In this document: positions 1-64,000 of the stretch, in pieces
Numbering within the stretch: position 1 is the stretch's first letter
Layout of the letters: each line of letters opens with the position of its first letter
Assembly: GCA_013285655.1 (NCBI GenBank)
Contig: JABDHI010000001.1
Coordinates: 21,124 to 85,123 of the forward strand
Length of the DNA: 64,000 nucleotides
Reading direction: 5' to 3'
From: Bacteroidota bacterium
GTDB taxonomy: Bacteria; Bacteroidota; Bacteroidia; JABEUT01
The notes under the pieces: generated by a model
Told to the model about the DNA's origin: nothing
Database searches by the model: none
Seen by the model: the letters and a program-made list of their open reading frames with translations, nothing else
Position numbers and translations under genes: made by a program

Positions 1-90
1 TTCCGTTTATCAGTCGGCACAGCCGAAACCAAAGGCATTAGTGATGTATTTACCCGTTTAAAAGCCGCCCTCGAAAAGCTTAAAGCCTAG
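1..90 (+). CDS. 3' end of a probable PLP-dependent aminotransferase (class I/II), truncated by window edge
   Basis: Frame 1 reads FRLSVGTAETKGISDVFTRLKAALEKLKA* (stop 88-90); xRLSVG is typical of the C-terminus of class I/II aminotransferases. Confidence 0.5.
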   Translation, partial: FRLSVGTAETKGISDVFTRLKAALEKLKA

Positions 91-91
91 T

Positions 92-1183
92 ATGAACAAA
101 CACCATTACTGTATTATAATGGCTGGCGGCGTTGGTAGCCGCTTTTGGCCTATGAGTAAAACCAAGCACCCAAAGCAGTTTATTGATGTATTGGGTATTG
201 GCAGAACACTTATACAACAAACATTCGACAGGTTTAAACTACTTTGTTTACCTGAAAATATTTATGTAGTTACGCACGAATCGTATAAAAAACTGGTGCA
301 GGAACAATTACCTGAGATTCCTGCCGAGAATATTATTTGCGAACCTGCCCGAAAAAATACTGCACCTTGTGTAGCTTATACTTCTTACAAAATACAGGTA
401 AAAGATCCTAAAGCCCTTGTAGTAGTTGCTCCTTCAGATCATTTGATTTTAAAGGAAAAGACTTTTGTAAAAGCTATTGGTTCGTGTTACGAAAAAGCAG
501 CAGCTGAAGATTGTTTACTCACCATTGGCATACGCCCACTCCGCCCCGATACAGGTTATGGCTATATACAGTTTAAAGAATTAGATGTTAAAGGAAAAGA
601 TACGCGCATAAAGAAGGTTAAAACCTTTACCGAAAAGCCTGACCACGAAATGGCTGTATCGTTCATACAAAGCGGCGACTTCTTGTGGAACTCCGGCATA
701 TTTGTTTGGAGCGTAACCAGCATTGTAAAGGCTATGGAAAAATACCTACCTGAAGTAGCCGACTTGTTTAGAGAAGGAAAGAATATTTACAACACCGCTG
801 AAGAAAAGAAATACATTGATAAAGTATATGCACAATGCAAAAGCATATCTATTGACTATGGTGTAATGGAAAAGGCCAACAACGTATACGTACGCAGTTC
901 GGCTATTGGATGGTCAGATCTGGGTACGTGGGGTTCGTTATACCAGCATATACCTAAGGATAAAGACAAGAATGCTGTTGTAGGCAAGAATGTTTTGCTC
1001 TTTCAATCGAAAGGCTGCATTGTGCACGTGCCTGCCAATAAGCTTGCTGTTATAGAGGGCCTCGAGGATTACATAGTAGTTGAATCTGGCGATACCTTAC
1101 TGATTTGCAAAAAGCAGGACGAACAACAGATACGTAACTTTGTAAATGAAGTTAAAGCCCGCAAAGGAGAGAAGTACGTTTAA
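92..1183 (+). CDS. manC: Mannose-1-phosphate guanylyltransferase
   Basis: IMAGGVGSRFWPMS, EPARKNTAP, FTEKP, WNSGIF, WSDLGTW motifs. Confidence 0.95.
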   Translation: MNKHHYCIIMAGGVGSRFWPMSKTKHPKQFIDVLGIGRTLIQQTFDRFKLLCLPENIYVVTHESYKKLVQEQLPEIPAENIICEPARKNTAPCVAYTSYKIQVKDPKALVVVAPSDHLILKEKTFVKAIGSCYEKAAAEDCLLTIGIRPLRPDTGYGYIQFKELDVKGKDTRIKKVKTFTEKPDHEMAVSFIQSGDFLWNSGIFVWSVTSIVKAMEKYLPEVADLFREGKNIYNTAEEKKYIDKVYAQCKSISIDYGVMEKANNVYVRSSAIGWSDLGTWGSLYQHIPKDKDKNAVVGKNVLLFQSKGCIVHVPANKLAVIEGLEDYIVVESGDTLLICKKQDEQQIRNFVNEVKARKGEKYV

Positions 1184-1665
1184 AAGATACTCTCGTATTC
1201 TCCGGTTGTCCTTTCAACAATAGCGGCCTCAGTAATTTTAATTTCAGGCAAATAGTGGATCTTTGCTTTCAGCGAATTTGCAATTAAACAGTTAGTTTCT
1301 GATTTTTGCAATACTTTCTCTGCTTTCTGTTCCAAAGCCTTATCCATAATGGTAACAATAGGCACTAGTGTAATTTCACTGATCATATACTTGCCATCAA
1401 CTATTTCTAATTTACCAATAGCTTTCGACTCAAATGCCAGAAAATCGAGCTTTGAACTTTCAGCAACCGACAAGAAGGTTGTCATAAGGCAACTGTTAAC
1501 TGCTGCCACCAACAAATGTTCCGGCGACCAAACACCTTCCACCCCCTTTGGAAATTCAGGCGGTGTTGCCACTTCAATCTCTTGTTTTAATATAGGAGAA
1601 CTCAATATCCCTCTGCGATCCATCTCCCATTTCAGGTCGACTTTATAATAATGTTCTGCTTTCAT
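1180..1665 (-). CDS. OsmC/Ohr family protein
   Basis: WSPEHLLVAAVNSC...C(LIANSL) two-Cys OsmC pattern. Confidence 0.9.
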   Translation of the reverse strand: MKAEHYYKVDLKWEMDRRGILSSPILKQEIEVATPPEFPKGVEGVWSPEHLLVAAVNSCLMTTFLSVAESSKLDFLAFESKAIGKLEIVDGKYMISEITLVPIVTIMDKALEQKAEKVLQKSETNCLIANSLKAKIHYLPEIKITEAAIVERTTGEYESIF

Positions 1666-1676
1666 AATAATTGAAT

Positions 1677-1994
1677 TTAATTACTGAATTTATTTAAATC
1701 TAACCACGAACCTCCGTTGTATACTTTCGTATATCCTTCTTTTTCAAGAATCCTTTTTGCAGTACTGCTTCTCATTCCTGAAGCACAGCAAGTAATAATA
1801 ACTTCATCTTTATTCTTGATTTTGGTAAGCACTTCTTCAAATTCTTCAAGCGGAATATTAACTGCACCGTTAAAATGCCCTGATGCATATTCGTTCCGTG
1901 AACGCACGTCTAAAACAATAGCGCCTTCATTTATTAATTGTCCGAAACTTACTTCATTACCTAAACCAATCATATTTTTAAGCTTGTTTATCAT
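1677..1994 (-). CDS. Single-domain rhodanese (sulfurtransferase)
   Basis: VLDVRSRNEYASGH, CCASGMRS active-site loop. Confidence 0.92.
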   Translation of the reverse strand: MINKLKNMIGLGNEVSFGQLINEGAIVLDVRSRNEYASGHFNGAVNIPLEEFEEVLTKIKNKDEVIITCCASGMRSSTAKRILEKEGYTKVYNGGSWLDLNKFSN

Positions 1995-2004
1995 AATTTT
2001 AGTT

Positions 2005-2223
2005 TTAATTTATTGCCTTGCTTTTTTTACTTTTTGTGTTAATGCCAAACAACATATATAGCGGACATGAACTGATAAAGCTGGTAACTATAAATATACC
2101 GGCAATTACCAATAAAACAATGGCGGCTGTGCCACCAATTTGTTTAGTGTAGTAAAGTGCTATAATGGCTACTGCTACCAATATCCGAACCGCCTTGTCG
2201 AATGAACCCATATTCTTTTTCAT
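2005..2223 (-). CDS. DUF2892 / YgaP-like small membrane protein
   Basis: KNMGSFDKAVR...CPLYMLFGINT signature, two TM helices. Confidence 0.9.
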   Translation of the reverse strand: MKKNMGSFDKAVRILVAVAIIALYYTKQIGGTAAIVLLVIAGIFIVTSFISSCPLYMLFGINTKSKKSKAIN

Positions 2224-2330
2224 ATGCCTTAGTTTTAAAGCAAATATTGGCCATTATACCAACAAATACTATGATACAATCCATGCTTATGGTCTGATTG
2301 TTATCATATTAGCATGAAAAAGAAGCTATC

Positions 2331-3212
2331 TTAATGATAGTAGAGATCGTCGGTTTTTAACCTCAGGTAACGGCGCATAGCAAAAAATGTGCTAAAAGCC
2401 GAAATGAAAACACCTAGCGATAGAAGTAAACCACCTAATATTAAATAGGTGTTCAGGTCATGCAGTCTCATAAGGTCGAAATCAGCCATTTCTGTTTGGG
2501 CCATACGCAATGTTGCCAATATCATACAAATAGAAATTAGTGAGGCATATACCCCATGTAATACACTGCGCCACAAAAAAGGACGGCGTATAAAGCTTTG
2601 TGTAGCCCCTACTAATTGCATAGTTTTAATAAGGAACCGTTTAGAATATATAGTTAGCCTGATGGTATTATTAATAAGCGCCAGGGCAACTACCAATAGC
2701 AATAATCCAAACCCAGCCATAATCAATGTAATCTTCTTCAGGTTGCGGTTCATAGAATCTATAAACGAGCTCTGGTATATTACTTCCTTTACTTCTGCAT
2801 GAGCAGCAAATTGTTTTTCGATCCATTTAAGGCTATCGCTGTTTATATAGTCAGCCTTTAAGTGAACGTTAATAGACGCCGGCAAAGGGTTATACCCTAA
2901 TAACTGTTGTGGATCGTCCTTCGTATTCACGCTTAGTAACTGTTTCATGGCAGAATCTTTGCTTATATAAGCAGTACTTCTTACGTAAGGTGAAACATCC
3001 AGCGATTTTTGAAGCTTGGCAATATCAGCTTCTTTCACATCTTTATTCAAAAACAGCATCACATTAGCCTGTTCCTTTACCGAACGGCTGATCTTTTGCC
3101 AGTCGATGATCAACAAGGATAACAATCCAAGTATAAACAGCACCAGCGATATACTAACCACTGTAGTGATAGATGCCGAACGAAGCCTGTTTACAAAAGG
3201 ATTGGGTGCCAT
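2331..3212 (-). CDS. ftsX: Cell division permease FtsX
   Basis: SITTVVSISLVLF TM1, LGYNPLPASI, NNTIRLTIYSKRFLIKTMQLVGAT. Confidence 0.93.
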   Translation of the reverse strand: MAPNPFVNRLRSASITTVVSISLVLFILGLLSLLIIDWQKISRSVKEQANVMLFLNKDVKEADIAKLQKSLDVSPYVRSTAYISKDSAMKQLLSVNTKDDPQQLLGYNPLPASINVHLKADYINSDSLKWIEKQFAAHAEVKEVIYQSSFIDSMNRNLKKITLIMAGFGLLLLVVALALINNTIRLTIYSKRFLIKTMQLVGATQSFIRRPFLWRSVLHGVYASLISICMILATLRMAQTEMADFDLMRLHDLNTYLILGGLLLSLGVFISAFSTFFAMRRYLRLKTDDLYYH

Positions 3213-3312
3213 TATCGTTTAATTACAGAGCTAAATTACATATTAAGGGCACCCTTATATAGCCACCTTAGTAGATGATATTAACAAGGAAGTGCGGATA
3301 AAGGGCAAAGCT

Positions 3313-4275
3313 TTATTTACTTAGCAATTCCGTTTCAGGCAGATTTCCTTGCAAATATTGATGCAATTGGATACATGCTATTTGCGCGAATTCAGCAAAC
3401 ACCTCTTCTACAGTCCAGCCAATATGTGGGGTGAGTATTACATTATCCAGCTTCCGCAAGGGAGAATCGGCCGCAAGCGGCTCATGCGTATAAACATCGA
3501 GCCCGGCGCTTGCAATCGGACCATTTTTAAGTGCATTTATCAATGCATCTTCATTTACTATAGCTCCGCGCGATGTATTAATTAAAACTGAGCCTTGCTT
3601 CATCATCTGCAATTTTTCTGCATTTATTAACCCGGTCGATTCAGGAGATAAACGCAGATGGATACTTACCACATCACTCGTGCTAAGTAGTTTTTCTAAA
3701 GGTAAACGAGGAATATCATTATTAATAGCTTGACTGCCCGGCCTAGCCCATGCAACCACCTCCATATTAAAGGCTGTCTTGGCAATATGTGCCACACGGG
3801 TGCCATGTCTGCCAATACCCAATATACCAAGCCTGCGGCCATTTAAAGTACGCCCTGTAACTAAAGGCCATTCACCTTTATGCATAGCTTGCAATGCCAT
3901 AGGCACCTTGTGCATTAAGCCCAGCATCATAGCAAAAACAAGTTCAGGCACAGCTATTAAAGGGGCTTTCACCCTTCTGCCTAAGGCTATAATTACATTA
4001 TGCTCCTGTGCTGATTTTTGATCTATATGGTAAGCATGCCCGCCAGTTTGTAATATCAGTTTTAACTTGGGCAACCGGCTAAATGCTTCCTTTGTTAAGG
4101 CAGTCCGTTCACGTAAAGCCATTAAAAAGGTAACATCAGCCAGTTCAGCATCGGTAGCCGAAGCTATTGGTTTTGATAAGAATCTAATCTCTACTTTACC
4201 TTCTAATTCTTTCCAACAAGGGTTAGCGGCAATATTGCCTTCCCAATCATCTAATACCAGTAAAATGGGTTTCAT
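3313..4275 (-). CDS. D-2-hydroxyacid dehydrogenase family protein
   Basis: LDDW start, GILGIGRHG Rossmann motif, NTSRG, LDVY, TPHIG. Confidence 0.92.
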   Translation of the reverse strand: MKPILLVLDDWEGNIAANPCWKELEGKVEIRFLSKPIASATDAELADVTFLMALRERTALTKEAFSRLPKLKLILQTGGHAYHIDQKSAQEHNVIIALGRRVKAPLIAVPELVFAMMLGLMHKVPMALQAMHKGEWPLVTGRTLNGRRLGILGIGRHGTRVAHIAKTAFNMEVVAWARPGSQAINNDIPRLPLEKLLSTSDVVSIHLRLSPESTGLINAEKLQMMKQGSVLINTSRGAIVNEDALINALKNGPIASAGLDVYTHEPLAADSPLRKLDNVILTPHIGWTVEEVFAEFAQIACIQLHQYLQGNLPETELLSK

Positions 4276-4336
4276 TTTTCAAAGATAAAAGAATCGGCAA
4301 AATCTGTAACTTCGCATTTAGGTAAAACCCGTCTAA

Positions 4337-5062
4337 ATGAGTTGGTATCATAAAATACTTTCAAAAAAGAATGAGCCTGACAGCAGTAGGGATTTAAAAC
4401 GCGGTGAGATTAAATCCATTCTGATAGAGGCATTTTCTAAAGAAATTCCTGATTTCAAGTTCTCGTTATATAAAAACGGCCATTACTATTTTGAAAGAAT
4501 CAGAAAGCACAAGAATTACAGCTTATATGAAACTTTCCATATTTGCTTTGGGCTTCAAGATAAAAATTTTAGTTGCTCTGTTTCTTCAAGCTTTAATCCT
4601 ATATATCGTTATGTTAGCGCATACAGTAACGGTTTATTAGTTCAGCATATTGATCTAATAGTCTTAAAAAAAGGAACCGGCATTATTCCAATTGAAGAAG
4701 CGTATTATTTTCACAATGGCAAATTAAATATGACTACTAAGGTTGTTGACCAAATAGCTCAAGATTTTAAGAAAGTCGGCTTAAAATTCCTAAGCAATAG
4801 ATTCGATTCACTAAATAACAACAGAACACTAGATTTTGGATTTGATTATATTAAAGAATTATCCATTGATAAACTAACTTTGAAATTATCACTCGAAAAG
4901 TCTCGTAACGATGCTAATTGGCTTTTGTCAGAAATAAAACACGATACCTTTTTAGACTTAAAGAATAGATTATTGGAAATTCCAAATCAGAACTCTGAAT
5001 CTATAAGCAAAATACCCGGATTTGCTTATTCACTTCTTGAGTACTATTGGGACCAAGATTAA
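4337..5062 (+). CDS. Hypothetical protein (AT-rich orphan)
   Basis: 241-aa ORF; promoter variant TAACTTCG just upstream; no family recognised. Confidence 0.7.
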   Translation: MSWYHKILSKKNEPDSSRDLKRGEIKSILIEAFSKEIPDFKFSLYKNGHYYFERIRKHKNYSLYETFHICFGLQDKNFSCSVSSSFNPIYRYVSAYSNGLLVQHIDLIVLKKGTGIIPIEEAYYFHNGKLNMTTKVVDQIAQDFKKVGLKFLSNRFDSLNNNRTLDFGFDYIKELSIDKLTLKLSLEKSRNDANWLLSEIKHDTFLDLKNRLLEIPNQNSESISKIPGFAYSLLEYYWDQD

Positions 5063-5170
5063 TCTTTGAAATTGCCATTACATATTACCTTGTAACCACC
5101 AATATTTTACCATCAAAGCAGGGATGATTTCAATCACCCACCAACTCTACTCTTCTTCCCGAATTATTCA

Positions 5171-5178
5171 TAGATTTG
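5171..5178 (+). promoter_or_regulatory. Bacteroidota -7 promoter element for hmgA-hppD
   Basis: TAGATTTG 17 nt upstream of ATG. Confidence 0.75.
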
Positions 5179-5195
5179 TGATATAAATTTAAGCT

Positions 5196-6353
5196 ATGCC
5201 TATATATCACGAACTGGGTAAAATACCTCATAAGAGGCATACCGTTTTTAAGAAACCCGACGGCAAGTATTATTATGAAGAACTCTTCGGAACAGAAGGT
5301 TTTCATGGTATGTCTTCGTTGTTATATCACATTAACAGGCCTACACAGGTAAAGAGTATTGGTAAAGCAGTTGATGTATCGCCTAAAATAGCGGTAGAGA
5401 AGAATATCAGGGCTATGCTTTTAAAAGGCTTTGATGTAAAACCTACTGATGATTTTTTAAAGAGCCGCACTGTACTATTAGCCAATAGTGATGTGCACCT
5501 TGGCTTGGCTGCTCCGCGTAAATCAATGACCGATTATTTTTATAAGAATGCTGATGCCGACGAAATGATTTTCGTTCATAAGGGCAAAGGCGTGCTTCAC
5601 ACTTTTCTTGGTCAACTGCCCTTTGATTATGGAGATTATCTGGTTATTCCACGTGGTATGATTTACCAAATTGAATTTAAGAGCACTGACAACCGTTTGT
5701 TATTCTTAGAATCGTTTGCACCGATCTATACTCCTAAGCGTTACCGTAACGAGTTTGGTCAATTGCTTGAACATTCACCTTTCTGCGAGCGCGATATACG
5801 TCGCCCTATTAAGCTTGAAACGATTGACAAAAAAGGCGATTTTACTATTAAAACAAAAAAACAAGGCATACTGCACGACATAGTATATGCATACCATCCC
5901 TTTGATGTAATTGGTTGGGATGGTTATAACTATCCTTACGCCTTTTCTATACACGATTTTGAGCCTATTACAGGCCGTGTGCACCAGCCACCTCCTGTAC
6001 ATCAAACATTTGAAACCGGCACATTTGTAGTCTGCTCATTCTGCCCGCGTTTATACGATTATCATCCTCATTCAGTACCTGCGCCTTATAATCACAGCAA
6101 TATAGATTCTGATGAAGTGTTGTATTATGTAGATGGGGATTTTATGAGCCGTAACGATATTAAACAAGGCCACATAACATTACATCCTAAGGGCATCCCT
6201 CACGGACCGGCACCAGGTGCTATGGAACGAAGCATTGGCAAAAAAGAAACACAGGAACTTGCCGTGATGGTAGATACATTCCGCCCGCTTATGGTTACGG
6301 AAGCTGCCATGAAAATTGACGACGGCAAATATTATAAATCGTGGACGGAATAA
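5196..6353 (+). CDS. hmgA: Homogentisate 1,2-dioxygenase
   Basis: HQPPPVHQTF, PYNHSNIDSDEVLYY, LHPKGIPHGP; adjacent to hppD. Confidence 0.95.
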   Translation: MPIYHELGKIPHKRHTVFKKPDGKYYYEELFGTEGFHGMSSLLYHINRPTQVKSIGKAVDVSPKIAVEKNIRAMLLKGFDVKPTDDFLKSRTVLLANSDVHLGLAAPRKSMTDYFYKNADADEMIFVHKGKGVLHTFLGQLPFDYGDYLVIPRGMIYQIEFKSTDNRLLFLESFAPIYTPKRYRNEFGQLLEHSPFCERDIRRPIKLETIDKKGDFTIKTKKQGILHDIVYAYHPFDVIGWDGYNYPYAFSIHDFEPITGRVHQPPPVHQTFETGTFVVCSFCPRLYDYHPHSVPAPYNHSNIDSDEVLYYVDGDFMSRNDIKQGHITLHPKGIPHGPAPGAMERSIGKKETQELAVMVDTFRPLMVTEAAMKIDDGKYYKSWTE

Positions 6354-6388
6354 ATCAATTAAGAATTACGAATTAAAAATTAAAAATT
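6354..6388. repeat. Heptamer tandem repeat (NNNAATT x5)
   Basis: atcaatt aagaatt acgaatt aaaaatt aaaaatt fills the hmgA-hppD spacer; related copies 8640-8672 and 13853-13886 on minus strand. Confidence 0.85.
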
Positions 6389-7549
6389 ATGTCAAAGGAA
6401 GTTAAAAATGTTGAGTACGGATTAGAAAAAATATTTGAAGGCGCGAAAGACTTTTTGCCTTTATTAGGTACTGATTATGTAGAGTTTTATGTAGGCAATG
6501 CAAAGCAATCTGCACACTATTATAAAACAGCATTCGGGTTTCAATCGCTTGCGTATGCAGGCTTAGAAACAGGTTTAAAAGATCGTGTATCGTACGTATT
6601 GAAACAAGATAAGATCAGAATAGTTTTAACTACTGCATTAAAAAGCAGTTCACCAATTGGTGAGCATGTAAAAAAACATGGCGATGGTGTAAAGGTAATT
6701 GCGCTTTGGGTAGAAGATGCACGCAAATCGTTTGAAGAAACTACTAAGCGTGGTGCAAAACCATTTATGGAACCTACTGTTGAAAAAGATGAGTTTGGCG
6801 AAGTGGTACGTTCTGGCATTTACACATATGGCGAAACAGTGCACATGTTTGTAGAGCGTAAAAACTATAAAGGAACATTTTTACCTGGCTTTAAAGAATG
6901 GAAGAGTGACTACAACCCAACTCCGGTTGGTTTGAAATTTATCGACCATATGGTTGGTAATGTGGGCTGGGGCGAAATGAACGCAACTGTAAAGTGGTAT
7001 GAAGAAGTAATGGGCTTTGTAAATTTTTTAAGTTTCGATGATAAGCAAATTACTACTGAATATTCAGCATTAATGAGTAAGGTAATGAGTAACGGTAATG
7101 GACGTATCAAGTTCCCGATTAACGAACCGGCTGAGGGCAAAAAAAAATCACAAATCGAAGAATACATCGATTTTTACGAAAGCCAGGGCGTACAGCATCT
7201 TGCCTTAGCAACCGATGATATTATTAAAACGGTTAATGAATTAAAAGCACGTGGGGTTGAGTTTTTGCCTCCTCCTCCGCAAGCCTACTATGATGAAATA
7301 CCTAAGCGCTTAGGCACTCATAGAGATATGATGAAAGAAGATATTAAAGAACTTCAAAAACTTTCTATCCTGGTAGATGCTGACGAAGAAGGGTATTTAT
7401 TACAAATATTTACCAAGCCGGTTGAAGACCGCCCTACCCTGTTCTATGAAATTATTCAGCGTATGGGTGCTAAAGGATTTGGAGCAGGTAATTTTAAAGC
7501 CTTGTTCGAATCAATAGAAAGAGAGCAAGCTAAGAGAGGTACACTCTAA
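6389..7549 (+). CDS. hppD: 4-hydroxyphenylpyruvate dioxygenase
   Basis: DHMVGN, FPINEP, GVQHLAL, FYEIIQR, GFGAGNFKALFESIE. Confidence 0.97.
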   Translation: MSKEVKNVEYGLEKIFEGAKDFLPLLGTDYVEFYVGNAKQSAHYYKTAFGFQSLAYAGLETGLKDRVSYVLKQDKIRIVLTTALKSSSPIGEHVKKHGDGVKVIALWVEDARKSFEETTKRGAKPFMEPTVEKDEFGEVVRSGIYTYGETVHMFVERKNYKGTFLPGFKEWKSDYNPTPVGLKFIDHMVGNVGWGEMNATVKWYEEVMGFVNFLSFDDKQITTEYSALMSKVMSNGNGRIKFPINEPAEGKKKSQIEEYIDFYESQGVQHLALATDDIIKTVNELKARGVEFLPPPPQAYYDEIPKRLGTHRDMMKEDIKELQKLSILVDADEEGYLLQIFTKPVEDRPTLFYEIIQRMGAKGFGAGNFKALFESIEREQAKRGTL

Positions 7550-7554
7550 AAGCA

Positions 7555-7622
7555 AATATCGAACACTGAATGTTGAATAATGAATTTCGACATTCGGTGT
7601 TCATTATTCGATATTCATTATT
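7555..7622. repeat. Inverted heptamer-repeat element (GAAT/ATTC family)
   Basis: gaacactgaatgt...acattcggtgttc; right arm recurs at 60583-60621. Confidence 0.8.
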
Positions 7623-7630
7623 TGTCTTTA

Positions 7631-8350
7631 CTAGGCTGCATTCTTTTCTACATACTTTAACAAAAACCTTTTGGCAATAGGTAGCAAGGTTTCTTCAAGC
7701 GGAACTAACCAATTACTTTCAATAGCGTAAGTAGCAGGGTTAGGCATTTCCTGTTTTTCTTTAAGTAGTTCCAACTTTATGTATTGGTATGATACGCCCA
7801 TGTCCATCTCCCTGGTCTTTACAAACTGGGTATGTATGCCCCGGTATTTAGCTTCCGGTTCTTCAAACAGGGCAATGTCGTATTCGTAAACGGTGGTGTC
7901 AGCATTCTTGCCATCGCGTATAAAAATGTAGCCTTCCTTAGCATGTAGCGGCACTACCCCAACCGGGAATATGTTCAACTGCGATTCGATAGCCTCATAT
8001 ATTTTCCGCCCCTCGCTCAGGTATTTCTGAAAACGAGGAATAGAAAAATCAACAATGCTTTCCAACTGCTTCATTATCTCAGTATCTTCTATCATGTTTT
8101 GGTAAATAATGCGCATATTTTCCGCATCAATGCCTTCTGCACTTTGCGGAAAGTTCTTGAACATTTCTTCCTTCTTTTCCTTTAGCGATACCAACTGACG
8201 GTAGTGCGTAACCAGTTCTCTTAAAGAAGGGTAAAGCTTTTGCACCTCAAAATCTTTATCTACATCCTGCAAAAAAGCCAGCAAAATGTACTTCTTGTAT
8301 TCAAAGTCAATATACTTCTCGGTAAGCCAGTTGGTGTTCAGTATAGCCAT
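7631..8350 (-). CDS. Conserved hypothetical protein (Bacteroidota type)
   Basis: 239-aa ORF with NWLTE..IDFEYKKYILLA start and ETLLPIAKR end; convergent with hppD. Confidence 0.8.
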   Translation of the reverse strand: MAILNTNWLTEKYIDFEYKKYILLAFLQDVDKDFEVQKLYPSLRELVTHYRQLVSLKEKKEEMFKNFPQSAEGIDAENMRIIYQNMIEDTEIMKQLESIVDFSIPRFQKYLSEGRKIYEAIESQLNIFPVGVVPLHAKEGYIFIRDGKNADTTVYEYDIALFEEPEAKYRGIHTQFVKTREMDMGVSYQYIKLELLKEKQEMPNPATYAIESNWLVPLEETLLPIAKRFLLKYVEKNAA

Positions 8351-8513
8351 ATTTAGTTGCGTTAATAGGTTATTAAACGGTAAAATAAGCCCCTTGTTAC
8401 AAGTTTACCCATTTAAAACCCCTTATTTACATAGTCTTGTACCTATTTTTCGACAATTTATTGTTCAAATGGGCCTATTTTTAATTAAAAAGCACCTATT
8501 CCGTTACTTTTTA

Positions 8514-8605
8514 GAGATTCCTCACTCCGTTCGGAATGACAGGTCTTCTAACCTCTCCAACAACAAAATATGTTATGCCGAGCCGCCTAAGCGGAGAGGC
8601 ATCTC
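8514..8605. repeat. REP-like inverted pair (GAGATTCCTC...GGAATGAC family)
   Basis: gagattcctcactccgttcggaatgaca / tgttatgccgagc...gaggcatctc. Confidence 0.75.
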
Positions 8606-8669
8606 ATTTATCTATCCAAACCAATAAACACCACACTTTTCATCGTAATTTTTAATTCGTAATTTTTAA

Positions 8670-8698
8670 TTGACGGTTTGAGGATTCTTTTATCTTTG
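8670..8698 (+). promoter_or_regulatory. Bacteroidota -33/-7 promoter for ppiD-like gene
   Basis: TTG(8670-72)-N18-TATCTTTG(8691-98). Confidence 0.75.
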
Positions 8699-8718
8699 CA
8701 ACCCTCAATCAAACATAT

Positions 8719-10863
8719 ATGAGCATTTTAGAAACTATCCGTCGCAGACTTAATGTATTTATAGTAGTTATAATAGGCGGCGCCTTGCTTGTTTTCATTT
8801 TAGAAGACGCATTAACCTCCGGTAAATTTTTCTTTGGCGGCGACGAGAATGTTGTTGCAAGTGCAGGTGGCCAAAAGCTGCAATACAAGGACCTGAATAA
8901 CAAGATTGAAGAAGTGGAAGCCATTCAGAAAATGACCAGGCAAACCAATACCCTCGATAACGAAACCACAACCCAAATACAACAATCGGTTTACCAGGAA
9001 ATGGCATCCGACTTAATTGTTGGGCCACAACTTAAAAAATTAGGCTTAAGCATTACCGATGATGAATTGACTGACCTTATGCTTGGCGAACATTTAGCGC
9101 CTGAAGTTATACGCCACTACTTAACTGACCCACGTACCGGCAGGCTTTACGACCAGGTTGTTGACCCACGCACAGGCGGTGTGAACAGAGCTGTATGGGT
9201 GAACTTTGTTAAGAATATGAAGGATGAGCAAGAGTATGACTACAGACTTACTGAAGAAGAAGTTAAGGTAAATACCCTGCAACAAAAATATATAGCGCTT
9301 GTTAAAAGTGGTATGTTCTATACCGATGCTCAGGCTAAGGAAGAAATGACCGAACAGAACAAGTATTACAATATTAGCTACGTATTAAAGAGATATAGCA
9401 CCGTACCTGATAATACCATAACGGTTGCTGACCAGGATATACAGAACTATTACAACGGACACCTGTATGAGTATAACCAGGCAGAAGAAACCCGTAAGAT
9501 AGACTACGTTGGCTTTTTAGCTACCCCTACCGAGAAGGATATGGCTGACCTAGAAAACCAAGCGGATACCATTGCACGTACTATTAAAACATTAAAACCT
9601 TCTGAAGATTCTGCATACATTACTGCTGAATCTGATGATCACTTACTAGACCCTAACTATCACAAGAAAGGCACCATGTCTCCAACCATTGATTCAGTTA
9701 TGGATCATGCGGAAGTTGGATATGTTTATGGTCCTTACCATGAGATGAACAAGATTAAAGTTGCTAAGCTTTTAGATGTAGCTAACCTTTCTGACTCAGT
9801 AAAGGTGAGCCATATACTTATTGCTCCTGCAGATCCTGCAAAAGAAGCAACCTGGGCTGATGCTAAAAAAAGAGCAGACAGTATTAAAGGAATTGTAACA
9901 AGAGAAAACTTTGCTGATATGGCTAAGAAATTCTCTATGGACCCAGGCTCTAAAGACAAGGGTGGAGATGTGGGATGGTTTAAACAAGATGCCCAAATGG
10001 TTCCTGAGTTTGTACATGCCGGTTTCTTTAATAACAAAGGAGATATTGTAGTTGTAAAGAGCCAGTTTGGTTACCATATTATATATGTAGTTGACCAGAG
10101 CGAAAAATTCAAATTTATGCACGTGGGTTATGTTGTTAAAAACATTGCGCCAAGTGTAGAAACACTGAACGGAGTATTCTCACAAGCTAGTTCGTTTGCC
10201 GGTAAAAACAGCACATCTGATGCATTTGAAGCTGCTGCCGACAAAATGAACAAGCGTGTAGCTGATGTTAAAGAAAATGATGCATCAGTTTCGGGCCTTA
10301 CTTCAGCTAAAGATCTTGTACGTTGGACATACACAGCCAAGGTTGGCGACATGTCTTCGGTATTTGATGTAGGTAATTTCCGTTACGTAGTAGCTCATTT
10401 AGTTCAAATAACTCCTAAGGGAACTTCTCCGCTTGATGTTGTTAAAGATCAGGTTAGAGAAAAAGCTATGCAACAAAAGAAAGCCGAAAAACTTATTGCC
10501 GATATGAAAGCTGCTATGCCAGGTGCAACCAATGTTGCAGCATTGGGCCAAAAGCTTAACACACCTGCAGCTACCCAACAACGCCTTTCGTTCAGTATGT
10601 ATAGCATACCGGGCCTAGGTAAAGAAGATGCTTTATTAGGTACTATGACTGCATTGAAACCAAATACACTTTCGCAACCAATACAAGGTGAACTTGGTGT
10701 ATATGTAATACAAGTAGATTCGTCTTACACCAATGGTGCAGGCGACTTTAGAATGGTGCAACAACAACAAATGCAGGCTATGCAAAACAGGGCACAATAC
10801 GATTTGTATGATGCTTTGCAAAAGAAGTCGGGCTATGTTAGCCATTACGGAAGGTTCTACTAG
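8719..10863 (+). CDS. Periplasmic chaperone / parvulin PPIase (PpiD/SurA-like)
   Basis: N-terminal TM anchor, SurA-like N domain, rotamase VKVSHILI...FADMAKKFSMDPGSKDKGGDVGWF. Confidence 0.9.
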   Translation: MSILETIRRRLNVFIVVIIGGALLVFILEDALTSGKFFFGGDENVVASAGGQKLQYKDLNNKIEEVEAIQKMTRQTNTLDNETTTQIQQSVYQEMASDLIVGPQLKKLGLSITDDELTDLMLGEHLAPEVIRHYLTDPRTGRLYDQVVDPRTGGVNRAVWVNFVKNMKDEQEYDYRLTEEEVKVNTLQQKYIALVKSGMFYTDAQAKEEMTEQNKYYNISYVLKRYSTVPDNTITVADQDIQNYYNGHLYEYNQAEETRKIDYVGFLATPTEKDMADLENQADTIARTIKTLKPSEDSAYITAESDDHLLDPNYHKKGTMSPTIDSVMDHAEVGYVYGPYHEMNKIKVAKLLDVANLSDSVKVSHILIAPADPAKEATWADAKKRADSIKGIVTRENFADMAKKFSMDPGSKDKGGDVGWFKQDAQMVPEFVHAGFFNNKGDIVVVKSQFGYHIIYVVDQSEKFKFMHVGYVVKNIAPSVETLNGVFSQASSFAGKNSTSDAFEAAADKMNKRVADVKENDASVSGLTSAKDLVRWTYTAKVGDMSSVFDVGNFRYVVAHLVQITPKGTSPLDVVKDQVREKAMQQKKAEKLIADMKAAMPGATNVAALGQKLNTPAATQQRLSFSMYSIPGLGKEDALLGTMTALKPNTLSQPIQGELGVYVIQVDSSYTNGAGDFRMVQQQQMQAMQNRAQYDLYDALQKKSGYVSHYGRFY

Positions 10864-11036
10864 GAACTTAACTGCTGAATTTTAAATAGGAGTGTTGAAT
10901 GAAAAGACTACACTCCCTTGTTAAAACTGCATAAAAAAGTGTATCTTAGATTTTCGTTTTATTGCCCGAATGAGCAGGATCGTTTTTTCCATATCATTCA
11001 ACATTTAAAATTTCAATATTAAATATTAGTCTTATT

Positions 11037-11675
11037 ATGCATTATAACACATCACGTTCAAAGCTTATTATACCCGAGTACGGAAGAAACGTTCAGCAAA
11101 TGGCATTACATATTGTTGATATTGCCGACCGTAAAGAAAGGAACAAAGCGGCACAAACCGTTATTCAAACCATGACCCAGGTACACCCTTATGCAAAGGA
11201 TAGCGAAGAGCTCCGCCGTAAGCTATGGGATCACTTATACATTATTACCGACTACAAATTAGATGTTGATGGCCCCTACCCTAAGCCGTCACCCGAATTG
11301 TTAGAATCGAAGCCTAAAACCATGGGTTACCCTTCATCTAAAATAAGGTTTAAGCACTACGGTAAAATAGCTGAAGGCCTTATTAAAAAAGCAAAGGAAT
11401 ATACTGATGGGCCTGAAAGAGATGCATTGGTAGAATCTATTGCCGGGCTTATGAAGAAATCGTATATGACCTGGAACCAAAGCTCGATAAACGACAATAT
11501 AATTATTAACGATATTGGTGAATTATCTGGTGGAAAACTTACCCTAAAGGACACCACAAAGCTAAGTGCTATACAAGTATCTTTGGCTCCGAAACCGCTC
11601 AACAATTTTTCGAGGAACAACAAGAACAAGAAAAAAGGAAACAAAAAAAAGAAATACAGAAATGGGGGCTTTTGA
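11037..11675 (+). CDS. DUF4290 domain protein
   Basis: YNTSRSKLIIPEYGRNVQ...KLWDHL; typical position upstream of murA in Bacteroidota. Confidence 0.9.
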   Translation: MHYNTSRSKLIIPEYGRNVQQMALHIVDIADRKERNKAAQTVIQTMTQVHPYAKDSEELRRKLWDHLYIITDYKLDVDGPYPKPSPELLESKPKTMGYPSSKIRFKHYGKIAEGLIKKAKEYTDGPERDALVESIAGLMKKSYMTWNQSSINDNIIINDIGELSGGKLTLKDTTKLSAIQVSLAPKPLNNFSRNNKNKKKGNKKKKYRNGGF

Positions 11676-12969
11676 GATAACTGGCGGAAAACGCCTAGGC
11701 GGGGAATTGATTCCACAAGGTGCTAAAAACGAAGCACTGCAAATTGTCTCCGCAACTCTCTTAACTGCCGACAAGGTAGTTGTCCACAATGTTCCCGATA
11801 TACTTGACGTTAATAACCTGATAAGCCTTCTCAAAGACCTGGGCGTAAAGGTTGAAAAACTTTCTACCGAAAGTTATTCCTTCCAGGCCGATAATATAGA
11901 TCTTAAGGTTTTAGCATCTCCCGATTTTCAAAAAAAGAGTTCGAGCTTACGTGGTTCCATTATGATGGTAGGCCCCTTGCTTGCGCGCTATGGCAAGGCA
12001 TATATTGCTCGCCCGGGGGGAGATAAAATTGGCCGCCGCCGTTTAGATACGCACTTTATTGGCTTTGAAAGACTGGGTGCTAAATTCGGTTACGAAGAAG
12101 AAACCAACTTGTATAAAGTACACGCCGAAAAGAAATTAAAGGGCTGCTATATGCTGCTTGATGAAGCATCGGTAACAGGTACTGCCAACATTATTATGGC
12201 TGCTATGTTTGCCGAAGGCACCACAACAATATATAACGCTGCCTGCGAGCCATACATACAACAACTGTGCCGTATGCTTAACAGCATGGGTGCAAAAATT
12301 ACCGGTGTAGGTTCTAACTTATTGAATATTGAAGGTGTTGCCTCACTAAAGGGTTGCACACACACCATATTACCCGATATGATTGAAATTGGCAGCTTTA
12401 TTGGACTTGCTGCTATGACTAAATCAGAAATAACGATCAAGAATGTCGGCTACGAACACCTAGGAGTAATTCCATCTGTGTTTCAACGCCTGGGCATTCA
12501 AATGGAAAAACGGGGTGATGATATTTACGTGCCCTCACAAGAGCATTATGAGATAGATACCTTTATGGATGGTTCAATATTAACCATTGCCGATGCTATT
12601 TGGCCGGGGTTAACGCCTGACTTATTAAGCGTAATATTGGTTGTAGCTACACAAGCCAAAGGAAGTGTACTCATTCACCAAAAGATGTTTGAGAGCCGTC
12701 TGTTCTTTGTCGATAAACTGATTGACATGGGCGCACAAATTATACTTTGCGATCCTCACCGTGCAACAGTAATAGGTATGAACCATGAGCATTCGTTAAA
12801 AGGTATATCTATGACATCGCCCGATATACGTGCCGGTGTAGCCCTGCTTATTGCCGCATTATCCGCTCAGGGCAAAAGCACCATACATAATATTGAACAG
12901 ATAGACCGTGGTTACCAGAATATTGAGCAACGTTTGCGTAGTATTGGTGCCGAAATTGTAAGAAAATAG
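11662..12969 (+). CDS. murA: UDP-N-acetylglucosamine 1-carboxyvinyltransferase (Cys-to-Asp type)
   Basis: GAKNEAL, PGGDKIGRRRLDTH, SVTGTAN, SPDIRAG, IDRGY; start moved from ORF-track 11566 to ATG 11662 (MGAFEITGG). Confidence 0.95.
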   Translation: MGAFEITGGKRLGGELIPQGAKNEALQIVSATLLTADKVVVHNVPDILDVNNLISLLKDLGVKVEKLSTESYSFQADNIDLKVLASPDFQKKSSSLRGSIMMVGPLLARYGKAYIARPGGDKIGRRRLDTHFIGFERLGAKFGYEEETNLYKVHAEKKLKGCYMLLDEASVTGTANIIMAAMFAEGTTTIYNAACEPYIQQLCRMLNSMGAKITGVGSNLLNIEGVASLKGCTHTILPDMIEIGSFIGLAAMTKSEITIKNVGYEHLGVIPSVFQRLGIQMEKRGDDIYVPSQEHYEIDTFMDGSILTIADAIWPGLTPDLLSVILVVATQAKGSVLIHQKMFESRLFFVDKLIDMGAQIILCDPHRATVIGMNHEHSLKGISMTSPDIRAGVALLIAALSAQGKSTIHNIEQIDRGYQNIEQRLRSIGAEIVRK

Positions 12970-12996
12970 CTATATTTGTTATATATAAATCAGACT

Positions 12997-13548
12997 ATGA
13001 AACGTTTCAATATAATATTAGCCCTTGCAGCAGTAGCCTTTGCAATTGTTGCATTTACAACTAAAAACACTGAACAAGCACAACCTAAGGGTAATGCTGT
13101 AGGCTTAGAAATTGGCAACCTTGCCCCTGACCTTAAGCTTAGCGACCCTAATGGCAAAGTAATTGATCTTTATTCATTACGTGGCAGTGTGGTGCTGGTA
13201 GATTTCTGGGCATCGTGGTGCGGCCCTTGCCGTGGCGAAAACCCTAATGTAGTTGCTACTTACAACAAATACCATAGTGCTAAATTTAAAGCCGCTAAGG
13301 GTTTTAAAATTTACAGTGTATCGTTAGATAGGGACCATGACCCTTGGATTGGTGCTATTAAGCATGACGGACTTATTTGGCCTGATCATGTTAGCGATTT
13401 AAAGGGATGGCAGTCATCTGCTGCTGCTGCGTATGGTGTAAGCTCCATACCTACTAACTTTTTGCTTAATGCCGATGGCGTTATTATAGCTAAGGGTTTA
13501 CGTGGCGAAGACCTCGCTAACGAGCTTGAGAAGCTTACTACTAAGTAA
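12997..13548 (+). CDS. TlpA/ResA-like thiol-disulfide oxidoreductase, exported
   Basis: DFWASWCGPCR, signal peptide; start 12997 supported by TATATTTG at 12971-12978. Confidence 0.92.
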   Translation: MKRFNIILALAAVAFAIVAFTTKNTEQAQPKGNAVGLEIGNLAPDLKLSDPNGKVIDLYSLRGSVVLVDFWASWCGPCRGENPNVVATYNKYHSAKFKAAKGFKIYSVSLDRDHDPWIGAIKHDGLIWPDHVSDLKGWQSSAAAAYGVSSIPTNFLLNADGVIIAKGLRGEDLANELEKLTTK

Positions 13549-13570
13549 TTTAATCTCTTTCTTTTTTCTT

Positions 13571-13658
13571 TGGGCGTTCCCCTCGTTCCTCGGGTCGGGC
13601 TATACGCTTCAAGTCCTCGCTACGCTCCCGGCTTTCCGCTACTATCCCTAACGCAAAC
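13571..13658 (+). ncRNA. Structured dispersed repeat, Flavo-1-RNA-like (copy 1)
   Basis: 76/88 ungapped identity to reverse complement of 59833-59920; Flavo-1 label from memory of the motif, not from a search. Confidence 0.5.
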
Positions 13659-13891
13659 TACCGTTGCACAAAAGTCTCGGCACGTAAGGTGAAGAGTTTA
13701 GACGACAGGATACGACACATAGATGCAAAGGATTATTCGTAACTTGCTCATATTATAATGAACTCATGCAGGCTTCACCGGTGTGCTAAATCCACGCAAA
13801 TATTATGTTAGTATGGAGATTGCTTCGTTCCTCCCAATAACGAACTACTTTTCGATTCGTAATCCGTAATTTTTAATTCGTAATTGAAGGG

Positions 13892-15034
13892 CTACGCAGT
13901 AAGAACCCCACGCGAGATAACGATCTTCTGTACCTCGGTAGTACCCTCGTAAATCTGGGTGATCTTAGCATCGCGCATTAAACGCTCAACGTGATACTCC
14001 TTTACATAACCGTAACCACCATGTATTTGAACAGCCTCGGTAGTAGTATCCATAGCCACCTTCGATGCGAATACCTTAGCCATTGCTCCGGCTTGGGTAT
14101 AATCAAGGTGTTGGTCTTTTAACCACGCTGCTTTTAAGCAAAGCAAACGAGCTGCATCAATTTGAGTTGCCATATCGGCGAGCTTAAACTGAATTGCCTG
14201 GTGTTGGCTAATAGGCACACCAAATGCTTTTCTTTCCTTTGAGTATGCAAGCGCTAATTCATAAGCGCCCGAAGCAATACCCAAGGCTTGTGATGCAATG
14301 CCGATACGTCCGCCCGAAAGGGTTTTCATAGCGAATTTAAACCCGAATCCATCTTCGCCGATACGGTTTTCTGCAGGCACTTCTACATCAGTAAACATGA
14401 TGGAGTGTGTATCAGAACCACGTATGCCAAGTTTATTTTCTTTTTTACCAACCACAACACCCTTCGAATTCTTTTCAACTATAAAAGCATTGATGCCTTT
14501 ATGTTTCTTATCAGGGTAGCTTTGTGCAATTACCAAATACACCGATGCGCTATTGCCATTGGTGATCCAGTTCTTGGTACCGTTTAAAATATATTTATCT
14601 CCTTTAGGAATAGCAGTTGTGTGTTGCGATGTAGCATCAGAACCTGCTTCAGGTTCTGACAACAAGAATGCTCCAATAATTTCACCTTTAGCAAGCGGCA
14701 CAAGGTATTTACGCTTTTGTTCTTCGGTGCCAAAGTTTTCAAGGCCCCAGCAAACTAATGAATTATTTACCGACATACACACCGATACAGATGCATCTAT
14801 CTTAGAAATTTCTTCCATTGCCAATACATACGATACGGTATCCATACCGCCACCGCCGTATTCGGGACTAACCATCATACCCATAAAACCAAGCTCGCCG
14901 AGTTTCTTTATTTCTTCTTTCGGAAATTTCTGCAGCTCATCGCGTTCAATTACACCAGCCTTAAGGGTTTCATTAGCAAAATCGCGAGCAGCTTTTTGTA
15001 TCATTAAGTGCTCTTCGGTCAGTTGGAAATTCAT
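13892..15034 (-). CDS. Acyl-CoA dehydrogenase (short/branched chain)
   Basis: FLLSEPEAGSD, KNWITNG, GGRIGIA, VQIHGGYGY, IYEGTTE. Confidence 0.95.
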   Translation of the reverse strand: MNFQLTEEHLMIQKAARDFANETLKAGVIERDELQKFPKEEIKKLGELGFMGMMVSPEYGGGGMDTVSYVLAMEEISKIDASVSVCMSVNNSLVCWGLENFGTEEQKRKYLVPLAKGEIIGAFLLSEPEAGSDATSQHTTAIPKGDKYILNGTKNWITNGNSASVYLVIAQSYPDKKHKGINAFIVEKNSKGVVVGKKENKLGIRGSDTHSIMFTDVEVPAENRIGEDGFGFKFAMKTLSGGRIGIASQALGIASGAYELALAYSKERKAFGVPISQHQAIQFKLADMATQIDAARLLCLKAAWLKDQHLDYTQAGAMAKVFASKVAMDTTTEAVQIHGGYGYVKEYHVERLMRDAKITQIYEGTTEVQKIVISRGVLTA

Positions 15035-15092
15035 AGCTATATTGGAATTTATATACCCGCAAATATAGCTTAATTAACAACTAAACAAAGAT

Positions 15093-15138
15093 GCCACAGA
15101 TACACAAATATTAAAATAATAATCTGTGAATCTGTGGC
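15093..15138. repeat. GCCACAGATT-family palindromic element
   Basis: gccacagatacaca...aatctgtgaatctgtggc; right arm identical to 56982-56999. Confidence 0.85.
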
Positions 15139-15162
15139 TATCTTCCCTGAATAAGCCCGCTT

Positions 15163-15318
15163 TTAAACCGGGTCCTTTCCTTGTATAAGCCTTAATAATA
15201 CGGCTATAATGGCTATAACAAGTAATATATGTATAAGTCCGCCGGCATGGTAACCAACGAAACCTATAAGCCAAAGTATTACCAGAATAACCGCTATTAA
15301 ATACAGTAAATTACTCAT
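15163..15318 (-). CDS. lmo0937-family small membrane protein (51 aa), absent from ORF track
   Basis: Manual translation MSNLLYLIAVILVILWLIGFVGYHAGGLIHILLVIAIIAVLLRLIQGKDPV*; the WxxGF...GLIHILLV pattern is the family signature as I recall it. Confidence 0.85.
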   Translation of the reverse strand: MSNLLYLIAVILVILWLIGFVGYHAGGLIHILLVIAIIAVLLRLIQGKDPV

Positions 15319-15515
15319 ATTGGTTTTTGTTTTTGGTTTGTAATTATAAAGGTAAAGCCCTATTACTCAACCACACACATACTTTCGGCGAACTTGGTTT
15401 TTACATGGGTAAAAACATACTATGGCAAGTTAGCTAAAGCGCGGGAATGGTTCAGCTCTCGCCTTTTTTCAGTATCTTTGCTAGGATACATAATTTATAC
15501 ATTCATTTACATACT

Positions 15516-16718
15516 TTGACTTTCCAGGACTTTAACTTTGAACCCGAGCTTACAGAAGGATTACTTTCAATGGGTTTTAAACTACCCACCCCCATACAAC
15601 AACAAGCTATACCCATAATATCAGCTAACCGCGACATTATAGCCTGTGCCCAAACGGGTACCGGTAAAACAGCTGCCTTTTTACTGCCTATTATCAACAA
15701 AATAATAAAGGAAAAAACCACCACGGTAGATACCCTTATAATTGTACCTACCCGCGAACTGGCTATACAAATTGATGAAGCCATACAGGGCTTTACCTAT
15801 TTTGCTTCGGTAAGCGCTTTGGCAATTTATGGTGGCAACGATGGTGCATCATATGAACAGGAGAAGAAAGCATTGATGCACGGTGCCAATATTATTATTG
15901 CTACACCCGGCAGGCTCATATCGCATTTAAATATGGGTTATGTAAAGTTCAACCATATTAAGCACCTTGTGCTCGATGAGGCTGACCGCATGCTCGATAT
16001 GGGCTTTAATGAGGACATTAGCAAGATAATTAGCTTTTTACCCAAGCAAAGACAAAGCCTTTTGTTTTCGGCTACTATGCCAAACAAAATACGCGACCTC
16101 GCAAAAAAAATATTACATGAACCTGACCAGATAAACATTGCTCTGTCGAAACCAGCAGTTGGTGTAACCCAAGGTGCTTATGTGGTTTACGATACCCAGA
16201 AGATAGGATTACTCCGTAGTATTTTAAAAGAAAAGAAAATTGAAAGCGTTTTAATATTCTCGGGCACCAAAGAAAAGGTGAAAGATATGGAACGCGAATT
16301 GCGCAAAGCAGGTATTAATGCTGCTGCCATACACTCGGATTTGGAACAGGAGAAACGCAATGAAGTATTGCGCGAGTATAAGAGTCGAAAGTTAAATGTA
16401 CTTGTTGCTACCGATATACTCTCTCGTGGTATTGATATAGACTCCATTGGATTGGTTATAAACTACGATGTACCCCGTGATGCGGAAGATTACATACACC
16501 GTATTGGAAGAACTGCCAGAGCAGAATCGAAAGGTGAAGCATTGACCTTTATAAACCCTGACGACCAGTATAAATTCAAGAAGATAGAAGACCTTATTGG
16601 CAGCGAAGTTCCAAAACTTCCTATTCCTGCAGAATTAGGTGCAGGGCCCGACTACGCACCTGAATCATACAGAAAGAACTTTGGCCATAAGTTTTCAGGA
16701 GCTAAAAAGAGAAAGTAA
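15516..16718 (+). CDS. DEAD-box RNA helicase (RhlE-like)
   Basis: AQTGTGKT, PTRELA, DEAD, SAT, HRIGRTAR; TTG start at 15516 chosen because TATCTTTG at 15473-15480 lies downstream of ORF-track start 15447. Confidence 0.95.
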   Translation: MTFQDFNFEPELTEGLLSMGFKLPTPIQQQAIPIISANRDIIACAQTGTGKTAAFLLPIINKIIKEKTTTVDTLIIVPTRELAIQIDEAIQGFTYFASVSALAIYGGNDGASYEQEKKALMHGANIIIATPGRLISHLNMGYVKFNHIKHLVLDEADRMLDMGFNEDISKIISFLPKQRQSLLFSATMPNKIRDLAKKILHEPDQINIALSKPAVGVTQGAYVVYDTQKIGLLRSILKEKKIESVLIFSGTKEKVKDMERELRKAGINAAAIHSDLEQEKRNEVLREYKSRKLNVLVATDILSRGIDIDSIGLVINYDVPRDAEDYIHRIGRTARAESKGEALTFINPDDQYKFKKIEDLIGSEVPKLPIPAELGAGPDYAPESYRKNFGHKFSGAKKRK

Positions 16719-16723
16719 GCTTT

Positions 16724-17599
16724 TTAATACGTCTGCGCGTCGTTATGGTTCTGGGCCTCGTTGTAAAGATTTTTTTTCATCTCATCAATCAGATCCATCT
16801 TGCGCTTGTTGAGTAATATTTTTTCAATATTCTCTTTTTCGAATGATAGTGGAGACAAACTGTTCTTTATCATATAGCCTTTAATACTCACGCAATAAAT
16901 ACTGGCAGTATCTTCAATCTGCACAAAGTGGTTATTATTATTTTGCAAAAACAGATCCTGGTTATAAGTTTGAATAGGTATTTCTTTTAATACATCATCA
17001 AACATCAGCCAGGCGTTATCATTCAAAAAAAAGTTTTGTCCGTATTGGTAGCAGTATTTCGAAAGCTTATCGCGATCTTTTGCGTTATCGGACATCATAA
17101 GGCTCTTCAGCTTATCAACGCCGGGTGATTTTTTACCCACCTTCACGTAAATGATCTTTACAATATCATTCTTCAGCTGAAAATCCTTCTTGTTATCGTC
17201 GTAATACTTTTGAATTTCAGCTTCGCTTACGTTCGTATCAAGCTTTTCCCTTACCAGTTCCTTTTCGTAGGAATAAATAATAAGCGAATTCTTATAGTCC
17301 TCTATCTGTTTCGAAAGGTCCATTTCCTGCTGATTGAGGTTATTGGCAGCCTGGTGCAACAATACTTGTTGTTCCATCCAATGCTGAATGAAGTCTTTAA
17401 CTATCGCAACGCTATCAACTGGTTTAGCTTCTTTAGGAACAAGGCCTTTAATATCGTTGGGATATAAATAAACCTCGTATACCCTTGCAATTGGTTTTTC
17501 TTTAGGCTCTTGCTTTTTTTGAATAAGACTGCATGAGGATAAAAGCAACGCAAATATTGCCCATACAAATAAGTTGTTGAATTTACTAACTACACCCAC
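16724..17599 (-). CDS. Conserved lipoprotein, PPIase/SurA-associated type
   Basis: Lipobox LLLSSC, ARVYEVYLY, EIQKYYDDNKKDF helical chaperone-like region. Confidence 0.7.
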   Translation of the reverse strand: MGVVSKFNNLFVWAIFALLLSSCSLIQKKQEPKEKPIARVYEVYLYPNDIKGLVPKEAKPVDSVAIVKDFIQHWMEQQVLLHQAANNLNQQEMDLSKQIEDYKNSLIIYSYEKELVREKLDTNVSEAEIQKYYDDNKKDFQLKNDIVKIIYVKVGKKSPGVDKLKSLMMSDNAKDRDKLSKYCYQYGQNFFLNDNAWLMFDDVLKEIPIQTYNQDLFLQNNNNHFVQIEDTASIYCVSIKGYMIKNSLSPLSFEKENIEKILLNKRKMDLIDEMKKNLYNEAQNHNDAQTY

Positions 17600-18090
17600 C
17601 TGCTTAATAAATCAACTAAATCGAGCAATAAAGCTGCCTTAGGAGTATTTGCCTGCGCCGCATAACCAGCCTGTACTTTATTAATAAGTTGTGTTGCCAG
17701 TTGCGGGCTTACTTCTCCGGTTATTTGTTCTATAACGGTAAGGGCTTCCATAGTAACCTCGAAGTCTTCATTAATGGCCACTTCGGTAAAGAATGGCAGA
17801 AAGGGAGTACAATCAATATTCGATTCCCAGCAAGCTGCCACAAGTGTCTTTTTATCTCCGGTAGCTTCTACAATAGCACGCATAAGCAATTCTACGGCCT
17901 TAGGTTCTTTCTTTAAAAACGCATACACTTCTTGCCTTGATGATTTATAGCGGGTATCGCACAAAAGCTCTACCAACGCTTCTACATGGTCTTTATTGGC
18001 CTTCTCTTCATCGGCCTTGCTTATATAAACAGTATTAAAAAACTTCTTATCTATAAGTTTATCAACCAGCAATTCTCTTTTTATAGCCAT
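17590..18090 (-). CDS. Hypothetical alpha-helical protein
   Basis: 166-aa ORF translationally coupled to the downstream gene. Confidence 0.75.
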   Translation of the reverse strand: MAIKRELLVDKLIDKKFFNTVYISKADEEKANKDHVEALVELLCDTRYKSSRQEVYAFLKKEPKAVELLMRAIVEATGDKKTLVAACWESNIDCTPFLPFFTEVAINEDFEVTMEALTVIEQITGEVSPQLATQLINKVQAGYAAQANTPKAALLLDLVDLLSRWV

Positions 18091-18124
18091 TTTTTAATTG
18101 GTTAGTATCATACAAAGTTACAGA

Positions 18125-19093
18125 TTAATGTAAATACGATTGTAAATAATGGGCAATATCTTCTCGCCATATAAGTACCATTACACCTACAACGGAAACA
18201 ACTGCTGCAATCATTGATTTCACCGCCATTTTCTCTTTGTATACCAAATATGTAAGTGGCACCAATACTATTGGTATGAGCGATAAAATGGTTTGTGCCG
18301 CAGCTACCTTGCATAGTGTGATACTCCACATGGCTAAAACAATAGATAATACCAAACCCCATATTGTAGCCAGGGTTACTTTAGTAATTATTTCTTTACC
18401 CTCGCGCACAATTACTATTACATCTTTATGAAGCCTGCCTCTGGCAATAGTAAAAGCATAATAGCCGAGCATGGCTATAAGTATCCGTATCCATGTAGCA
18501 TGCAACGGCGTTATATGATAAGTAGTATCTAAAAAACCTTTTTTGGCAACTACAATGTGAAAACCCTGGCAAAGCCCTGCCAGTATACCAAATAAAATTC
18601 CTTTGTTTATGCTTCCATGTTTCGACTCAGGTGGCCTGTCCTCCCTAGTCCCTGATGTAAGGAACCATATCATTCCGCCAATACTTATAGCCATGCCTAT
18701 AACACCAATAAGACTCATACCTTCATTCAGCATCAATAAGCCGAATAACAATGTTGCTACCGGTGCAATGGTATTAAATATGCTTGATATACGAACCCCT
18801 AGAATTGACATAGCATGAAAGCCAAAATAATCGCCAACAGCTAAACCTAAAATACCCGATAGGCCAATAAAAATATATTGGTTTAATGTGGGGCCTGTAA
18901 ATAATTCAACAATACTTATTCTATCAATAGCCATACAAAGTATAGTGAGCACAATAAAAGCTACCACCAATCGGTAATGATTCAGTGCTACAGAGCCCCA
19001 CTTGCGGGCAGCATCCGTAAATGGAAAGTTCGAAAGACTACTAACGAACATAGCCATGAAGGCTAAAAGATATCCGAGTTGAGCATTATTCAT
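18125..19093 (-). CDS. DMT/EamA family transporter
   Basis: About 10 hydrophobic helices in two repeats, GLAVGDYFGF motif. Confidence 0.9.
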   Translation of the reverse strand: MNNAQLGYLLAFMAMFVSSLSNFPFTDAARKWGSVALNHYRLVVAFIVLTILCMAIDRISIVELFTGPTLNQYIFIGLSGILGLAVGDYFGFHAMSILGVRISSIFNTIAPVATLLFGLLMLNEGMSLIGVIGMAISIGGMIWFLTSGTREDRPPESKHGSINKGILFGILAGLCQGFHIVVAKKGFLDTTYHITPLHATWIRILIAMLGYYAFTIARGRLHKDVIVIVREGKEIITKVTLATIWGLVLSIVLAMWSITLCKVAAAQTILSLIPIVLVPLTYLVYKEKMAVKSMIAAVVSVVGVMVLIWREDIAHYLQSYLH

Positions 19094-19166
19094 TACAAGT
19101 GCAAGTTTACATTAAAGAACTGATTTGATAAAATAGCGTTACTTTTATAGCACTTAAAACAGGACT

Positions 19167-19880
19167 ATGAATATTATTATTACCGGAGCTAGTAAAGGAA
19201 TTGGTTATGAAATGGCAAAGTTGTTTGCACAGAATGTAAACAACAAGGTGGTTATTATAGCACGCAACCGATTAAAGTTGGAACAACTGAAAAGAGAATG
19301 CCAGTACCAATACCCGGGAGCTAAAATATACCCGATGGTATTCGACCTTGGTAATGGCGATTTTAAGCATGGCTTGATACCAGAATTACTTTCTTCTATT
19401 AGCAGTGTCGACATATTAGTCAATAATGCAGGAATACTAATAAATAAACCTTTCGAAGAATTAACGCGCGAGGATATTGATACCGTTTACCGAACCAATG
19501 TGCTTTCTAGCTTCGACCTGATACGTTCTCTACTACCTTATATGGGCAAAGGCCAACAACCTACACATATTGTAAACATAAGCAGTATGGGTGGTTACCA
19601 GGGCAGTTCAAAGTTTCCTGGGCTTAGTGCATACAGTTCGAGCAAAGCGGCACTAGCTAACTTAACGGAATGCTTGGCAGAAGAATTTAAAGGGCGTAAT
19701 ATATCGGTTAACTGTCTTTGTATAGGTGCCGTACAAACCGAAATGTTTACTCAGGCATTTCCTGGCGAAAGAGCGAATATGAAACCAATACAAATGGCAA
19801 GCTATATAGCTGACTTTGCCTTGAACGGAGCCAGTTTTTATAATGGTAAGGTGTTACCTGTTTCGAATAGTACTCCTTAA
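19167..19880 (+). CDS. SDR family oxidoreductase
   Basis: TGASKGIG, NNAG, NISS, YSSSK. Confidence 0.93.
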   Translation: MNIIITGASKGIGYEMAKLFAQNVNNKVVIIARNRLKLEQLKRECQYQYPGAKIYPMVFDLGNGDFKHGLIPELLSSISSVDILVNNAGILINKPFEELTREDIDTVYRTNVLSSFDLIRSLLPYMGKGQQPTHIVNISSMGGYQGSSKFPGLSAYSSSKAALANLTECLAEEFKGRNISVNCLCIGAVQTEMFTQAFPGERANMKPIQMASYIADFALNGASFYNGKVLPVSNSTP

Positions 19881-19883
19881 TAC

Positions 19884-20708
19884 TTACTTCCAGATACGTG
19901 CTTCTTCCAGTTTTATCTTCTCGTTAAAAAAGAAGTTGGTGTTCTTTTCAAACGCTTCAGTATAGTCGGAAATGTAGAACCTATGTATTGGCTTCTTAGT
20001 TGAAGTATTTAGGAGCTTATCTTTTTTCAGTAAATGGTATACATATTCAGCAACCTCATCACCCGAATCAATCAGTGGAACCTTGCCTTTATAAATCGCT
20101 TCTATTTCTTTCTTGATCAATGGATAGTGAGTACAGCCTAATATAAGTGCATCTATCTTCTTAAGCTTCGGACGAGATAAATAGGAATCGATAACAGCAT
20201 AGCTTATCTTGTTATTAAAGAAACCCTCTTCGATCATCGGCACTAACAATGGTGTTGCAAGTCCATGTACTTCAAGGTTCTTGTTTGCCTCAACAAGCTT
20301 CTTAGCGTGTATGCCCGATTTGATGGTGCCTTTTGTGCCAATAACCCCAATACGTTTCAGTTTGGGCTTAGCCATTATTTTAGTAACTACCGGGTCAATA
20401 ACATTTACCACTAGTGCGCGCTTACCAACAAAGTCCCTGACGGTTTCATAGGCCAAAGCCGATGCCGTATTACAGGCAATAACTATCATCTTGCAATTGC
20501 TATCAAGCAAAAATTGCGCAATGCGTATGGAGTAATACTTTATAGAATCGGGTGACTTATCGCCATAAGGCAAATGGGCCGTATCTCCAAAATATATAAG
20601 CTTCTCTTTCGGTAAACGTTCACGTATGGCACGCGCAACAGTAAGCCCTCCTATTCCGGAATCGAACAGGCCTATAGGTTGGCTCGCATCTAACTTAACT
20701 GATGCCAT
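19884..20708 (-). CDS. murI: Glutamate racemase
   Basis: FDSGIGGLTV, ACNTAS, LGCTHYP. Confidence 0.97.
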   Translation of the reverse strand: MASVKLDASQPIGLFDSGIGGLTVARAIRERLPKEKLIYFGDTAHLPYGDKSPDSIKYYSIRIAQFLLDSNCKMIVIACNTASALAYETVRDFVGKRALVVNVIDPVVTKIMAKPKLKRIGVIGTKGTIKSGIHAKKLVEANKNLEVHGLATPLLVPMIEEGFFNNKISYAVIDSYLSRPKLKKIDALILGCTHYPLIKKEIEAIYKGKVPLIDSGDEVAEYVYHLLKKDKLLNTSTKKPIHRFYISDYTEAFEKNTNFFFNEKIKLEEARIWK

Positions 20709-20726
20709 AGTAAATATGTTAGCTTA

Positions 20727-21275
20727 TTACTTGCCCTTTGGCATAGTAGAAGGTGCAGATGCACTCTTCGGCTTAATACCAAGTCTCTTAGCAACCATTG
20801 GATAAAGGTCATCGGTATCTTCAAAGTATATTACAAACCCCTGGCTTGTATCTAATACATACTTGTAACCATTCTCTCTAGCTACTGCGCTAACTGCACT
20901 CTTAGCCTTAGCAATTACAGGGCGTTGAATAGAATCGCCAAAGTGTTGTAATGAAACCTGAGCTTGTTGTTGGAAAGACTGAATACGTTGGTTCATGTCG
21001 TTAAGCTCTTGTTCTTTGCTCTGCTTTACAATACCGGTATAGCTAGCTTGGTTGCTTTGGTAGTCCTGGTATTTTTGTTGAAATTCCTTTTGGAAATTTT
21101 CTAAAGTAACTTCTAGTTGTTGTGCGTATACGCTATATGATTTCTTAGCTGAATCAGATTCAGGCATGCCTTTTAAAAGCGAATCGAGACTAACATGGCC
21201 TATCTTTTGGGCGCTTACTGATAAAGAACAAATTACTGCTCCAATTAATAAAGTGATACGTGCTATTTTTTTCAT
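20727..21275 (-). CDS. skp: OmpH/Skp periplasmic chaperone (copy 2)
   Basis: Signal peptide, QKIGHV, VARENGYKYVLD; between bamA and murI. Confidence 0.9.
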   Translation of the reverse strand: MKKIARITLLIGAVICSLSVSAQKIGHVSLDSLLKGMPESDSAKKSYSVYAQQLEVTLENFQKEFQQKYQDYQSNQASYTGIVKQSKEQELNDMNQRIQSFQQQAQVSLQHFGDSIQRPVIAKAKSAVSAVARENGYKYVLDTSQGFVIYFEDTDDLYPMVAKRLGIKPKSASAPSTMPKGK

Positions 21276-21299
21276 ATTGCGGTTTGTTGTTTGCTGTTT

Positions 21300-21839
21300 T
21301 TATTGTTTTGTTTTATTTCCTTCACCGGTGCTGTAGCCCATGTCTTTAAGCACTTCGTCGCTCTTATCATACTTAACATTGCTGTACAACATGGTCATAT
21401 CGCTCGATTTATCGAATATTACTGCCAGGTTTTCTCTTTCTGCCAGCGATTGTACTGCAGCGTAAATTTTATCCTGTAATGGCTTTACCAGCTCCTGGCG
21501 TTTTTTAAACAGATCGCCATTCACACCAAAACGTTGCTTTTGCAGATCTTTTGCTTCTTGCTCTTTCTTTTCAATTTCTGCCTGGCGCTTTTGTTTCATT
21601 TCAGCGGTAAGCAATACTTCGTCCGCTTTATAAGCTTTGTATAACTGATCAATTTCAGAATACTTGGCTTCTATTTCCTTTTGCCATTGAATTGACAATT
21701 GGTTAAGCTGATCTTGCGCTACTTTATAATCAGGTATTTTTGAAAGTATGTACTGACTGTCGACATAAGCAAACTTCTGTGCGTGGGTAGCCAAAATGCT
21801 CCCTGCAAAAATCAGAAGAGTAAAAAGAATCTTTTTCAT
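21300..21839 (-). CDS. skp: OmpH/Skp periplasmic chaperone (copy 1)
   Basis: QKFAYVDSQYIL, KRQELVKPLQDKI, YDKSDEVL. Confidence 0.92.
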   Translation of the reverse strand: MKKILFTLLIFAGSILATHAQKFAYVDSQYILSKIPDYKVAQDQLNQLSIQWQKEIEAKYSEIDQLYKAYKADEVLLTAEMKQKRQAEIEKKEQEAKDLQKQRFGVNGDLFKKRQELVKPLQDKIYAAVQSLAERENLAVIFDKSSDMTMLYSNVKYDKSDEVLKDMGYSTGEGNKTKQ

Positions 21840-21892
21840 GGCTTTAAATTGATTTGTTGCCGACTTTAAAACGCCGACGAAATTACTATTTT

Positions 21893-24442
21893 TTATAATT
21901 CACCCAAATTCTGACCAATAGTGAAGACAAATTGGCCACGTTGCATGCCCGGATCGCTTGGTACGTTATCGATCCTCCAGCCGTAGTCAAAACCTAACAA
22001 GCCAAACATGGGCAGGAATATACGCACACCCGGACCAACTGCCCTATACACATTGAACGGGTTAAACGCCGTAATACTACTCCATGAATTACCCGCATCG
22101 GCAAAGCCCAGGATGTAAACTGTAGCCTGAGGGTTAAGCGATATTGGGTACCGTAACTCTAAAGTATACTTGGCTATAGACACGCCACCTGTTGAAGGAG
22201 AAAGTGTTCCATCATCATATCCTCTTAGGGCAATAATTTCACGGCCATCTACTAACGAATAGCCTGTTAAACCACTACCACCCAAATAGAACCTGTTGAA
22301 TGGACAGAAACCAAGATTTGAGTTATAATCGCCCAAAATACCAAAGCCTACACGTGCATTTAATACCACATTATGGCCTTCGCTACCTTCTTTACCTTTA
22401 AAGTTGGTAAGTGATGCAAACCACGAAGCGGTGAACTTATACTTCTGGAATTCCAATAATTTGTATTTCTGTTCAGGCGTTTCATCCTTATAGTCTTCTT
22501 GTGCCTTCAATAAAGACCAAGGTGGTGTCCATTCTCCAGACAGCTTAATATCAGAACCCGTTGTTGGGTATATAGGGTTATTACCCTGTGAGTTACGCTC
22601 GATTGTAATTTTAGGGCTTATACTGGTAGCATAACCATTACCGAATATAAAGGTAGAAGCGTAGTTATGTACGGTGTAATATTGGTAGTTCAAAGAGAAT
22701 AATGCAGAGAAATAGTCATCAGGGAACCTAAGTGGCACTCCGTAGCCTACTGATACACCTTTAATATTGATAGATTCCCTACCCGGATCACTTAATGGCA
22801 GGCCATTACTTTCAGTTGTAGTGAACATAGTAAAGCTTAATGAGTTTGGTTTATGACCGCCTACCCAAGGCTGTACAAAACTTAAATTAAGCGACTGGTA
22901 TGGCAATCCGTTTGCCTGGAATCTTAAACTTATCTGCTGTCCGTCACCCGTTGGTATTGGCCTCCAAGCTTCTTTACCACCGGTCAATGCACTCTTTAAC
23001 GAGAAGTTTTTGAAACTTATACCTGCGGTACCCACAAAACCAAGGCCACCACCCCAACCACCTGATAATTCAACCTGGTCAGATGATTTCTCTGCAACCT
23101 GGTAGTTAATATCCACGGTACCATCTACCGGATTAGGTGTAGGTGTAACGTTCATTTTTTCTGGATCGAAATAACCTAACTGCGATAATTCCCGTTGTGT
23201 ACGTATAACATCCGAACGCCTGAACAGATCGCCAGGCTGGGTACGTATCTGGCGCATAATTATCTTATCGTTGGTCTTGTCGTTACCGGTAACAGTTACG
23301 TTGTTCACTATTGCCTGGTTACCTTCATATATGTGCATTTCCATATCAATGGTATCGTTATGCACGTATGTTTCAACCGGAGTTACCTGGAAGAACAAAT
23401 AACCATTATCCATATATAACGACATGATATCATTACCGTTAGGATTTGAATTCAGGTGCTCGCTTAACATTTCTGAATTATATACATCGCCCTTTTTAAT
23501 ATTAAGGACTGCATTCAGTGTACGAGTTGTATACTTCGAATTACCTATCCACTTAATATTACCGAAGTAGTAACGATGTCCTTCGTTTATCCATATTTCC
23601 ACATTAATAAGGCCCGGTGCAACGCCATATATACTGTCCTTCACTATCCGGGCATCGCGGTACCCTTTGCTGTTATACTTGGCTACTATCTTTTGCTTGT
23701 CATCAGCATAATCATCCGGTATCATTTTCGATGGCTTGAAAATAGAATAGATGAAATTCTTTTTCTTTGTTTCTTTCATCGACCTTCTCAACTGGCCTGC
23801 AGTTAATGCTGAATTACCATGGAAAATAATATCATGTATCTTGATCCGTGGGCCACGTTTTACATCAATAAAAAGTATTACCGAATTGGTTAAACTCGAA
23901 TCGGCGTTTTCCTTTATATCTACCGAAACATCTGAATACCCTTTATCCTTAAACTTCTTTATCACTTGTTGCTTTACATCAGCCAACAAAAAGTCGGTTA
24001 CAACTTTACCCCTTACTAATTTAATTTCATCTCTCAGGTCATTAGCTTCACCCTTCGATACTCCACGGAATGTGAACTTCGATAACCTTGGGCGTTCAAC
24101 AACTGTTATACCTAAATATACTTTGTCGCCTTCAATTTTGGTAACGTACACCTGCACGTCTTCAAACAAACCTTGTTTCCAAATATTCTTAATAGCATCG
24201 GTAATTTTCTGGCCCGGTACCTGCATTTTTTCGCCAACTGTTAAGCCAGAAATAAGCAAGAGAACATTCTTATCCATGTGATCGGCACCGGTAACGGTAG
24301 GCTGTTCAGCAAGGATATATTCTTTCGGATTATTAGGATCAAACTTGTTGCTATCTGCACTTATTTTAACCTGCGCCGAAGCGCCAAGCGAAACAAGAAT
24401 AAATATATACAGGAGGAATGCTTTACCGGAAATGTTTTTCAT
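21893..24442 (-). CDS. bamA: Outer membrane protein assembly factor BamA
   Basis: POTRA repeats, ELSGGWGG, LRGY (VRGF-equivalent), C-terminal barrel. Confidence 0.95.
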   Translation of the reverse strand: MKNISGKAFLLYIFILVSLGASAQVKISADSNKFDPNNPKEYILAEQPTVTGADHMDKNVLLLISGLTVGEKMQVPGQKITDAIKNIWKQGLFEDVQVYVTKIEGDKVYLGITVVERPRLSKFTFRGVSKGEANDLRDEIKLVRGKVVTDFLLADVKQQVIKKFKDKGYSDVSVDIKENADSSLTNSVILFIDVKRGPRIKIHDIIFHGNSALTAGQLRRSMKETKKKNFIYSIFKPSKMIPDDYADDKQKIVAKYNSKGYRDARIVKDSIYGVAPGLINVEIWINEGHRYYFGNIKWIGNSKYTTRTLNAVLNIKKGDVYNSEMLSEHLNSNPNGNDIMSLYMDNGYLFFQVTPVETYVHNDTIDMEMHIYEGNQAIVNNVTVTGNDKTNDKIIMRQIRTQPGDLFRRSDVIRTQRELSQLGYFDPEKMNVTPTPNPVDGTVDINYQVAEKSSDQVELSGGWGGGLGFVGTAGISFKNFSLKSALTGGKEAWRPIPTGDGQQISLRFQANGLPYQSLNLSFVQPWVGGHKPNSLSFTMFTTTESNGLPLSDPGRESINIKGVSVGYGVPLRFPDDYFSALFSLNYQYYTVHNYASTFIFGNGYATSISPKITIERNSQGNNPIYPTTGSDIKLSGEWTPPWSLLKAQEDYKDETPEQKYKLLEFQKYKFTASWFASLTNFKGKEGSEGHNVVLNARVGFGILGDYNSNLGFCPFNRFYLGGSGLTGYSLVDGREIIALRGYDDGTLSPSTGGVSIAKYTLELRYPISLNPQATVYILGFADAGNSWSSITAFNPFNVYRAVGPGVRIFLPMFGLLGFDYGWRIDNVPSDPGMQRGQFVFTIGQNLGEL

Positions 24443-25191
24443 TATTGCATTACGTTGCTTAATTGTTCACTTGTTTTTCCAAAACGCCTTTCTCTCTTTT
24501 GATAGTCGGCAATAGCCATTTTAAAGTCATCTTTCCTGAAATCGGGCCATAGTTTTTCAGTAAAGTAAAGTTCTGAATAGGCAATTTGCCACAAAAGAAA
24601 GTTGCTGATCCTGTGCTCTCCGCTGGTGCGTATAAGCAGTTCAGGGTCAGGTATGGAGGAAGTGCAGAGATACTGAGTAAAAAGTTCTTCATTAATATCG
24701 GCCGGAGCCAGTTTCTTTTTTTCTACCTGGGTTGCCAGTTTCTTTATGGCATCCAGTATTTCCCATTTCGAACTGTAGCTAAGTGCCAGAACAAGAGTCA
24801 TGCGCTTATTTACCGAGGTCTTTTCAATGGCTTTCATCAACTCATCATAGCATCTTTTAGGCAGGCTTTTTAAATCGCCAATTGCCTGAAGGGCTATCTC
24901 ATTTTTCATTAGGGTTTTTATCTCTTTATTAATGGTAAAAACCAATAACTCCATTAAGCCTGTAACCTCATCTTTCGGCCTGTTCCAGTTCTCGGTCGAA
25001 AAGGCATAAAGGGTAATATATTCTACTCCTAATTCCGCTGCTACTTCAATGGTATCGCGAACAGCTTTAACCCCGTTCTTGTGGCCAAATATCCTCGATT
25101 TTCCCTTTTGCTTTGCCCAGCGTCCGTTGCCGTCCATTATAACAGCTACATGCTTGGGAATCCGGGACTTATCTATACCATTTTCTACCAT
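24442..25191 (-). CDS. uppS: Undecaprenyl diphosphate synthase
   Basis: HVAVIMDGNGRWA, AFSTENW, RTSGEHRISNFLLWQ; likely start 25191 (ORF track 25254). Confidence 0.96.
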   Translation of the reverse strand: MVENGIDKSRIPKHVAVIMDGNGRWAKQKGKSRIFGHKNGVKAVRDTIEVAAELGVEYITLYAFSTENWNRPKDEVTGLMELLVFTINKEIKTLMKNEIALQAIGDLKSLPKRCYDELMKAIEKTSVNKRMTLVLALSYSSKWEILDAIKKLATQVEKKKLAPADINEELFTQYLCTSSIPDPELLIRTSGEHRISNFLLWQIAYSELYFTEKLWPDFRKDDFKMAIADYQKRERRFGKTSEQLSNVMQ

Positions 25192-25271
25192 TAAATTTAC
25201 CTCTAATACTTTATAAGCGTGCAAAGCTACAAAAGCAAACTTAAAAACGACCAAATTATTGTTAAAATTCC

Positions 25272-26903
25272 CTAAAAGTCGAAATAGCTGTTGTTTATAC
25301 TGGTGCGGAACCCAATATAGAACATAGTGGTAACGGGACTGTTATACGAAACTGAAGGTTCATTGAAGGTGCGGTGGGTAACACCCAAAACTATGTTCAT
25401 ATTCGTTTTAGGATTCATGAGGTAACTGATGTGTCCATCAATGTAATTTAGGTTGCCTCGTAAGCCTTGCCCGGTTTTAACATTTGTGATGCTTTTTGTG
25501 CTCGCTGTATCTGATAGGAAAACGTCACCACCATAATTTGTATTCATTTCATTTCCTCCCATTATGGCATAATCAATTTCGGCGTGAAAGGTGAAGTGTT
25601 TGGCAAAGTGGAAATTAATCTGTGCATTCAATTCTTTAAAGTTGGCACCTAAGGGATCTCCTAAGGCCTGGTTATAATTGGTATAGTTTTCGGCATTATT
25701 TATGCTTGTATAAGTATATGGCCTTACCTGGTTGTATTCCAACATCAGTTCACCCAGGTGATTGTAAAATTTCAAACCCAACTGGTAACCTGTTTTATCG
25801 CTTATTGAGTTTGAAGGCCCTGTGCCATCAACCACCAATTGCCCATATGCCAATATATTACTGTTTACTTTATACTTTATGGTAGAACCTAATAACACGC
25901 TGTGGTTGTTATTATCTAGTCCATAACGGGCTGCACTAACCCCTATAATCGGATCGAAGTAGTTTAAGTTGTATGATTGCTTATTGGTAATACTATCTGA
26001 TGCCTGCCATATAAGGGCTTGAAAAATTCCAAGCTCTAATCTATTGGTAATGTTCCAACTTAAATATTGAATGTTAGCTGCCTTGCGCTGAAATAATCCT
26101 TCAGCGGATATCGATAATAGTTCCTGATTTGTATTCATAAACAGACAATACAAATTGGTGTATTGAAACTTACCAAATGTGGTGGTTACTTTAAAATAAG
26201 GATAATCAAAACTGTTATCAGATAATAGTAGCGAACGATACCCATCACCTACAAAATTTTTACCCTGTCCTAACTGAAAACTAAAGTGGTTAGATAATGT
26301 GTAGGTCATGTATGCTTCCGATACTGAGAAATCGTACCCGTTATCATAAAAGGAATTGCCTATTGTAGAGTTCAAAAGCTTTACCCTACCCTGCCCCGGA
26401 ACTACTCCATAGGCCTGTACAAAATTATCTACGTAGTAAGGGAAGCTTGCTTGGTCTTCGTAAAATGAAGTTGAAAAGGCAAACTTATCGCCAATGCCCG
26501 CCTGTATCATAAAGCCACGGGTGTTCTCATAAAACTTTCTTGCTGAATCTCCTTTATCATCTGATGCCTGGAAATTGAAAAGCGGATCGATAGTGGCCCA
26601 GAATTTATGCGCAGTATCGTGAATGATGAATAGATTTTCTCTGTAAAACTTGCGGTAAAACCACGAACGCCTTGGACCGGAATAATTATACCCGCGTATT
26701 GAATCGCTGGACACATATTGATTTACCTGCGATGCCAGCAAAGGCTTAAAACCTGTATGAATTGAAGCATCGGGGCTGTTCAATGCCTGATCGTAATACG
26801 AGGCGTATTCCTGATTGAGAAAGTAATTTAACTGCTGTGCATGAAGTATTGAGAATGAAAACAGTACAAGTACCGAAAAAAGTATGTGTATTTTTTTTCT
26901 CAA
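25272..26903 (-). CDS. Outer-membrane beta-barrel, RemB / Wzi-like capsule assembly type
   Basis: Signal peptide, GKNFVGDGYRSLLLSD motif, C-terminal Phe; follows gmd-fcl. Confidence 0.7.
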   Translation of the reverse strand: MRKKIHILFSVLVLFSFSILHAQQLNYFLNQEYASYYDQALNSPDASIHTGFKPLLASQVNQYVSSDSIRGYNYSGPRRSWFYRKFYRENLFIIHDTAHKFWATIDPLFNFQASDDKGDSARKFYENTRGFMIQAGIGDKFAFSTSFYEDQASFPYYVDNFVQAYGVVPGQGRVKLLNSTIGNSFYDNGYDFSVSEAYMTYTLSNHFSFQLGQGKNFVGDGYRSLLLSDNSFDYPYFKVTTTFGKFQYTNLYCLFMNTNQELLSISAEGLFQRKAANIQYLSWNITNRLELGIFQALIWQASDSITNKQSYNLNYFDPIIGVSAARYGLDNNNHSVLLGSTIKYKVNSNILAYGQLVVDGTGPSNSISDKTGYQLGLKFYNHLGELMLEYNQVRPYTYTSINNAENYTNYNQALGDPLGANFKELNAQINFHFAKHFTFHAEIDYAIMGGNEMNTNYGGDVFLSDTASTKSITNVKTGQGLRGNLNYIDGHISYLMNPKTNMNIVLGVTHRTFNEPSVSYNSPVTTMFYIGFRTSINNSYFDF

Positions 26904-26945
26904 TTTATTTCTTCTCCGAGTTTCTTTGTGCTTTTAGTGGTTGTC

Positions 26946-27884
26946 CTATGCAAATACCATTTGCTCCACATCACGGTAAACCATCTTAATACCTTCTTCA
27001 AGGCTTATCTTATGTTGCCAACCCAGGTTATGCAGCTTGGTTACATCCATTAGTTTACGCGGTGTGCCATCGGGTTTGGTAGCATCAAATTCTAATTTGC
27101 CTTCGTAGCCACTTATCTTCTTTACCAGTAGGGCAAGGTCTTTAATAGTTATATCAGTACCGGTACCAATGTTTACCAGTTCGGCTTCGTTATAGTTTTG
27201 CATTAAAAAGTAGCAGGCGTCAGCCAAATCATCTACATGCAAAAACTCACGTAGTGGAGAGCCTGAGCCCCATACCACCACATCTGGTTTGTTTTCAACC
27301 TTAGCAGCATGGAACTTACGCAACAGCGCTGGTAACACGTGCGAATTATTCAAATCGTAATTATCATTCGGACCATATAAGTTGGTAGGCATAACCGATA
27401 TAAAATTGCAACCATATTGCAATCTATATGATTCGCACAACTTAATGCCTGCAATTTTTGCAATGGCATAAGGTTCGTTGGTATATTCTAATGTGCCGGT
27501 GAGCAAATAAGATTCCTTAAGTGGTTGCGGTGCCATTTTAGGGTATATACACGATGAACCCAAGAACATCAACTTCTTCACCTTGCTCAAATACGAGGCA
27601 TGAATAACGTTTGCTTCAATCAGCAGGTTATCGTACAAAAATTCGGCACGATACGTATTGTTGGCTTGTATGCCACCAACTTTTGCCGCCGATAAAAACA
27701 CATAATCAGGTTTTTCGGCAGCAAAAAAATCAAAAACATCTTGCTGCTTCCGCAGGTCGAGTTCCTTAGAACCGCGGGTAATAATATTGGTATAGCCTAA
27801 GGTATTAAGCTTACGGATAATAGCCGAGCCCACCATACCACGGTGTCCTGCTACATATATTTTGGCATTCTTTTCCATTAACAA
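26946..27884 (-). CDS. fcl: GDP-L-fucose synthase
   Basis: [33 protein letters not shown]. Confidence 0.97.
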
Positions 27885-27887
27885 ATA

Positions 27888-28976
27888 CTATTCATTAAAG
27901 TTCATCACCTTGTGGCCACCTTCCATCAGGTACTTGTCTTTTTTAAACAACTCCACATCGCTGGCTACCATTTCTTTTACTAAATCTTCAATGGTCAGTT
28001 TAGGTTTCCATCCGAATTTCTTAAATGCTTTTGATGCATCGCCCACTAACAGATCAACCTCAGTAGGGCGGAAATACTTGGCATCTATCTCGAGTATAAC
28101 TTCGCCGGTAGCTTTGTTAATACCCTTTTCATCAACACCTTTGCCTTTCCATTCAAGTTCTATACCCACTTCGCCAAAAGCCATTTCAACAAACTTACGC
28201 ACTGATATTTTGCGGCCTGTTGCCAAAACGTAATCGTCAGATATATCTTGTTGCATCATCATCCACATACCTTCTACATAGTCTTTAGCGTGGCCCCAGT
28301 CCCTTTCAGCATCCAGATTTCCTAAAAACAATTTCTTCTGCAAACCCAATTTAACTTTAGCAGCAGCACGGGTAATTTTACGGGTAACGAATGTTTCGCC
28401 ACGTATAGGGCTCTCGTGGTTAAATAATATTCCGTTGCAAGCATACATGTTGTAAGCTTCGCGGTAGTTCTTGGTTATCCAATATGCATAAAGCTTAGCA
28501 ACGCCATAAGGGCTACGTGGGTAAAATGGCGTGGTCTCACGTTGAGGTATCTCTTGCACGTGGCCATATAATTCTGATGTGGAAGCCTGGTAGAATTTGC
28601 TCTTGCCTTCCATCTTCAATATGCGGATGGCTTCTAATACACGCAATGTTCCAACAGCATCTGCATTAGCTGTATATTCAGGTGTTTCGAACGACACGCG
28701 AACGTGCGATTGTGCAGCAAGGTTATATATTTCGTCAGGTTGTACTTCTTGTACTATACGAATGATATTAGTAGAATCGGTCAAATCGCCAAAGTGAAGA
28801 TAAAAATTGGTCTTGGCTTCGTGAGTATCGGTATACAGGTGATCGATACGGTGGGTGTTGAACATAGAACTACGGCGCTTAATGCCATGCACTATATACC
28901 CTTTCTTTAATAGCGATTCTGCTAAATACGCTCCATCCTGTCCGGTTACTCCTGTTATAAGGGCTGTTTTTGCCAT
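27888..28976 (-). CDS. gmd: GDP-mannose 4,6-dehydratase
   Basis: [36 protein letters not shown]. Confidence 0.98.
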
Positions 28977-29035
28977 GTTTTTGTATTAGTTACTGCAATA
29001 ATAGTCAGAAAATGCCATATATAGGCACGTTTTCT

Positions 29036-29522
29036 TGTCATGCTCAGGCTCTCGAAGTATCTATTCCGATTAAAAAGACAATAGAATGCAGATGACACAG
29101 ATTGAATAAGATTTTCACTGATTTCATTGCATTAGGGCGCTATTTGTCCCCCGCTGGAGGGGGCAGGGGGGAGGATTATTCCCATCATTGCGAATCCGCG
29201 GGTTGGCGGATATGGTAATCTCAGTATTTAATTTCACCACAGATCACACAAATTTTCACAGATTCAAAACCGCCGTAATGGGGTTACAAACACGTTGTTT
29301 TGTCACCCATCAACCTATTGACTTTCAATATTAAATGCGGTGAATTTTTTTGTGGTTTTGTAACCCTACTTTGACGATTGACCCAAGTCCTAAAGGGGCT
29401 TTAAAACGTGTCGCAAAATGTCGGTTTCTGTCGTAGTAGAGTTTTTATTTTGTTGTTGTCCTATTCAACACATTCCAAACCTTTATTCTCCATTCATAGT
29501 TCATCGTTCATAGCTTATCGTT
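29036..29522. repeat. Mosaic cluster of several REP-like families upstream of gmd
   Basis: Sub-elements at 29036-62, 29080-124, 29146-77, 29185-222, 29237-64, 29281-366, 29382-402, 29409-33, 29492-522. Confidence 0.85.
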
Positions 29523-29527
29523 ACTTA

Positions 29528-29535
29528 CAAAAGTA
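29528..29535 (-). promoter_or_regulatory. -7 promoter element, probable promoter of the gmd operon
   Basis: TACTTTTG on minus strand; only consensus match I found between gmd and the divergent gene. Confidence 0.6.
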
Positions 29536-29622
29536 GCGCCTTTTAAGCCTTTATTCAAGAAGCAAACAAACGGGTTTTCAACAGGGCAACTGCTTATTTT
29601 CTGAATGTTCTATATTTGGTTT

Positions 29623-30126
29623 ATGAAATTGAATGCATCAAAAAATAAAATTCACTTGGTACAATTATTGCTTTTAGTAGTAATTCTCACATTTGTTTCT
29701 TGCTCTCAAGATTCGATAAACAATCAACCCAAAACCAAATTATTTTTCCAGGACTTACCCGACACAGTCCAAAAACTATATATAAGTTTCGAGACAGCTA
29801 AAGATTCTGTAGTTGGACAGCATGGTATTCATTATACCTGTTACGGTTGCCATAGAGATACAATAATATGCTTAGATGAGAATTTCAAAAAAGTGTATCA
29901 TAAAAGAAAACTTTCAGGATTTGATCATGAAAAAGAGGTTGGGAATTATTTATTTTTTGACAATCAAACTTTTTTTCTGGCATCGGTTGAATTCCCATAT
30001 GAGAATACCCCGTTTATATTCTATAAAAAGCAGCTTTATTTTCTGGCTTCGGTTAACCTAATAAGTACAGATGATGTAAAAAATGCTCAGTATGGCAAAT
30101 ATGACTTAACTGCCCTTTTTAAGTAA
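29623..30126 (+). CDS. Hypothetical lipoprotein (orphan, antisense to neighbours)
   Basis: Lipobox TFVSC; start 29623 because TATATTTG at 29611-29618 overlaps ORF-track start 29605. Confidence 0.75.
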   Translation: MKLNASKNKIHLVQLLLLVVILTFVSCSQDSINNQPKTKLFFQDLPDTVQKLYISFETAKDSVVGQHGIHYTCYGCHRDTIICLDENFKKVYHKRKLSGFDHEKEVGNYLFFDNQTFFLASVEFPYENTPFIFYKKQLYFLASVNLISTDDVKNAQYGKYDLTALFK

Positions 30127-30137
30127 AAAAACATCGT

Positions 30138-30947
30138 TTACTCCACCAAAAAACTCGGATTGAGCAAACTTTTTTTGTTGTAAGCTAAAGGCTTATTGGT
30201 ATTTACATTCAACACTTGCTTACCTGTTTCTTCAACAATAATTTGTCCGGCGGCGCTGTCCCATTCCATGGTGGGGGCATAGCGAGGGTAGGCATCGGCT
30301 TTACCTTCGGCTACTATACAAAACTTAATTGAGCTTCCGGCAGAAACCGTATTTACCGTTCCGTGCTTTTGTTTTTCTTTGGTAATATATGCTTCCGTTT
30401 CGGGTGATAGATGCGAGCGACTGGCAACAATGGTATAATCGCGCTTGGTTTTAAACAGGGGTAGTTTTTCAGCAACTTTCATTAACTGGTCGTTCCACTG
30501 GTAGGTGTAATTACCTGCATTTAATATGCGGTATGCACCCTGGCCTTTAATGGCATAGTACAATGTTTGCGGCACAGGTAAATATATCAGTCCGAATACG
30601 GGCTCGCCCTCATGCACTAATGCAATGTTTACAGTAAACTCTCCATTGCGTTTTACAAATTCCTTAGTACCATCAAGCGGGTCAACCAACCAAAAGTGCT
30701 TCCAGTCCTTACGTTCTTCGTATGGCGCCTGAGCCGTTTCCTCACTTAATATGTTTGGGTATTCGGTAACTTTCAAACCCGAGCTAATAATGTCGTTCGA
30801 TATTTTATCGGCTTCGGTCAATGGCGAATGATCTTCTTTGTATTCTACATCAAAAGGCTTGCTGTAAACCTGCATAACAGATTTGCCCGCCAACACAATA
30901 ATGTTGATGGTTTGAAGTAAAAGTTTCTCGGGTATATCGAAACCCAT
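30138..30947 (-). CDS. cysQ: 3'(2'),5'-bisphosphate nucleotidase
   Basis: SPLTEAD, LSEE, WLVDPLDGTKEF, GSSIK, WDSAAG. Confidence 0.96.
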   Translation of the reverse strand: MGFDIPEKLLLQTINIIVLAGKSVMQVYSKPFDVEYKEDHSPLTEADKISNDIISSGLKVTEYPNILSEETAQAPYEERKDWKHFWLVDPLDGTKEFVKRNGEFTVNIALVHEGEPVFGLIYLPVPQTLYYAIKGQGAYRILNAGNYTYQWNDQLMKVAEKLPLFKTKRDYTIVASRSHLSPETEAYITKEKQKHGTVNTVSAGSSIKFCIVAEGKADAYPRYAPTMEWDSAAGQIIVEETGKQVLNVNTNKPLAYNKKSLLNPSFLVE

Positions 30948-31432
30948 CAGGAAGCGTGATGAAATAAGTGGGACATAAATACGTAAAAGTGATTATAGAG
31001 GAAATACAAAACTATATCCCAGGCTGCAATTGAAATGAGCATGTACGATATTACCTTTTGTTTATCGCCATAAAACCTAACAGCTAACATAGTGCCAATA
31101 GGTATAGATAGTATAAGCGGAGTAAAAAAGGCTATGCCCGCTAGTCCCCACCTGTCTTTTACTTTATGAAAGAATTTATTATCGAAAACCGATTTAGTGC
31201 TTGCTTTCTTTTTCGGGAAATAACGATCTTTAAATTTATCATAATGTTCCACTGCCCACTCGCTTATATTGGCAAATAATATAGAACCTGTTACACCACC
31301 GGCTGTAGTAATGGTAACGCCCTTAAAGAATGGGTAATGCGCAAACACTGCCCAAGGCACTCCTCCGAAACCAAATTTAACAGTGCTGAGTGTGAAAATT
31401 CCCGCAATCTGCTTTATCTCATGCCAAATCAT
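30947..31432 (-). CDS. Conserved membrane protein (COG2426 / small multidrug export-like)
   Basis: Hydrophobic; WGLAGIAFFTPLILSIPIG motif. Confidence 0.6.
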   Translation of the reverse strand: MIWHEIKQIAGIFTLSTVKFGFGGVPWAVFAHYPFFKGVTITTAGGVTGSILFANISEWAVEHYDKFKDRYFPKKKASTKSVFDNKFFHKVKDRWGLAGIAFFTPLILSIPIGTMLAVRFYGDKQKVISYMLISIAAWDIVLYFLYNHFYVFMSHLFHHAS

Positions 31433-31584
31433 AACTCTGTTTACACCCTTGTCGTTTTATATTTCGCTTCTTAGGTTTTACTTCCTCAAAGATAGAAAAT
31501 TTAAAACAAAAAGACAATGATTTTCGTCACGCCGATACTATTCCTATTTAAGTAATACAGAAAACAAGTTGCCAGGAATTTATT

Positions 31585-31678
31585 TCATGGCTAAAGCCAT
31601 TAATTAGCCAACACTACCTACCCCCCAGACTTAAGTCTGGGGTAATACACGCAGATATAGTATGGGCTTTGGCCATGA
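31585..31678. repeat. GGCTAAAGCC-family palindromic element
   Basis: tcatggctaaagcc...ggctttggccatga with central ccccagacttaagtctgggg palindrome. Confidence 0.8.
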
Positions 31679-31699
31679 CTCAAAGCTTAACTCTTTGTA

Positions 31700-31837
31700 G
31701 GATTTCTCACTCCACTTTGTTTCGTTCGAAATGACAACAAGTGTAACTTCAGAAGGGGAGGGGTGGCGCGGCAAAGCCGCGCCACCCCTCCTCGATAACT
31801 ACACACTCTCTGTCATCTCGAACGAAGTGAGAGATCC
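31700..31837. repeat. REP pair (GTCATYTCGAACGAAGTGAG family) around a perfect 16-bp GC hairpin
   Basis: Arms 31700-31736 and 31811-31837; hairpin ggaggggtggcgcggc-aaa-gccgcgccacccctcc 31757-31791. Confidence 0.85.
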
Positions 31838-31898
31838 CTCAAAGTGATGATAAAATAATATTACTGTTCTCAGCGCCTTTGTGCCTTAGCGGTTAAAG

Positions 31899-32843
31899 CT
31901 ATTTACTCCCTGCACTCTTACTTTTAAACTGCATTTCTTTTAACCACTTAGCCGGTGCCGGCAAGTTATTGCGGCGTAGCTTTATGTAATGCACTTCTTT
32001 AGCGCCGAAACCCTTGTAAAAACGTGCCACATCAGGGTCGCTTGAGCCTTCAAAATCGAAGGTGAGGTTTTGCTGGGCGTTCTCTTCTATATAACGGTTT
32101 ATCAAAAAGGTCATGGCTTGTGTTTCAAATGCCTTTTTGTTTGTACCCGAAAACAAGAAAATAGTTCTCCGGTTACTCTCTACTAAAAAAGCCCCGGCAC
32201 AAAGTTCCTTCTCTTGGGTATAAACTCCCCAACACTGGCCCAAGCCTTTTTTAATACAGGTTTGCATAAGGGTGTTAAGGATAGTATAGTGAGCGGAGCT
32301 TATGCCATAGTTCTTGCCTCGGTTAGCCTTAAACAGATCAATTATCTTTTTGGGTGATACTGCTTTGGCAATAGTTAGTGAACTCGATAATCCTTTCTTT
32401 AAATTTCGTTTGGCTTGGGTTGTATAATTTGAATGTAGCGTATCGTAGGGCGAAATAAGATCAAGCAAATGCGTTACCCCCTGCCCTGCTTCAAACGATT
32501 TGTCTTCGGCACGGTTAAAGGTATTCAGACTTAGTTCTATATATTTATACTTAGCCGGTATGGCTTTTAAAAAGTCCTGAACTTTTTCGGTTGTAATTTT
32601 GGCAGTAGAAAAAACTCCGTGCTGCTGACTGAATGGCGGTTGGTAGGTATAATTAAACCCGTACTTCTCTCCACGCGGTAATGGCATTACACTTCTGTAG
32701 TCGTCCTCTACAAGGCCATCCCATTTGCCGCAGGCAATATCTAAGTACCACGAATAGGCATACACCATTCCGTTAACCGAGTTGCGTATACACGAATCCC
32801 ACTTAACAGGGTCAATATCTTTATATGCTATATACTTTATCAC
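31899..32843 (-). CDS. GNAT / FemAB-like acyltransferase of polysaccharide locus
   Basis: PPFSQQHG, KRNLKK, FDFEGS...VARFYKGFG. Confidence 0.8.
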   Translation of the reverse strand: MIKYIAYKDIDPVKWDSCIRNSVNGMVYAYSWYLDIACGKWDGLVEDDYRSVMPLPRGEKYGFNYTYQPPFSQQHGVFSTAKITTEKVQDFLKAIPAKYKYIELSLNTFNRAEDKSFEAGQGVTHLLDLISPYDTLHSNYTTQAKRNLKKGLSSSLTIAKAVSPKKIIDLFKANRGKNYGISSAHYTILNTLMQTCIKKGLGQCWGVYTQEKELCAGAFLVESNRRTIFLFSGTNKKAFETQAMTFLINRYIEENAQQNLTFDFEGSSDPDVARFYKGFGAKEVHYIKLRRNNLPAPAKWLKEMQFKSKSAGSK

Positions 32844-34147
32844 TTCGCCTCTGCTACAACTGTTTCAAATACTCGTTTCCATCCCTTCCATTTGCCCATG
32901 TCATTCAGCGTATCGTTATGCCAAATACTCACAAACTCACCCTTACATTGTTTTACCTGCTGCGCCAATTTAAGGGTAAGTGCAATAGCTTCATCAGGCG
33001 TAACGTGTATATATTCATTTAATGTGCCATCCATAACTATGGTTGGGTGCAATTTAATAGGCAATACTTCTTCTTTTTGCAGATCGTAAAAATAAAATGG
33101 CGTGCATATACTTGCCCTAAAACCTGGACAAGCTGCAAAGCCCATCGAATATTCATCAGTTATACCCAATGAAGCCAGGCAACGGTATGTATCGGGCAAC
33201 GTAATTCTCAAAAAGTGCTGACGAGACTTTACGATCTTCTCTCCGGTTATATCTGCTACCACTTTAATCTCTTTGCCAACTGTATCCTTATCATTTAACG
33301 ATTGGTAGGAAGGATGAATGCCAACATCAGCATACGTACTCACTTTTTCTACCAACTCTTCAAACAGCTTTCCATCGACTGCAATATTCTTATCGTAAGT
33401 GCTTCTACTCTTACTTGCCAGGAAAAAGTAAATGGGGTTAACATTATTCTTTTTAAATATCTCTTGCTGGTACTCATAAGTATCATACTCATCAGGGCGA
33501 GAGCCCATCAAAGTCTTTGCTTTATTACCAATTGCCTCAAAATCGAATTTCAATAATGCCTTTAAATACGCCCCTAATGTTACTTCCAAACTTCTGCCTT
33601 TGTGGGCATAGGCTACATCCACATCAATGGTCGGAGTGAATGTATACGTGCCCTCTGTAATTTCAAGTTGCTGATAGGCTTTCTTTAAAGCGTCCTTCAA
33701 CTTAGCTGCCCAAAGATTCACGATTGGCACATCAATAAACTTATTTTTCAGCGCAAGGCTATCTGTCGGGCGGAAACGTTTGTGTTTATCACCTTCAAAG
33801 GGTAAATATTCTTCGTAACGGGTAACTAAATAAAATGATGCAGCAAATACATCAAAAGGCAAAGTGCCTTCGCTCCGGTAAAATATTTTCAAGCCATCCC
33901 ACTCGCTAACAGTAATATTCTGTGACTTCACTCCTTTATCAAAAAGCAATTCTTTATAATGAATGAACACCTCGCCAGTAGCTATTGTCTTACCTGAATA
34001 ATTTAAACGAGGGCCTGAGTAATTCGTATATTCATTTATATCCGTAGTTACCTTAAAAGAGGTTTGAATAAGCGATTCGAAGAAAAGCGAAAACACATAG
34101 CTAATACGTGCAGTAAGCTTAGGAGTATATATAAGGAGTTGCGACAT
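32840..34147 (-). CDS. Polysaccharide deacetylase-like protein (DUF7033 N-terminus)
   Basis: FDVFAASFYLVTRYEEY, TIDVD, GIHPSY, RQHFLR, DEYSMGF, WHN. Confidence 0.8.
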   Translation of the reverse strand: MSQLLIYTPKLTARISYVFSLFFESLIQTSFKVTTDINEYTNYSGPRLNYSGKTIATGEVFIHYKELLFDKGVKSQNITVSEWDGLKIFYRSEGTLPFDVFAASFYLVTRYEEYLPFEGDKHKRFRPTDSLALKNKFIDVPIVNLWAAKLKDALKKAYQQLEITEGTYTFTPTIDVDVAYAHKGRSLEVTLGAYLKALLKFDFEAIGNKAKTLMGSRPDEYDTYEYQQEIFKKNNVNPIYFFLASKSRSTYDKNIAVDGKLFEELVEKVSTYADVGIHPSYQSLNDKDTVGKEIKVVADITGEKIVKSRQHFLRITLPDTYRCLASLGITDEYSMGFAACPGFRASICTPFYFYDLQKEEVLPIKLHPTIVMDGTLNEYIHVTPDEAIALTLKLAQQVKQCKGEFVSIWHNDTLNDMGKWKGWKRVFETVVAEAK

Positions 34148-34157
34148 AAGTTACCTT

Positions 34158-34642
34158 AATAGAACACAGATGACACGGATTAGACGGATTTTCACTGATT
34201 TATAGATTTGATTTTCTTTTTATCATTTGTAAATAACTTTCTTTTAAACACGGCTGTTTTTCCAAAGTTCAAAAGAATACCAACCTCGGCCTCGGTTGCC
34301 TTTAAATAATTTATCAATTGAAATTCGTGTTCCTCACACAAGCCCTCTGCGGCTTTTAATTCAATAACGACATTCCCCTCGACAAATAAGTCAGCAAAGT
34401 ACTCGCCCACTTCTCTTCCTTCATAATACACCTTAATGTGCTTTTGTTTTTCAACACGCATACCCATCTTTAGCAATTCAAGATACATTGCGTTCTCATA
34501 TACTTTCTCTAAAAAACCGAATCCCAATTCATTGTATACCTTATAGAATGCCTGTATAACCTTATCCGTAATATCTTTATGCAGTAGTTCCATTGTATTT
34601 ATCCTTGTTAATCCGTTAAATCAGTGTCATCCGTGTTCTATT
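34158..34642. mobile_element. GxxExxY cassette bounded by imperfect inverted repeats (candidate element)
   Basis: Left end aatagaacacagatgacac (34158-34176) vs reverse complement of right end 34624-34642: 18/19 identical; arms built of ~9-nt units. Confidence 0.6.
34192..34593 (-). CDS. GxxExxY protein (small PD-(D/E)XK nuclease)
   Basis: LGFGFLEKVYE (GxxExxY), ADL..IELK (D..ExK), QLINY (QxxxY), GILLNFG. Confidence 0.95.
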   Translation of the reverse strand: MELLHKDITDKVIQAFYKVYNELGFGFLEKVYENAMYLELLKMGMRVEKQKHIKVYYEGREVGEYFADLFVEGNVVIELKAAEGLCEEHEFQLINYLKATEAEVGILLNFGKTAVFKRKLFTNDKKKIKSINQ

Positions 34643-34647
34643 ACGCA

Positions 34648-35799
34648 TTACTTGCCAAAGTTCTTTATCATCTCCTTGCATATAAACTCAGCCGCCTTAC
34701 CATCACCAAATATGGGTGGGTAGGTAAACTCACGCTTTGTTTTCAATTGAGTAAACGCATCTTTTATTCGTTTAGCATCCGCATCCGCTAAAATAGAGTT
34801 ACCACACTCTACCAATTCAGTCCATTCGGTTTCGGCACGCATTACCACGCATGGCTTGTGCAAAAAGAATGCTTCCTTCTGCACTCCTCCTGAGTCCGTA
34901 AATACCATGCTGCAATTCTTCTCTAAGGTCAACATCTCAAGGAACGATGCTGGAGGAATGATATGGAACAGTTTATTTTTCTTCAATTCAGTTACAATGT
35001 TCTTACCATGCCCTTGTTCCAGCATTTTTGATGTGCGCGGGTGCGCCGGAAAAACAATATCCAACTTATTTTCAATACTTATTTGGTTCAACGAACTCAA
35101 AATGCTGTTCAGCCTTTCAGGGTCGTCCGTATTATTGTTGCGGTGTATCGTAAGTAATATAAATTCTTTATTCTTTAAGCCTAAGTTGTCGATTATCTTG
35201 GTGTTCTTATCCGCCACTTCAGCAAAGTAGAGAGTATTGTCGTACATCACATCTCCGCAATGGTATATACCCGGGCGGTCAGCTGTAAAAGGCGGTTTGT
35301 TATTGGGGTTAAAATTTTCTTTCACCAAATTTTGGTAGCCACTCTTGGTCGGGCTGAACAACAAAGTAGAGCAATGGTCGCATGCAATACGGTTAATTTC
35401 TTCGGGCATGGCCTTGTTAAACGAACGCAATCCAGCTTCGATATGCACAACCGGTATATGTATTTTAACTGCTGCTACCGCTGCTGCAAGTGTAGAGTTA
35501 GTATCACCATACACCACCAAACATTGTGGCTTTTCTTTTTCCAATACCTGTTCAATACCATCTAACATAGTTGCTGTTTGCTTAGCATGCGAACCCGACC
35601 CCACATTCAGGTTATGGTCGGGTGCAGGTATACCCATTTCTCTAAAAAACACTTCCGACATATTCTCGTCATAGTGTTGCCCGGTATGTAGTATAACCTC
35701 TTTTATATCTTTCGAAAAATGGGTGCGTATGGCTCTGCTCAACGCAGCAGATTTGATGATCTGCGGCCTTGCTCCTATTACGGTTAAAATCTTTATCAT
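34648..35799 (-). CDS. wecB: UDP-N-acetylglucosamine 2-epimerase (non-hydrolysing)
   Basis: GARPQIIK, HTGQHYD, VYGDT, HIEAGLRS, TDSGGVQKEA. Confidence 0.96.
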   Translation of the reverse strand: MIKILTVIGARPQIIKSAALSRAIRTHFSKDIKEVILHTGQHYDENMSEVFFREMGIPAPDHNLNVGSGSHAKQTATMLDGIEQVLEKEKPQCLVVYGDTNSTLAAAVAAVKIHIPVVHIEAGLRSFNKAMPEEINRIACDHCSTLLFSPTKSGYQNLVKENFNPNNKPPFTADRPGIYHCGDVMYDNTLYFAEVADKNTKIIDNLGLKNKEFILLTIHRNNNTDDPERLNSILSSLNQISIENKLDIVFPAHPRTSKMLEQGHGKNIVTELKKNKLFHIIPPASFLEMLTLEKNCSMVFTDSGGVQKEAFFLHKPCVVMRAETEWTELVECGNSILADADAKRIKDAFTQLKTKREFTYPPIFGDGKAAEFICKEMIKNFGK

Positions 35800-35807
35800 A
35801 AATACGT

Positions 35808-36509
35808 TTATAAAAGTCCTTCGTCGGCAAAGCTAAAGTAGCCCGCGTCTGAAATTATAAGGTGATCTAATATGGCTATATCTAACAACTGCCCTGCCTG
35901 TTTTATTTTTTGGGTCAGCGTTTTATCTTCATTGCTCGGTTGCAAATTGCCCGACGGGTGATTATGGCACAACACTATGCTACATGCAAAATGGTCGAGG
36001 GCGCTTTTAAATATAAGTCGTGTATCGGCCACTGTACCTGTTATACCACCGTGACTTATTTTTTGTCCCGTAATTATTTTATTGGCGCGGTTCAAATACA
36101 TCACCCAAAATTCTTCACTGCGTAAATCGGCTAGGTGATGAAAGTATTCATATACATCTTTGCTGCCGTTTATCTTTTCTTTCTGCTTTACCTCTGCTAC
36201 TCTGCGACGCTTAGCCAATTCGAGTGCCGCTACTATAGTTATGGCCTTTGCCTCGCCAATGCCTTTAAACTTCTTTAAATCACGCACCGATAATTTACCC
36301 AGTTCGTTCAGGTTGTTATCTACACTCTTTAATATGGCTTTTGCCACATCCACCGCCGATTCTCCCGGCACGCCCGAACCTATCAGTATGGCAATCAGTT
36401 CAGCATCCGACAACACATGCGAGCCTTTTTGCAAAAGCTTCTCACGCGGTCGGTCCTCTTCGGCCCAGCTTCGTATGCCTGCTATCTCTTTATATTCAGT
36501 GTTATCCAT
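35808..36509 (-). CDS. radC: RadC family JAB/MPN protein
   Basis: EDRPREKL, GIGEAKA HhH, HNHPSG, LDH. Confidence 0.95.
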   Translation of the reverse strand: MDNTEYKEIAGIRSWAEEDRPREKLLQKGSHVLSDAELIAILIGSGVPGESAVDVAKAILKSVDNNLNELGKLSVRDLKKFKGIGEAKAITIVAALELAKRRRVAEVKQKEKINGSKDVYEYFHHLADLRSEEFWVMYLNRANKIITGQKISHGGITGTVADTRLIFKSALDHFACSIVLCHNHPSGNLQPSNEDKTLTQKIKQAGQLLDIAILDHLIISDAGYFSFADEGLL

Positions 36510-36534
36510 ACCAAAGCAAATATAATATATATGT

Positions 36535-36632
36535 AACGATGAACGGTAAACGATAAACTATGAATTTAAAACCACACTATTCCACTAACACACTGCCTTC
36601 TATTCATCGTTTATAGTTCATAGCTTATAGTT
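36535..36632. repeat. Inverted heptamer-repeat element (AACGATG/AACTATG family) between radC and leuS
   Basis: aacgatg aacggta aacgata aactatg ... catcgtt tatagtt catagct tatagtt; related to 29492-29522. Confidence 0.8.
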
Positions 36633-36685
36633 AGCGCCTTCATAGTTTTTCCTAAATTCGCAAGCCTTACTTACTACAATAAAAT

Positions 36686-39460
36686 ATGGAATATAACTTC
36701 GGTGAAATAGAAGCCAAATGGCACAAGAACTGGGAGCAGGAAAAAGCCTACCGGGTAGAGAATGATTTTTCGAAACCTAAGTACTATGTGCTCGATATGT
36801 TTCCGTATCCGTCTGGCGCAGGGCTGCACGTGGGGCATCCGCTGGGTTATATAGCATCCGATATTTTTGCGCGTTACAAAAGGCTGAATGGCTTTAATGT
36901 ATTACACCCTATGGGCTTCGACTCATTTGGTTTGCCGGCCGAGCAATATGCCATACAAACAGGTCAGCACCCAAAGCTTACTACCGAAATTAACAGCAAG
37001 CGCTACCGCGAACAGTTAGATAAAATATGCCTGTCGTTCGATTGGAGCAGACAGGTAGATACTACCGACCCTGCATATTACAAATGGACCCAGTGGATAT
37101 TCTTACAATTATTTAAATCGTGGTATAATACTGCTACCAATAAAGCTGAACCAATAGATAAACTGATAGCCATTTTTGAAAAAGATGGGTACAATGGTAA
37201 TCCGGTTGCAGAAGAGTTAGAGCATTTTACCGCGGCAGACTGGAAAGGATTTTCGGAAAATAAAAAATCGGATGTGTTGATGCATTTCCGCCTGGCATAC
37301 TTAGATGAAGCTATGGTAAACTGGTGCCCTAAGTTAGGCACAGTGCTTGCTAACGATGAAGTAAAAGACGGAGTATCAGAGCGTGGTGGTTACCCGGTGG
37401 AGCGTAAAAAAATGCCTCAGTGGAGTATGCGTATGACCGCTTATGCAGAACGATTACTGAATGATTTAAATACTGTTGATTGGCCTGAAAGCATTAAAGA
37501 TGCGCAACGCAACTGGATTGGAAGATCTGAGGGAACTTCCTTATCATTTAAAATTCAAAATTCAGAATTCAACATTGTGGTATTTACCACAAGGCCTGAT
37601 ACCGTATTTGGCGTAACCTTTGTTACCCTTGCACCTGAACACGAGTTGGTAAATAAAATAACTACACCTGATAAAAAAGCAGCAGTAGAAGCTTATGTGA
37701 ATGCTGCTAAAAATAAATCGGAGCGCGAAAGGCAAGCCGATGTAAAAAAGGTGAGTGGAGAATTTACCGGAGCTTATGTGTTGCATCCATTCTCGGGCAA
37801 AAAAATACCGGTATGGGTCGGCGACTATGTATTATCGGGTTATGGTACTGGGGCCGTTATGGCAGTACCTGCGCACGATTCTCGCGACCATGCTTTTGCA
37901 AAACATTTTGGTTTAGATATTCCGCAGGTGGTTGAAGCCCCCGCAGGTTTCGACTTTAGCAAAGAAAGCTACGATGCCAAAGAAGGCAAGATCATCAACT
38001 CCGATTTTTTGAACGGGCTTGATGTAAAAGAAGCCGTAAAAAAAGCCATTGCCGAAATAGAAAAGCGTGGCATAGGAAAAGGCAAAGTAAATTTCCGTTT
38101 GCGCGATGCAGCTTTTGGCCGTCAGCGTTACTGGGGCGAACCGATTCCAATCTACTACAAAGATGGCATACCTACTCCGCTTAGCGAAACTGAGTTACCA
38201 TTGGTATTACCTGAGATCGATAAATTTCAACCTACTGAAACAGGTGAGCCGCCATTAGCACGTGCTACCGATTGGAAATATAAGGGCCAATATAATTACG
38301 AGTACACCACCATGCCAGGCTGGGCAGGCAGTTCTTGGTACTACTTGCGTTACATGGACCCGAAGAACGATAAAGAATTTGCATCGAAAGAAGCGATACA
38401 ATATTGGCAGAATATTGATCTATATGTAGGCGGTGCAGAACATGCCACAGGCCACTTAATATATTTCCGTTTCTGGACCAAATTTTTAAACGACTACGGT
38501 TACTTGCCTTTTGTTGAGCCTGCTAAAAAGCTGGTAAACCAGGGAATGATACAGGGTGTATCTTCATTTGCGTACTATAAAAAAGATGGCGAGAAATTCA
38601 TTTTCATATCTGCTGATAAGGTCAATAAAGACGAACAACTGCAAAGTGCACGTGTAGATATTAATTTGGTAAAAGATGGTGCACTGAACATTGAAGGCTT
38701 TAAAAAGTGGAGGCCTGAATATGCTGATGCTACGTTTGAATCGAATGGCAATTTTATGTGCTACACCGAAGTTGAGAAAATGTCGAAATCGAAGTGGAAT
38801 GTGGTTAGCCCAGATGAGGTGATAGAGCAATTTGGTGCCGATACCTTACGCATGTACGAAATGTTTTTGGGACCAATTGAGTTGAGCAAACCATGGAGCA
38901 CACAAGGTATTAGTGGTGTGCATGGCTTTTTAAAGAAATTGTGGAGAGTATTTTATAACGATAAGGGCTTTGCATTGATCAACGATAAAGCTACTCCGCA
39001 GGAATTGAAAGTATTGCACCGCACCATTAAAAAAGTGAAAGAAGATATAGAGCGCCTTTCGTTCAATACATCGGTAAGTGCATTTATGATATGCCTGAAT
39101 GAGCTGAATGAATTGAAATGCAACAAGCGCGAAATAATGGAACCCTTGCTGGTTATACTATCTCCGTTTGCACCATTCATTACAGAAGAATTATGGAGAA
39201 ATGCATTAGGCCATAAAGATTCCATTTTGCATACCAAGTTCCCCGTATACAACGAAGAATATTTGAAAGAGAACACCTTCTCGTACCCGGTTTCATTTAA
39301 CGGTAAAACCCGCTTTATGCTGGAACTGCCATCTACCTTAACCAAAGAACAAATAGAGAAAGAAGTACTTGCCAACGAAGGCACTAAAAAATGGCTGAAC
39401 GATGCTGCTATAAAGAAGATAATTGTGGTGCCGAATAAGATTGTGAATGTTGTGATTTAA
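36686..39460 (+). CDS. leuS: Leucyl-tRNA synthetase
   Basis: MFPYPSGAGLHVGH, editing domain TTRPDT, KMSKS. Confidence 0.98.
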   Translation: MEYNFGEIEAKWHKNWEQEKAYRVENDFSKPKYYVLDMFPYPSGAGLHVGHPLGYIASDIFARYKRLNGFNVLHPMGFDSFGLPAEQYAIQTGQHPKLTTEINSKRYREQLDKICLSFDWSRQVDTTDPAYYKWTQWIFLQLFKSWYNTATNKAEPIDKLIAIFEKDGYNGNPVAEELEHFTAADWKGFSENKKSDVLMHFRLAYLDEAMVNWCPKLGTVLANDEVKDGVSERGGYPVERKKMPQWSMRMTAYAERLLNDLNTVDWPESIKDAQRNWIGRSEGTSLSFKIQNSEFNIVVFTTRPDTVFGVTFVTLAPEHELVNKITTPDKKAAVEAYVNAAKNKSERERQADVKKVSGEFTGAYVLHPFSGKKIPVWVGDYVLSGYGTGAVMAVPAHDSRDHAFAKHFGLDIPQVVEAPAGFDFSKESYDAKEGKIINSDFLNGLDVKEAVKKAIAEIEKRGIGKGKVNFRLRDAAFGRQRYWGEPIPIYYKDGIPTPLSETELPLVLPEIDKFQPTETGEPPLARATDWKYKGQYNYEYTTMPGWAGSSWYYLRYMDPKNDKEFASKEAIQYWQNIDLYVGGAEHATGHLIYFRFWTKFLNDYGYLPFVEPAKKLVNQGMIQGVSSFAYYKKDGEKFIFISADKVNKDEQLQSARVDINLVKDGALNIEGFKKWRPEYADATFESNGNFMCYTEVEKMSKSKWNVVSPDEVIEQFGADTLRMYEMFLGPIELSKPWSTQGISGVHGFLKKLWRVFYNDKGFALINDKATPQELKVLHRTIKKVKEDIERLSFNTSVSAFMICLNELNELKCNKREIMEPLLVILSPFAPFITEELWRNALGHKDSILHTKFPVYNEEYLKENTFSYPVSFNGKTRFMLELPSTLTKEQIEKEVLANEGTKKWLNDAAIKKIIVVPNKIVNVVI

Positions 39461-39493
39461 ATTACCGACACGAATTTCACGAATTATTATAAA

Positions 39494-39665
39494 GAGCCTG
39501 AAGGGCTCCAATATTAATAGCCATGGGTGAAGCCCGTGGTAAATAGCACAACCAATTTTAAAGCCCTATCAGGGCGATATATTCAACCCTTACAGGGTTG
39601 TAATTTTGTTTATCATAAACCACGGGTTTCACCCGTGGCTACAAATATTTAACCCCGACGGGGTT
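39494..39665. repeat. REPIN-like nested palindromic element
   Basis: agccatgggtgaagcccgtggt / accacgggtttcacccgtggct (2 mismatches) flanked by CCCTNNNAGGG-type hairpins. Confidence 0.85.
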
Positions 39666-39680
39666 TGCATTTATTTTCAC

Positions 39681-39815
39681 TTGCCGTCTGCTTTAGCTGA
39701 CGGGAAAAGCACATCAACAAAATAAATGGCTTTAGCCTAAAACAACGTCGCCTTTAGGGCTAAAGCCCAAAATCTGTTTCTACTTTTAAAGCCCGTCAGC
39801 TAAAGCAGACGGCAA
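39681..39815. repeat. MITE/REPIN-like element with perfect 24-bp terminal inverted repeats
   Basis: ttgccgtctgctttagctgacggg (39681-704) / cccgtcagctaaagcagacggcaa (39792-815); inner ggctttagcc/ggctaaagcc. Confidence 0.9.
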
Positions 39816-39903
39816 TACAAACAGCCATCCCCACCAACAATCCCATGTTGATATTTAACATATTTTATGACTAATTGTACCTGTTTTCAGTAGGCAAATA
39901 AGG

Positions 39904-39911
39904 TATCTTTG
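39904..39911 (+). promoter_or_regulatory. -7 promoter element for prc
   Basis: TATCTTTG 7 nt before ATG. Confidence 0.7.
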
Positions 39912-39918
39912 CTTTACT

Positions 39919-42114
39919 ATGAAAAGAATAATCAGCTTCATGAACAGAACCCGTATCTCCTTATACCTGTTGCTTGCCGTTACAGCAACTTTACTCATTT
40001 GTGCAGTTTGTCGCCAACCTGCAGGTGTAGGAGATAAAAGAAAAGCCTCCCTCGATTTAATGATGTCAGGCTTAAAGAATATGCACTATAGTCCCATAAT
40101 GGCAGATGATACCTTATCGGCACGTGTATATAAGATATACCTCAAGCGTCTCGATAGTAAAGATTTCTTTACCAAAGGCGATATGAAAGAAATACAGAAG
40201 TATGAATACAAACTTGGTGAAGAGATCAATCAAGGCTCGTTTGAATTCTACGATATGGTTAACGGCCTTTACCTTAAGCGCAGAGCCGAAGACTCAACCT
40301 TTACCAAAAGCTTCCTGGCCAACCCCATCAACTTTAGTGTGAACGAAAGCGTACAGCTCGACCCCATGAAGATGGAATACCCGAAGGATACTGCTGAACT
40401 TCATGATGAATGGAGGCGTTTTTTAAAATACCAGGTATTGGTTAATTTAACTGAGGCTCTTAATAATCAAGAGAAAGCCAAGGAAAAGAATGACACCACC
40501 GTTAAAATAAAAACCTTTGCTGAGAACGAAAGCGATGCCCGCAAAAAAGTATTATCGAACAGCCATAAAGCATGGGCAGCTGTGGCTAAAGAAACTGAAC
40601 AGGAACGTTTGGCTTTCTTTTTAGATTGTATTGCCAATGCATTCGATCCGCATACCGAGTACTTTGCACCTAAGGACAGGAAGAACTTCGATATACAGAT
40701 GTCGGGCCAGTTAGAAGGTATTGGTGCGCAATTACAAGATAAGAATGGCAACATTACCATTGCCCGTGTAGTACCCGGTAGCCCTACCTGGAAGAACGGA
40801 GAAATAAAAGAAGGCGATGTTATTATTAAAGTAGCGCAAGCTACCGGAGACCCTGTTGATGTGCAGGGCATGGCTATTGATGATGCCATTCAACTTATAC
40901 GCGGTAAAAAAGGAACCATAGTAAGGCTCACTATTAAAAAGCCTGATAATTCTACCAAGGTAGTTGTATTGGTGCGCGATGTTATTAACCTGGATGATAC
41001 CTATGCCCACGATGCTATTATTGAAGAAGGTGGCAAAAAGATGGGTTATATACGCTTACCTGAATTCTACACCAATTATGATGGTACCGGTTCACACACT
41101 TGTTACCAGGACGTAAAAGTATTAGTAAAGGAATTGAACGCTGCTGGTGTGCAAGGCATAGTAATGGATCTTCGTGATAATGGCGGAGGATCATTACAAG
41201 ATGTTGTGAAAATGGTTGGCCTGTTTATTAATGCCGGCCCTATTGTGCAAGTTAAAGGCCACGAAGGTGTTCAAACCATGGCCGATAATGATACTTCTGT
41301 TGCTTACCGCGGACCATTAGTAGTAATGGTTAACGGTGGTAGTGCATCAGCATCTGAAATATTTGCAGCAGCTATACAAGATTACAAGCGTGGTATCATC
41401 ATGGGTTCATTAACCTATGGCAAAGGCACGGTTCAACAAATGTTTAACCTCGATGATTATATTAACCCACAATATAAAGACTTGACTCCGCTGGGTTCAA
41501 TTAAAATAACCATCAGTAAGTTTTACAGAATAAATGGCGGTACCACCCAAAAAGATGGTGTTACACCGGATATACCGGTACCTGATCCTTACCAATATTT
41601 GTACCCTAGAGAAAAGGATGAAGACTGCCCGATAGTATCTGACAAAATTCAACCGGCACCTTATGCAATTTGGAGCGATGCACCTGCAACACAAAAACTG
41701 CAAAGCGATTATGTAACGCGTACCGAGAATGATTCAATCATTCAACTGATGCATGATGAAGCCCTTGCTAATAAGAAGAGGCGTGATGAAACCATGTATT
41801 CGCTGAACATTGATGAGTTCCGCAAACGCGAAAAGACAAACCTGGCTCTGGACAAAAAATTCGAAGTAATAACTAAGCCACTGAGCTTTGCTAAAGTGCT
41901 GGGCCCTGACGGCGCTGCACCTGCTAAAACAGTAGATGTTACCCCTACCCCGGCAGTAACGAGCAACAGCTATTCTATTTACGCTATTGGCGATGAGGCC
42001 AAGAAGATGAAGGCTGATACCTCGGAAACCAAAACAGAAAATGTTAGGTTGAGGCAGATAACAAAAGACTACGAACTATACCAGGCCACACTGGTGCTTA
42101 ACGAGATGAAGTAA
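39919..42114 (+). CDS. prc: Carboxy-terminal processing protease (S41A, Prc/Tsp type)
   Basis: DPHTEYF, PDZ GIGAQL, DLRDNGGG, SASASEI, GKGTVQ. Confidence 0.9.
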   Translation: MKRIISFMNRTRISLYLLLAVTATLLICAVCRQPAGVGDKRKASLDLMMSGLKNMHYSPIMADDTLSARVYKIYLKRLDSKDFFTKGDMKEIQKYEYKLGEEINQGSFEFYDMVNGLYLKRRAEDSTFTKSFLANPINFSVNESVQLDPMKMEYPKDTAELHDEWRRFLKYQVLVNLTEALNNQEKAKEKNDTTVKIKTFAENESDARKKVLSNSHKAWAAVAKETEQERLAFFLDCIANAFDPHTEYFAPKDRKNFDIQMSGQLEGIGAQLQDKNGNITIARVVPGSPTWKNGEIKEGDVIIKVAQATGDPVDVQGMAIDDAIQLIRGKKGTIVRLTIKKPDNSTKVVVLVRDVINLDDTYAHDAIIEEGGKKMGYIRLPEFYTNYDGTGSHTCYQDVKVLVKELNAAGVQGIVMDLRDNGGGSLQDVVKMVGLFINAGPIVQVKGHEGVQTMADNDTSVAYRGPLVVMVNGGSASASEIFAAAIQDYKRGIIMGSLTYGKGTVQQMFNLDDYINPQYKDLTPLGSIKITISKFYRINGGTTQKDGVTPDIPVPDPYQYLYPREKDEDCPIVSDKIQPAPYAIWSDAPATQKLQSDYVTRTENDSIIQLMHDEALANKKRRDETMYSLNIDEFRKREKTNLALDKKFEVITKPLSFAKVLGPDGAAPAKTVDVTPTPAVTSNSYSIYAIGDEAKKMKADTSETKTENVRLRQITKDYELYQATLVLNEMK

Positions 42115-42147
42115 ATTTGCAAACAAAATTAGTCCGCTGTTAGTTTT

Positions 42148-44079
42148 ATGGTAAACATTCCTCTTTACTGTAAGTTATTGTTCCAGCGTTTGCTGTTGTT
42201 ACTGATACCCTACCAACTGTGTAGGGTATTCTTCTATGTGTACAACCATAATTACTTTGCCGATGTAACCACGCACCAGTTTCTTTACTATTGTTTTATT
42301 GGCCTCAGGTTCGATGTTCCGGCTATAATAATGACCAACCTTCCGTTTATTTTTTTAAGCCTGTTACCTTTTGGCGGGCCCGATAGTATTTATCGTAAAG
42401 TGGTTCTAAAAACGGTATTTATGGTAATAAACAGCCTTGCCATTTTCATGCAGTTTGGCGATTCTGTTTTTCTGCCTTTTGTTTACAAACGCTCTACGGC
42501 CGACATATTTAAGTTCCTCAGCCTGGGTAGCGATTCGGCCGATGTGATGCCAAGCGTGGTTAAAGATTATTGGTTCATATTGGTTTATTGGGGATTGATG
42601 ATGTTGCTTACTTACGGGCTTTATGTACTTACGGAAAGAAAGCGTCCATTCGAAAATACACGACACTATGTTGCTACTTCATTATCATACAACATTGTGT
42701 TATTAGGTATTTTGTTATTAGGCTTTAGGGGCGGCTGGCAGGCAAGGCCATTAACATTGAGCGATGCAGCTTTCTACGCTCCGGTGCACGATATCCCGTT
42801 GGTTATAAATTCACCATTTAGCATTCTAAAAACACTAGGCGTGCCACCGCTTAAAGAAAAAAAATATTTCGCCCCTGCTGCACTGCAAAAAATATACTCG
42901 CCTTATAAAGTGCCTACAAGCGGCGATTTTAAGAAGTATAACGTAGTTACTATTATACTCGAAAGCTTCTCGAAAGAATATATTGGCGCCCTCAACAACA
43001 GACACAGAACAAATACTCCTTTCCTCGATTCGCTCATTTCGCAATCGCTTACTTTCGATAATGCATTCTCTGACGGAAAAAAATCAATTGAAGGTATACC
43101 ATCGGTAACGGCCGGACTACCGACCTGGATGGACGAGCCTTTTATAATATCTGACTATAGTAAGGACAGTACAAACTCCTTAGCCGGTTTATTAGGCGAA
43201 GTGGGCTACACTACTGCATTCTTCCATGGCGGAAGTAACGGCACCATGGGCTTTACCGGTTATTGCAAAAAAGCAGGTTTTAAATATTACTATGGCCGCA
43301 CAGAATACAACAACGATAAAGACTGCGAAACGTGGGGCATTTGGGATGAACCTTTCTTTCAATACTTTGCTAAGAATTTAGATACCCTGCACAAACCATT
43401 CTACTCAGCCATATTCTCGCTTTCCTCACATCACCCATTCCTAATACCTGATAAGTACAAGAATCAGTTTCCGCGCAAGGGCAAGGAAATGGAGATATTG
43501 AAGTGCGTACGCTATAGCGATATGGCTTTAAAAGAGTTCTTTAAAACAGCATCGCAAAAGCGTTGGTTTGATAGTACTTTGTTTGTATTGGTGGCAGACC
43601 ATGCCGGCCCAAGTGAGGACCCTTATTATTCGAACCGGGTGGGCATGTATGAACTGCCTATAATATTTTACATGCCGCATTCAAACCTGAAAGGCATATC
43701 GCACACCACCATGCAGCAGATAGATATTATGCCAACTATATTGGGTTACTTGCACTACCCACATCCTTACTTTGCCTTTGGCAACAATGCTTTCGACTCG
43801 AGCGCCAATCACTTTGCGGTTAACTATATAAACGATGTGTATGAGGTGTGTCAAAACCCATATTGCCTACAGGTAGAAGGTAGCCGTGGTACCTACTTAT
43901 ATAATTACCAAAAGGATAGTATGCTTACCCACGATCTATCAAAATCAAAACCACACCTACGCGATTCGTTAGCTACTTTATTAAAGGCAGTTATACAGAC
44001 CTACAACTCTTCGGTAATCAATAACGTGCTATACATAAAAAAGGGAGCCTCACCGGCCCCCTCAGTTTCAATAAAATAA
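42148..44079 (+). CDS. LTA synthase / sulfatase family membrane protein
   Basis: N-terminal TM bundle, IILESFS, LSSHHPF, VADH, QIDIMPT. Confidence 0.9.
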   Translation: MVNIPLYCKLLFQRLLLLLIPYQLCRVFFYVYNHNYFADVTTHQFLYYCFIGLRFDVPAIIMTNLPFIFLSLLPFGGPDSIYRKVVLKTVFMVINSLAIFMQFGDSVFLPFVYKRSTADIFKFLSLGSDSADVMPSVVKDYWFILVYWGLMMLLTYGLYVLTERKRPFENTRHYVATSLSYNIVLLGILLLGFRGGWQARPLTLSDAAFYAPVHDIPLVINSPFSILKTLGVPPLKEKKYFAPAALQKIYSPYKVPTSGDFKKYNVVTIILESFSKEYIGALNNRHRTNTPFLDSLISQSLTFDNAFSDGKKSIEGIPSVTAGLPTWMDEPFIISDYSKDSTNSLAGLLGEVGYTTAFFHGGSNGTMGFTGYCKKAGFKYYYGRTEYNNDKDCETWGIWDEPFFQYFAKNLDTLHKPFYSAIFSLSSHHPFLIPDKYKNQFPRKGKEMEILKCVRYSDMALKEFFKTASQKRWFDSTLFVLVADHAGPSEDPYYSNRVGMYELPIIFYMPHSNLKGISHTTMQQIDIMPTILGYLHYPHPYFAFGNNAFDSSANHFAVNYINDVYEVCQNPYCLQVEGSRGTYLYNYQKDSMLTHDLSKSKPHLRDSLATLLKAVIQTYNSSVINNVLYIKKGASPAPSVSIK

Positions 44080-44089
44080 GCTTTACTGA

Positions 44090-44278
44090 TTATTTCTTGT
44101 GATCATCTTTGTGCTCATCCTTATGGTCGTGACCACGGTGATGATGATGATGTTTCTTAGCATCGTGATGCTCATCATGATGTTCAGCACGCGCTTGTTC
44201 TTCATGGTGTGGAGCTTCTTGTGCTATAAGGTTTCCGGCAAAGGCCAGAACTACGGCTAATACTAGGATCTTTTTCAT
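44090..44278 (-). CDS. Small secreted His-rich protein
   Basis: Signal peptide MKKILVLAVVLAFAGNLIA, then 43 residues with 15 His. Confidence 0.8.
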   Translation of the reverse strand: MKKILVLAVVLAFAGNLIAQEAPHHEEQARAEHHDEHHDAKKHHHHHRGHDHKDEHKDDHKK

Positions 44279-44341
44279 GGCAATTTATGTTTTGATTGTT
44301 GATGTAAAGGTATAGCTTTAAAATGAAGATAGTATGAGGAA

Positions 44342-46765
44342 TTATTTTGTCCTCACTACAGCACCCGCTTTTTCTTCGTATACCTTAACCAACTTCTCCA
44401 TCACCTTGTCAATTTCCTTATCGGTAAGTGTCTTGTGTTCGCTTTGCAATAGGAAACGTAGGGCATATGATTTCTTGCCCTGCTCTACCTTATCGCCCAT
44501 ATACACGTCGAATACAGAAACCTCTTTCAGCAATTCCTTTTCAACCTGGTAAGCCAGTTGCCGTAATTGTGCAAACTGCACATTCTTTTCTATTACCAAG
44601 GCAAGGTCTCGCGATACTAGTGGGAACCTTACTATTTCTTTTATCTGGCGTTTAGCAGATGCCAGGCTTAAAATATTTTTCCAGTTAAAGTCGGCGTAAT
44701 ATACTTCACCCTTTACATCATGGTTCTTGAGTTCAGTGTTACTCACTTCGCCATAGCTTACCAATACCTTACCCTTGTGTGTAACGGTTAGTCCGTTTGC
44801 AAAAGAAACATCATCATCACTGTTCTTTTCTTCAAGCGATATACGCCCTACTATCTTTTCTAATACTTGATTTACGAATCCTTTCAGGTAATAAAAATCA
44901 ACTTTCTGTTGCTTTGCATTCCACGATTCGGCCGCCTTGTTTCCGCATATCCATACCGATAAATGTTCAGTTTCTGAAAATCCTTTTTCAGTTTTGGTAT
45001 AGGTACGGCCAAATTCAAACAATTTCAAATCTCCCCATTGGTTATTCTGGTTGCGGTTAATACAAACCAAGCCATTATTAAGCATAGCCTTGCGCAATAC
45101 ATCCAGGTCGGAACTTAGTGGATTAGCCAACTTAACTACGGATGAATCCATACCAAAACGCGATGATGTAAGCGATGTATTCATAACCTCGGTAAAACCA
45201 TTACCGGTTAACATCAAACTAATTTCATCGAATACTTTATCTGCTCGTATGCCCTTGCTGTGCACCATTGGGAGTTTAATCGTATTCGGCACTGGTATGT
45301 TGTTGTATCCGTAAAAACGTGCTATCTCCTCTACAATATCAGCTTGCGTGGTAATATCCATACGGTAAGTAGGCAGCGATAATTTCCAGTTGCCACCATT
45401 CTTAGCCATGATATTAATACCCACATTCAGAATGATGTTCTCCATTTCCTGGTCGTTCACATCATGGCCCAATAATTTTCTTCCAAATGCGGTCGAAAAA
45501 TCCAAATGTCTTTCTTCGGCATTTACAGGGTATACATCTTGCTCAGCCGAAACAGTTGCGCCGGGACATAATTCCAGCACAAGGCCTGCCGCGCGACGCA
45601 TAGCGTATGGTACATTGCCAATATCAACTCCACGTTCGAAACGGAAAGAAGCATCGGTATGCAGGCCAAAACGGCGTGCTGTTTTACGAACATGCGATGG
45701 CTCAAAGTATGCACTTTCAATAAATACCCGTGTTGTGTTTTCACTCACCCCTGATTCTATTCCGCCATACACACCGGCAATACACATGGTATTGCTATCG
45801 TTGCAAATCATCAGGTCGTCGGCATGCAGTCTGCGTTCAGTCCCGTCGAGCGTAACAATGGTCTCGCCAGCTTTGGCTTTACGCACTACTACTTTATTAC
45901 CTTTTATTTTATCCGCATCAAAAGCATGCAGGGGTTGGCCCGTTTCGTGCAATACGTAATTGGTAATATCTACCATGTTGTTGATAGAACGAATACCAAT
46001 AGCACCCAACGCATCTTTCAACCATTGTGGTGATTCAGCCACTTTAATTCCGTTTATAGTAACGCCGCAATATCTTTTACAGGCATCAGGGTTTTGCAGG
46101 TCAATAGTAATATCTGTCTTACCTGTTGAAGCATACTTGCCTGCTTCAGGTTTTGTGAGCACTAATGGCTGTGAAGGCTTAGTGCGGATATTGATCGCTG
46201 CAACCAAATCTCTAGCTGTACCCATGTGCGATATAGCATCGGCACGGTTTGGTGTAAGGCCAATTTCAAAAACAGTATCGTGATATATCTTAAAATATTC
46301 TGATGCAGGGGTTCCCACTTTGGTATCTGAAGGCAAAACCATAATACCTGCGTGTGATGCACCAAGTCCTATTTCATCTTCGGCACAAATCATCCCTTCC
46401 GATGCTTCGCCACGTATCTTGCTTTTTTTAATTTTAAATGGCTCTCCGTTATACGGGTAAAGCATAGCGCCATCGGTAGCTACTATAACTTTTAACCCAA
46501 CTGCCACATTCGATGCGCCGCAAACAATATTTAATAATGCCGGACCACCTACATCAACTGTAGTTAATGAAAGCTTATCAGCATTCGGGTGTTTTATACA
46601 AGTCTTTACTTCACCTACAACAAGGCCGTTCAACCCACCTTTTACCGATTCAAAAGCTTCTTCATGTTCCACTTCCAATCCTATTTCGGTCAGCAGTTTG
46701 CCTACCTCAGCAGGTGGCATATCAATAGCTGCATATTTCTTAAGCCAGTTGTACGATATTTTCAT
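44342..46765 (-). CDS. pheT: Phenylalanyl-tRNA synthetase beta subunit
   Basis: MKISYNWLK, tRNA-binding OB fold, TPNRAD, RFERG, FDX-ACB C-terminus. Confidence 0.98.
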   Translation of the reverse strand: MKISYNWLKKYAAIDMPPAEVGKLLTEIGLEVEHEEAFESVKGGLNGLVVGEVKTCIKHPNADKLSLTTVDVGGPALLNIVCGASNVAVGLKVIVATDGAMLYPYNGEPFKIKKSKIRGEASEGMICAEDEIGLGASHAGIMVLPSDTKVGTPASEYFKIYHDTVFEIGLTPNRADAISHMGTARDLVAAINIRTKPSQPLVLTKPEAGKYASTGKTDITIDLQNPDACKRYCGVTINGIKVAESPQWLKDALGAIGIRSINNMVDITNYVLHETGQPLHAFDADKIKGNKVVVRKAKAGETIVTLDGTERRLHADDLMICNDSNTMCIAGVYGGIESGVSENTTRVFIESAYFEPSHVRKTARRFGLHTDASFRFERGVDIGNVPYAMRRAAGLVLELCPGATVSAEQDVYPVNAEERHLDFSTAFGRKLLGHDVNDQEMENIILNVGINIMAKNGGNWKLSLPTYRMDITTQADIVEEIARFYGYNNIPVPNTIKLPMVHSKGIRADKVFDEISLMLTGNGFTEVMNTSLTSSRFGMDSSVVKLANPLSSDLDVLRKAMLNNGLVCINRNQNNQWGDLKLFEFGRTYTKTEKGFSETEHLSVWICGNKAAESWNAKQQKVDFYYLKGFVNQVLEKIVGRISLEEKNSDDDVSFANGLTVTHKGKVLVSYGEVSNTELKNHDVKGEVYYADFNWKNILSLASAKRQIKEIVRFPLVSRDLALVIEKNVQFAQLRQLAYQVEKELLKEVSVFDVYMGDKVEQGKKSYALRFLLQSEHKTLTDKEIDKVMEKLVKVYEEKAGAVVRTK

Positions 46766-46799
46766 AGCAAAATGATTTACCCTGCAAATGTAAGCGGAA

Positions 46800-47291
46800 T
46801 CAGCGTTTCTTTTTAACCTTTATTAATAAATCTGGAGCTCTAATAATGTCTGCTCCTTTAGGGTTAGGATGAGGCCTAATATAAACATCATCTATGACAA
46901 TATAATAGGTCTTGCCCACCGGAAGTTTACTCCAAATATATTTCACGAACAATGTACTCTTAATGGTATCTGAATTCGTATTGGGAATACATACTGTCTG
47001 ATGAGAAAAATTGCTATCACAAACAAAAACCAACCCTGGGTTAATTGTGTATCCTGTTAATAGCTTTCCGGTTGCCTTGACTATTACTCCAACCCTACTA
47101 ATCTTATTTGTATCAAGCATATCACCCAAAACGACGGACTTATACTTGTATTTTTTGCTATTAGCTGAATCTTCTCTATGGGTCCTTATATATTCAGATC
47201 GAAAACTAATTTGAGCATGCAAATTATTTACAAAGACTACCCATACCAATGCGCAACAGATGCTTCTAATAGTAGAAAAATGCCTCTTCAT
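46800..47291 (-). CDS. Hypothetical exported protein (orphan)
   Basis: Signal-peptide-like N-terminus; no family recognised. Confidence 0.65.
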   Translation of the reverse strand: MKRHFSTIRSICCALVWVVFVNNLHAQISFRSEYIRTHREDSANSKKYKYKSVVLGDMLDTNKISRVGVIVKATGKLLTGYTINPGLVFVCDSNFSHQTVCIPNTNSDTIKSTLFVKYIWSKLPVGKTYYIVIDDVYIRPHPNPKGADIIRAPDLLIKVKKKR

Positions 47292-47344
47292 CGCTAAATT
47301 TAAGAGTGATGATAAATAAACGACAATTTACTGATTTTTTGAAG

Positions 47345-48148
47345 CTAGTGCACCGTAAATATAACGGTCATGGTACCCTGCTGCTCAGGGGTGCCATCGG
47401 GGCTGGTACTAAACTTGGTGCTTTTGGCAGCATCTGTTGCCTTACCATACAAGCAGGCATTGGTAGTATTCGAACCTTTTTCACCCGGAGTTGCACTCAC
47501 TACGTTACCATTTTGGTCAACTATAATGCGCAATACAACAGTACCTTCTTCATGGCAATCGGCGTTGATTGAAGGGCGCCTTAACAATGATCTTCCGGTA
47601 AGTTTATAGCCAAATGGGCTATTACCCATACTTTCGCCGGGAGTTTTACCATCTGGCACACCGGCATTGCCCGGGTTGCCCGAAGTACCATCACCACCCG
47701 GGGTTCCACCTTTACTATGGCTGAATTTATTAAGCACACCTGCCAACTGCACACTTACCTGTGGTTGCGGTGGCGCTGTGCTGGTATCTACTTTATCGGT
47801 CTTGGTAGGTTTCTTGGCACTCTTTATAGAGCTAGGCTCTTCGGCATCATTAGTAACAACCTGTGAACTGGGCGCAACGGCAGGTTTACTGGCGGTAACT
47901 TTGTTCGATTTCTCAGGGTTATCATTCTCGCCTACATTGCTTTGTTCCACATGCCCGCTGCCATTAATACTATTACCAAAATCGGCTTCTACCTGCAATT
48001 CAGGAGGAGGGATTTCTTTATAGGGTGGCAATGGAGTTATAATGATATAGAAGAACAGGAACAACAATACAGCAGCATGCACAATAACTGTAATAATAAA
48101 GGCTATGCCCTTATTATTTCGTTCACGCTTTTCTGTAATGGTAGTCAT
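47345..48148 (-). CDS. tonB: TonB family energy transducer
   Basis: TM with His, Pro/Gly-rich linker, C-terminal GTVVLRIIVDQNGNV; follows exbB-exbD. Confidence 0.8.
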   Translation of the reverse strand: MTTITEKRERNNKGIAFIITVIVHAAVLLFLFFYIIITPLPPYKEIPPPELQVEADFGNSINGSGHVEQSNVGENDNPEKSNKVTASKPAVAPSSQVVTNDAEEPSSIKSAKKPTKTDKVDTSTAPPQPQVSVQLAGVLNKFSHSKGGTPGGDGTSGNPGNAGVPDGKTPGESMGNSPFGYKLTGRSLLRRPSINADCHEEGTVVLRIIVDQNGNVVSATPGEKGSNTTNACLYGKATDAAKSTKFSTSPDGTPEQQGTMTVIFTVH

Positions 48149-48573
48149 TATTGTTTGCTTGCCGGTTGTGTAGCCAAAATCATCTTCATCTTCAGGTCGC
48201 TGCCTATTTGCAATACGTCAACCAGGTCTTGTACGGTTAATGCTTTATCTAACCTCAAAATAGCTGTTGCATCTGTTAAGCCAGCAATTTTAGGGCGCAA
48301 TGCGTCCTCTAATTGTTCAGCGGTAAGCACCTGTGGCTTGGTGGGTTCCTTGGTATCGTTAAGGTAGTATTTTTTATCGGCTGTAACATAAATGGTAATT
48401 TGCTGCTTATTCATTTCCATAGCCTTTTTCGAACTTGGCAAAGTAAGCTTTACCACACTTGGGTTTACCATGGTAGCAACAATTAAGAAGAACAGGAGTA
48501 GGAAGAACATGATATCGTTCATGCTCGAGGCTTCAACGTGCGCGGTAAACTTATTGCTTCGTGTTATTTTCAT
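48148..48573 (-). CDS. exbD: ExbD/TolR biopolymer transporter
   Basis: SMNDIMFFLLLFFLI TM with conserved Asp. Confidence 0.92.
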   Translation of the reverse strand: MKITRSNKFTAHVEASSMNDIMFFLLLFFLIVATMVNPSVVKLTLPSSKKAMEMNKQQITIYVTADKKYYLNDTKEPTKPQVLTAEQLEDALRPKIAGLTDATAILRLDKALTVQDLVDVLQIGSDLKMKMILATQPASKQ

Positions 48574-48598
48574 TTTAAGAATGTGTTAAATTTATTCC

Positions 48599-48719
48599 CG
48601 ACACTAATAATTACACGAATTATCACTAATCTATTTTTATTCTGAGACCCTTCTATTAAAGTTCGTTTTGTCATTTTATTTAGTCTGCCTATCTAATTTT
48701 AATTCGTGAAATTCGTGTC
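48599..48719. repeat. GACACGAATT-family inverted pair between exbB and exbD
   Basis: Right arm 48701-48719 is the exact reverse complement of 39467-39485. Confidence 0.8.
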
Positions 48720-48737
48720 TAAAAGCGTACTGTCAAC

Positions 48738-49478
48738 TTACTTTTTAATCTCATCCTGAACCATTTCAATAAAATCTATCGACGATACTTCTATGCGCTG
48801 TATAGCTTTATTCACCATAATATTCAACCAGTGGTAAGCTAAAAAAGCAAAAATACCAATGGTAAGACCGGTAGCGCTGGTTATCATCTTTTCGTACAAA
48901 CCACCTGCAATAAGCCCTATGCTAATGTTATTGGCCAGCGATATGTTGTAGAATATTTTAATAACCCCCAGAATGGTTCCTATAAAACCAAACATAGGCG
49001 CTATACCGGCTATAATACCCAAAATGTTCAGGTTACGTTCCAGTTTATAAGCTTCTACCTTACCCTGGTTTTCCATTGATGATTCTATTTCCTCAATAGG
49101 TTTACCCAGCCTGTTAAGCCCCTTACCCACAATACGTGCCTGAGGGCTATCGGTGTTTTTGCAATAGGTTTTAGCGGCGTCAATGTTACCGTTACGCAGA
49201 AAATCGCGCATGCTATCAGTAAACTTGGCGTCGGTTTTGCCTGCTTGTTTTATATAAAGGAACCTTTCAATAAGGAAGAAAACTGCCAATAACGAAAGAA
49301 TAGCGAGGGGGTACATAACTATACCGCCGCTCTTTAATAACTCTAATAAGTTCATTTTAGCTTCGGTAGGAGCAGCAGCCGTAGGCATATTTGCCGCAGC
49401 CTTAGCTGTATCAACAACAGCGTTAACCGTTGAAGCAACTGTAGAAGCGGGTGCCTGAAGTAGGATGTGAAGCAGCAT
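48738..49478 (-). CDS. exbB: ExbB/TolQ/MotA proton channel
   Basis: APMFGFIGTILG, EKMITSATGL. Confidence 0.92.
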   Translation of the reverse strand: MLLHILLQAPASTVASTVNAVVDTAKAAANMPTAAAPTEAKMNLLELLKSGGIVMYPLAILSLLAVFFLIERFLYIKQAGKTDAKFTDSMRDFLRNGNIDAAKTYCKNTDSPQARIVGKGLNRLGKPIEEIESSMENQGKVEAYKLERNLNILGIIAGIAPMFGFIGTILGVIKIFYNISLANNISIGLIAGGLYEKMITSATGLTIGIFAFLAYHWLNIMVNKAIQRIEVSSIDFIEMVQDEIKK

Positions 49479-49686
49479 AGGGAATTAATTTAGAAGATTT
49501 GAATTTCAAAACACTAAAGTATTTTACCCCCATACATTAATTAAGTTTACTAATAGGAATATATGAACATGCCACTGTTAATCTATGGTAACGTTTTATT
49601 TAAATTAATATTGCTTATGTTTGTGTTTAAATAATATTTATAATTGCATTATATAATTTTTTCGTCCCAACATTAACTAACCAATT

Positions 49687-50064
49687 ATGAAAAAGACGAC
49701 GGGTTCTTCCGCAAAAAAAGCAGCAGCAAAGCCAGCTAAGGCAACAGCGAAGCCTGCTAAAAAAGCAGCAGCCGGAAAGAAGGAAAAGAAAGCTCCTGCT
49801 GAAAAAGACATGGAGAAAGAAAAGAAAGTGAAAGCCGCCAAAAAGCCGGTTAAGCCTGCTAAGGGCACCAGCAAGAAAAAGAAAGGCGACGACGATGACG
49901 AAGGTGAAGACTTTGTTGATGAATACGAAAAAGTAGAAAAGGACGATAGCGACGACGAAGGCGAAGTGGAGATCATTGAAGATGATGTTACCATTAGCGG
50001 AGACCTCAACTCATTTGACGATGACGATGAGGAAGATGATTTTTACAGCGAAGACGACTTTTAA
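49687..50064 (+). CDS. Low-complexity protein: Lys/Ala-rich N-half, Asp/Glu-rich C-half
   Basis: AKKAAAKPAK repeats followed by DDDDEGED...DDDDEEDDFYSEDDF; own AT-rich upstream region. Confidence 0.8.
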   Translation: MKKTTGSSAKKAAAKPAKATAKPAKKAAAGKKEKKAPAEKDMEKEKKVKAAKKPVKPAKGTSKKKKGDDDDEGEDFVDEYEKVEKDDSDDEGEVEIIEDDVTISGDLNSFDDDDEEDDFYSEDDF

Positions 50065-50072
50065 CCAAGCAT

Positions 50073-50153
50073 ATAAAGCGTAAAGTTTATAAAGTTATAA
50101 AGCAGATTCAAAGGGCTTTATAACTTTTTTGCTTTATGAGCTTTTCACTTTAT
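50073..50153. repeat. TAAAGTT-family inverted periodic repeat
   Basis: taaagcg taaagttt ataaagtt ataaag...ctttataacttt; related copy 60706-60798. Confidence 0.75.
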
Positions 50154-51214
50154 AAATTCCAGATAGTTCCCCCTTTATTATTTCTATCAGCCCCGGTTAC
50201 ACTGGCCAGGCAGTTATCTTTTCCTTCCCGGCGCAATACTCCTAAAAAAGCAAATACCAGGGCTTCTTTAAAATTCACTATTTCACCAGACGGAACGATC
50301 ACCTTGTGTTTCGGTAGAAATGTATTGATCTTCTTTACTAAATGCGCATTAAATGCTCCCCCACCCGTAACCAACACCCTGCCTGCTGACTGACCACCGA
50401 CCACTTGCTTAATCTGCATTGCAATATGTTCGGTAACGGTAGCTAGTTTATCGCCAGTGCTTATTTTAGAAGAATATATTATTGGCATAAACTCCTTCTC
50501 TACCCATTCGCGGCCCAATGATTTTGGGGGCTTGGCTTTATAGTAGCCAAGCGCGTTTAGTTTTTTCAGTAAATCATTATCTACTTTTCCTTTAGCAGCC
50601 AATAGGCCATCTTTATCGTATGGCTTACCCAATTTGCCTGCCAAATAATTCAATACAATATTTACCGGGCATATATCAAAGGCTATTCTTTTTCCCTTGG
50701 TATCAAATGAAATATTAGCAAAGCCACCCAGGTTGATACAATACTCATAATCGCCAAACAATAACTTATCACCAATCGGGACCAATGGTGCACCTTGCCC
50801 ATTCAAAGCCACATCAAGGCTTCTGAAATCATTTATAACATTATAGTTACTTGCTGCTACAATAGCAGGACCACTACCTAGTTGAAAGGTAAATTTCTTA
50901 TTCGGTTGATGGAAAACAGTATGCCCGTGCGATGCAACAAAATCAACCTTCTTTATTTTGTTTGCTTTAGTAAACGCTGCTACTTGCTGGCCCAGATATG
51001 TACCATAATCATGGTGCAATTGCAACAAAAATTCGCCCGATAATTGGTGTGCCTTTTGCAATTTCTTTAACCAGGCAGATGAATACGTAACAGTTTCAGC
51101 CGATTTAATAGAAAAGATCCACTTGTTGTTTTTATTGCTGAATGTGCAGTAGGCGATATCAAGTCCATCGAGCGATGTACCGGACATTAACCCTATTACA
51201 GAATAATTTGTCAA
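50150..51214 (-). CDS. anmK: Anhydro-N-acetylmuramic acid kinase
   Basis: GLMSGTSLDG, SHGHTVFH, GQGAPLVP, NLGGFAN, GGGAFN, KEA. Confidence 0.96.
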   Translation of the reverse strand: MTNYSVIGLMSGTSLDGLDIAYCTFSNKNNKWIFSIKSAETVTYSSAWLKKLQKAHQLSGEFLLQLHHDYGTYLGQQVAAFTKANKIKKVDFVASHGHTVFHQPNKKFTFQLGSGPAIVAASNYNVINDFRSLDVALNGQGAPLVPIGDKLLFGDYEYCINLGGFANISFDTKGKRIAFDICPVNIVLNYLAGKLGKPYDKDGLLAAKGKVDNDLLKKLNALGYYKAKPPKSLGREWVEKEFMPIIYSSKISTGDKLATVTEHIAMQIKQVVGGQSAGRVLVTGGGAFNAHLVKKINTFLPKHKVIVPSGEIVNFKEALVFAFLGVLRREGKDNCLASVTGADRNNKGGTIWNL

Positions 51215-51217
51215 GAT

Positions 51218-51904
51218 CTATTGTTTACCGAAGGTGTAAAAGATCTGTAAACCCCAACCTATGTATGTAAGCGGGCCATGATAGTCGGAAGGTATATAAG
51301 GAAAACTCTGACCAATACCAATATCATAAGGATTGTAAGTGTATGGGAGATACGTATATGAAATATGGAGCCCAATCCAAACCTGTTCATCGAGCCTGTA
51401 TGCTTCCATAATGCGGAGTGAGCCGAAAATACTTTTAGCACGAGGTGGATCGACAGGGGCACCGGTAAATTGAACTATACCCTCTCCTCCTGTAAAGGTT
51501 GCATTAAATAAAAAATCGTTTTTTGTAGATGAATGATAACCTAACCTAACACCACCCATATACAAGAACATACGCGGGCTTACATACGAATAACGAGGGA
51601 ATGCGTTACCAAACTCATTATCGTATCCTTCAGCACCTATATATACTCGTTTGGTTATTGAGGCATCAATAGCGGCATTAAAGGCATAAATACCGTTGGT
51701 AAAATCCCTAACAAAAGCAGGATCAGTAAGCGCGTAAGTGATATCCGTTCCGGCCTGTACTGAATATTTGAAGAATTTATCACTTCCACCCGATGAGGTA
51801 GGTATCATTTGCTGTCCTTCATCCTTTTGGGCAAACGAAAACATAGGGATTGCTATCATTATCAAAAACAACGTGCATAGCTTTCTCATATTTTCCCCTA
51901 TCAT
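51218..51904 (-). CDS. Hypothetical outer-membrane beta-barrel protein
   Basis: Signal peptide (likely start MRKLCTL), alternating aromatic strands, terminal YTF. Confidence 0.65.
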   Translation of the reverse strand: MIGENMRKLCTLFLIMIAIPMFSFAQKDEGQQMIPTSSGGSDKFFKYSVQAGTDITYALTDPAFVRDFTNGIYAFNAAIDASITKRVYIGAEGYDNEFGNAFPRYSYVSPRMFLYMGGVRLGYHSSTKNDFLFNATFTGGEGIVQFTGAPVDPPRAKSIFGSLRIMEAYRLDEQVWIGLHISYTYLPYTYNPYDIGIGQSFPYIPSDYHGPLTYIGWGLQIFYTFGKQ

Positions 51905-51930
51905 GCTAGTATAACGCCGAAACGCGTTAT

Positions 51931-52746
51931 TTATTTTGCAGCTTTTGCTTCCATTACCTCCATACTAACACCGGTGGTAGAATACCCACCATCGTGATAT
52001 AGGTTTTGCATGGTAACCATTTTGGTATAGTCGCTGAAAAGTGAAATGCAATAGTCAGCACATGATTCGGCACTGGCATTACCCAATGGAGAAATAGAAT
52101 CAGCATATCCGTAAAAATCTTCAAAGCCTTTTATGCCTGAACCTGCAGTGGTTTTGGTTGGTGATTGAGATATACTGTTGATACGCACTTTTTTAGCTTT
52201 ACCATAATGGTAACCAAAACTACGTACTATTGATTCGAGCATGGCCTTAGCATCTGCCATATCGCCATAAAAAGGATATGCCCTTTGAGCTGCTATATAG
52301 CTTAGCGTAACCACACTACCCCATTCATTAATGGCATCCATCTTTTTGGCTACTGCCAGCATTTTGTGCAACGACATAGCCGATATATCAAGACTCTTGG
52401 CATAAAAATCATAATTCAATGCATCATATGGGATATTCTTCCTGATATTAGGCGACATTCCTATTGAATGCAACACAAAATCTATTTTGCCTCCCAATAC
52501 TTCCTGCGATTTTTGGAAAAGCACAGTAAGCTCATCTACACTGGTAGCATCAGCCGGAATAACTTCAGATTTGGTAGATTCCGCAAGCTTCTTTATTTCG
52601 CCCATACGCAATGCAATAGGCGCGTTGGTCAATGTAAAAATAGCGCCTTCGGCATGCGCCTTTTCTGCTACTTTCCAAGCTATAGAGTTAGAATCAAGAG
52701 CTCCTGAAATGATACCTCTTTTACCTTTTAATATATTGTTCGACAT
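51931..52746 (-). CDS. fabI: Enoyl-ACP reductase
   Basis: GALDSNSIAW, LHSIGMS, MADAKAMLES; start 52746 (ORF track 52788). Confidence 0.95.
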   Translation of the reverse strand: MSNNILKGKRGIISGALDSNSIAWKVAEKAHAEGAIFTLTNAPIALRMGEIKKLAESTKSEVIPADATSVDELTVLFQKSQEVLGGKIDFVLHSIGMSPNIRKNIPYDALNYDFYAKSLDISAMSLHKMLAVAKKMDAINEWGSVVTLSYIAAQRAYPFYGDMADAKAMLESIVRSFGYHYGKAKKVRINSISQSPTKTTAGSGIKGFEDFYGYADSISPLGNASAESCADYCISLFSDYTKMVTMQNLYHDGGYSTTGVSMEVMEAKAAK

Positions 52747-52828
52747 AGTAGATGTGTTTTTAATAGAGACAAATATAATAGAATTCAACTGCGATAAATT
52801 CCTTCTTCTTTATAGTTTTCATCCAAAG

Positions 52829-53302
52829 TCAGTGTATATCGCGTGAAGATTCTTGCGGCCAGGGCGGAGTAATATATTTTAAATGTTTCCCATCATCCTG
52901 TATCTCTATTTTAGTAATACTATCTATTGGAATTGAATATCTAATAAATGGCATTAACCTCGATTCGACACCATAAACTTTTCCATTCGCAATTACTAGT
53001 CTATCAAAATAAAATACGGTCCTTTTAGCATCCTTTCCATATGTAAATCGTGTTTCTATGCTTGGGCTATTAATTAGTATGGCTGGATTACCATTCTCAT
53101 CTTTGCAATAGATAAGTTTAATAGGATTAGCCAAATAAGTCATATTGGGCAATAACACACCAATATGATACACATCAACCATTTTCATCTTAGATGAGTC
53201 TATACCCGCAAACTGATCTTTGAGACTGCTCACAGAAGTATAATAAGTCTCACAGGAGAACAAGCAACATGAAATAGCTATCAATAAGACTATTTTCTTC
53301 AT
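52829..53302 (-). CDS. Hypothetical lipoprotein (orphan)
   Basis: Lipobox LFSC; lies between recN and fabI. Confidence 0.75.
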   Translation of the reverse strand: MKKIVLLIAISCCLFSCETYYTSVSSLKDQFAGIDSSKMKMVDVYHIGVLLPNMTYLANPIKLIYCKDENGNPAILINSPSIETRFTYGKDAKRTVFYFDRLVIANGKVYGVESRLMPFIRYSIPIDSITKIEIQDDGKHLKYITPPWPQESSRDIH

Positions 53303-53319
53303 TAAGTGGTTGATTATTC

Positions 53320-54975
53320 TTATTTAGCCAGCAACTCAGTAGCGGTCTTTATGGCCGAACTACCCGGTTTACCCATACTTATCATGCGGGCAATCTCCTC
53401 TACCCTTTCATCGGCCGTTAATTGCCGTATACGGGTAACGGTCTTATTCTTTTGGTCTTCTTTATAAACCATAAAGTGCGTATTGCCGCGACTGGCTATT
53501 TGTGGTAAGTGGGTTATCATTATCACCTGCATTGATGCACTTATCTTTAATACCAGTTCAGCTACCTGTCCAGCTACCTGACCAGATACACCAGTGTCAA
53601 TTTCATCAAAAATAATGGTAGGCATATCGGTAAGCTTTGCTACCAATGCCTTTATTACCAGCATTAAGCGCGATAATTCACCACCGGATGCTACTTTTTC
53701 TACTTCCCTTAGGTCTTTACCTTTATTGGCTGAGAACATAAAGCGAACATCATCGGTACCCAATGCAGCAAAAGCCTCCAGTGGTAATAAATCTATTTTA
53801 AAGCGGGCATTAGGCATACCTAATGCGCCCAAATGATCTTGTATATCTGTCTCTAGCTTTGGAATCACCTTTTTACGGCCTGCACTAATACGTACTGCCA
53901 TCTTTTTCAAGGCTTCATCCAGTGCATTTTTTTCTTTCTGCAATTGCTCTATTTGTGTTTCGAGCGAAGAGATGTTTTGCAAACGCCCAACTAGTTCTTC
54001 CTCTATCTTCAATAGCTCTTCCGATGTATTTACACGGTGTTTTTGTGCCAAACGAAGAATAGTATCTAGTCTTTCTGACAATGTATTGGCCCGTTTAGGG
54101 TCGTGATTTATTTTTTGCTCAATATTTTCTACTTCAGCCGAAATATCTTTCAGTTCAACTACCATCGAATTGATTCGAGTTACCAGATCAGCAATTGCAG
54201 TATTGTAGTTTGCAACCGATGCCAGTTTGTTCTTCACATCTACCAACGCAGCAACCAAATTACTATCGCCTGATTGAAGAATATCAGATGAAGCTATTAA
54301 CAATGCCTTTATCTGATCGGCATGGGTAAGCATTTCTAACTCCTCTTCTACTTTCTTTTCTTCTCCAACTTCCAACTTGGCTTCCGACATTTCATTTACC
54401 TGGAACTCCAAATAATCTTTCTCTTTCCTTGCTTCAGCTTCACGTATTATTTGAAACTCTAATTCTTTAGCAACGGTTTTATACCTTGAGAATTGCTTTT
54501 TATAATCATCTAACAAAGTAGTATGGGCTGCATAAGCATCAACTACCGATAACTGAAAGCCAGATTCATTCAGCAACAGGTTCTCGTGCTGCGAGTGTAT
54601 ATCAATAAGTTTTGAGGCCAGGGCTTTTATCTGCACCAAGGTAACAGGAGTATCGTTTATAAATGCGCGTGATTTGCCTTCAGGCGAAATTTCACGACGA
54701 ATTAATATTTCGTTTCCTAAATCGAGATCGTTTTGGGCGAAGAAGTTTTTTATTTCAGGATGCTTGCTGCTGAATTCTCCTTCTACAATACATTTCTTGG
54801 TCTTATCGTTCACCAATTCCGATTCGGCACGTTGACCGAGTAAAAGGAACAATGCTCCAAGTAGGATTGATTTACCCGCACCTGTCTCACCAGTTATAAT
54901 AGCCATATTATCGGGGAAAGACACATCAATAGTATCTATCAGGGCATAATTGCGGATATGTATAGCGCGAAGCAT
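53320..54975 (-). CDS. recN: DNA repair protein RecN
   Basis: TGETGAGKS, coiled coil, ASGGELSR, FDEIDTGVSG; start 54975. Confidence 0.97.
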   Translation of the reverse strand: MLRAIHIRNYALIDTIDVSFPDNMAIITGETGAGKSILLGALFLLLGQRAESELVNDKTKKCIVEGEFSSKHPEIKNFFAQNDLDLGNEILIRREISPEGKSRAFINDTPVTLVQIKALASKLIDIHSQHENLLLNESGFQLSVVDAYAAHTTLLDDYKKQFSRYKTVAKELEFQIIREAEARKEKDYLEFQVNEMSEAKLEVGEEKKVEEELEMLTHADQIKALLIASSDILQSGDSNLVAALVDVKNKLASVANYNTAIADLVTRINSMVVELKDISAEVENIEQKINHDPKRANTLSERLDTILRLAQKHRVNTSEELLKIEEELVGRLQNISSLETQIEQLQKEKNALDEALKKMAVRISAGRKKVIPKLETDIQDHLGALGMPNARFKIDLLPLEAFAALGTDDVRFMFSANKGKDLREVEKVASGGELSRLMLVIKALVAKLTDMPTIIFDEIDTGVSGQVAGQVAELVLKISASMQVIMITHLPQIASRGNTHFMVYKEDQKNKTVTRIRQLTADERVEEIARMISMGKPGSSAIKTATELLAK

Positions 54976-55050
54976 GAAACAAATATAGGAAAGAGGCAAC
55001 TATCTACTTTAATAGTGTCAATAACTTTCCTTTTATGTTAAAAAAGAGGG

Positions 55051-55470
55051 TTAGTGAGAGCACTTCATCACTGTAACACAATCACCGGGATGGTGATACT
55101 CGCAGAAATTTTCGCGCTTGTCTTTTAAAGAAGCAGGATACTCTTTGGTTTCTTTAAAACCTAACTTTTTAAAAAAATTTGGAATAACGGTTACGAGGTA
55201 AACGTCGGTATTAATAGTTGACAAAATATCCTTCACAATGGCCTCGCCTAGTTTCTTGCCTCTGTATTCTTCCACTACTCCAATGCTACATAGCTCTGTG
55301 CCATCCTTGCGCTGCTTTAACCTGCCGAATGCAGCAAGTTTATCATCGTATAGCAATACTTTAAATTGTTCTTTCGTTGCTTCACTGCTATCAAGCACAA
55401 ACTTCTTCAGGTAGCTTCTCACGTCCTCGAACTCTGCTTCATTAGGTTGGCGAACAACTATATTGATCAT
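55051..55470 (-). CDS. GNAT acetyltransferase (ArgA-like)
   Basis: ELCSIGVVEEYRGKKLG acetyl-CoA motif, FFKKLGF. Confidence 0.85.
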   Translation of the reverse strand: MINIVVRQPNEAEFEDVRSYLKKFVLDSSEATKEQFKVLLYDDKLAAFGRLKQRKDGTELCSIGVVEEYRGKKLGEAIVKDILSTINTDVYLVTVIPNFFKKLGFKETKEYPASLKDKRENFCEYHHPGDCVTVMKCSH

Positions 55471-56342
55471 AGCTTCGGAAATATCTTCAGGCTCATATCG
55501 AGGCTCTTAACACTGTGGGTAAGCGCACCTACCGAAATATAGTCGACGCCCGTTAATGCATATTGCCTGAGGTTGGCTTTGGTTACACCACCCGACCCTT
55601 CGGTCTCGTATTTGCCATTTATAAGCTTAACAGCTTTTGTCATTTCAGCGGGAGTAAAATTATCGATGAGTATGCGTTGTATGCCACCCACTGCCAATAT
55701 TTCTTTTATCTCCTGCATGCTGCCTGCTTCAATCTCAATATCGAGTTTCTTTTTGTTTTGCTTTAGGTACTTGTGTGTAGCATCTAATGCCTGCTTCACT
55801 CCTCCCGCACATTGTACGTGATTGTCTTTTATCAGAATCATATCATACAATCCCCAACGGTGGTTGGTTGCCCCACCAATATGCACGGCCCATTTTTCGA
55901 GCATACGCATACCGGGCGTTGTTTTACGGGTATCGAGCACTTTGGCTTTTGTGCCTTTACATAATTCGGTAAGTTCGTGCGCTTGGGTTGCAATACCACT
56001 CATACGCTGCATGCAGTTAAGCACAAACCTTTCAGCCGTTAATAACGATCGTGCAGGGCCCTTTACATAGAAAGCTATATCGCCGGTTGTAACCTTGGCG
56101 CCTTCCTTCATTTTAACCTCAACCTTTATCTTCTTATCTACTTTTTTAAATATCATCTGTGCCAGTTCAATACCGGCAATAATGCCGGTATCTTTCACCA
56201 ATAGCTTGCCCTCGGCTTGGGTGGTGGCTTTAATGGTAGCGAAGGAAGTATGGTCGCGTTCGCCAATATCTTCTTTAATAGCATTATCTATAAATGCATT
56301 TAATTGCTTTGTAAAAGCCGGGGTGTGGAATATGTCGCGCAT
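55467..56342 (-). CDS. nadC: Nicotinate-nucleotide diphosphorylase (quinolinate PRTase)
   Basis: RMSGIAT, DTRKTTPG, HRWGLYD, IKDNH, LIDN; start 56342 (ORF track 56459). Confidence 0.97.
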   Translation of the reverse strand: MRDIFHTPAFTKQLNAFIDNAIKEDIGERDHTSFATIKATTQAEGKLLVKDTGIIAGIELAQMIFKKVDKKIKVEVKMKEGAKVTTGDIAFYVKGPARSLLTAERFVLNCMQRMSGIATQAHELTELCKGTKAKVLDTRKTTPGMRMLEKWAVHIGGATNHRWGLYDMILIKDNHVQCAGGVKQALDATHKYLKQNKKKLDIEIEAGSMQEIKEILAVGGIQRILIDNFTPAEMTKAVKLINGKYETEGSGGVTKANLRQYALTGVDYISVGALTHSVKSLDMSLKIFPKL

Positions 56343-56359
56343 AGGTGTCAAAACAGGGA

Positions 56360-56376
56360 TATATTTGTCAAAAATA
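56360..56376. promoter_or_regulatory. Overlapping divergent -7 elements for rlmH (+) and nadC (-)
   Basis: TATATTTG (56360-67, +) and TATTTTTG (56369-76, -). Confidence 0.65.
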
Positions 56377-56385
56377 TAGCATTTA

Positions 56386-56853
56386 ATGAAAGTAACGCTA
56401 ATAGCCATCGGCGACCACGAAGACAAATACCTGGCAGAAGGTTTCGACCTGTATGCCAAACGCCTGCAACACTATATAGCGTTCGATATGCAGACCATAC
56501 CGACCTTAAAGAAAAAAGGCCAAAGCAAAGAAGCCATTATGCAAGCCGAAAGCAAAGAGATATTGAAAAAACTTGCTCCGGGTGACTTGTTGATATTATT
56601 GGATGAAAAAGGCAAAGAATATTCATCAGTGGAACTGGCTAACCAAATGCAGAAGTATTTTAACATGCCGGGTAAACGCATGTTCTTTTTAATTGGTGGC
56701 GCTTTTGGCTTTGCACCCGAAATTTATGCAAGGGCCAACCAAAAAATATCTATGTCGAAGTTGACCTTTAACCACCAAATGGCGAGGTTGTTCTTTTTAG
56801 AGCAGTTTTACAGGGCTATGACTATATTAAAGGGAGAACCTTATCACCACTAA
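56386..56853 (+). CDS. rlmH: 23S rRNA pseudouridine-1915 N3-methyltransferase
   Basis: LLDEKGK, FLIGGAFGF, EQFYRA...GEPYHH. Confidence 0.96.
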   Translation: MKVTLIAIGDHEDKYLAEGFDLYAKRLQHYIAFDMQTIPTLKKKGQSKEAIMQAESKEILKKLAPGDLLILLDEKGKEYSSVELANQMQKYFNMPGKRMFFLIGGAFGFAPEIYARANQKISMSKLTFNHQMARLFFLEQFYRAMTILKGEPYHH

Positions 56854-56865
56854 TTAAGTGAAGAG

Positions 56866-57076
56866 TAGAACACAGATAAAACAATAAGTACAATGCCACA
56901 GATTCACAGATTAGTATTGTCTTTGATATGTTCAGTCAATTTTCACAGATTAGTATTAACACACATAGCGTAGCTATTTATAATCTGTGAATCTGTGGCA
57001 ATCTGTTTAAAATAAAATGGGAATTAAAAATAAAATCAGCGTACATCAGCCTAATCCGTGTCATCCGTGTTCTATT
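56866..57076. repeat. Gene-less element with GxxExxY-type ends and a nested 20-bp inverted repeat
   Basis: tagaacacagat at 56866; 57058-57076 identical to 34624-34642; nested IR 56894-56913 / 56981-57000. Confidence 0.85.
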
Positions 57077-57079
57077 GGT

Positions 57080-58153
57080 ATGTGTATTCTATTCGCGACT
57101 CTATTTTTAAACCTCTCAGCATTTGCTCAAAGCCCGCACAAGAGCAACGAATGGCTTAAGGGTTTACCTGATTCTATTTCAATTGGAGACATTAACCTGC
57201 CGGGATCACATGATGCTGTAGCCATCAACAAACATCATAACACGCCTTACTCTTGCCATAGCACTACTATTCCAGAACAGTTAGAAGCCGGTATTAGGTT
57301 ACTTGACATACGGATAAAAGTGAAAGGCCATAATCCTAATTACAGCTTTGCTACCTGCCACGGAAAATTTTTTGGTGGCTCATTACACTTTAACGAATAT
57401 CAGTCACTGAAATCGGTTTTAGATGAGTGCAGTGCTTTTTTAAAGAATAACCCGAGTGAGTTTATTATAATGATGTTGAAGATAGATGACTGGAATGGGA
57501 AAGATAAAGAAGGAATGTATGAGGCATTAGATTCTCTTTTATTTTCCGCATCTACTAACTATCCTATTTATAACACAGGCGATGCCGACCTTCCCTCACT
57601 TGGTAGCTTGCGTGGTAAAATATACTTGGTTAGCCGGATAGATGATACCCGCGAATTTGGTATACCTGTTGAATTCCCAAATAACACGGCCGACCTCATG
57701 CCACCTATCGAAACGCACCTAATTCACCCACAAGAAGGTGAACAGTCAGCCGTTTTCAGAAAGATAAGAGCTTACCCTATTTACATACAAGACCAGTATA
57801 AAAAACTGGGCCACCATGAAGCGCAGGCAAAACTTGCTTTGGTAGAACAAACCATACCCGTTAAAAAGAAAGGCGATGGAGAAGTAGTTTTAAATTACAC
57901 TACTGCAAGGCGTGGCTTTATGCTTTTATATAAAGTATATATACAAGATAGTGTGCTCAACTATTTTGGATCACGTGACATTTCTGCCAGGCCCATAAAC
58001 TTTGGCTGGACCATGTTGGATTACGAAAACTGGACCTACCCAACAGACAAGTATAGCGACCTTAATCTTATTAAGCTCATCATTTCATCCAACTTCCAAT
58101 ACGCTGACTATCCTGAAAAGTTTAAAGTATTAAAGGGTGAGCATAAGCAATAA
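57080..58153 (+). CDS. Secreted phosphatidylinositol-specific phospholipase C (PI-PLC X domain)
   Basis: LPGSHDA and TCHG catalytic His pair, QLEAGIRLLDIR, YIQDQY; start 57080 (ORF track 57017 includes translated repeat). Confidence 0.85.
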   Translation: MCILFATLFLNLSAFAQSPHKSNEWLKGLPDSISIGDINLPGSHDAVAINKHHNTPYSCHSTTIPEQLEAGIRLLDIRIKVKGHNPNYSFATCHGKFFGGSLHFNEYQSLKSVLDECSAFLKNNPSEFIIMMLKIDDWNGKDKEGMYEALDSLLFSASTNYPIYNTGDADLPSLGSLRGKIYLVSRIDDTREFGIPVEFPNNTADLMPPIETHLIHPQEGEQSAVFRKIRAYPIYIQDQYKKLGHHEAQAKLALVEQTIPVKKKGDGEVVLNYTTARRGFMLLYKVYIQDSVLNYFGSRDISARPINFGWTMLDYENWTYPTDKYSDLNLIKLIISSNFQYADYPEKFKVLKGEHKQ

Positions 58154-58483
58154 TTAGAATATCGACTTCTGTTGGTATTTTAACCTGCAACTATCTTTAG
58201 GGCATCTGCCCGTACCACTATCCTGAGATTCGTATGAACACTTAGGGCGGGCATACACCATCTCATCTTGATGAGGCATATACTGCTTCTCCAAATTACA
58301 GCTCCGGGTATCCTTCTTGGTCTTGTCAACCTTTGCAGGTTTAGTGTGCTTGCTGGCAGTTGTAGTTTTTACAGTTGTACTGGCTGGTTTTGTTTTAACT
58401 GTGTTTGTTGCATTAGTCTTAGTTTGGCAAAAAGCCAAAATACTGAGACCAGTTAGAAGGATAAATGTGAGTGTTGTTTTCAT
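58154..58483 (-). CDS. Hypothetical exported Thr/Lys-rich protein with Cys-rich C-terminus
   Basis: Signal peptide MKTTLTFILL..., PKC...RCPKDSC. Confidence 0.65.
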   Translation of the reverse strand: MKTTLTFILLTGLSILAFCQTKTNATNTVKTKPASTTVKTTTASKHTKPAKVDKTKKDTRSCNLEKQYMPHQDEMVYARPKCSYESQDSGTGRCPKDSCRLKYQQKSIF

Positions 58484-58554
58484 GGCAGTGATTTTGATAC
58501 AAATTTCACTCACGCCCATGAAGTTTTTATGAAGATGCAACTCCTCATTTCCCC

Positions 58555-59538
58555 CTAATGGGGGGACGAAGGGGGGCTTAATAACCCCATATCCTTAGCA
58601 ATCCAATAAGTACTAAAGAAACCTTTGTCGATTGAGAACATACCTGTGCGCCCACCACCGGTTATGGTAGTATCACTCGGGGCAACCATTAAGGCATGAC
58701 CAAGATTAGCTACTTCATAAAATATTATTTGTTCTTTACCTGCTTTGTTGCAATATGCTTTGCGGGTAATATCGGTTTTGTTATCGAATTGGTTTACGAT
58801 GTGTGTTGGGGCACTATCGGCTGCCAGTAAGGGCGCCCATTGTTTAATAAGCAAGTATGCATTCTTTTCGTTCACCACTTTATCCTCAGTACCTTGCATA
58901 ATAATCATACGCGGGTAATTGCCTTTATAAGTAGGGTTTTGTGTTACCACATAGCCTGTCAGTTCCTGCGGGCTTAAATCCTTAGGGTTCTCCATTGCCG
59001 ACATAGCCTGAAACGGGTTTTTGCCCGGCATAAAAGGCCCGCCTGCCAATATTGCACCCATATTAAAAAGGCTTGGGTAATCGGCCATTAGGGCTACACT
59101 TAATGCTGCCCCTGCCGATAATCCGTAAACAAATATGCGGGTAGTATCTATATCAAGACTATCCTTGGCAAAGTCTATCATCTCCCATACCGATGCCACT
59201 TCGCCTTTATCTTTAGTAGCATCTTCATCCTGAAACCAGTTAAAACAACCCGAAGGGTTATTCATGGTGCGTTGTTGGGGGTATAAAACATAAAAGCCAT
59301 AGGTATCTGCCAGGTCATTCCAACCCGATTCTTGTGCTATTACTTTGGCATTTTGTGTGCAGCCATGTAGTGCTACCACCAATGGGAGCCCTTTTTTTTG
59401 CTTAGCCAATGGTGGCTCGTGCAAAAACATTTTAAGGTTACCGGGGTTATTCCCAAAACTCTTTATCTCCAGCAAATCACTCTGCCCCTGTGCACTAAAT
59501 CCCGCTATAGCCATAATTAATAGGAATAGGTTCCTCAT
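58555..59538 (-). CDS. Secreted PHB depolymerase / LpqC family esterase
   Basis: NPGNLKM, HGCTQ oxyanion, GLSAG nucleophile elbow, GTEDKVV, LGH. Confidence 0.92.
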   Translation of the reverse strand: MRNLFLLIMAIAGFSAQGQSDLLEIKSFGNNPGNLKMFLHEPPLAKQKKGLPLVVALHGCTQNAKVIAQESGWNDLADTYGFYVLYPQQRTMNNPSGCFNWFQDEDATKDKGEVASVWEMIDFAKDSLDIDTTRIFVYGLSAGAALSVALMADYPSLFNMGAILAGGPFMPGKNPFQAMSAMENPKDLSPQELTGYVVTQNPTYKGNYPRMIIMQGTEDKVVNEKNAYLLIKQWAPLLAADSAPTHIVNQFDNKTDITRKAYCNKAGKEQIIFYEVANLGHALMVAPSDTTITGGGRTGMFSIDKGFFSTYWIAKDMGLLSPPSSPH

Positions 59539-59711
59539 GAACCAAAATTAGGATTTTAAACCGCTTAAACATAAACAAATTGGGGTGTGTGATTTGGCAC
59601 AATCCTTTGCATCTATGTGTCAAGTCCTATAATCGTCACTTTTCACCTCACGTGCCGTTACTATTATGCAAAGGTAGTTTGCGTTAGTTATAGAGCTTAT
59701 AGTTCACATTT

Positions 59712-59821
59712 ACCCAAACCCCTAAAGGGGCTAAAATACAAGATAGGTTCTAAAGCCCCTTTAGGGGTTTGGGGTCCACGAGAACAATCTCCCCCTGCCC
59801 CCTCCAGCGGGGGATATAGTA
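59712..59821. repeat. G/C-run REP cluster (CCCCTAAAGGGG and CCCCCTCCAGCGGGGG families)
   Basis: IR 59712-59732 / 59754-59775; 26-bp block 59796-59821 repeated exactly at 60553-60578. Confidence 0.85.
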
Positions 59822-59832
59822 AGCAACAAGTT

Positions 59833-59920
59833 GTTTGCGTTAGGGATAGTAGCGAAAAGCCCACAGCGCAGCGAGGACTTGTAGCGGACACCCCGATCCG
59901 AGGCACGAGGGTAACGCCCA
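59833..59920 (-). ncRNA. Structured dispersed repeat, Flavo-1-RNA-like (copy 2)
   Basis: See copy 1. Confidence 0.5.
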
Positions 59921-59945
59921 AATAATTTTTGTCTAAAGGATTTTT

Positions 59946-60449
59946 TTAAGGAGTAACTACAGCAGGCGTAATAATGCGGTTACTGGCAACGCCGGCGCGG
60001 TTGGTAATCCAAACAACCAATTTTTCGTTCACATTATTTACAAAATACCAACCGCCACTACTAAGTGCTATTTGTATCTGTCCACTTAATGCTTTGTAAT
60101 TGCCTGCTGGGGTAATGTCAGGAATATTATAAGGTATTATGGTAGTATCTCCGGTGCCGGGATTATTTATAACTCCCGGTTCAGTATAGGTAAAATAATT
60201 GCCTGAAGACACATCCTGTTGCTGTACCTCAATAAAAAAATCGTAAGGCGGGTTAACATCACTCGATGGGTAACCAATATCGCCATTACCGTCAGTAAAA
60301 TTTATTTTAAGTGTTGCAGAGCCATCACTATTTACTACCATACTCTGGTATGTAATAACGGGGTAAGGCGGATAATTTGGCTTTTTTACACAGCCAAATA
60401 AGCCCAAAAGGCCAACTGACAATATACCTATTATATATAGACGCTTCAT
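59946..60449 (-). CDS. Hypothetical lipoprotein
   Basis: Lipobox LFGC; FTDGNGDIG motif; start 60449 supported by minus-strand TATATTTG at 60456-60463. Confidence 0.8.
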   Translation of the reverse strand: MKRLYIIGILSVGLLGLFGCVKKPNYPPYPVITYQSMVVNSDGSATLKINFTDGNGDIGYPSSDVNPPYDFFIEVQQQDVSSGNYFTYTEPGVINNPGTGDTTIIPYNIPDITPAGNYKALSGQIQIALSSGGWYFVNNVNEKLVVWITNRAGVASNRIITPAVVTP

Positions 60450-60473
60450 TCTACTCAAATATACGAAAAATAT

Positions 60474-60621
60474 TCCTTCCCTCTCCTTGCATAAGGAGAG
60501 GGCTTGGGGTGAGGTGGCCCGCAGTTGACGCAAACGGGAACAATCCTCCTCTTGCCCCCTCCAGCGGGGGATATAGTAGTTATTTCGACATTCGGCATTC
60601 AATATTCGTTATTCATCATTC
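60474..60621. repeat. REP cluster upstream of lipoprotein gene and dnaK
   Basis: ccctctccttgcataaggagaggg hairpin plus ggggtgagg; 26-bp direct repeat copy; ATTC heptamers. Confidence 0.8.
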
Positions 60622-60630
60622 CCTCCAGTC

Positions 60631-60691
60631 TGCCACCCACCTGTCATACATCTGCCATATTTGCATTATGGGGTACTGGCACGGCATTTGA
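60631..60691 (+). promoter_or_regulatory. Candidate dnaK control region: phased TGYCA repeats plus sigma54-like TGGCACG-N4-TTGA
   Basis: TGCCA 60631, TGTCA 60642, TGCCA 60653; TGGCACGGCATTTGA 60677-60691. Confidence 0.45.
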
Positions 60692-60827
60692 TATATAAAC
60701 CAGTAGAAAGTGATAAAGTTTGTAAAGTTCATAAAGTTGAAAGCAAAAAGTCAAATGGACTTTAAGAACTTTAAAAACTTGAGAAACTTTACGAACTTAA
60801 AATGACAAACTTTAAAAACTAATAATT

Positions 60828-62747
60828 ATGAGTAAAATAATTGGAATCGACTTAGGAACCACGAACTCTTGCGTGGCGGTAATGGAAGGCAGTGAGCCTA
60901 CCGTAATAGCCAACAGCGAGGGCAGGCGCACAACCCCATCAATAGTAGCTTTTGTAGAAAACGGCGAACGTAAGGTGGGCGATGCTGCTAAGCGTCAGGC
61001 TATAACCAACGCTAAAAAGACCGTTTATTCAATTAAACGTTTTATGGGCCACACCTTTGCTGAGGTTCAGGATGAACTAAAGAGGGTGCCATATACCGTT
61101 GTAAACGAAAACAACACCCCACGTGTACAGATCGACGACCGTAAGTTTACCCCACAGGAAATTTCGGCTATGATTCTTCAAAAGATGAAGAAGACTGCTG
61201 AAGATTACCTGGGCCATGAGGTAACCGAAGCCGTTGTAACCGTACCTGCGTATTTTAACGATGCACAACGCCAGGCTACTAAAGAAGCAGGCGAAATTGC
61301 AGGCTTAAAAATACGCCGTATTATTAACGAACCTACTGCAGCTGCATTGGCTTATGGCTTAGATAAGAAGCATAAGAACATGAAGATTGCTGTGTTCGAC
61401 TTAGGTGGTGGTACATTTGATATATCGATACTTGAATTAGGCGAAGGCGTATTTGAAGTAAAATCGACCAACGGTAATACCCACTTAGGTGGTGATGATT
61501 TTGACCAGGTTATTGTAGACTGGTTAGCTGACGAATTTAAGAAAGACGAAGGCCTTGACCTGCGTAAGGACCCAATGGCTTTGCAACGTTTAAAAGAAGC
61601 TGCTGAAAAGGCTAAGATCGAACTTTCGGGTTCTACATCTACCGAAATTAACCTGCCTTATATTATGCCGGTTGATGGTATGCCTAAGCACTTAGTTAAA
61701 ACTTTGAGCCGTGCTAAATTCGAACAACTTTGCGATAAGCTGATACAAGCTTGTTTACCTCCTTGCGAAAAAGCAGTGAGCGATTCAGGTATTAAGGTAT
61801 CTGATATTGATGAAGTTATTTTAGTAGGTGGTTCTACACGTATACCTGCCATACAAGCTTTAGTTGAAAAATACTTTGGCAAAGCTCCATCTAAGGGTGT
61901 TAACCCCGATGAAGCAGTAGCAGTAGGTGCAGCAGTACAAGGCGCTGTATTAACAGGCGAAATTAAAGACGTACTGTTGTTAGACGTAACTCCGCTTTCA
62001 CTTGGTATTGAAACATTAGGCGGTGTAAGCACCAAGCTTATTGAATCGAACACTACCATACCTAGCCGTAAATCGGAAACCTTTAGCACAGCTGCTGATA
62101 ACCAACCTTCGGTAGAGATACACATTGTGCAAGGCGAACGCCCTATGGCAAAAGATAACCGCACACTGGGCCGCTTTATACTTGACAGTATACCACCTTC
62201 ACCAAGGGGCGTACCGCAAATTGAAGTAACCTTTGATATTGATGCGAACGGTATATTAAATGTATCGGCTAAGGATAAAGCAACCGGCAAAACACAGCAC
62301 ATACGTATTGAAGCAAGCTCTGGCTTAACCGACGCTGAAATTAAGCGTATGAAAGAAGAAGCTACAGCTAATGCTGAAAGCGACAAGAAAGCAAAAGAAG
62401 AAATTGATTTGCTGAATGCTGCTGACGGTTTGATCTTCCAAAGCGAAAAGCAATTAAAAGACTATGGCGATAAAATATCGAAAGATAAGAAAGAGCCAAT
62501 TTTAAAAGCGCTTAGCGATTTGAAAGATGCACATAAAGAGAAGAACCTTGATAAGATAAAGACTGCTACCGAAGCCTTAAACACTGTATGGCAAGCTGCA
62601 AGCGAAGAAATGTATAAAGCTGCGCAAGATGCTAACACAGGCAGCGCGCCTAACGGTGCAACTGCTGAAGGTGCCCCAGGTGCAGGAGATAAGAAAGATG
62701 AAGTGAAGGATGTGGACTTTGAAGAAGTAAAAGACGATAAGAAGTAA
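60828..62747 (+). CDS. dnaK: Chaperone DnaK (Hsp70)
   Basis: [30 protein letters not shown]. Confidence 0.99.
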
Positions 62748-62765
62748 AACCTTCTAATACAAAAC

Positions 62766-62795
62766 AAAAAGCCTCGCAGAAATGCGGGGCTTTTT
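62766..62795 (+). terminator. Intrinsic terminator of dnaK
   Basis: AAAAA-GCCTCGCA-GAAA-TGCGGGGC-TTTTT. Confidence 0.85.
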
Positions 62796-62810
62796 AATAA
62801 ATATGATGAC

Positions 62811-63764
62811 ATGCCAGATACTCAGAACTGCCTAATCACTAATTGGCCTTTCGATTTAAACATATCAGAGCCTCCCTCTACATATGGCTATCTTATTACA
62901 ATTAGCGGAGTTCAGAGAACTATAATTATTGCGACAGATGATGTATTTAAAATATCAGATTATCCTCAAGAAAGAAAAAGAATTTTAAAGGGGTTACTTC
63001 TTAATGAGATATGGCATCAAGAAAGATTCACTACTGTAGAAGTTCTAGATGCCTTAATTGAATCTAACAAGTCAACTATTCCAAGCACTCCCAAAGACAA
63101 AAAAGACAAACTGCTCAACTCTCTTTATAAACGACTTAATTATGATGGGGAGGTAATAAACCTTAACATTAAGGAAGTTTCCCACGAAGCATTTTGGCTA
63201 TCTCTATTTCTAAAAAACAAGAAAGAATTATTATTCTATGCGCAGTTATTAAAAGAAGAAAACCTAGCCAATATAAAGTATTTTGTAAATAATGGTGAAT
63301 ATGATACTATTTCAAGCTTTTCACTAACTGCTAAAGGTATTGAATATATTCTGAAGCTCAACGAAGGAGATTATTCAAGCAATTGTTTTGTTGCAATGGC
63401 TTTCGATTCTGATATGAATCAAATTTATGACAATGCGATTAAACCTGCGGTTGAAGCTACCAGGTTTAAACCCATTAGAATTGACAGAGAACATATTTCA
63501 AGTGATACAACTATAAATGATAGTATAATTGCATCGATTAAAAAAGCGCGTTTTACTATTGCCGATTTTACTAGTAATAGAAATGGTGTATACTTTGAAG
63601 CTGGTTTCGCGCTTGGCAGAGGTCAAAAGGTAATATATACTTGCAAGGAGTCTGACTTAGCAAATTTACATTTTGACATTAGAGCTTACCAACAAATTGT
63701 TTGGAGAGATGCAGCTGATTTCAAGCAGAAGCTTATAGACAAAATTGAGGCGTTTATTAAATAA
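62811..63764 (+). CDS. wHTH plus nucleoside 2-deoxyribosyltransferase (NDT)/TIR-like domain protein
   Basis: LTAKG wing; CFVAMAF...IADFT..RNGVYFEAGFALG...LHFDI C-terminal domain; visibly AT-rich. Confidence 0.75.
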   Translation: MPDTQNCLITNWPFDLNISEPPSTYGYLITISGVQRTIIIATDDVFKISDYPQERKRILKGLLLNEIWHQERFTTVEVLDALIESNKSTIPSTPKDKKDKLLNSLYKRLNYDGEVINLNIKEVSHEAFWLSLFLKNKKELLFYAQLLKEENLANIKYFVNNGEYDTISSFSLTAKGIEYILKLNEGDYSSNCFVAMAFDSDMNQIYDNAIKPAVEATRFKPIRIDREHISSDTTINDSIIASIKKARFTIADFTSNRNGVYFEAGFALGRGQKVIYTCKESDLANLHFDIRAYQQIVWRDAADFKQKLIDKIEAFIK

Positions 63765-63783
63765 GCCAATTGGTAGAGTTGAT

Positions 63784-64000
63784 CTAAATATTACTATCTT
63801 CTTCGTTAAGCTCCTTAACCATTTGAGTCAGCGTTTGATTTATGTCCGAAACCTTATGGACTAAATCATTGTAAAATCTTTTCCGCGCAGGGTAAATGTC
63901 ATTACCTGGGTCTTCAAAATAACCCATAATATTACCTCGCCATGACCACCATCTTTCACTTAAATCCTTCATTACTTGCAGCCATTTTGATAGTAATGTT
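63784..64000 (-). CDS. Hypothetical protein, 3' part (frame open to window edge)
   Basis: Frame continues TLLSKWLQV-MKDLSERWW... with no stop up to 64000. Confidence 0.55.
   Translation of the reverse strand, partial: TLLSKWLQVMKDLSERWWSWRGNIMGYFEDPGNDIYPARKRFYNDLVHKVSDINQTLTQMVKELNEEDSNI

Follow-up and report, generated by a model that had tools for sequence, protein, structure and literature searches.

The window analysed here is a stretch of 64,000 nucleotides from the metagenome-derived genome (MAG) of an uncultured soil member of the Bacteroidia (2.69 Mb, 69% complete). At least 11 repeat superfamilies recur in it, in agreement with a sequence-only reading that had counted at least ten, and at least 15 of the window families have additional copies elsewhere in the same genome. 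Most copies in the window are gene-less; the only protein partner, as correctly noted before, is a GxxExxY gene. The features are listed below, with strands in brackets where one was assigned.

6355-6388 (+): solo heptad arm SF2 (AATTACG/AATTAAA units), four-helix-bundle (4HB)-type, 76 genome matches, occupying the entire 35-nt gap between a stop codon and the following ATG
7553-7624: gene-less palindrome of SF7 heptad arms (TTCGATA units), 4HB-type, in a convergent spacer
8516-8543 (-): GTC-tagged hairpin SF6, of the type that flanks small GIY-YIG genes
8643-8673 (-): solo heptad arm SF2
13566-13734 (-): uninterrupted AB element, Flavo-1-like B box (13566-13661) and A box (13662-13734)
13815-13845 (-): GTC-tagged hairpin SF11, CGTCATTGCGAGGAACGAAGCAATC type
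13850-13887 (-): heptad arm SF2, abutting the stop codon of gene 13892-15034
15115-15143 (+): solo CACAGATT-array arm SF13, GxxExxY-type (CACAGAT arms bracket GxxExxY genes in the relatives L100/L101)
29079-29113 (-): solo SF8 arm, GxxExxY-type, beginning the window's richest pile
29143-29438: pile of an SF21 hairpin, SF22, an SF24+SF31 composite, an SF1 hairpin and SF30/33 (the spacer 28977-29604 holds 5 units)
31622-31645: GC hairpin SF19 (CCCCAGACTTAAGTCTGGGG)
31700-31839: two inverted GTC-tagged SF6 hairpins flanking a GC palindrome
34156-34211 (-): downstream (3') SF8 arm of the GxxExxY cassette
34192-34593 (-): GxxExxY gene, 133 aa, PD-(D/E)XK fold (TIGR04256, 133 bits against a cut-off of 35)
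34589-34644 (-): upstream (5') SF8 arm of the GxxExxY cassette
39465-39489 (+): solo CACGAATT-array arm SF12, 4 nt past a stop codon
39490-39680: gene-less, REPIN-like inverted pair of two-hairpin modules (39490-39560, +; 39600-39680, -)
39677-39817: SF29 inverted pair, 24-nt perfect arms 87 nt apart
48597-48722: gene-less SF12 palindrome directly past a stop codon
50079-50156: SF10 palindrome of 9-nt AAAGTTTAT units at a convergent junction
56885-57009: gene-less SF13 palindrome with 47-nt arms
57033-57076 (+): solo SF8 arm within the nominal 5' end of ORF 57017-58153
59591-59925 (+): AB element split in its linker (A box 59591-59693, B box 59830-59925)
59694-59829: insert nested in that linker, an SF1 inverted pair (59709-59775, DUF559-type arms) and an SF21 hairpin (59786-59820)
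60477-60575: SF18 hairpin with C-rich tail (DUF559-type) and SF21 hairpin
60580-60620 (+): heptad arm SF7
60700-60797 (+): two SF10 9-mer arrays upstream of gene 60828-62747, conserved in the relative G021
62759-62798 (-): ordinary, intrinsic-terminator-like hairpin SF0

Repeat discovery on the whole genome, as proposed in the earlier reading, yielded approximately 30 intergenic superfamilies with approximately 800 copies, and 80-100% of the copies in every family are intergenic. SF0, which consists of ordinary terminators, forms its own separate family and was left out of the mobile families. For SF10 (34 copies), a gene partner was not found in this genome. Because the MAG is 69% complete and its ORFs were called within this analysis, some spacer limits are mis-set. 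Of the 47 window spacers of at least 10 nt, 14 hold at least one family copy. The eight spots previously singled out as pile-ups each contain two or more families, but repeats are also present in the spacers 6354-6388, 7550-7630, 15035-15446, 34148-34191, 34594-34647 and 48574-48737, and repeat matches occur in 50065-50149.

Comparison with relatives revealed insertion polymorphism. The window GxxExxY cassette split a tight gene junction (34148), which measures only -1 to +6 nt in 13 of the 15 relatives with both genes adjacent. In the closest relative, the same junction holds a decayed SF8 terminal arm and a CACAAAA-type palindrome. Similarly, the spacer orthologous to that of the SF12 palindrome at 48597-48722 is 26-27 nt long in two relatives and lacks the palindrome.

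Arms were associated with genes in related genomes (an order-level search of 18 genomes, all of one genus), where inverted periodic arms enclose 22 of 30 GxxExxY genes and 22 of 23 4HB (TIGR02436) genes. The GxxExxY arms consist of three to four C-R-C-N-R-A-K units with a spacing of 8-11 nt, and the 4HB arms of four to five units of 7 nt; the 4HB genes C3:73511-73870 and C2:10926-11357 are bracketed by SF2 and SF7 arms, respectively. Small DUF559 genes have inverted arms composed of a C-rich tail and a CCCC/GGGG hairpin, and those of L262 match SF1. All five Y1 transposase genes are accompanied by inverted multi-hairpin arms built of modules of two or three hairpins. The modules at 39490-39680 can be aligned to the arms that bracket a Y1 transposase gene and show compensatory stem changes. 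In the flanks of small GIY-YIG genes from many phyla, GTC-tagged hairpins reach 2.43 per kb, compared with 0.28-0.35 per kb in controls. The last two kinds, which are RAYT-like and Ssn-like, respectively, have already been published. Thus, the class of a small protein plus cognate flanking repeat that the sequence-only reading had put forward is represented by five pairings, including the four named for other Bacteroidota (GIY-YIG, DUF559, Y1/RAYT and 4HB), and a different type of arm belongs to each lineage of cassettes.

The type of arm follows the tree of GxxExxY proteins (13 label changes versus 20.4 when shuffled, with none of 200 shuffles as low). The CGCAAAG arm type is found at six or more distinct genomic sites, and arrays of the CGCAGAG type are found again beside GxxExxY relatives in different Bacteroidota orders and in other phyla. 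Many cassettes occupy orthologous positions in different species of the genus; movement is therefore rare, and the correlation between arm and protein is partly plain co-inheritance. GxxExxY and 4HB cassettes are co-oriented with both neighbour genes in 47 of 52 cases. Neither a target-site duplication nor a conserved target sequence was found for the cassettes, and 4HB, GxxExxY and DUF559 proteins are not known to have mobilising activity.

Apart from the cassette arms, the Flavo-1-like AB repeat is abundant, with approximately 30 genome copies. Three copies are interrupted by different families, each within the 10-13-nt linker, and the insert at 59694-59829 is flanked by a 14-20-nt duplication (GTwGTTTGCGTTAG). 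Elsewhere, an SF13 arm sits in the loop of an SF8 palindrome, and the composites SF1+SF9 and SF6+B box are found repeatedly, each time in an unchanged order and orientation. Neighbours of different families abut (within 3 nt) in 25% of cases, four times the 6% expected for random placement in the same spacers. Such nesting and abutment could arise if the element nucleases (Hjc-like PD-(D/E)XK, Vsr-like DUF559, GIY-YIG and HUH Y1) recognised hairpins or cruciforms and inserted at existing palindromes of any family. The restriction of the three nested insertions to the AB linker is consistent with this idea, as is the known activity of Ssn-type GIY-YIG and Y1 enzymes on hairpin single-stranded DNA (PMC11893778; PMC3733652). 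The GxxExxY model fold is nearest to Cas4, the archaeal Holliday-junction resolvase Hjc and lambda exonuclease, albeit with low TM-scores (0.41-0.54). However, the window GxxExxY cassette entered a junction free of hairpins, the AB linker was entered at points up to ~25 nt apart, and the same pattern is predicted if only insertions in dispensable DNA survive. Structure-directed targeting is therefore unlikely to be the main cause. As for the earlier suggestion that existing hairpins are the targets, nesting into earlier repeats is indeed seen, but these data fit tolerance and active targeting alike.

Of the periodic arms, 46% are no more than 15 nt from a stop codon and 16% no more than 15 nt from a start codon. 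The incidences per kb are 3.0 in convergent, 1.75 in tandem and 1.43 in divergent spacers. The earlier suggestion of a shared targeting rule at convergent or divergent junctions is partly supported: a positional rule is seen, with repeats beside stop codons and at higher density in convergent spacers, and divergent junctions are not enriched. The same distribution would be expected of sites kept by selection for a host function at the RNA or DNA level, such as terminators, RNase III sites, mRNA stabilisers or insulators between operon genes, roles that REP elements are known to play in enterobacteria (PMC3733652). The GxxExxY cassette RNA is predicted to form a long stem uniting its two flanks (z = -7.1), and the SF10 palindrome of spacer 50065-50149 is retained in three of four genomes, both of which fit such a function. 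On the other hand, the asymmetric repeats favour neither strand relative to transcription, orthologous spacers often have no repeat or one of another family, in 13 of 15 relatives the genes meeting at junction 34148 are tightly coupled and no element separates them, and ordinary terminators constitute a family of their own (SF0). We consider a host function improbable as the general explanation, and the common RNA-level function proposed earlier, in particular one of the sense strand, is disfavoured.

Co-clustering was evaluated by length-weighted permutation of repeats over spacers, a null model that is imperfect because the repeats themselves make up part of the spacer length. Within the window, randomness was not rejected: 14 spacers were occupied versus 16.2 expected (p=0.18), and 3 held three or more families versus 2.4 expected (p=0.47). 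Across the genome, 47 spacers held three or more units versus 15.6 expected (z ~9.5), or 24.6 with a within-contig null (z 6.4). When recurrent composites were additionally folded, 37 were observed versus 19.2 (z 5.5). With only four broad classes, 78 co-occurring pairs were observed versus 56 (z 3.6). Hence the claimed co-clustering is significant at genome scale, whereas the pattern in the window does not exceed the expectation from spacer length. Composite elements contribute to the signal, which means that some families depend on one another, and a further part of it is regional. Repeat incidence per contig ranges from 0 to 3.8 per kb of spacer, a heterogeneity for which the explanation preferred below does not account.

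These figures also bear on whether the co-clustering is an artefact of long spacers holding more of everything, composites counted several times and imperfect gene calls or binning. The non-significant window test, the composite nature of several "families" and the drop in enrichment to 1.4-fold with four broad classes and the within-contig null would all agree with this view. Nevertheless, the genome-wide z-scores remain at 5.5-6.7 after composite folding and within-contig shuffling, an enrichment of 1.3- to 4.3-fold holds for every tested pair of the four main classes, and nesting and site re-use are directly visible in the sequence, making an artefact very improbable.

We consider it reasonably probable that most of the repeats are arms, left over or gene-less, from one-gene selfish cassettes of at least five kinds, and that they share spacers through stop-side sites, nesting and composites; the compatibility of the window-only distribution with length-proportional placement counts against this explanation. 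In the proposed mechanism, each cassette lineage (4HB, GxxExxY, DUF559, GIY-YIG and Y1) has an arm type of its own, on which the encoded protein presumably acts. GxxExxY and 4HB cassettes insert in sense orientation between co-directional genes and are therefore expected to be transcribed from the host operon. All classes are probably tolerated almost only on the stop-codon side and at convergent junctions, where they are found. The first element may open a tight junction, and its loop, linker and ends could offer harmless landing places, so that later elements nest in it or abut it, and some combinations spread as composite units. Tolerated sites close to stop codons, together with nesting and composites, are thus the most likely cause of the pile-ups: repeats would accumulate together because they are placed just past stop codons, insert into each other and sometimes travel together. 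We infer that tolerance, not active targeting, dominates.

Several known systems resemble these elements. The B box aligns with the whole model of the Flavo-1 RNA motif (Rfam RF01705, positions 1-76), including its stems, but scores 33.7 bits, below the gathering score of 42. It is here one module of a dispersed ~170-nt repeat without strand bias relative to transcription (14 sense versus 10 antisense). Like MITEs, the gene-less palindromes of 80-140 bp have terminal inverted repeats, are polymorphic between relatives and have a matching gene-bearing form; unlike MITEs, that form lacks a transposase, the arms are internally periodic and no target-site duplication was seen. ORF-bearing intervening sequences of 23S rRNA in Leptospira and Coxiella carry an S23p/four-helix-bundle gene. 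They share with the 4HB cassettes the protein family (TIGR02436), the position of the gene in the loop of a long inverted repeat, the sense orientation inside a host transcript and a patchy distribution. In contrast, the present cassettes lie between protein-coding genes, the repeat unit of their periodic arms changes from one protein clade to another, gene-less copies dominate, and unrelated proteins use the same layout.

REP/REPIN elements with RAYT (Y1 HUH) genes and BIME clusters (Di Nocera et al. 2013, PMC3733652; Bertels and Rainey, PMC3337134) are similar in that short extragenic palindromes far outnumber a single-copy bracketed gene, and in their inverted doublets and mosaic clusters of several motifs in shared spacers. 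The five Y1 genes in inverted hairpin arms and the gene-less doublet at 39490-39680 are the counterparts here. Most families, however, pair with 4HB, GxxExxY, DUF559 or GIY-YIG proteins, and no known transposase is among these. Instead of GC hairpins, many arms are periodic arrays rich in AT. Arms of the Y1 type are present in few copies (1-5 genome matches), and no GTAG tag was seen. The Ssn GIY-YIG single-strand nucleases and their NTS/SRM hairpin repeats (Chenal et al. 2025, PMC11893778) differ in that the published SRM search pattern misses the present hairpins (2 genome hits versus 4-10 in shuffles) and the C28 copy has no standard start codon. They nevertheless match in the small single-domain GIY-YIG gene with oriented hairpins on both sides, the conserved 5' GTC tag, the dispersal of the hairpins in tens of copies and their enrichment at the gene flanks in many phyla.

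Short intergenic repeats are commonly left unannotated or lumped as one vague class. In the 64-kb window (positions 21124–85123 of contig C1), nearly every family is assignable to a specific small-gene partner. The genome assembly comprises 2.69 Mb in 121 contigs (39% G+C, estimated 69% complete), and its closest public relatives are uncultured Bacteroidia and Bacteroidota MAGs. Gene calling with a self-trained hexamer score yielded 2,352 genes and 9.3% spacer DNA. Families were defined by all-versus-all BLAST of the spacers, greedy selection of seeds, construction of one HMM per seed, and genome-wide nhmmer searches, after which seeds with overlapping matches were merged. This gave 34 superfamilies (SF) for the whole genome, two of which, one tRNA and one of ordinary terminator hairpins, were set aside. 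The remaining superfamilies have approximately 800 copies in total, and every family is 80–100% intergenic. Most copies of the periodic families are paired in inverted orientation at 5–60 nt from each other, forming palindromes with periodic arms. We designate a small gene held between inverted repeat arms as a cassette, and the same arms without the gene as a gene-less palindrome or a solo arm.

The window itself contains repeated copies of at least 11 superfamilies. The sequence-only reading had described many unrelated families piled up in eight spacers, and each of these spacers indeed holds at least two families; the richest spacer of the window (28977–29604) holds five units. The repeats are not confined to these places, as 14 of the 47 window spacers hold a family copy. 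In a length-weighted permutation, the null was not rejected inside the window alone (14 occupied spacers versus 16.2 expected, and 3 spacers with at least three families versus 2.4 expected). The claim of co-clustering rests on the whole genome, where the permutation test upheld it. Genome-wide, 266 of 1,669 spacers are occupied (approximately 340 expected), and 47 contain at least three units compared with 15.6 expected (z ~9.5). When the shuffling was performed within contigs, the expected number rose to 24.6 (z 6.4). Folding the recurrent composites to single units gave 37 versus 19.2 (z 5.5), and counting only four broad classes gave 78 co-occurring pairs versus 56 (z 3.6). Because the enrichment survives all three counts, co-clustering is real, amounting to approximately 1.4- to 3-fold depending on the strictness of counting; because the incidence per contig ranges from 0 to 3.8 per kb of spacer, it is partly regional. 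Contigs C5, C17, and C23 have no repeats in 3.6–5.3 kb of spacer DNA, whereas the group of C6, C22, and C26 has 3.8 incidences per kb. Islands, expression differences, or binning are possible causes of this contrast.

SF8 arms bracket both GxxExxY genes of the genome, which lie at 34192–34593 of the window and at 241–663 of contig C55. The window protein is a family member, scoring 133.4 bits against TIGR04256 (curated cut-off, 35), and it retains the invariant residues D68, E78, and K80 (D...E.K). No solved structure related to it by sequence was found. Its predicted model (pLDDT 86) appears nearest, with modest TM-scores, to Cas4 SSO0001, the archaeal Holliday-junction resolvase Hjc, and lambda exonuclease. 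The association between arms and gene was tested in 18 genomes searched at the order level, all of one genus, where inverted arms scoring at least 17 surround 22 of the 30 GxxExxY genes. These arms consist of three to four C-R-C-N-R-A-K units (CGCAAAG, CACAGAT, CACAGAG, CACTAAG, CACGGAG, and CGCGGAT). Mapping the arm type on the protein tree required 13 label changes compared with 20.4 in shuffles, and none of 200 shuffles was as low. Part of this correlation is co-inheritance because several clades are at orthologous positions. The CGCAAAG arm type is found at no fewer than six distinct sites. At one orthologous site (loci L113, L116, and L124), the genomes of the genus differ in their GxxExxY cassette, which belongs to one of two clades and has either CACAGAG or CGCAAAG arms. 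A search of public genomes with a single protein as the query gave 79 relatives of one clade from Flavobacteriales, Cytophagales, Chitinophagales, Bacteroidales, Ignavibacteria, Chlorobiota, Lentisphaerae, and an anammox planctomycete. Of these, 54% have an evident inverted repeat in their flanks, with arms that are again TTAACCGCAGAG...CGCAGAG arrays. On the basis of the arm types around GxxExxY genes, the window families SF8, SF12, and SF13 are classed as GxxExxY-type arms, and most of their copies are gene-less.

The window cassette is a 500-nt insertion. At the orthologous junction, the distance from the stop codon to the next ATG is −1 to +6 nt in 13 of the 15 genus genomes with both neighbours adjacent. 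No target-site duplication was found at the ends of the cassette (34148–34647) or of a palindrome at 48597–48722. In the sense RNA of the cassette, the arms are predicted to form a long closing stem (z = −7.1). Elsewhere in the window, the nominal start of an ORF at 57017–58153 is upstream of a solo SF8 arm (57033–57076), and its real start codon is probably further downstream.

A second group of arms accompanies the four-helix-bundle (4HB) protein TIGR02436, which matches PDB entry 2RLD, a five-chain entry of a Bacteroides thetaiotaomicron protein. In this genome, SF2 arms bracket one 4HB gene and SF7 arms another; among the 18 genomes of the genus, inverted arms enclose 22 of 23 4HB genes. 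The arms are composed of four to five seven-base units (AATTACG, AATTAGG, AATTAGT, GCTAAGA, GATAAGA, ATTTGAA, and GATTAGC). The arm types around these genes identify SF2 and SF7 in the window as 4HB-type arms, mostly gene-less, and the window contains no 4HB gene. An array of TTCATAG/TTCATCG heptads at 29489–29523 and 36599–36633 looks like a further 4HB-type arm family, which with only two copies here is too rare for classification. The SF10 arrays are built of 9-nt AAAGTTTAT units and occur in 34 copies, mostly as inverted pairs (50065–50149 and 60700–60797 in the window), and no gene partner was found for them in this genome. The SF10 copy at the convergent junction (50065–50149) is kept in three of the four genomes compared.

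The remaining partners are associated with hairpins. A small DUF559 gene on contig C10 is bracketed by inverted SF3 copies, each consisting of a C-rich tail and a CCCCTCTCT/AGAGAGGGG hairpin. In the genus, a strict inverted-repeat test was passed by 9 of 23 small DUF559 genes, and approximately 15 have the tail-plus-hairpin module on both sides when judged by eye; in one of the latter (locus L262), the arms are SF1 itself. This identifies SF1, SF3, SF18, and SF21 as DUF559-type arms. All five Y1_Tnp genes of the genome have long inverted arms of two or three small hairpins (IR scores 22–48). A gene-less inverted pair of such modules lies at 39490–39560 and 39600–39680 of the window and shows compensatory stem changes; this doublet aligns with the arms of the Y1 gene on contig C15. 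We rejected the possibility that the Y1 transposases mobilise the abundant hairpins, as the Y1 arms have only one to five genome matches and are distinct from the abundant families SF1, SF3, SF6, SF9, and SF11. The abundant GTC/CGTC-tagged hairpins (SF6, SF9, and SF11) accompany GIY-YIG genes, not Y1 genes.

SF6, SF9, and SF11 share a common design of GTC, a covarying 5-bp stem, and a conserved loop. There are three small GIY-YIG genes in the genome, and the one on contig C28 has SF6 hairpins on both sides. Near 80 relatives of this gene from many phyla, GTC hairpins occur at 2.43 per kb, compared with 0.28 in control flanks and 0.35 in shuffles; they are present in 70 of the 80, and on both sides in 48. 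The C28 gene itself (positions 17781–18095; locus L288, 232–546) has no in-frame ATG, GTG, or TTG upstream of the conserved YIYILTN motif; a pseudogene or an unusual start codon would be possible explanations. The AB element, an A box followed by a Flavo-1-like B box, is a repeat of approximately 170 nt with approximately 30 copies, for which no protein partner was found.

Among the 52 GxxExxY and 4HB cassettes, 47 are co-oriented with both neighbours (20 of 23 for 4HB) and 50 with the upstream gene, where random insertion and orientation would give an estimated one third. They are usually within 25–100 nt of each neighbour. A common rule of position applies to the repeats: every class is located at the stop-codon side of the spacer. 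Of the periodic arms, 46% have a stop codon at a distance of up to 15 nt, and 16% have a start that near. A preference for convergent or divergent junctions had been suggested from the sequence. Convergent junctions are indeed the densest (3.0 per kb), but divergent ones (1.43 per kb) do not exceed tandem ones (1.75 per kb).

The families also insert into one another. The linker of intact AB copies is 10–13 nt long, and this is where the insert is found in every one of the three interrupted copies. The families inserted differ:

Window copy: SF1 pair and SF21
Orthologue in the closest relative: solo SF2 arm
Copy on contig C6: two SF2 arms

Direct duplications of 14–20 nt flank the inserts (window 59674–59693 and 59830–59849; locus L240, 100–230), with the sequence GTwGTTTGCGTTAG in the window copy and CACGTGCCGTTAC in the C6 copy. 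Either exceptionally long target duplications or recombination between boxes could account for them. The loop of one SF8 palindrome contains an SF13 arm, and 25% of neighbouring units of different families abut, compared with 6% after random placement in the same spacers. Sites are also occupied by different elements in different genomes. In the closest relative, the junction that corresponds to the site of the window cassette has a decayed SF8 terminal arm beside the ATG and a CACAAAA-type palindrome. The SF12 palindrome of the window spacer 48574–48737 is replaced by a different periodic palindrome in one relative and by only 26–27 nt in two. Composites of fixed order and orientation (SF1+SF9, and SF6+Flavo-1-like box) were found, and SF24+SF31 is a further recurrent combination. 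A common RNA-level function had been offered as an alternative cause of the clustering. The asymmetric repeats have no strand bias relative to transcription, which argues against a shared sense-strand RNA role.

The spacer 39461–39918 (locus L087, 7563–9992) is 60 nt in one relative and 1.0–2.4 kb in three others, and its orthologue in the relative genome G021 has an extra 2.4 kb with ORFs of 285 and 308 aa. This spacer appears to be a hot spot not only for repeats but also for gene-sized insertions. The closest relative (locus L089) has 872-nt and 799-nt inserts at the short junctions 54976–55050 and 58520–58554. The divergent spacer 36510–36685 has no copy of a defined family, only four weak BLAST matches and the heptad array at 36599–36633, and its orthologues in three relatives (234–1,582 nt) contain AB, SF8, or SF1 copies.

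The idea of a "small protein plus cognate flanking repeat" class is thus borne out by the GxxExxY genes (22 of 30), the 4HB genes (22 of 23), and the flanks of the DUF559, Y1, and GIY-YIG genes. In our best reading, the window repeats are gene-less arms of several cassette lineages, which gather in one another and in stop-proximal DNA that tolerates them, some as composites. The sharing of spacers would then arise from the common position rule, nesting, re-use of a site after a first insertion, and composites. This landing-pad picture is a simple, checkable account of how mosaic repeat clusters form. Tolerance presumably plays a greater part than active targeting of hairpins. We infer that the cassette proteins act on their own arms; the arms may also be processed as RNA.

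A broader joint reading, which we offer tentatively and consider rather doubtful, is that these elements form a general class of minimal cassettes with a single gene, for the most part undescribed, in Bacteroidota and other phyla. The encoded protein would be of the 4HB, GxxExxY, or small DUF559 kind, beside the published Ssn and RAYT cases, and each protein would recognise the array or hairpin arms around its own gene. By analogy with REPIN-RAYT, the protein, here a non-transposase, would work in trans on the far commoner gene-less arm pairs. The periodic arms would serve as multi-site binding platforms for oligomers, such as a pentameric 4HB protein on four to five heptads. Palindromes extruded as cruciforms would be the common substrate, which would account for the nesting among unrelated families.

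If the cassette proteins indeed act on their arms, three very large uncharacterised small-protein families would gain testable functions. The link between rRNA intervening sequences and elements elsewhere in genomes would then also be explained, and the proteins could be a source of new nucleic-acid-binding modules with sequence or structure specificity. Two of the partnerships (RAYT-REP and Ssn-SRM) are already published. We found no account of 4HB, GxxExxY, or DUF559 cassettes with repeats in the searchable literature, according to which the pairs of 4HB with heptad arrays, GxxExxY with C-R-C-N-R-A-K arrays, and small DUF559 with C-tail hairpins are apparently new.

Several known systems resemble these elements in part. 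The sense orientation and imperfect palindromes suggested integron cassettes, which were rejected because each gene has arms on both of its sides and the cassettes occur one by one at scattered places, not in arrays. MITEs combine terminal inverted repeats with a target-site duplication. Such inverted repeats are present here, and duplications of 14–20 nt accompany the inserts nested in AB linkers but not the elements at 34148–34647 and 48597–48722. The gene-bearing forms here encode only 4HB, GxxExxY, or DUF559 proteins and no transposase. The association of a GIY-YIG gene with hairpin repeats has been published as Ssn-SRM (PMC11893778), and the single-domain GIY-YIG gene here is likewise flanked by oriented hairpin repeats. 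The published SRM pattern, HGTCWYN(0-2)YYVSBRHN(0-5)WNVSBRGN(0-2)RNCYNB (PMC11893778), gave 2 matches in the genome compared with 4–10 in shuffled genomes, and none on SF6, SF9, or SF11. Because the pattern misses the GTC hairpins, we do not assign them to SRM, even though gene and repeat are associated in the same way. The B box of the AB element matched the full-length model of Flavo-1 RNA (RF01705) with 33.7 bits (E = 0.0025), below the gathering score of 42. As in BIME-like mosaics, motifs co-occur above the null in extragenic clusters, some in fixed orders. The REP/REPIN-RAYT system is similar in that all five Y1 (HUH) genes are bracketed by inverted hairpin arms; a further hallmark is a high-copy, GTAG/CGTC-tagged REP matching the RAYT flanks, and the Y1 arms here have one to five genome matches. 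Finally, the intervening sequences of 23S rRNA with an S23p ORF resemble the 4HB cassettes, in which a TIGR02436 gene is held within stem-capable inverted repeats (22 of 23), but the cassettes here are located between protein-coding genes, not in a 23S helix.

Follow-up and report, generated by a model that had tools for sequence, protein, structure and literature searches.

A family B hairpin nested within a family A repeat in the rlmH–PI-PLC spacer of a Bacteroidota genome

The window analysed here is a 64,000-nt stretch of contig JABDHI010000001.1 (assembly GCA_013285655.1) from a Bacteroidota bacterium. In it, the spacer between rlmH and the gene for a secreted PI-PLC X-domain protein includes approximately 210 nt (56866-57076) occupied by two non-coding hairpin repeats, the inner one nested in the outer. 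Both hairpins are made of arm sequences that bracket small GxxExxY nuclease genes at other loci. The GxxExxY proteins (PF13366) form a very large family, for which we know of no function and, to our knowledge, of no activity. How did one gene-less hairpin of this kind come to lie within another? A sequence-only reading of the locus had proposed that a related element inserted into a gene-less copy of the cassette; its observation is confirmed below, and its interpretation is partly supported.

The window belongs to a 2.69-Mb assembly that is 69% complete (G000), and the main comparison is with a sister species (G014, 86% complete). All genomes used are metagenome-assembled and incomplete, so that every count given here is a lower bound.

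Layout of the composite and its two repeat families

The composite begins 12 nt 3' of the stop codon of rlmH (56386-56853, + strand; NCBIfam RlmH models, E 1e-59). By alignment with contigs L104 and L105, the intervening nucleotides (56854-56865, TTAAGTGAAGAG) are the remnant of a GTGAARAG unit array, which occupies the entire spacer at the empty site of relatives and is a dispersed repeat in G000. The outer left arm (56866-56877, + strand) comprises only the terminal unit of the family A CAC subtype, TAGAACACAGAT, which is identical at 12/12 positions to the left end of the reference cassette (34160-34171), as had been claimed from the sequence alone. Past these 12 nt the match to the family is at chance level: the whole left arm region has 22/47 identities, versus 38/47 for the outer right arm against the cassette left arm. 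The identical truncation to the terminal unit is seen in the related contig L103. A linker, AAAACAAT, is followed by AAGTACAA (together 56878-56893), the latter being a left flank common to one subfamily of B; the AAGTACA 5' of the B arm is also found at G014:C36 and G014:C28.

The inner hairpin is delimited by a perfect 20-nt inverted repeat. Its left arm (56894-56913, + strand; TGCCACAGATTCACAGATTA) contains two CACAGATT units and is the exact reverse complement of the two-unit right arm (56981-57000, - strand). A third B unit, TTCACAGATTAGTATT, lies between them (56942-56957, + strand) and is an exact copy of 56903-56918. This 16-nt repeat, at 56903 and 56942, had been described as an internal duplication; it is present, but it is mainly a third unit typical of one B subfamily, which occurs at the corresponding position in G014:C36, G014:C28 and a gene-bearing cassette of another congener, G003. 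The B loop also holds a small palindrome, ATAGCGTAGCTAT (56965-56977), which also occurs in G014:C28:38.2k and is retained in L102 and L103.

An AT-rich spacer (57001-57034), which includes the ATG at 57017 and is weakly similar to the cassette stretch encoding the C-terminal tail, leads to the outer right arm (57035-57074, - strand). This arm has four units (ATCAGCG, ATCAGCC, ATCCGTG and ATCCGTG, then TTCTA), contains a 23-mer 1-2 mismatches from the cassette arms, which places the outer arms in the cassette's family, and is 80% identical to the cassette end over 65 nt. The last 19 nt (57058-57076, GTGTCATCCGTGTTCTATT) are identical to 34624-34642 at 19/19 positions, the final TT lying outside the element. 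None of 100 shuffles of the window reached the real number of arm matches, an exact 12-mer on the right strand and within 300 nt of the right arm is expected by chance approximately 3e-5 times, and reversed-pattern controls gave 0-1 matches per genome versus tens of real ones. These three controls exclude chance as the source of the arm matches at the rlmH site.

The composite also affects the annotation of the downstream gene (57080-58153, + strand; Pfam PF00388). Gene callers start this gene at ATG 57017, as in the gene call of L031, which places the outer right arm within the open reading frame. In L002, L104 and L105 the N-termini of homologues correspond to ATG 57080 and open straight into the signal peptide; the true start is therefore likely to be ATG 57080. 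Starting at 57017 adds 21 residues (MGIKNKISVHQPNPCHPCSIG, 57017-57079) that are missing from the homologues at empty sites; the 57017-57079 frame is open in L102 and L103, with Cys>Tyr changes. ATG 57017 is probably a mis-called start, and such composites can thus mislead gene callers, here into a false 21-codon N-terminal extension.

The family A arm reads T[AG]GAACRCNGATGACRCNGATT and has four units, with the consensus T[AG]GAAC-RCNGAT-GAC-RCNGAT-T..., that is, a terminal T[AG]GAAC followed by phased CRCNGAT units. The outer element belongs to this family, with four units in its right arm and the terminal unit alone in its left. The reference gene-bearing cassette (34160-34640, - strand; gene 34192-34593; TIGR04256 E 5e-39, PF13366 E 4e-40) is located 22 kb upstream of the composite. 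It is one of two gene-bearing A cassettes in G000, the other being at C55:212-662, and these hold the only TIGR04256 genes found in that genome. They represent the two subtypes of the family, GAACAC (window) and GAACGC (C55), with one gene-bearing copy each.

Family B has the arm GCCACAGATTCACAGATTA. Its arms bracket a GxxExxY gene at G003:C67:42107-42586 (coding sequence 42166-42567), the product of which is 30% identical to the GxxExxY protein of the window and keeps the invariant residues of the family; B is therefore a sister cassette family, which bears out the view of the inner hairpin as a member of a separate sister family. The inner hairpin belongs to B by its perfect 20-nt pair, although the only gene-bearing copy is that of G003:C67. 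Searches of G000 (69% complete), G014 (86% complete) and G010 turned up no GxxExxY gene with B arms. The alignment between the inner element and the interior of the G003 cassette is unconvincing beyond the arms and the third unit, and so the inner hairpin is not claimed as a deletion derivative of that cassette.

In G000, copies without a gene predominate. They comprise at least 7 A pairs of 84-108 bp (C3, two; C26; C28, two; C45; C114) plus several solo arms, at least 7 B pairs of 50-165 bp plus solo arms, and at least 3 A[B]A composites, versus the 2 gene-bearing A cassettes. A search for gene-less paired arms less than 300 bp apart thus found them to be common elsewhere in the genome, so that the left end cannot be dismissed as a chance 12-mer in a genome devoid of other such pairs. 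Members of both families fit tightly into short gaps, with a stop or start codon 0-14 nt away, in co-directional, convergent and divergent gene pairs. Across 18 genomes of the genus, four contain 18, 32, 35 and 35 B arms and the remaining fourteen contain 0-4.

Other GxxExxY genes of the genus are flanked by different unit arrays. At G014:C2:93552-93987 (L138 203-638), a third family of cassette has TTCACCACAGATTACACAGAT arms, which share a CCACAGATT core with family B; two such arms occur in G000 (C28:9543 and 9702). G003:C67 also has a partial second copy approximately 220 nt upstream of the cassette (L036 860-910 and 1555-1595), which repeats the final codons of the B-armed gene and its right arm.

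Nesting of family B in family A and the history of orthologous sites

B sequence was found inside A, or replacing part of it, at five sites (six copies) in G000 and G014, one site being common to both. The G000 sites are the rlmH site (C1), C38:4049-4270, where both A arms are complete and B sits exactly at the apex, and C11:51205-51318, where a lone, perfect B right arm lies in the loop of a complete A hairpin. The G014 sites are C6:2961-3153, which is the orthologue of the C38 site, C28:17.3k, where one A arm is reduced to the terminal unit beside B as at rlmH, and C28:38.2k, which has B and an A right arm only and is the orthologue of a plain B hairpin at 15092-15139 of the window. The reverse arrangement, A inside B, was never seen in the genomes surveyed for nesting. 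Co-location of A and B is significant by Fisher's test on rough locus counts (p ~2e-4 in G000 and ~3e-5 in G014), and is ~30-fold above random intergenic expectation when rough counts of intergenic regions are used. Nesting is genuine, recurrent and one-way. The earlier proposal that sister families target each other is too strong in this light, as B lies in A at five sites, A in B at none, and all of these are in G000 and G014.

In G003 and G010, where both families are present, nested B was found at 0 of the 51 B loci surveyed; one was adjacent to A. Exact CAC-type A arms number 5 in G000 and 21 in G014, versus 3 and 2 in these two congeners. Nesting thus occurs only in the lineage where arms with the CACAGAT unit of B are plentiful. 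With five sites only, the tie between nesting and an abundance of CAC-type arms is suggestive.

The history of the rlmH site was followed in relatives. The closest genome with equal gene order is G014 (RlmH 95% identical), in which the spacer is ~36 nt of GTGAAAAG units and holds no element. A scan of metagenomes with the PI-PLC protein gave four informative contigs, L102-L105, of which L105 is G014. The composite is present in L102 (neighbour protein 96% identical), whose contig begins within it and has a B right arm of one unit, and in L103 (89%), where it is full, with the one-unit A left arm, the linker and the right junction as in the window. The L103 copy has one unit only in its B left arm, two uncompensated G>A changes in its A right arm, and an extra unrelated hairpin to its left. 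The site is empty in L104 (73%) and L105 (68%). In addition, a second JGI sample, in a contig found via the exact RlmH protein, has an identical copy over the 401 nt compared (window 56800-57200). These comparisons show that the composite has been vertically inherited in at least three related populations, with point substitutions and gain or loss of single 8-nt units.

Presence and absence at the rlmH site, which the sequence-only reading had proposed to compare across strains, vary among relatives, but the outer and inner elements do not vary separately: neither an outer-only nor an inner-only state was found in the relatives and contigs compared. BLAST of the 211-nt composite against 18 genomes of the genus returned arm-length matches only, and no second full copy.

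An array of the form AAAGTGAAAAGTGAA[AT]AGCTAAAAG, with a period of 8, occupies the rlmH/PI-PLC spacer of L104 and L105, where the composite is absent. In G000 this one-armed array is dispersed over at least 10 loci (C6:19032, C14:14242, C20:22157, C37:20710 and 23465, C57:4425, C34:8430 and others), and no inverted partner was seen. In seven congeners (L003-L008), what follows the rlmH stop codon changes from species to species, almost every one having its own hairpin or unit-array family there, with units that include AATATCGAA, CACAGAG, TTAAGATTT and CTCTCCC/GGGAGAG, and the downstream gene order varies. The position looks like a hot spot of hairpin turnover.

A stepwise series is available at the C11 site. 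It is empty in G012 (TAA-A-ATG), it holds an A hairpin alone, of 85-113 nt, in G011, G001 and G014, and in G000 the loop of the A hairpin contains a perfect B right arm. As a comparison of sequences, this series is direct comparative support for B sequence landing in a pre-existing A hairpin. The part of the earlier interpretation in which a related element entered an A copy is upheld at C11; at the rlmH site, it lacks the outer-only or inner-only state.

Several details of the C11 orthologues (L126-L130) may be added. The terminal TAG of the A hairpin is the stop codon of the upstream gene in G000, G014 and G011, and in the empty G012 site the TAA of the upstream gene lies one base before the next ATG. 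Within any one copy the two arms have the same subtype (CAC or CGC), but that subtype is not constant across species, a pattern suggestive of concerted change or replacement.

For C38, G000 and G014 have the composite and G015, G011 and G007 have an empty site; no A-only or B-only intermediate was found in the relatives compared. Among G014 B loci with orthologues of both flanks in G000, 4/13 are shared and 9/13 are not, some of the latter being clean absences; B has therefore been gained or lost since the two species split. At G014:C6:70090 (L044), two genes are separated by a B hairpin of 152 bp and ~45 nt of additional flank; their orthologues overlap by ATGA at G000 C11:39173-39220. The window also has large GC-rich palindromes at 31600-31840 (CCCCCCAGACTTAAGTCTGGGG, and GGGGTGGCGCGGCAAAGCCGCGCCACCCC in a longer inverted repeat), at a position where G014 has an A[B]A composite.

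Conservation of the composite and explanations for its origin

Between the window and L103, the composite is identical at 182/199 aligned positions (91.5%). The fourfold-degenerate sites of the two flanking genes are 68% and 51% identical in the same comparison (binomial p ≤ 3e-15), and third positions in the 150 nt on each side of the composite are 81% and 70% identical. By a hand count on this alignment, the non-repeat interior has ~13 differences in 116 positions. Because 91.5% identity is set against 51-68% at fourfold sites, the composite is not freely decaying. Recent recombination was rejected as the cause of this conservation, the adjacent coding sequence being less similar and the left junction being different. 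A small conserved open reading frame within the composite was likewise rejected, as indels of 8 nt and 1 nt separate the populations.

The arms appear to be held to a sequence. Between G000 and G014, the B arm is identical at 20/20 positions, the third-codon identity of the flanks is 0.49 and the loops are unalignable. Among 38 B pairs, there are 42 deviations from consensus in one arm versus 1 compensated change; each B arm is therefore held to a sequence and not to its pairing partner. The outer stem offers one informative substitution only for compensatory change. Two inverted repeats that are separated by a short spacer and predicted to fold as a hairpin are a feature of these elements, with folds at z -4.2 to -6.9; the composite has a predicted RNA fold of -57 kcal/mol (z -4.2), and the inner hairpin alone has z -6.5.

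The composite is a family A (CAC-subtype) element with a family B hairpin, of the subfamily with a third internal unit, inside it. It is probable, though by no means certain, that it arose in two steps by break-and-copy. Most likely, an A hairpin would first have taken the short rlmH/PI-PLC spacer. B sequence would then have landed within that hairpin, and three of the four units of the A left arm would have been lost at the landing or later. The unit repeated in the arms of both families, C-R-C-N-G-A-T, may be a recognition site for sequence-specific proteins, of which the cognate, putative PD-(D/E)XK nucleases of the GxxExxY family are the most plausible. Recognition of units is preferred to base-pairing because the deviations in B arms go uncompensated (42 vs 1). 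Spread would proceed by a gene-conversion-like break-and-copy process at gene boundaries and existing hairpins, as opposed to cut-and-paste transposition. Several findings weigh against this explanation: the B sequence that arrived at C11 is a single arm and not a hairpin; the rlmH and C38 sites have no intermediates and could have been filled in one piece; nesting is missing from the 51 B loci of G003 and G010; and no B-armed gene was found in the 69%- and 86%-complete G000 and G014, so that a B-specific reader is hypothetical in these genomes. The junction itself, which runs TAGAACACAGAT, AAAACAAT, AAGTACAAT, has no microhomology that would explain a copying event. Template switching at the common CACAGAT unit was considered and rejected, as the junction sequence is unfit for it.

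A more specific proposal is that B elements home into sister A hairpins, with which they share the CACAGAT unit. Here, a B-type GxxExxY nuclease, or a relative such as the CCACAGATTACACAGAT-armed one of G014, would cut CAC-type A arms, and repair would copy B into the break. Nuclease-hairpin elements would then parasitise each other hierarchically, and the cut-and-copy cycle, as opposed to host selection, would keep the arms near consensus. If homing of this kind occurs, it would account for the one-way nesting, the restriction to the CAC-rich lineage and the cutting of A arms to the terminal unit beside B. Taken whole, the proposal is improbable.

The two-step, break-and-copy origin has to be weighed against arrival of the composite as one unit, in which A was mobilised by its outer arms with the B hairpin as cargo in the loop. 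The jump from empty site to full composite in the rlmH and C38 series would suit such an event, as would the fact that cassettes carry their cargo gene in the A loop and the presence at G014:C28:38.2k of this same B subfamily with an A right arm at similar spacing. Against it, no second full composite was returned by BLAST in the 18 genomes, and the three composites of G000 share only arms. Moreover, with a single-unit left arm the present composite is without a normal outer arm pair, and the C11 series demonstrates that stepwise assembly occurs. We regard one-piece arrival as rather unlikely. Alternatively, no targeting may be involved, with short gaps at stop codons acting as general hot spots, in which unrelated hairpin families accumulate, displace each other and decay, and B falling between A remnants by coincidence. 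In favour of this, at least 5 unrelated hairpin or unit-array families lie downstream of rlmH in seven congeners, L103 gained another hairpin to the left of the composite, G000 has quite different palindromes at the G014:C28:17.3k site, A and B are adjacent and not nested in G014:C69 and G010:C14, and solo arms are as common as pairs (53 vs 36). Coincidence fits poorly, however, with three copies in which B lies between two full A arms (G000:C38 and its orthologue G014:C6) or in the loop (C11), with nested arrangements outnumbering adjacent ones 6 to 1 in G000 and G014, with the single direction of nesting and with the ~30-fold excess of co-location. This explanation is given little credence.

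The conservation raises the different possibility that the composite serves the host as a structured RNA (an insulator or processing site, a stabilising hairpin or a 5' leader), which would be compatible with a selfish origin. That the whole composite, including its non-repeat interior, is more conserved than synonymous sites speaks for a function, and so do the predicted folds (z -4.2 and, for the inner hairpin, -6.5). In empty-site relatives rlmH and the PI-PLC gene are ~36 nt apart and so are probably co-transcribed. Searches for known signals were negative: Rfam 15 gave no match at gathering score in 56000-58000 (the best was mir-172, at 19.7 bits versus a 70-bit cut-off, E 0.47), no intrinsic terminator with a GC-rich stem and T tract was present in 56600-57300, and no TAnnTTTG box was found by eye. 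Either B arm can lose a unit, arm deviations are uncompensated and family members also lie in divergent promoter gaps, all of which count against an RNA held by the host, and of the explanations considered this one appears very unlikely. A sigma-70-like site, TTAACA-17-TATAAT, occurs at 56956-56984; this consensus is without known relevance to Bacteroidota promoters.

Relation to described repeat systems

REP sequences and REPINs with their RAYT genes (PMC3116915, PMC3333891) are the closest described system, but membership fails. Like the hairpins described here, they are short, mostly gene-less intergenic palindromic repeats, with inverted pairs that fold as a hairpin; a given sequence family accompanies a low-copy gene, which its repeats bracket, and they persist vertically for long periods with sequence near consensus. 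The bracketed gene differs, as it encodes a GxxExxY PD-(D/E)XK protein of ~130 aa here and not a Y1 HUH transposase. The arms also differ, being 3-4 phased units of 8-10 nt as opposed to a single GC-rich stem.

The locus had also been called MITE-like. As in MITEs, including nested ones, the terminal inverted repeats stand less than 300 bp apart and enclose no ORF, a longer version that carries a gene shares these ends, and one element lies within another. In contrast to MITEs, the ends vary (TA, TG or CA) and insertions are accompanied by loss or replacement of flanking bases. No target-site duplication was found between filled and empty orthologues at the rlmH, C38 and C11 sites; a TA duplication in particular was rejected, the end dinucleotides being variable and the flanks not duplicated. 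Between A- or B-type ends, no transposase was found, the only gene there being that of the PD-(D/E)XK GxxExxY protein. With neither a duplication nor a transposase, the MITE comparison holds as an analogy only.

Pneumococcal BOX elements are mosaic intergenic repeats with more than one module type, and the number of their modules varies between strains. BIMEs (PMC2817692) are similar to the present elements in being composite and intergenic, with modules of several repeat types whose number varies between strains. Their modules lie side by side in alternating orientation, whereas here a hairpin lies within a hairpin and each module family has a form with a nuclease gene.

A precedent for repeats as landing pads is provided by insertion sequences that land in REPs (PMC1525189). 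Thus IS1397 and ISPpu9/10 (PMC1525189, PMC12288879), like family B, are found preferentially inside the palindromic repeat of another family. The lander here is a gene-less hairpin or a single 22-nt arm with no transposase, and its preference is seen in one two-species lineage. Ssn GIY-YIG nucleases with their NTS/SRM repeats (PMC11893778) resemble the present case in that a small site-specific nuclease gene is tied to a dispersed short repeat that it recognises. Their fold is different, and cleavage of single-stranded DNA has been demonstrated for Ssn (PMC11893778), whereas GxxExxY proteins are not known to have an activity.

Of the few papers that full-text searches for the names of the GxxExxY family retrieved, none deals, by title and abstract, with a link of these proteins to hairpin repeats. 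What is added here is the one-way nesting of related arm families, a series from empty site to A to A with B, and conservation above that of synonymous sites. The nesting, the C11 series and the conservation constrain any mechanism. If the arms are recognition arrays of nucleases, the elements would amount to a partnership of REP/RAYT type with another enzyme at its centre. In addition, the composites mark spacers adjacent to stop codons as places of rapid structural turnover.

A link of families A and B to RAYTs was rejected for G000. Its five PF01797 (Y1_Tnp) genes (C82:2885-3229, C64:310-642, C15:6377-6721, C41:10380-10721 and C59:5230-5436) are flanked by other GC-rich hairpins and not by A or B units. 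For this, 220 nt on each side of the genes were inspected and units were scanned for over 400 nt, and the sole unit-like match was a lone CACCGAT ~300 nt from the C15 gene. Four of the five genes are RAYT-like in size and are accompanied by short GC-rich hairpins of their own, such as GTCCCnnnGGGAC and AACCCnnAAGGGGTT, so that a separate system of REP/RAYT type coexists in this genome with the GxxExxY hairpins.
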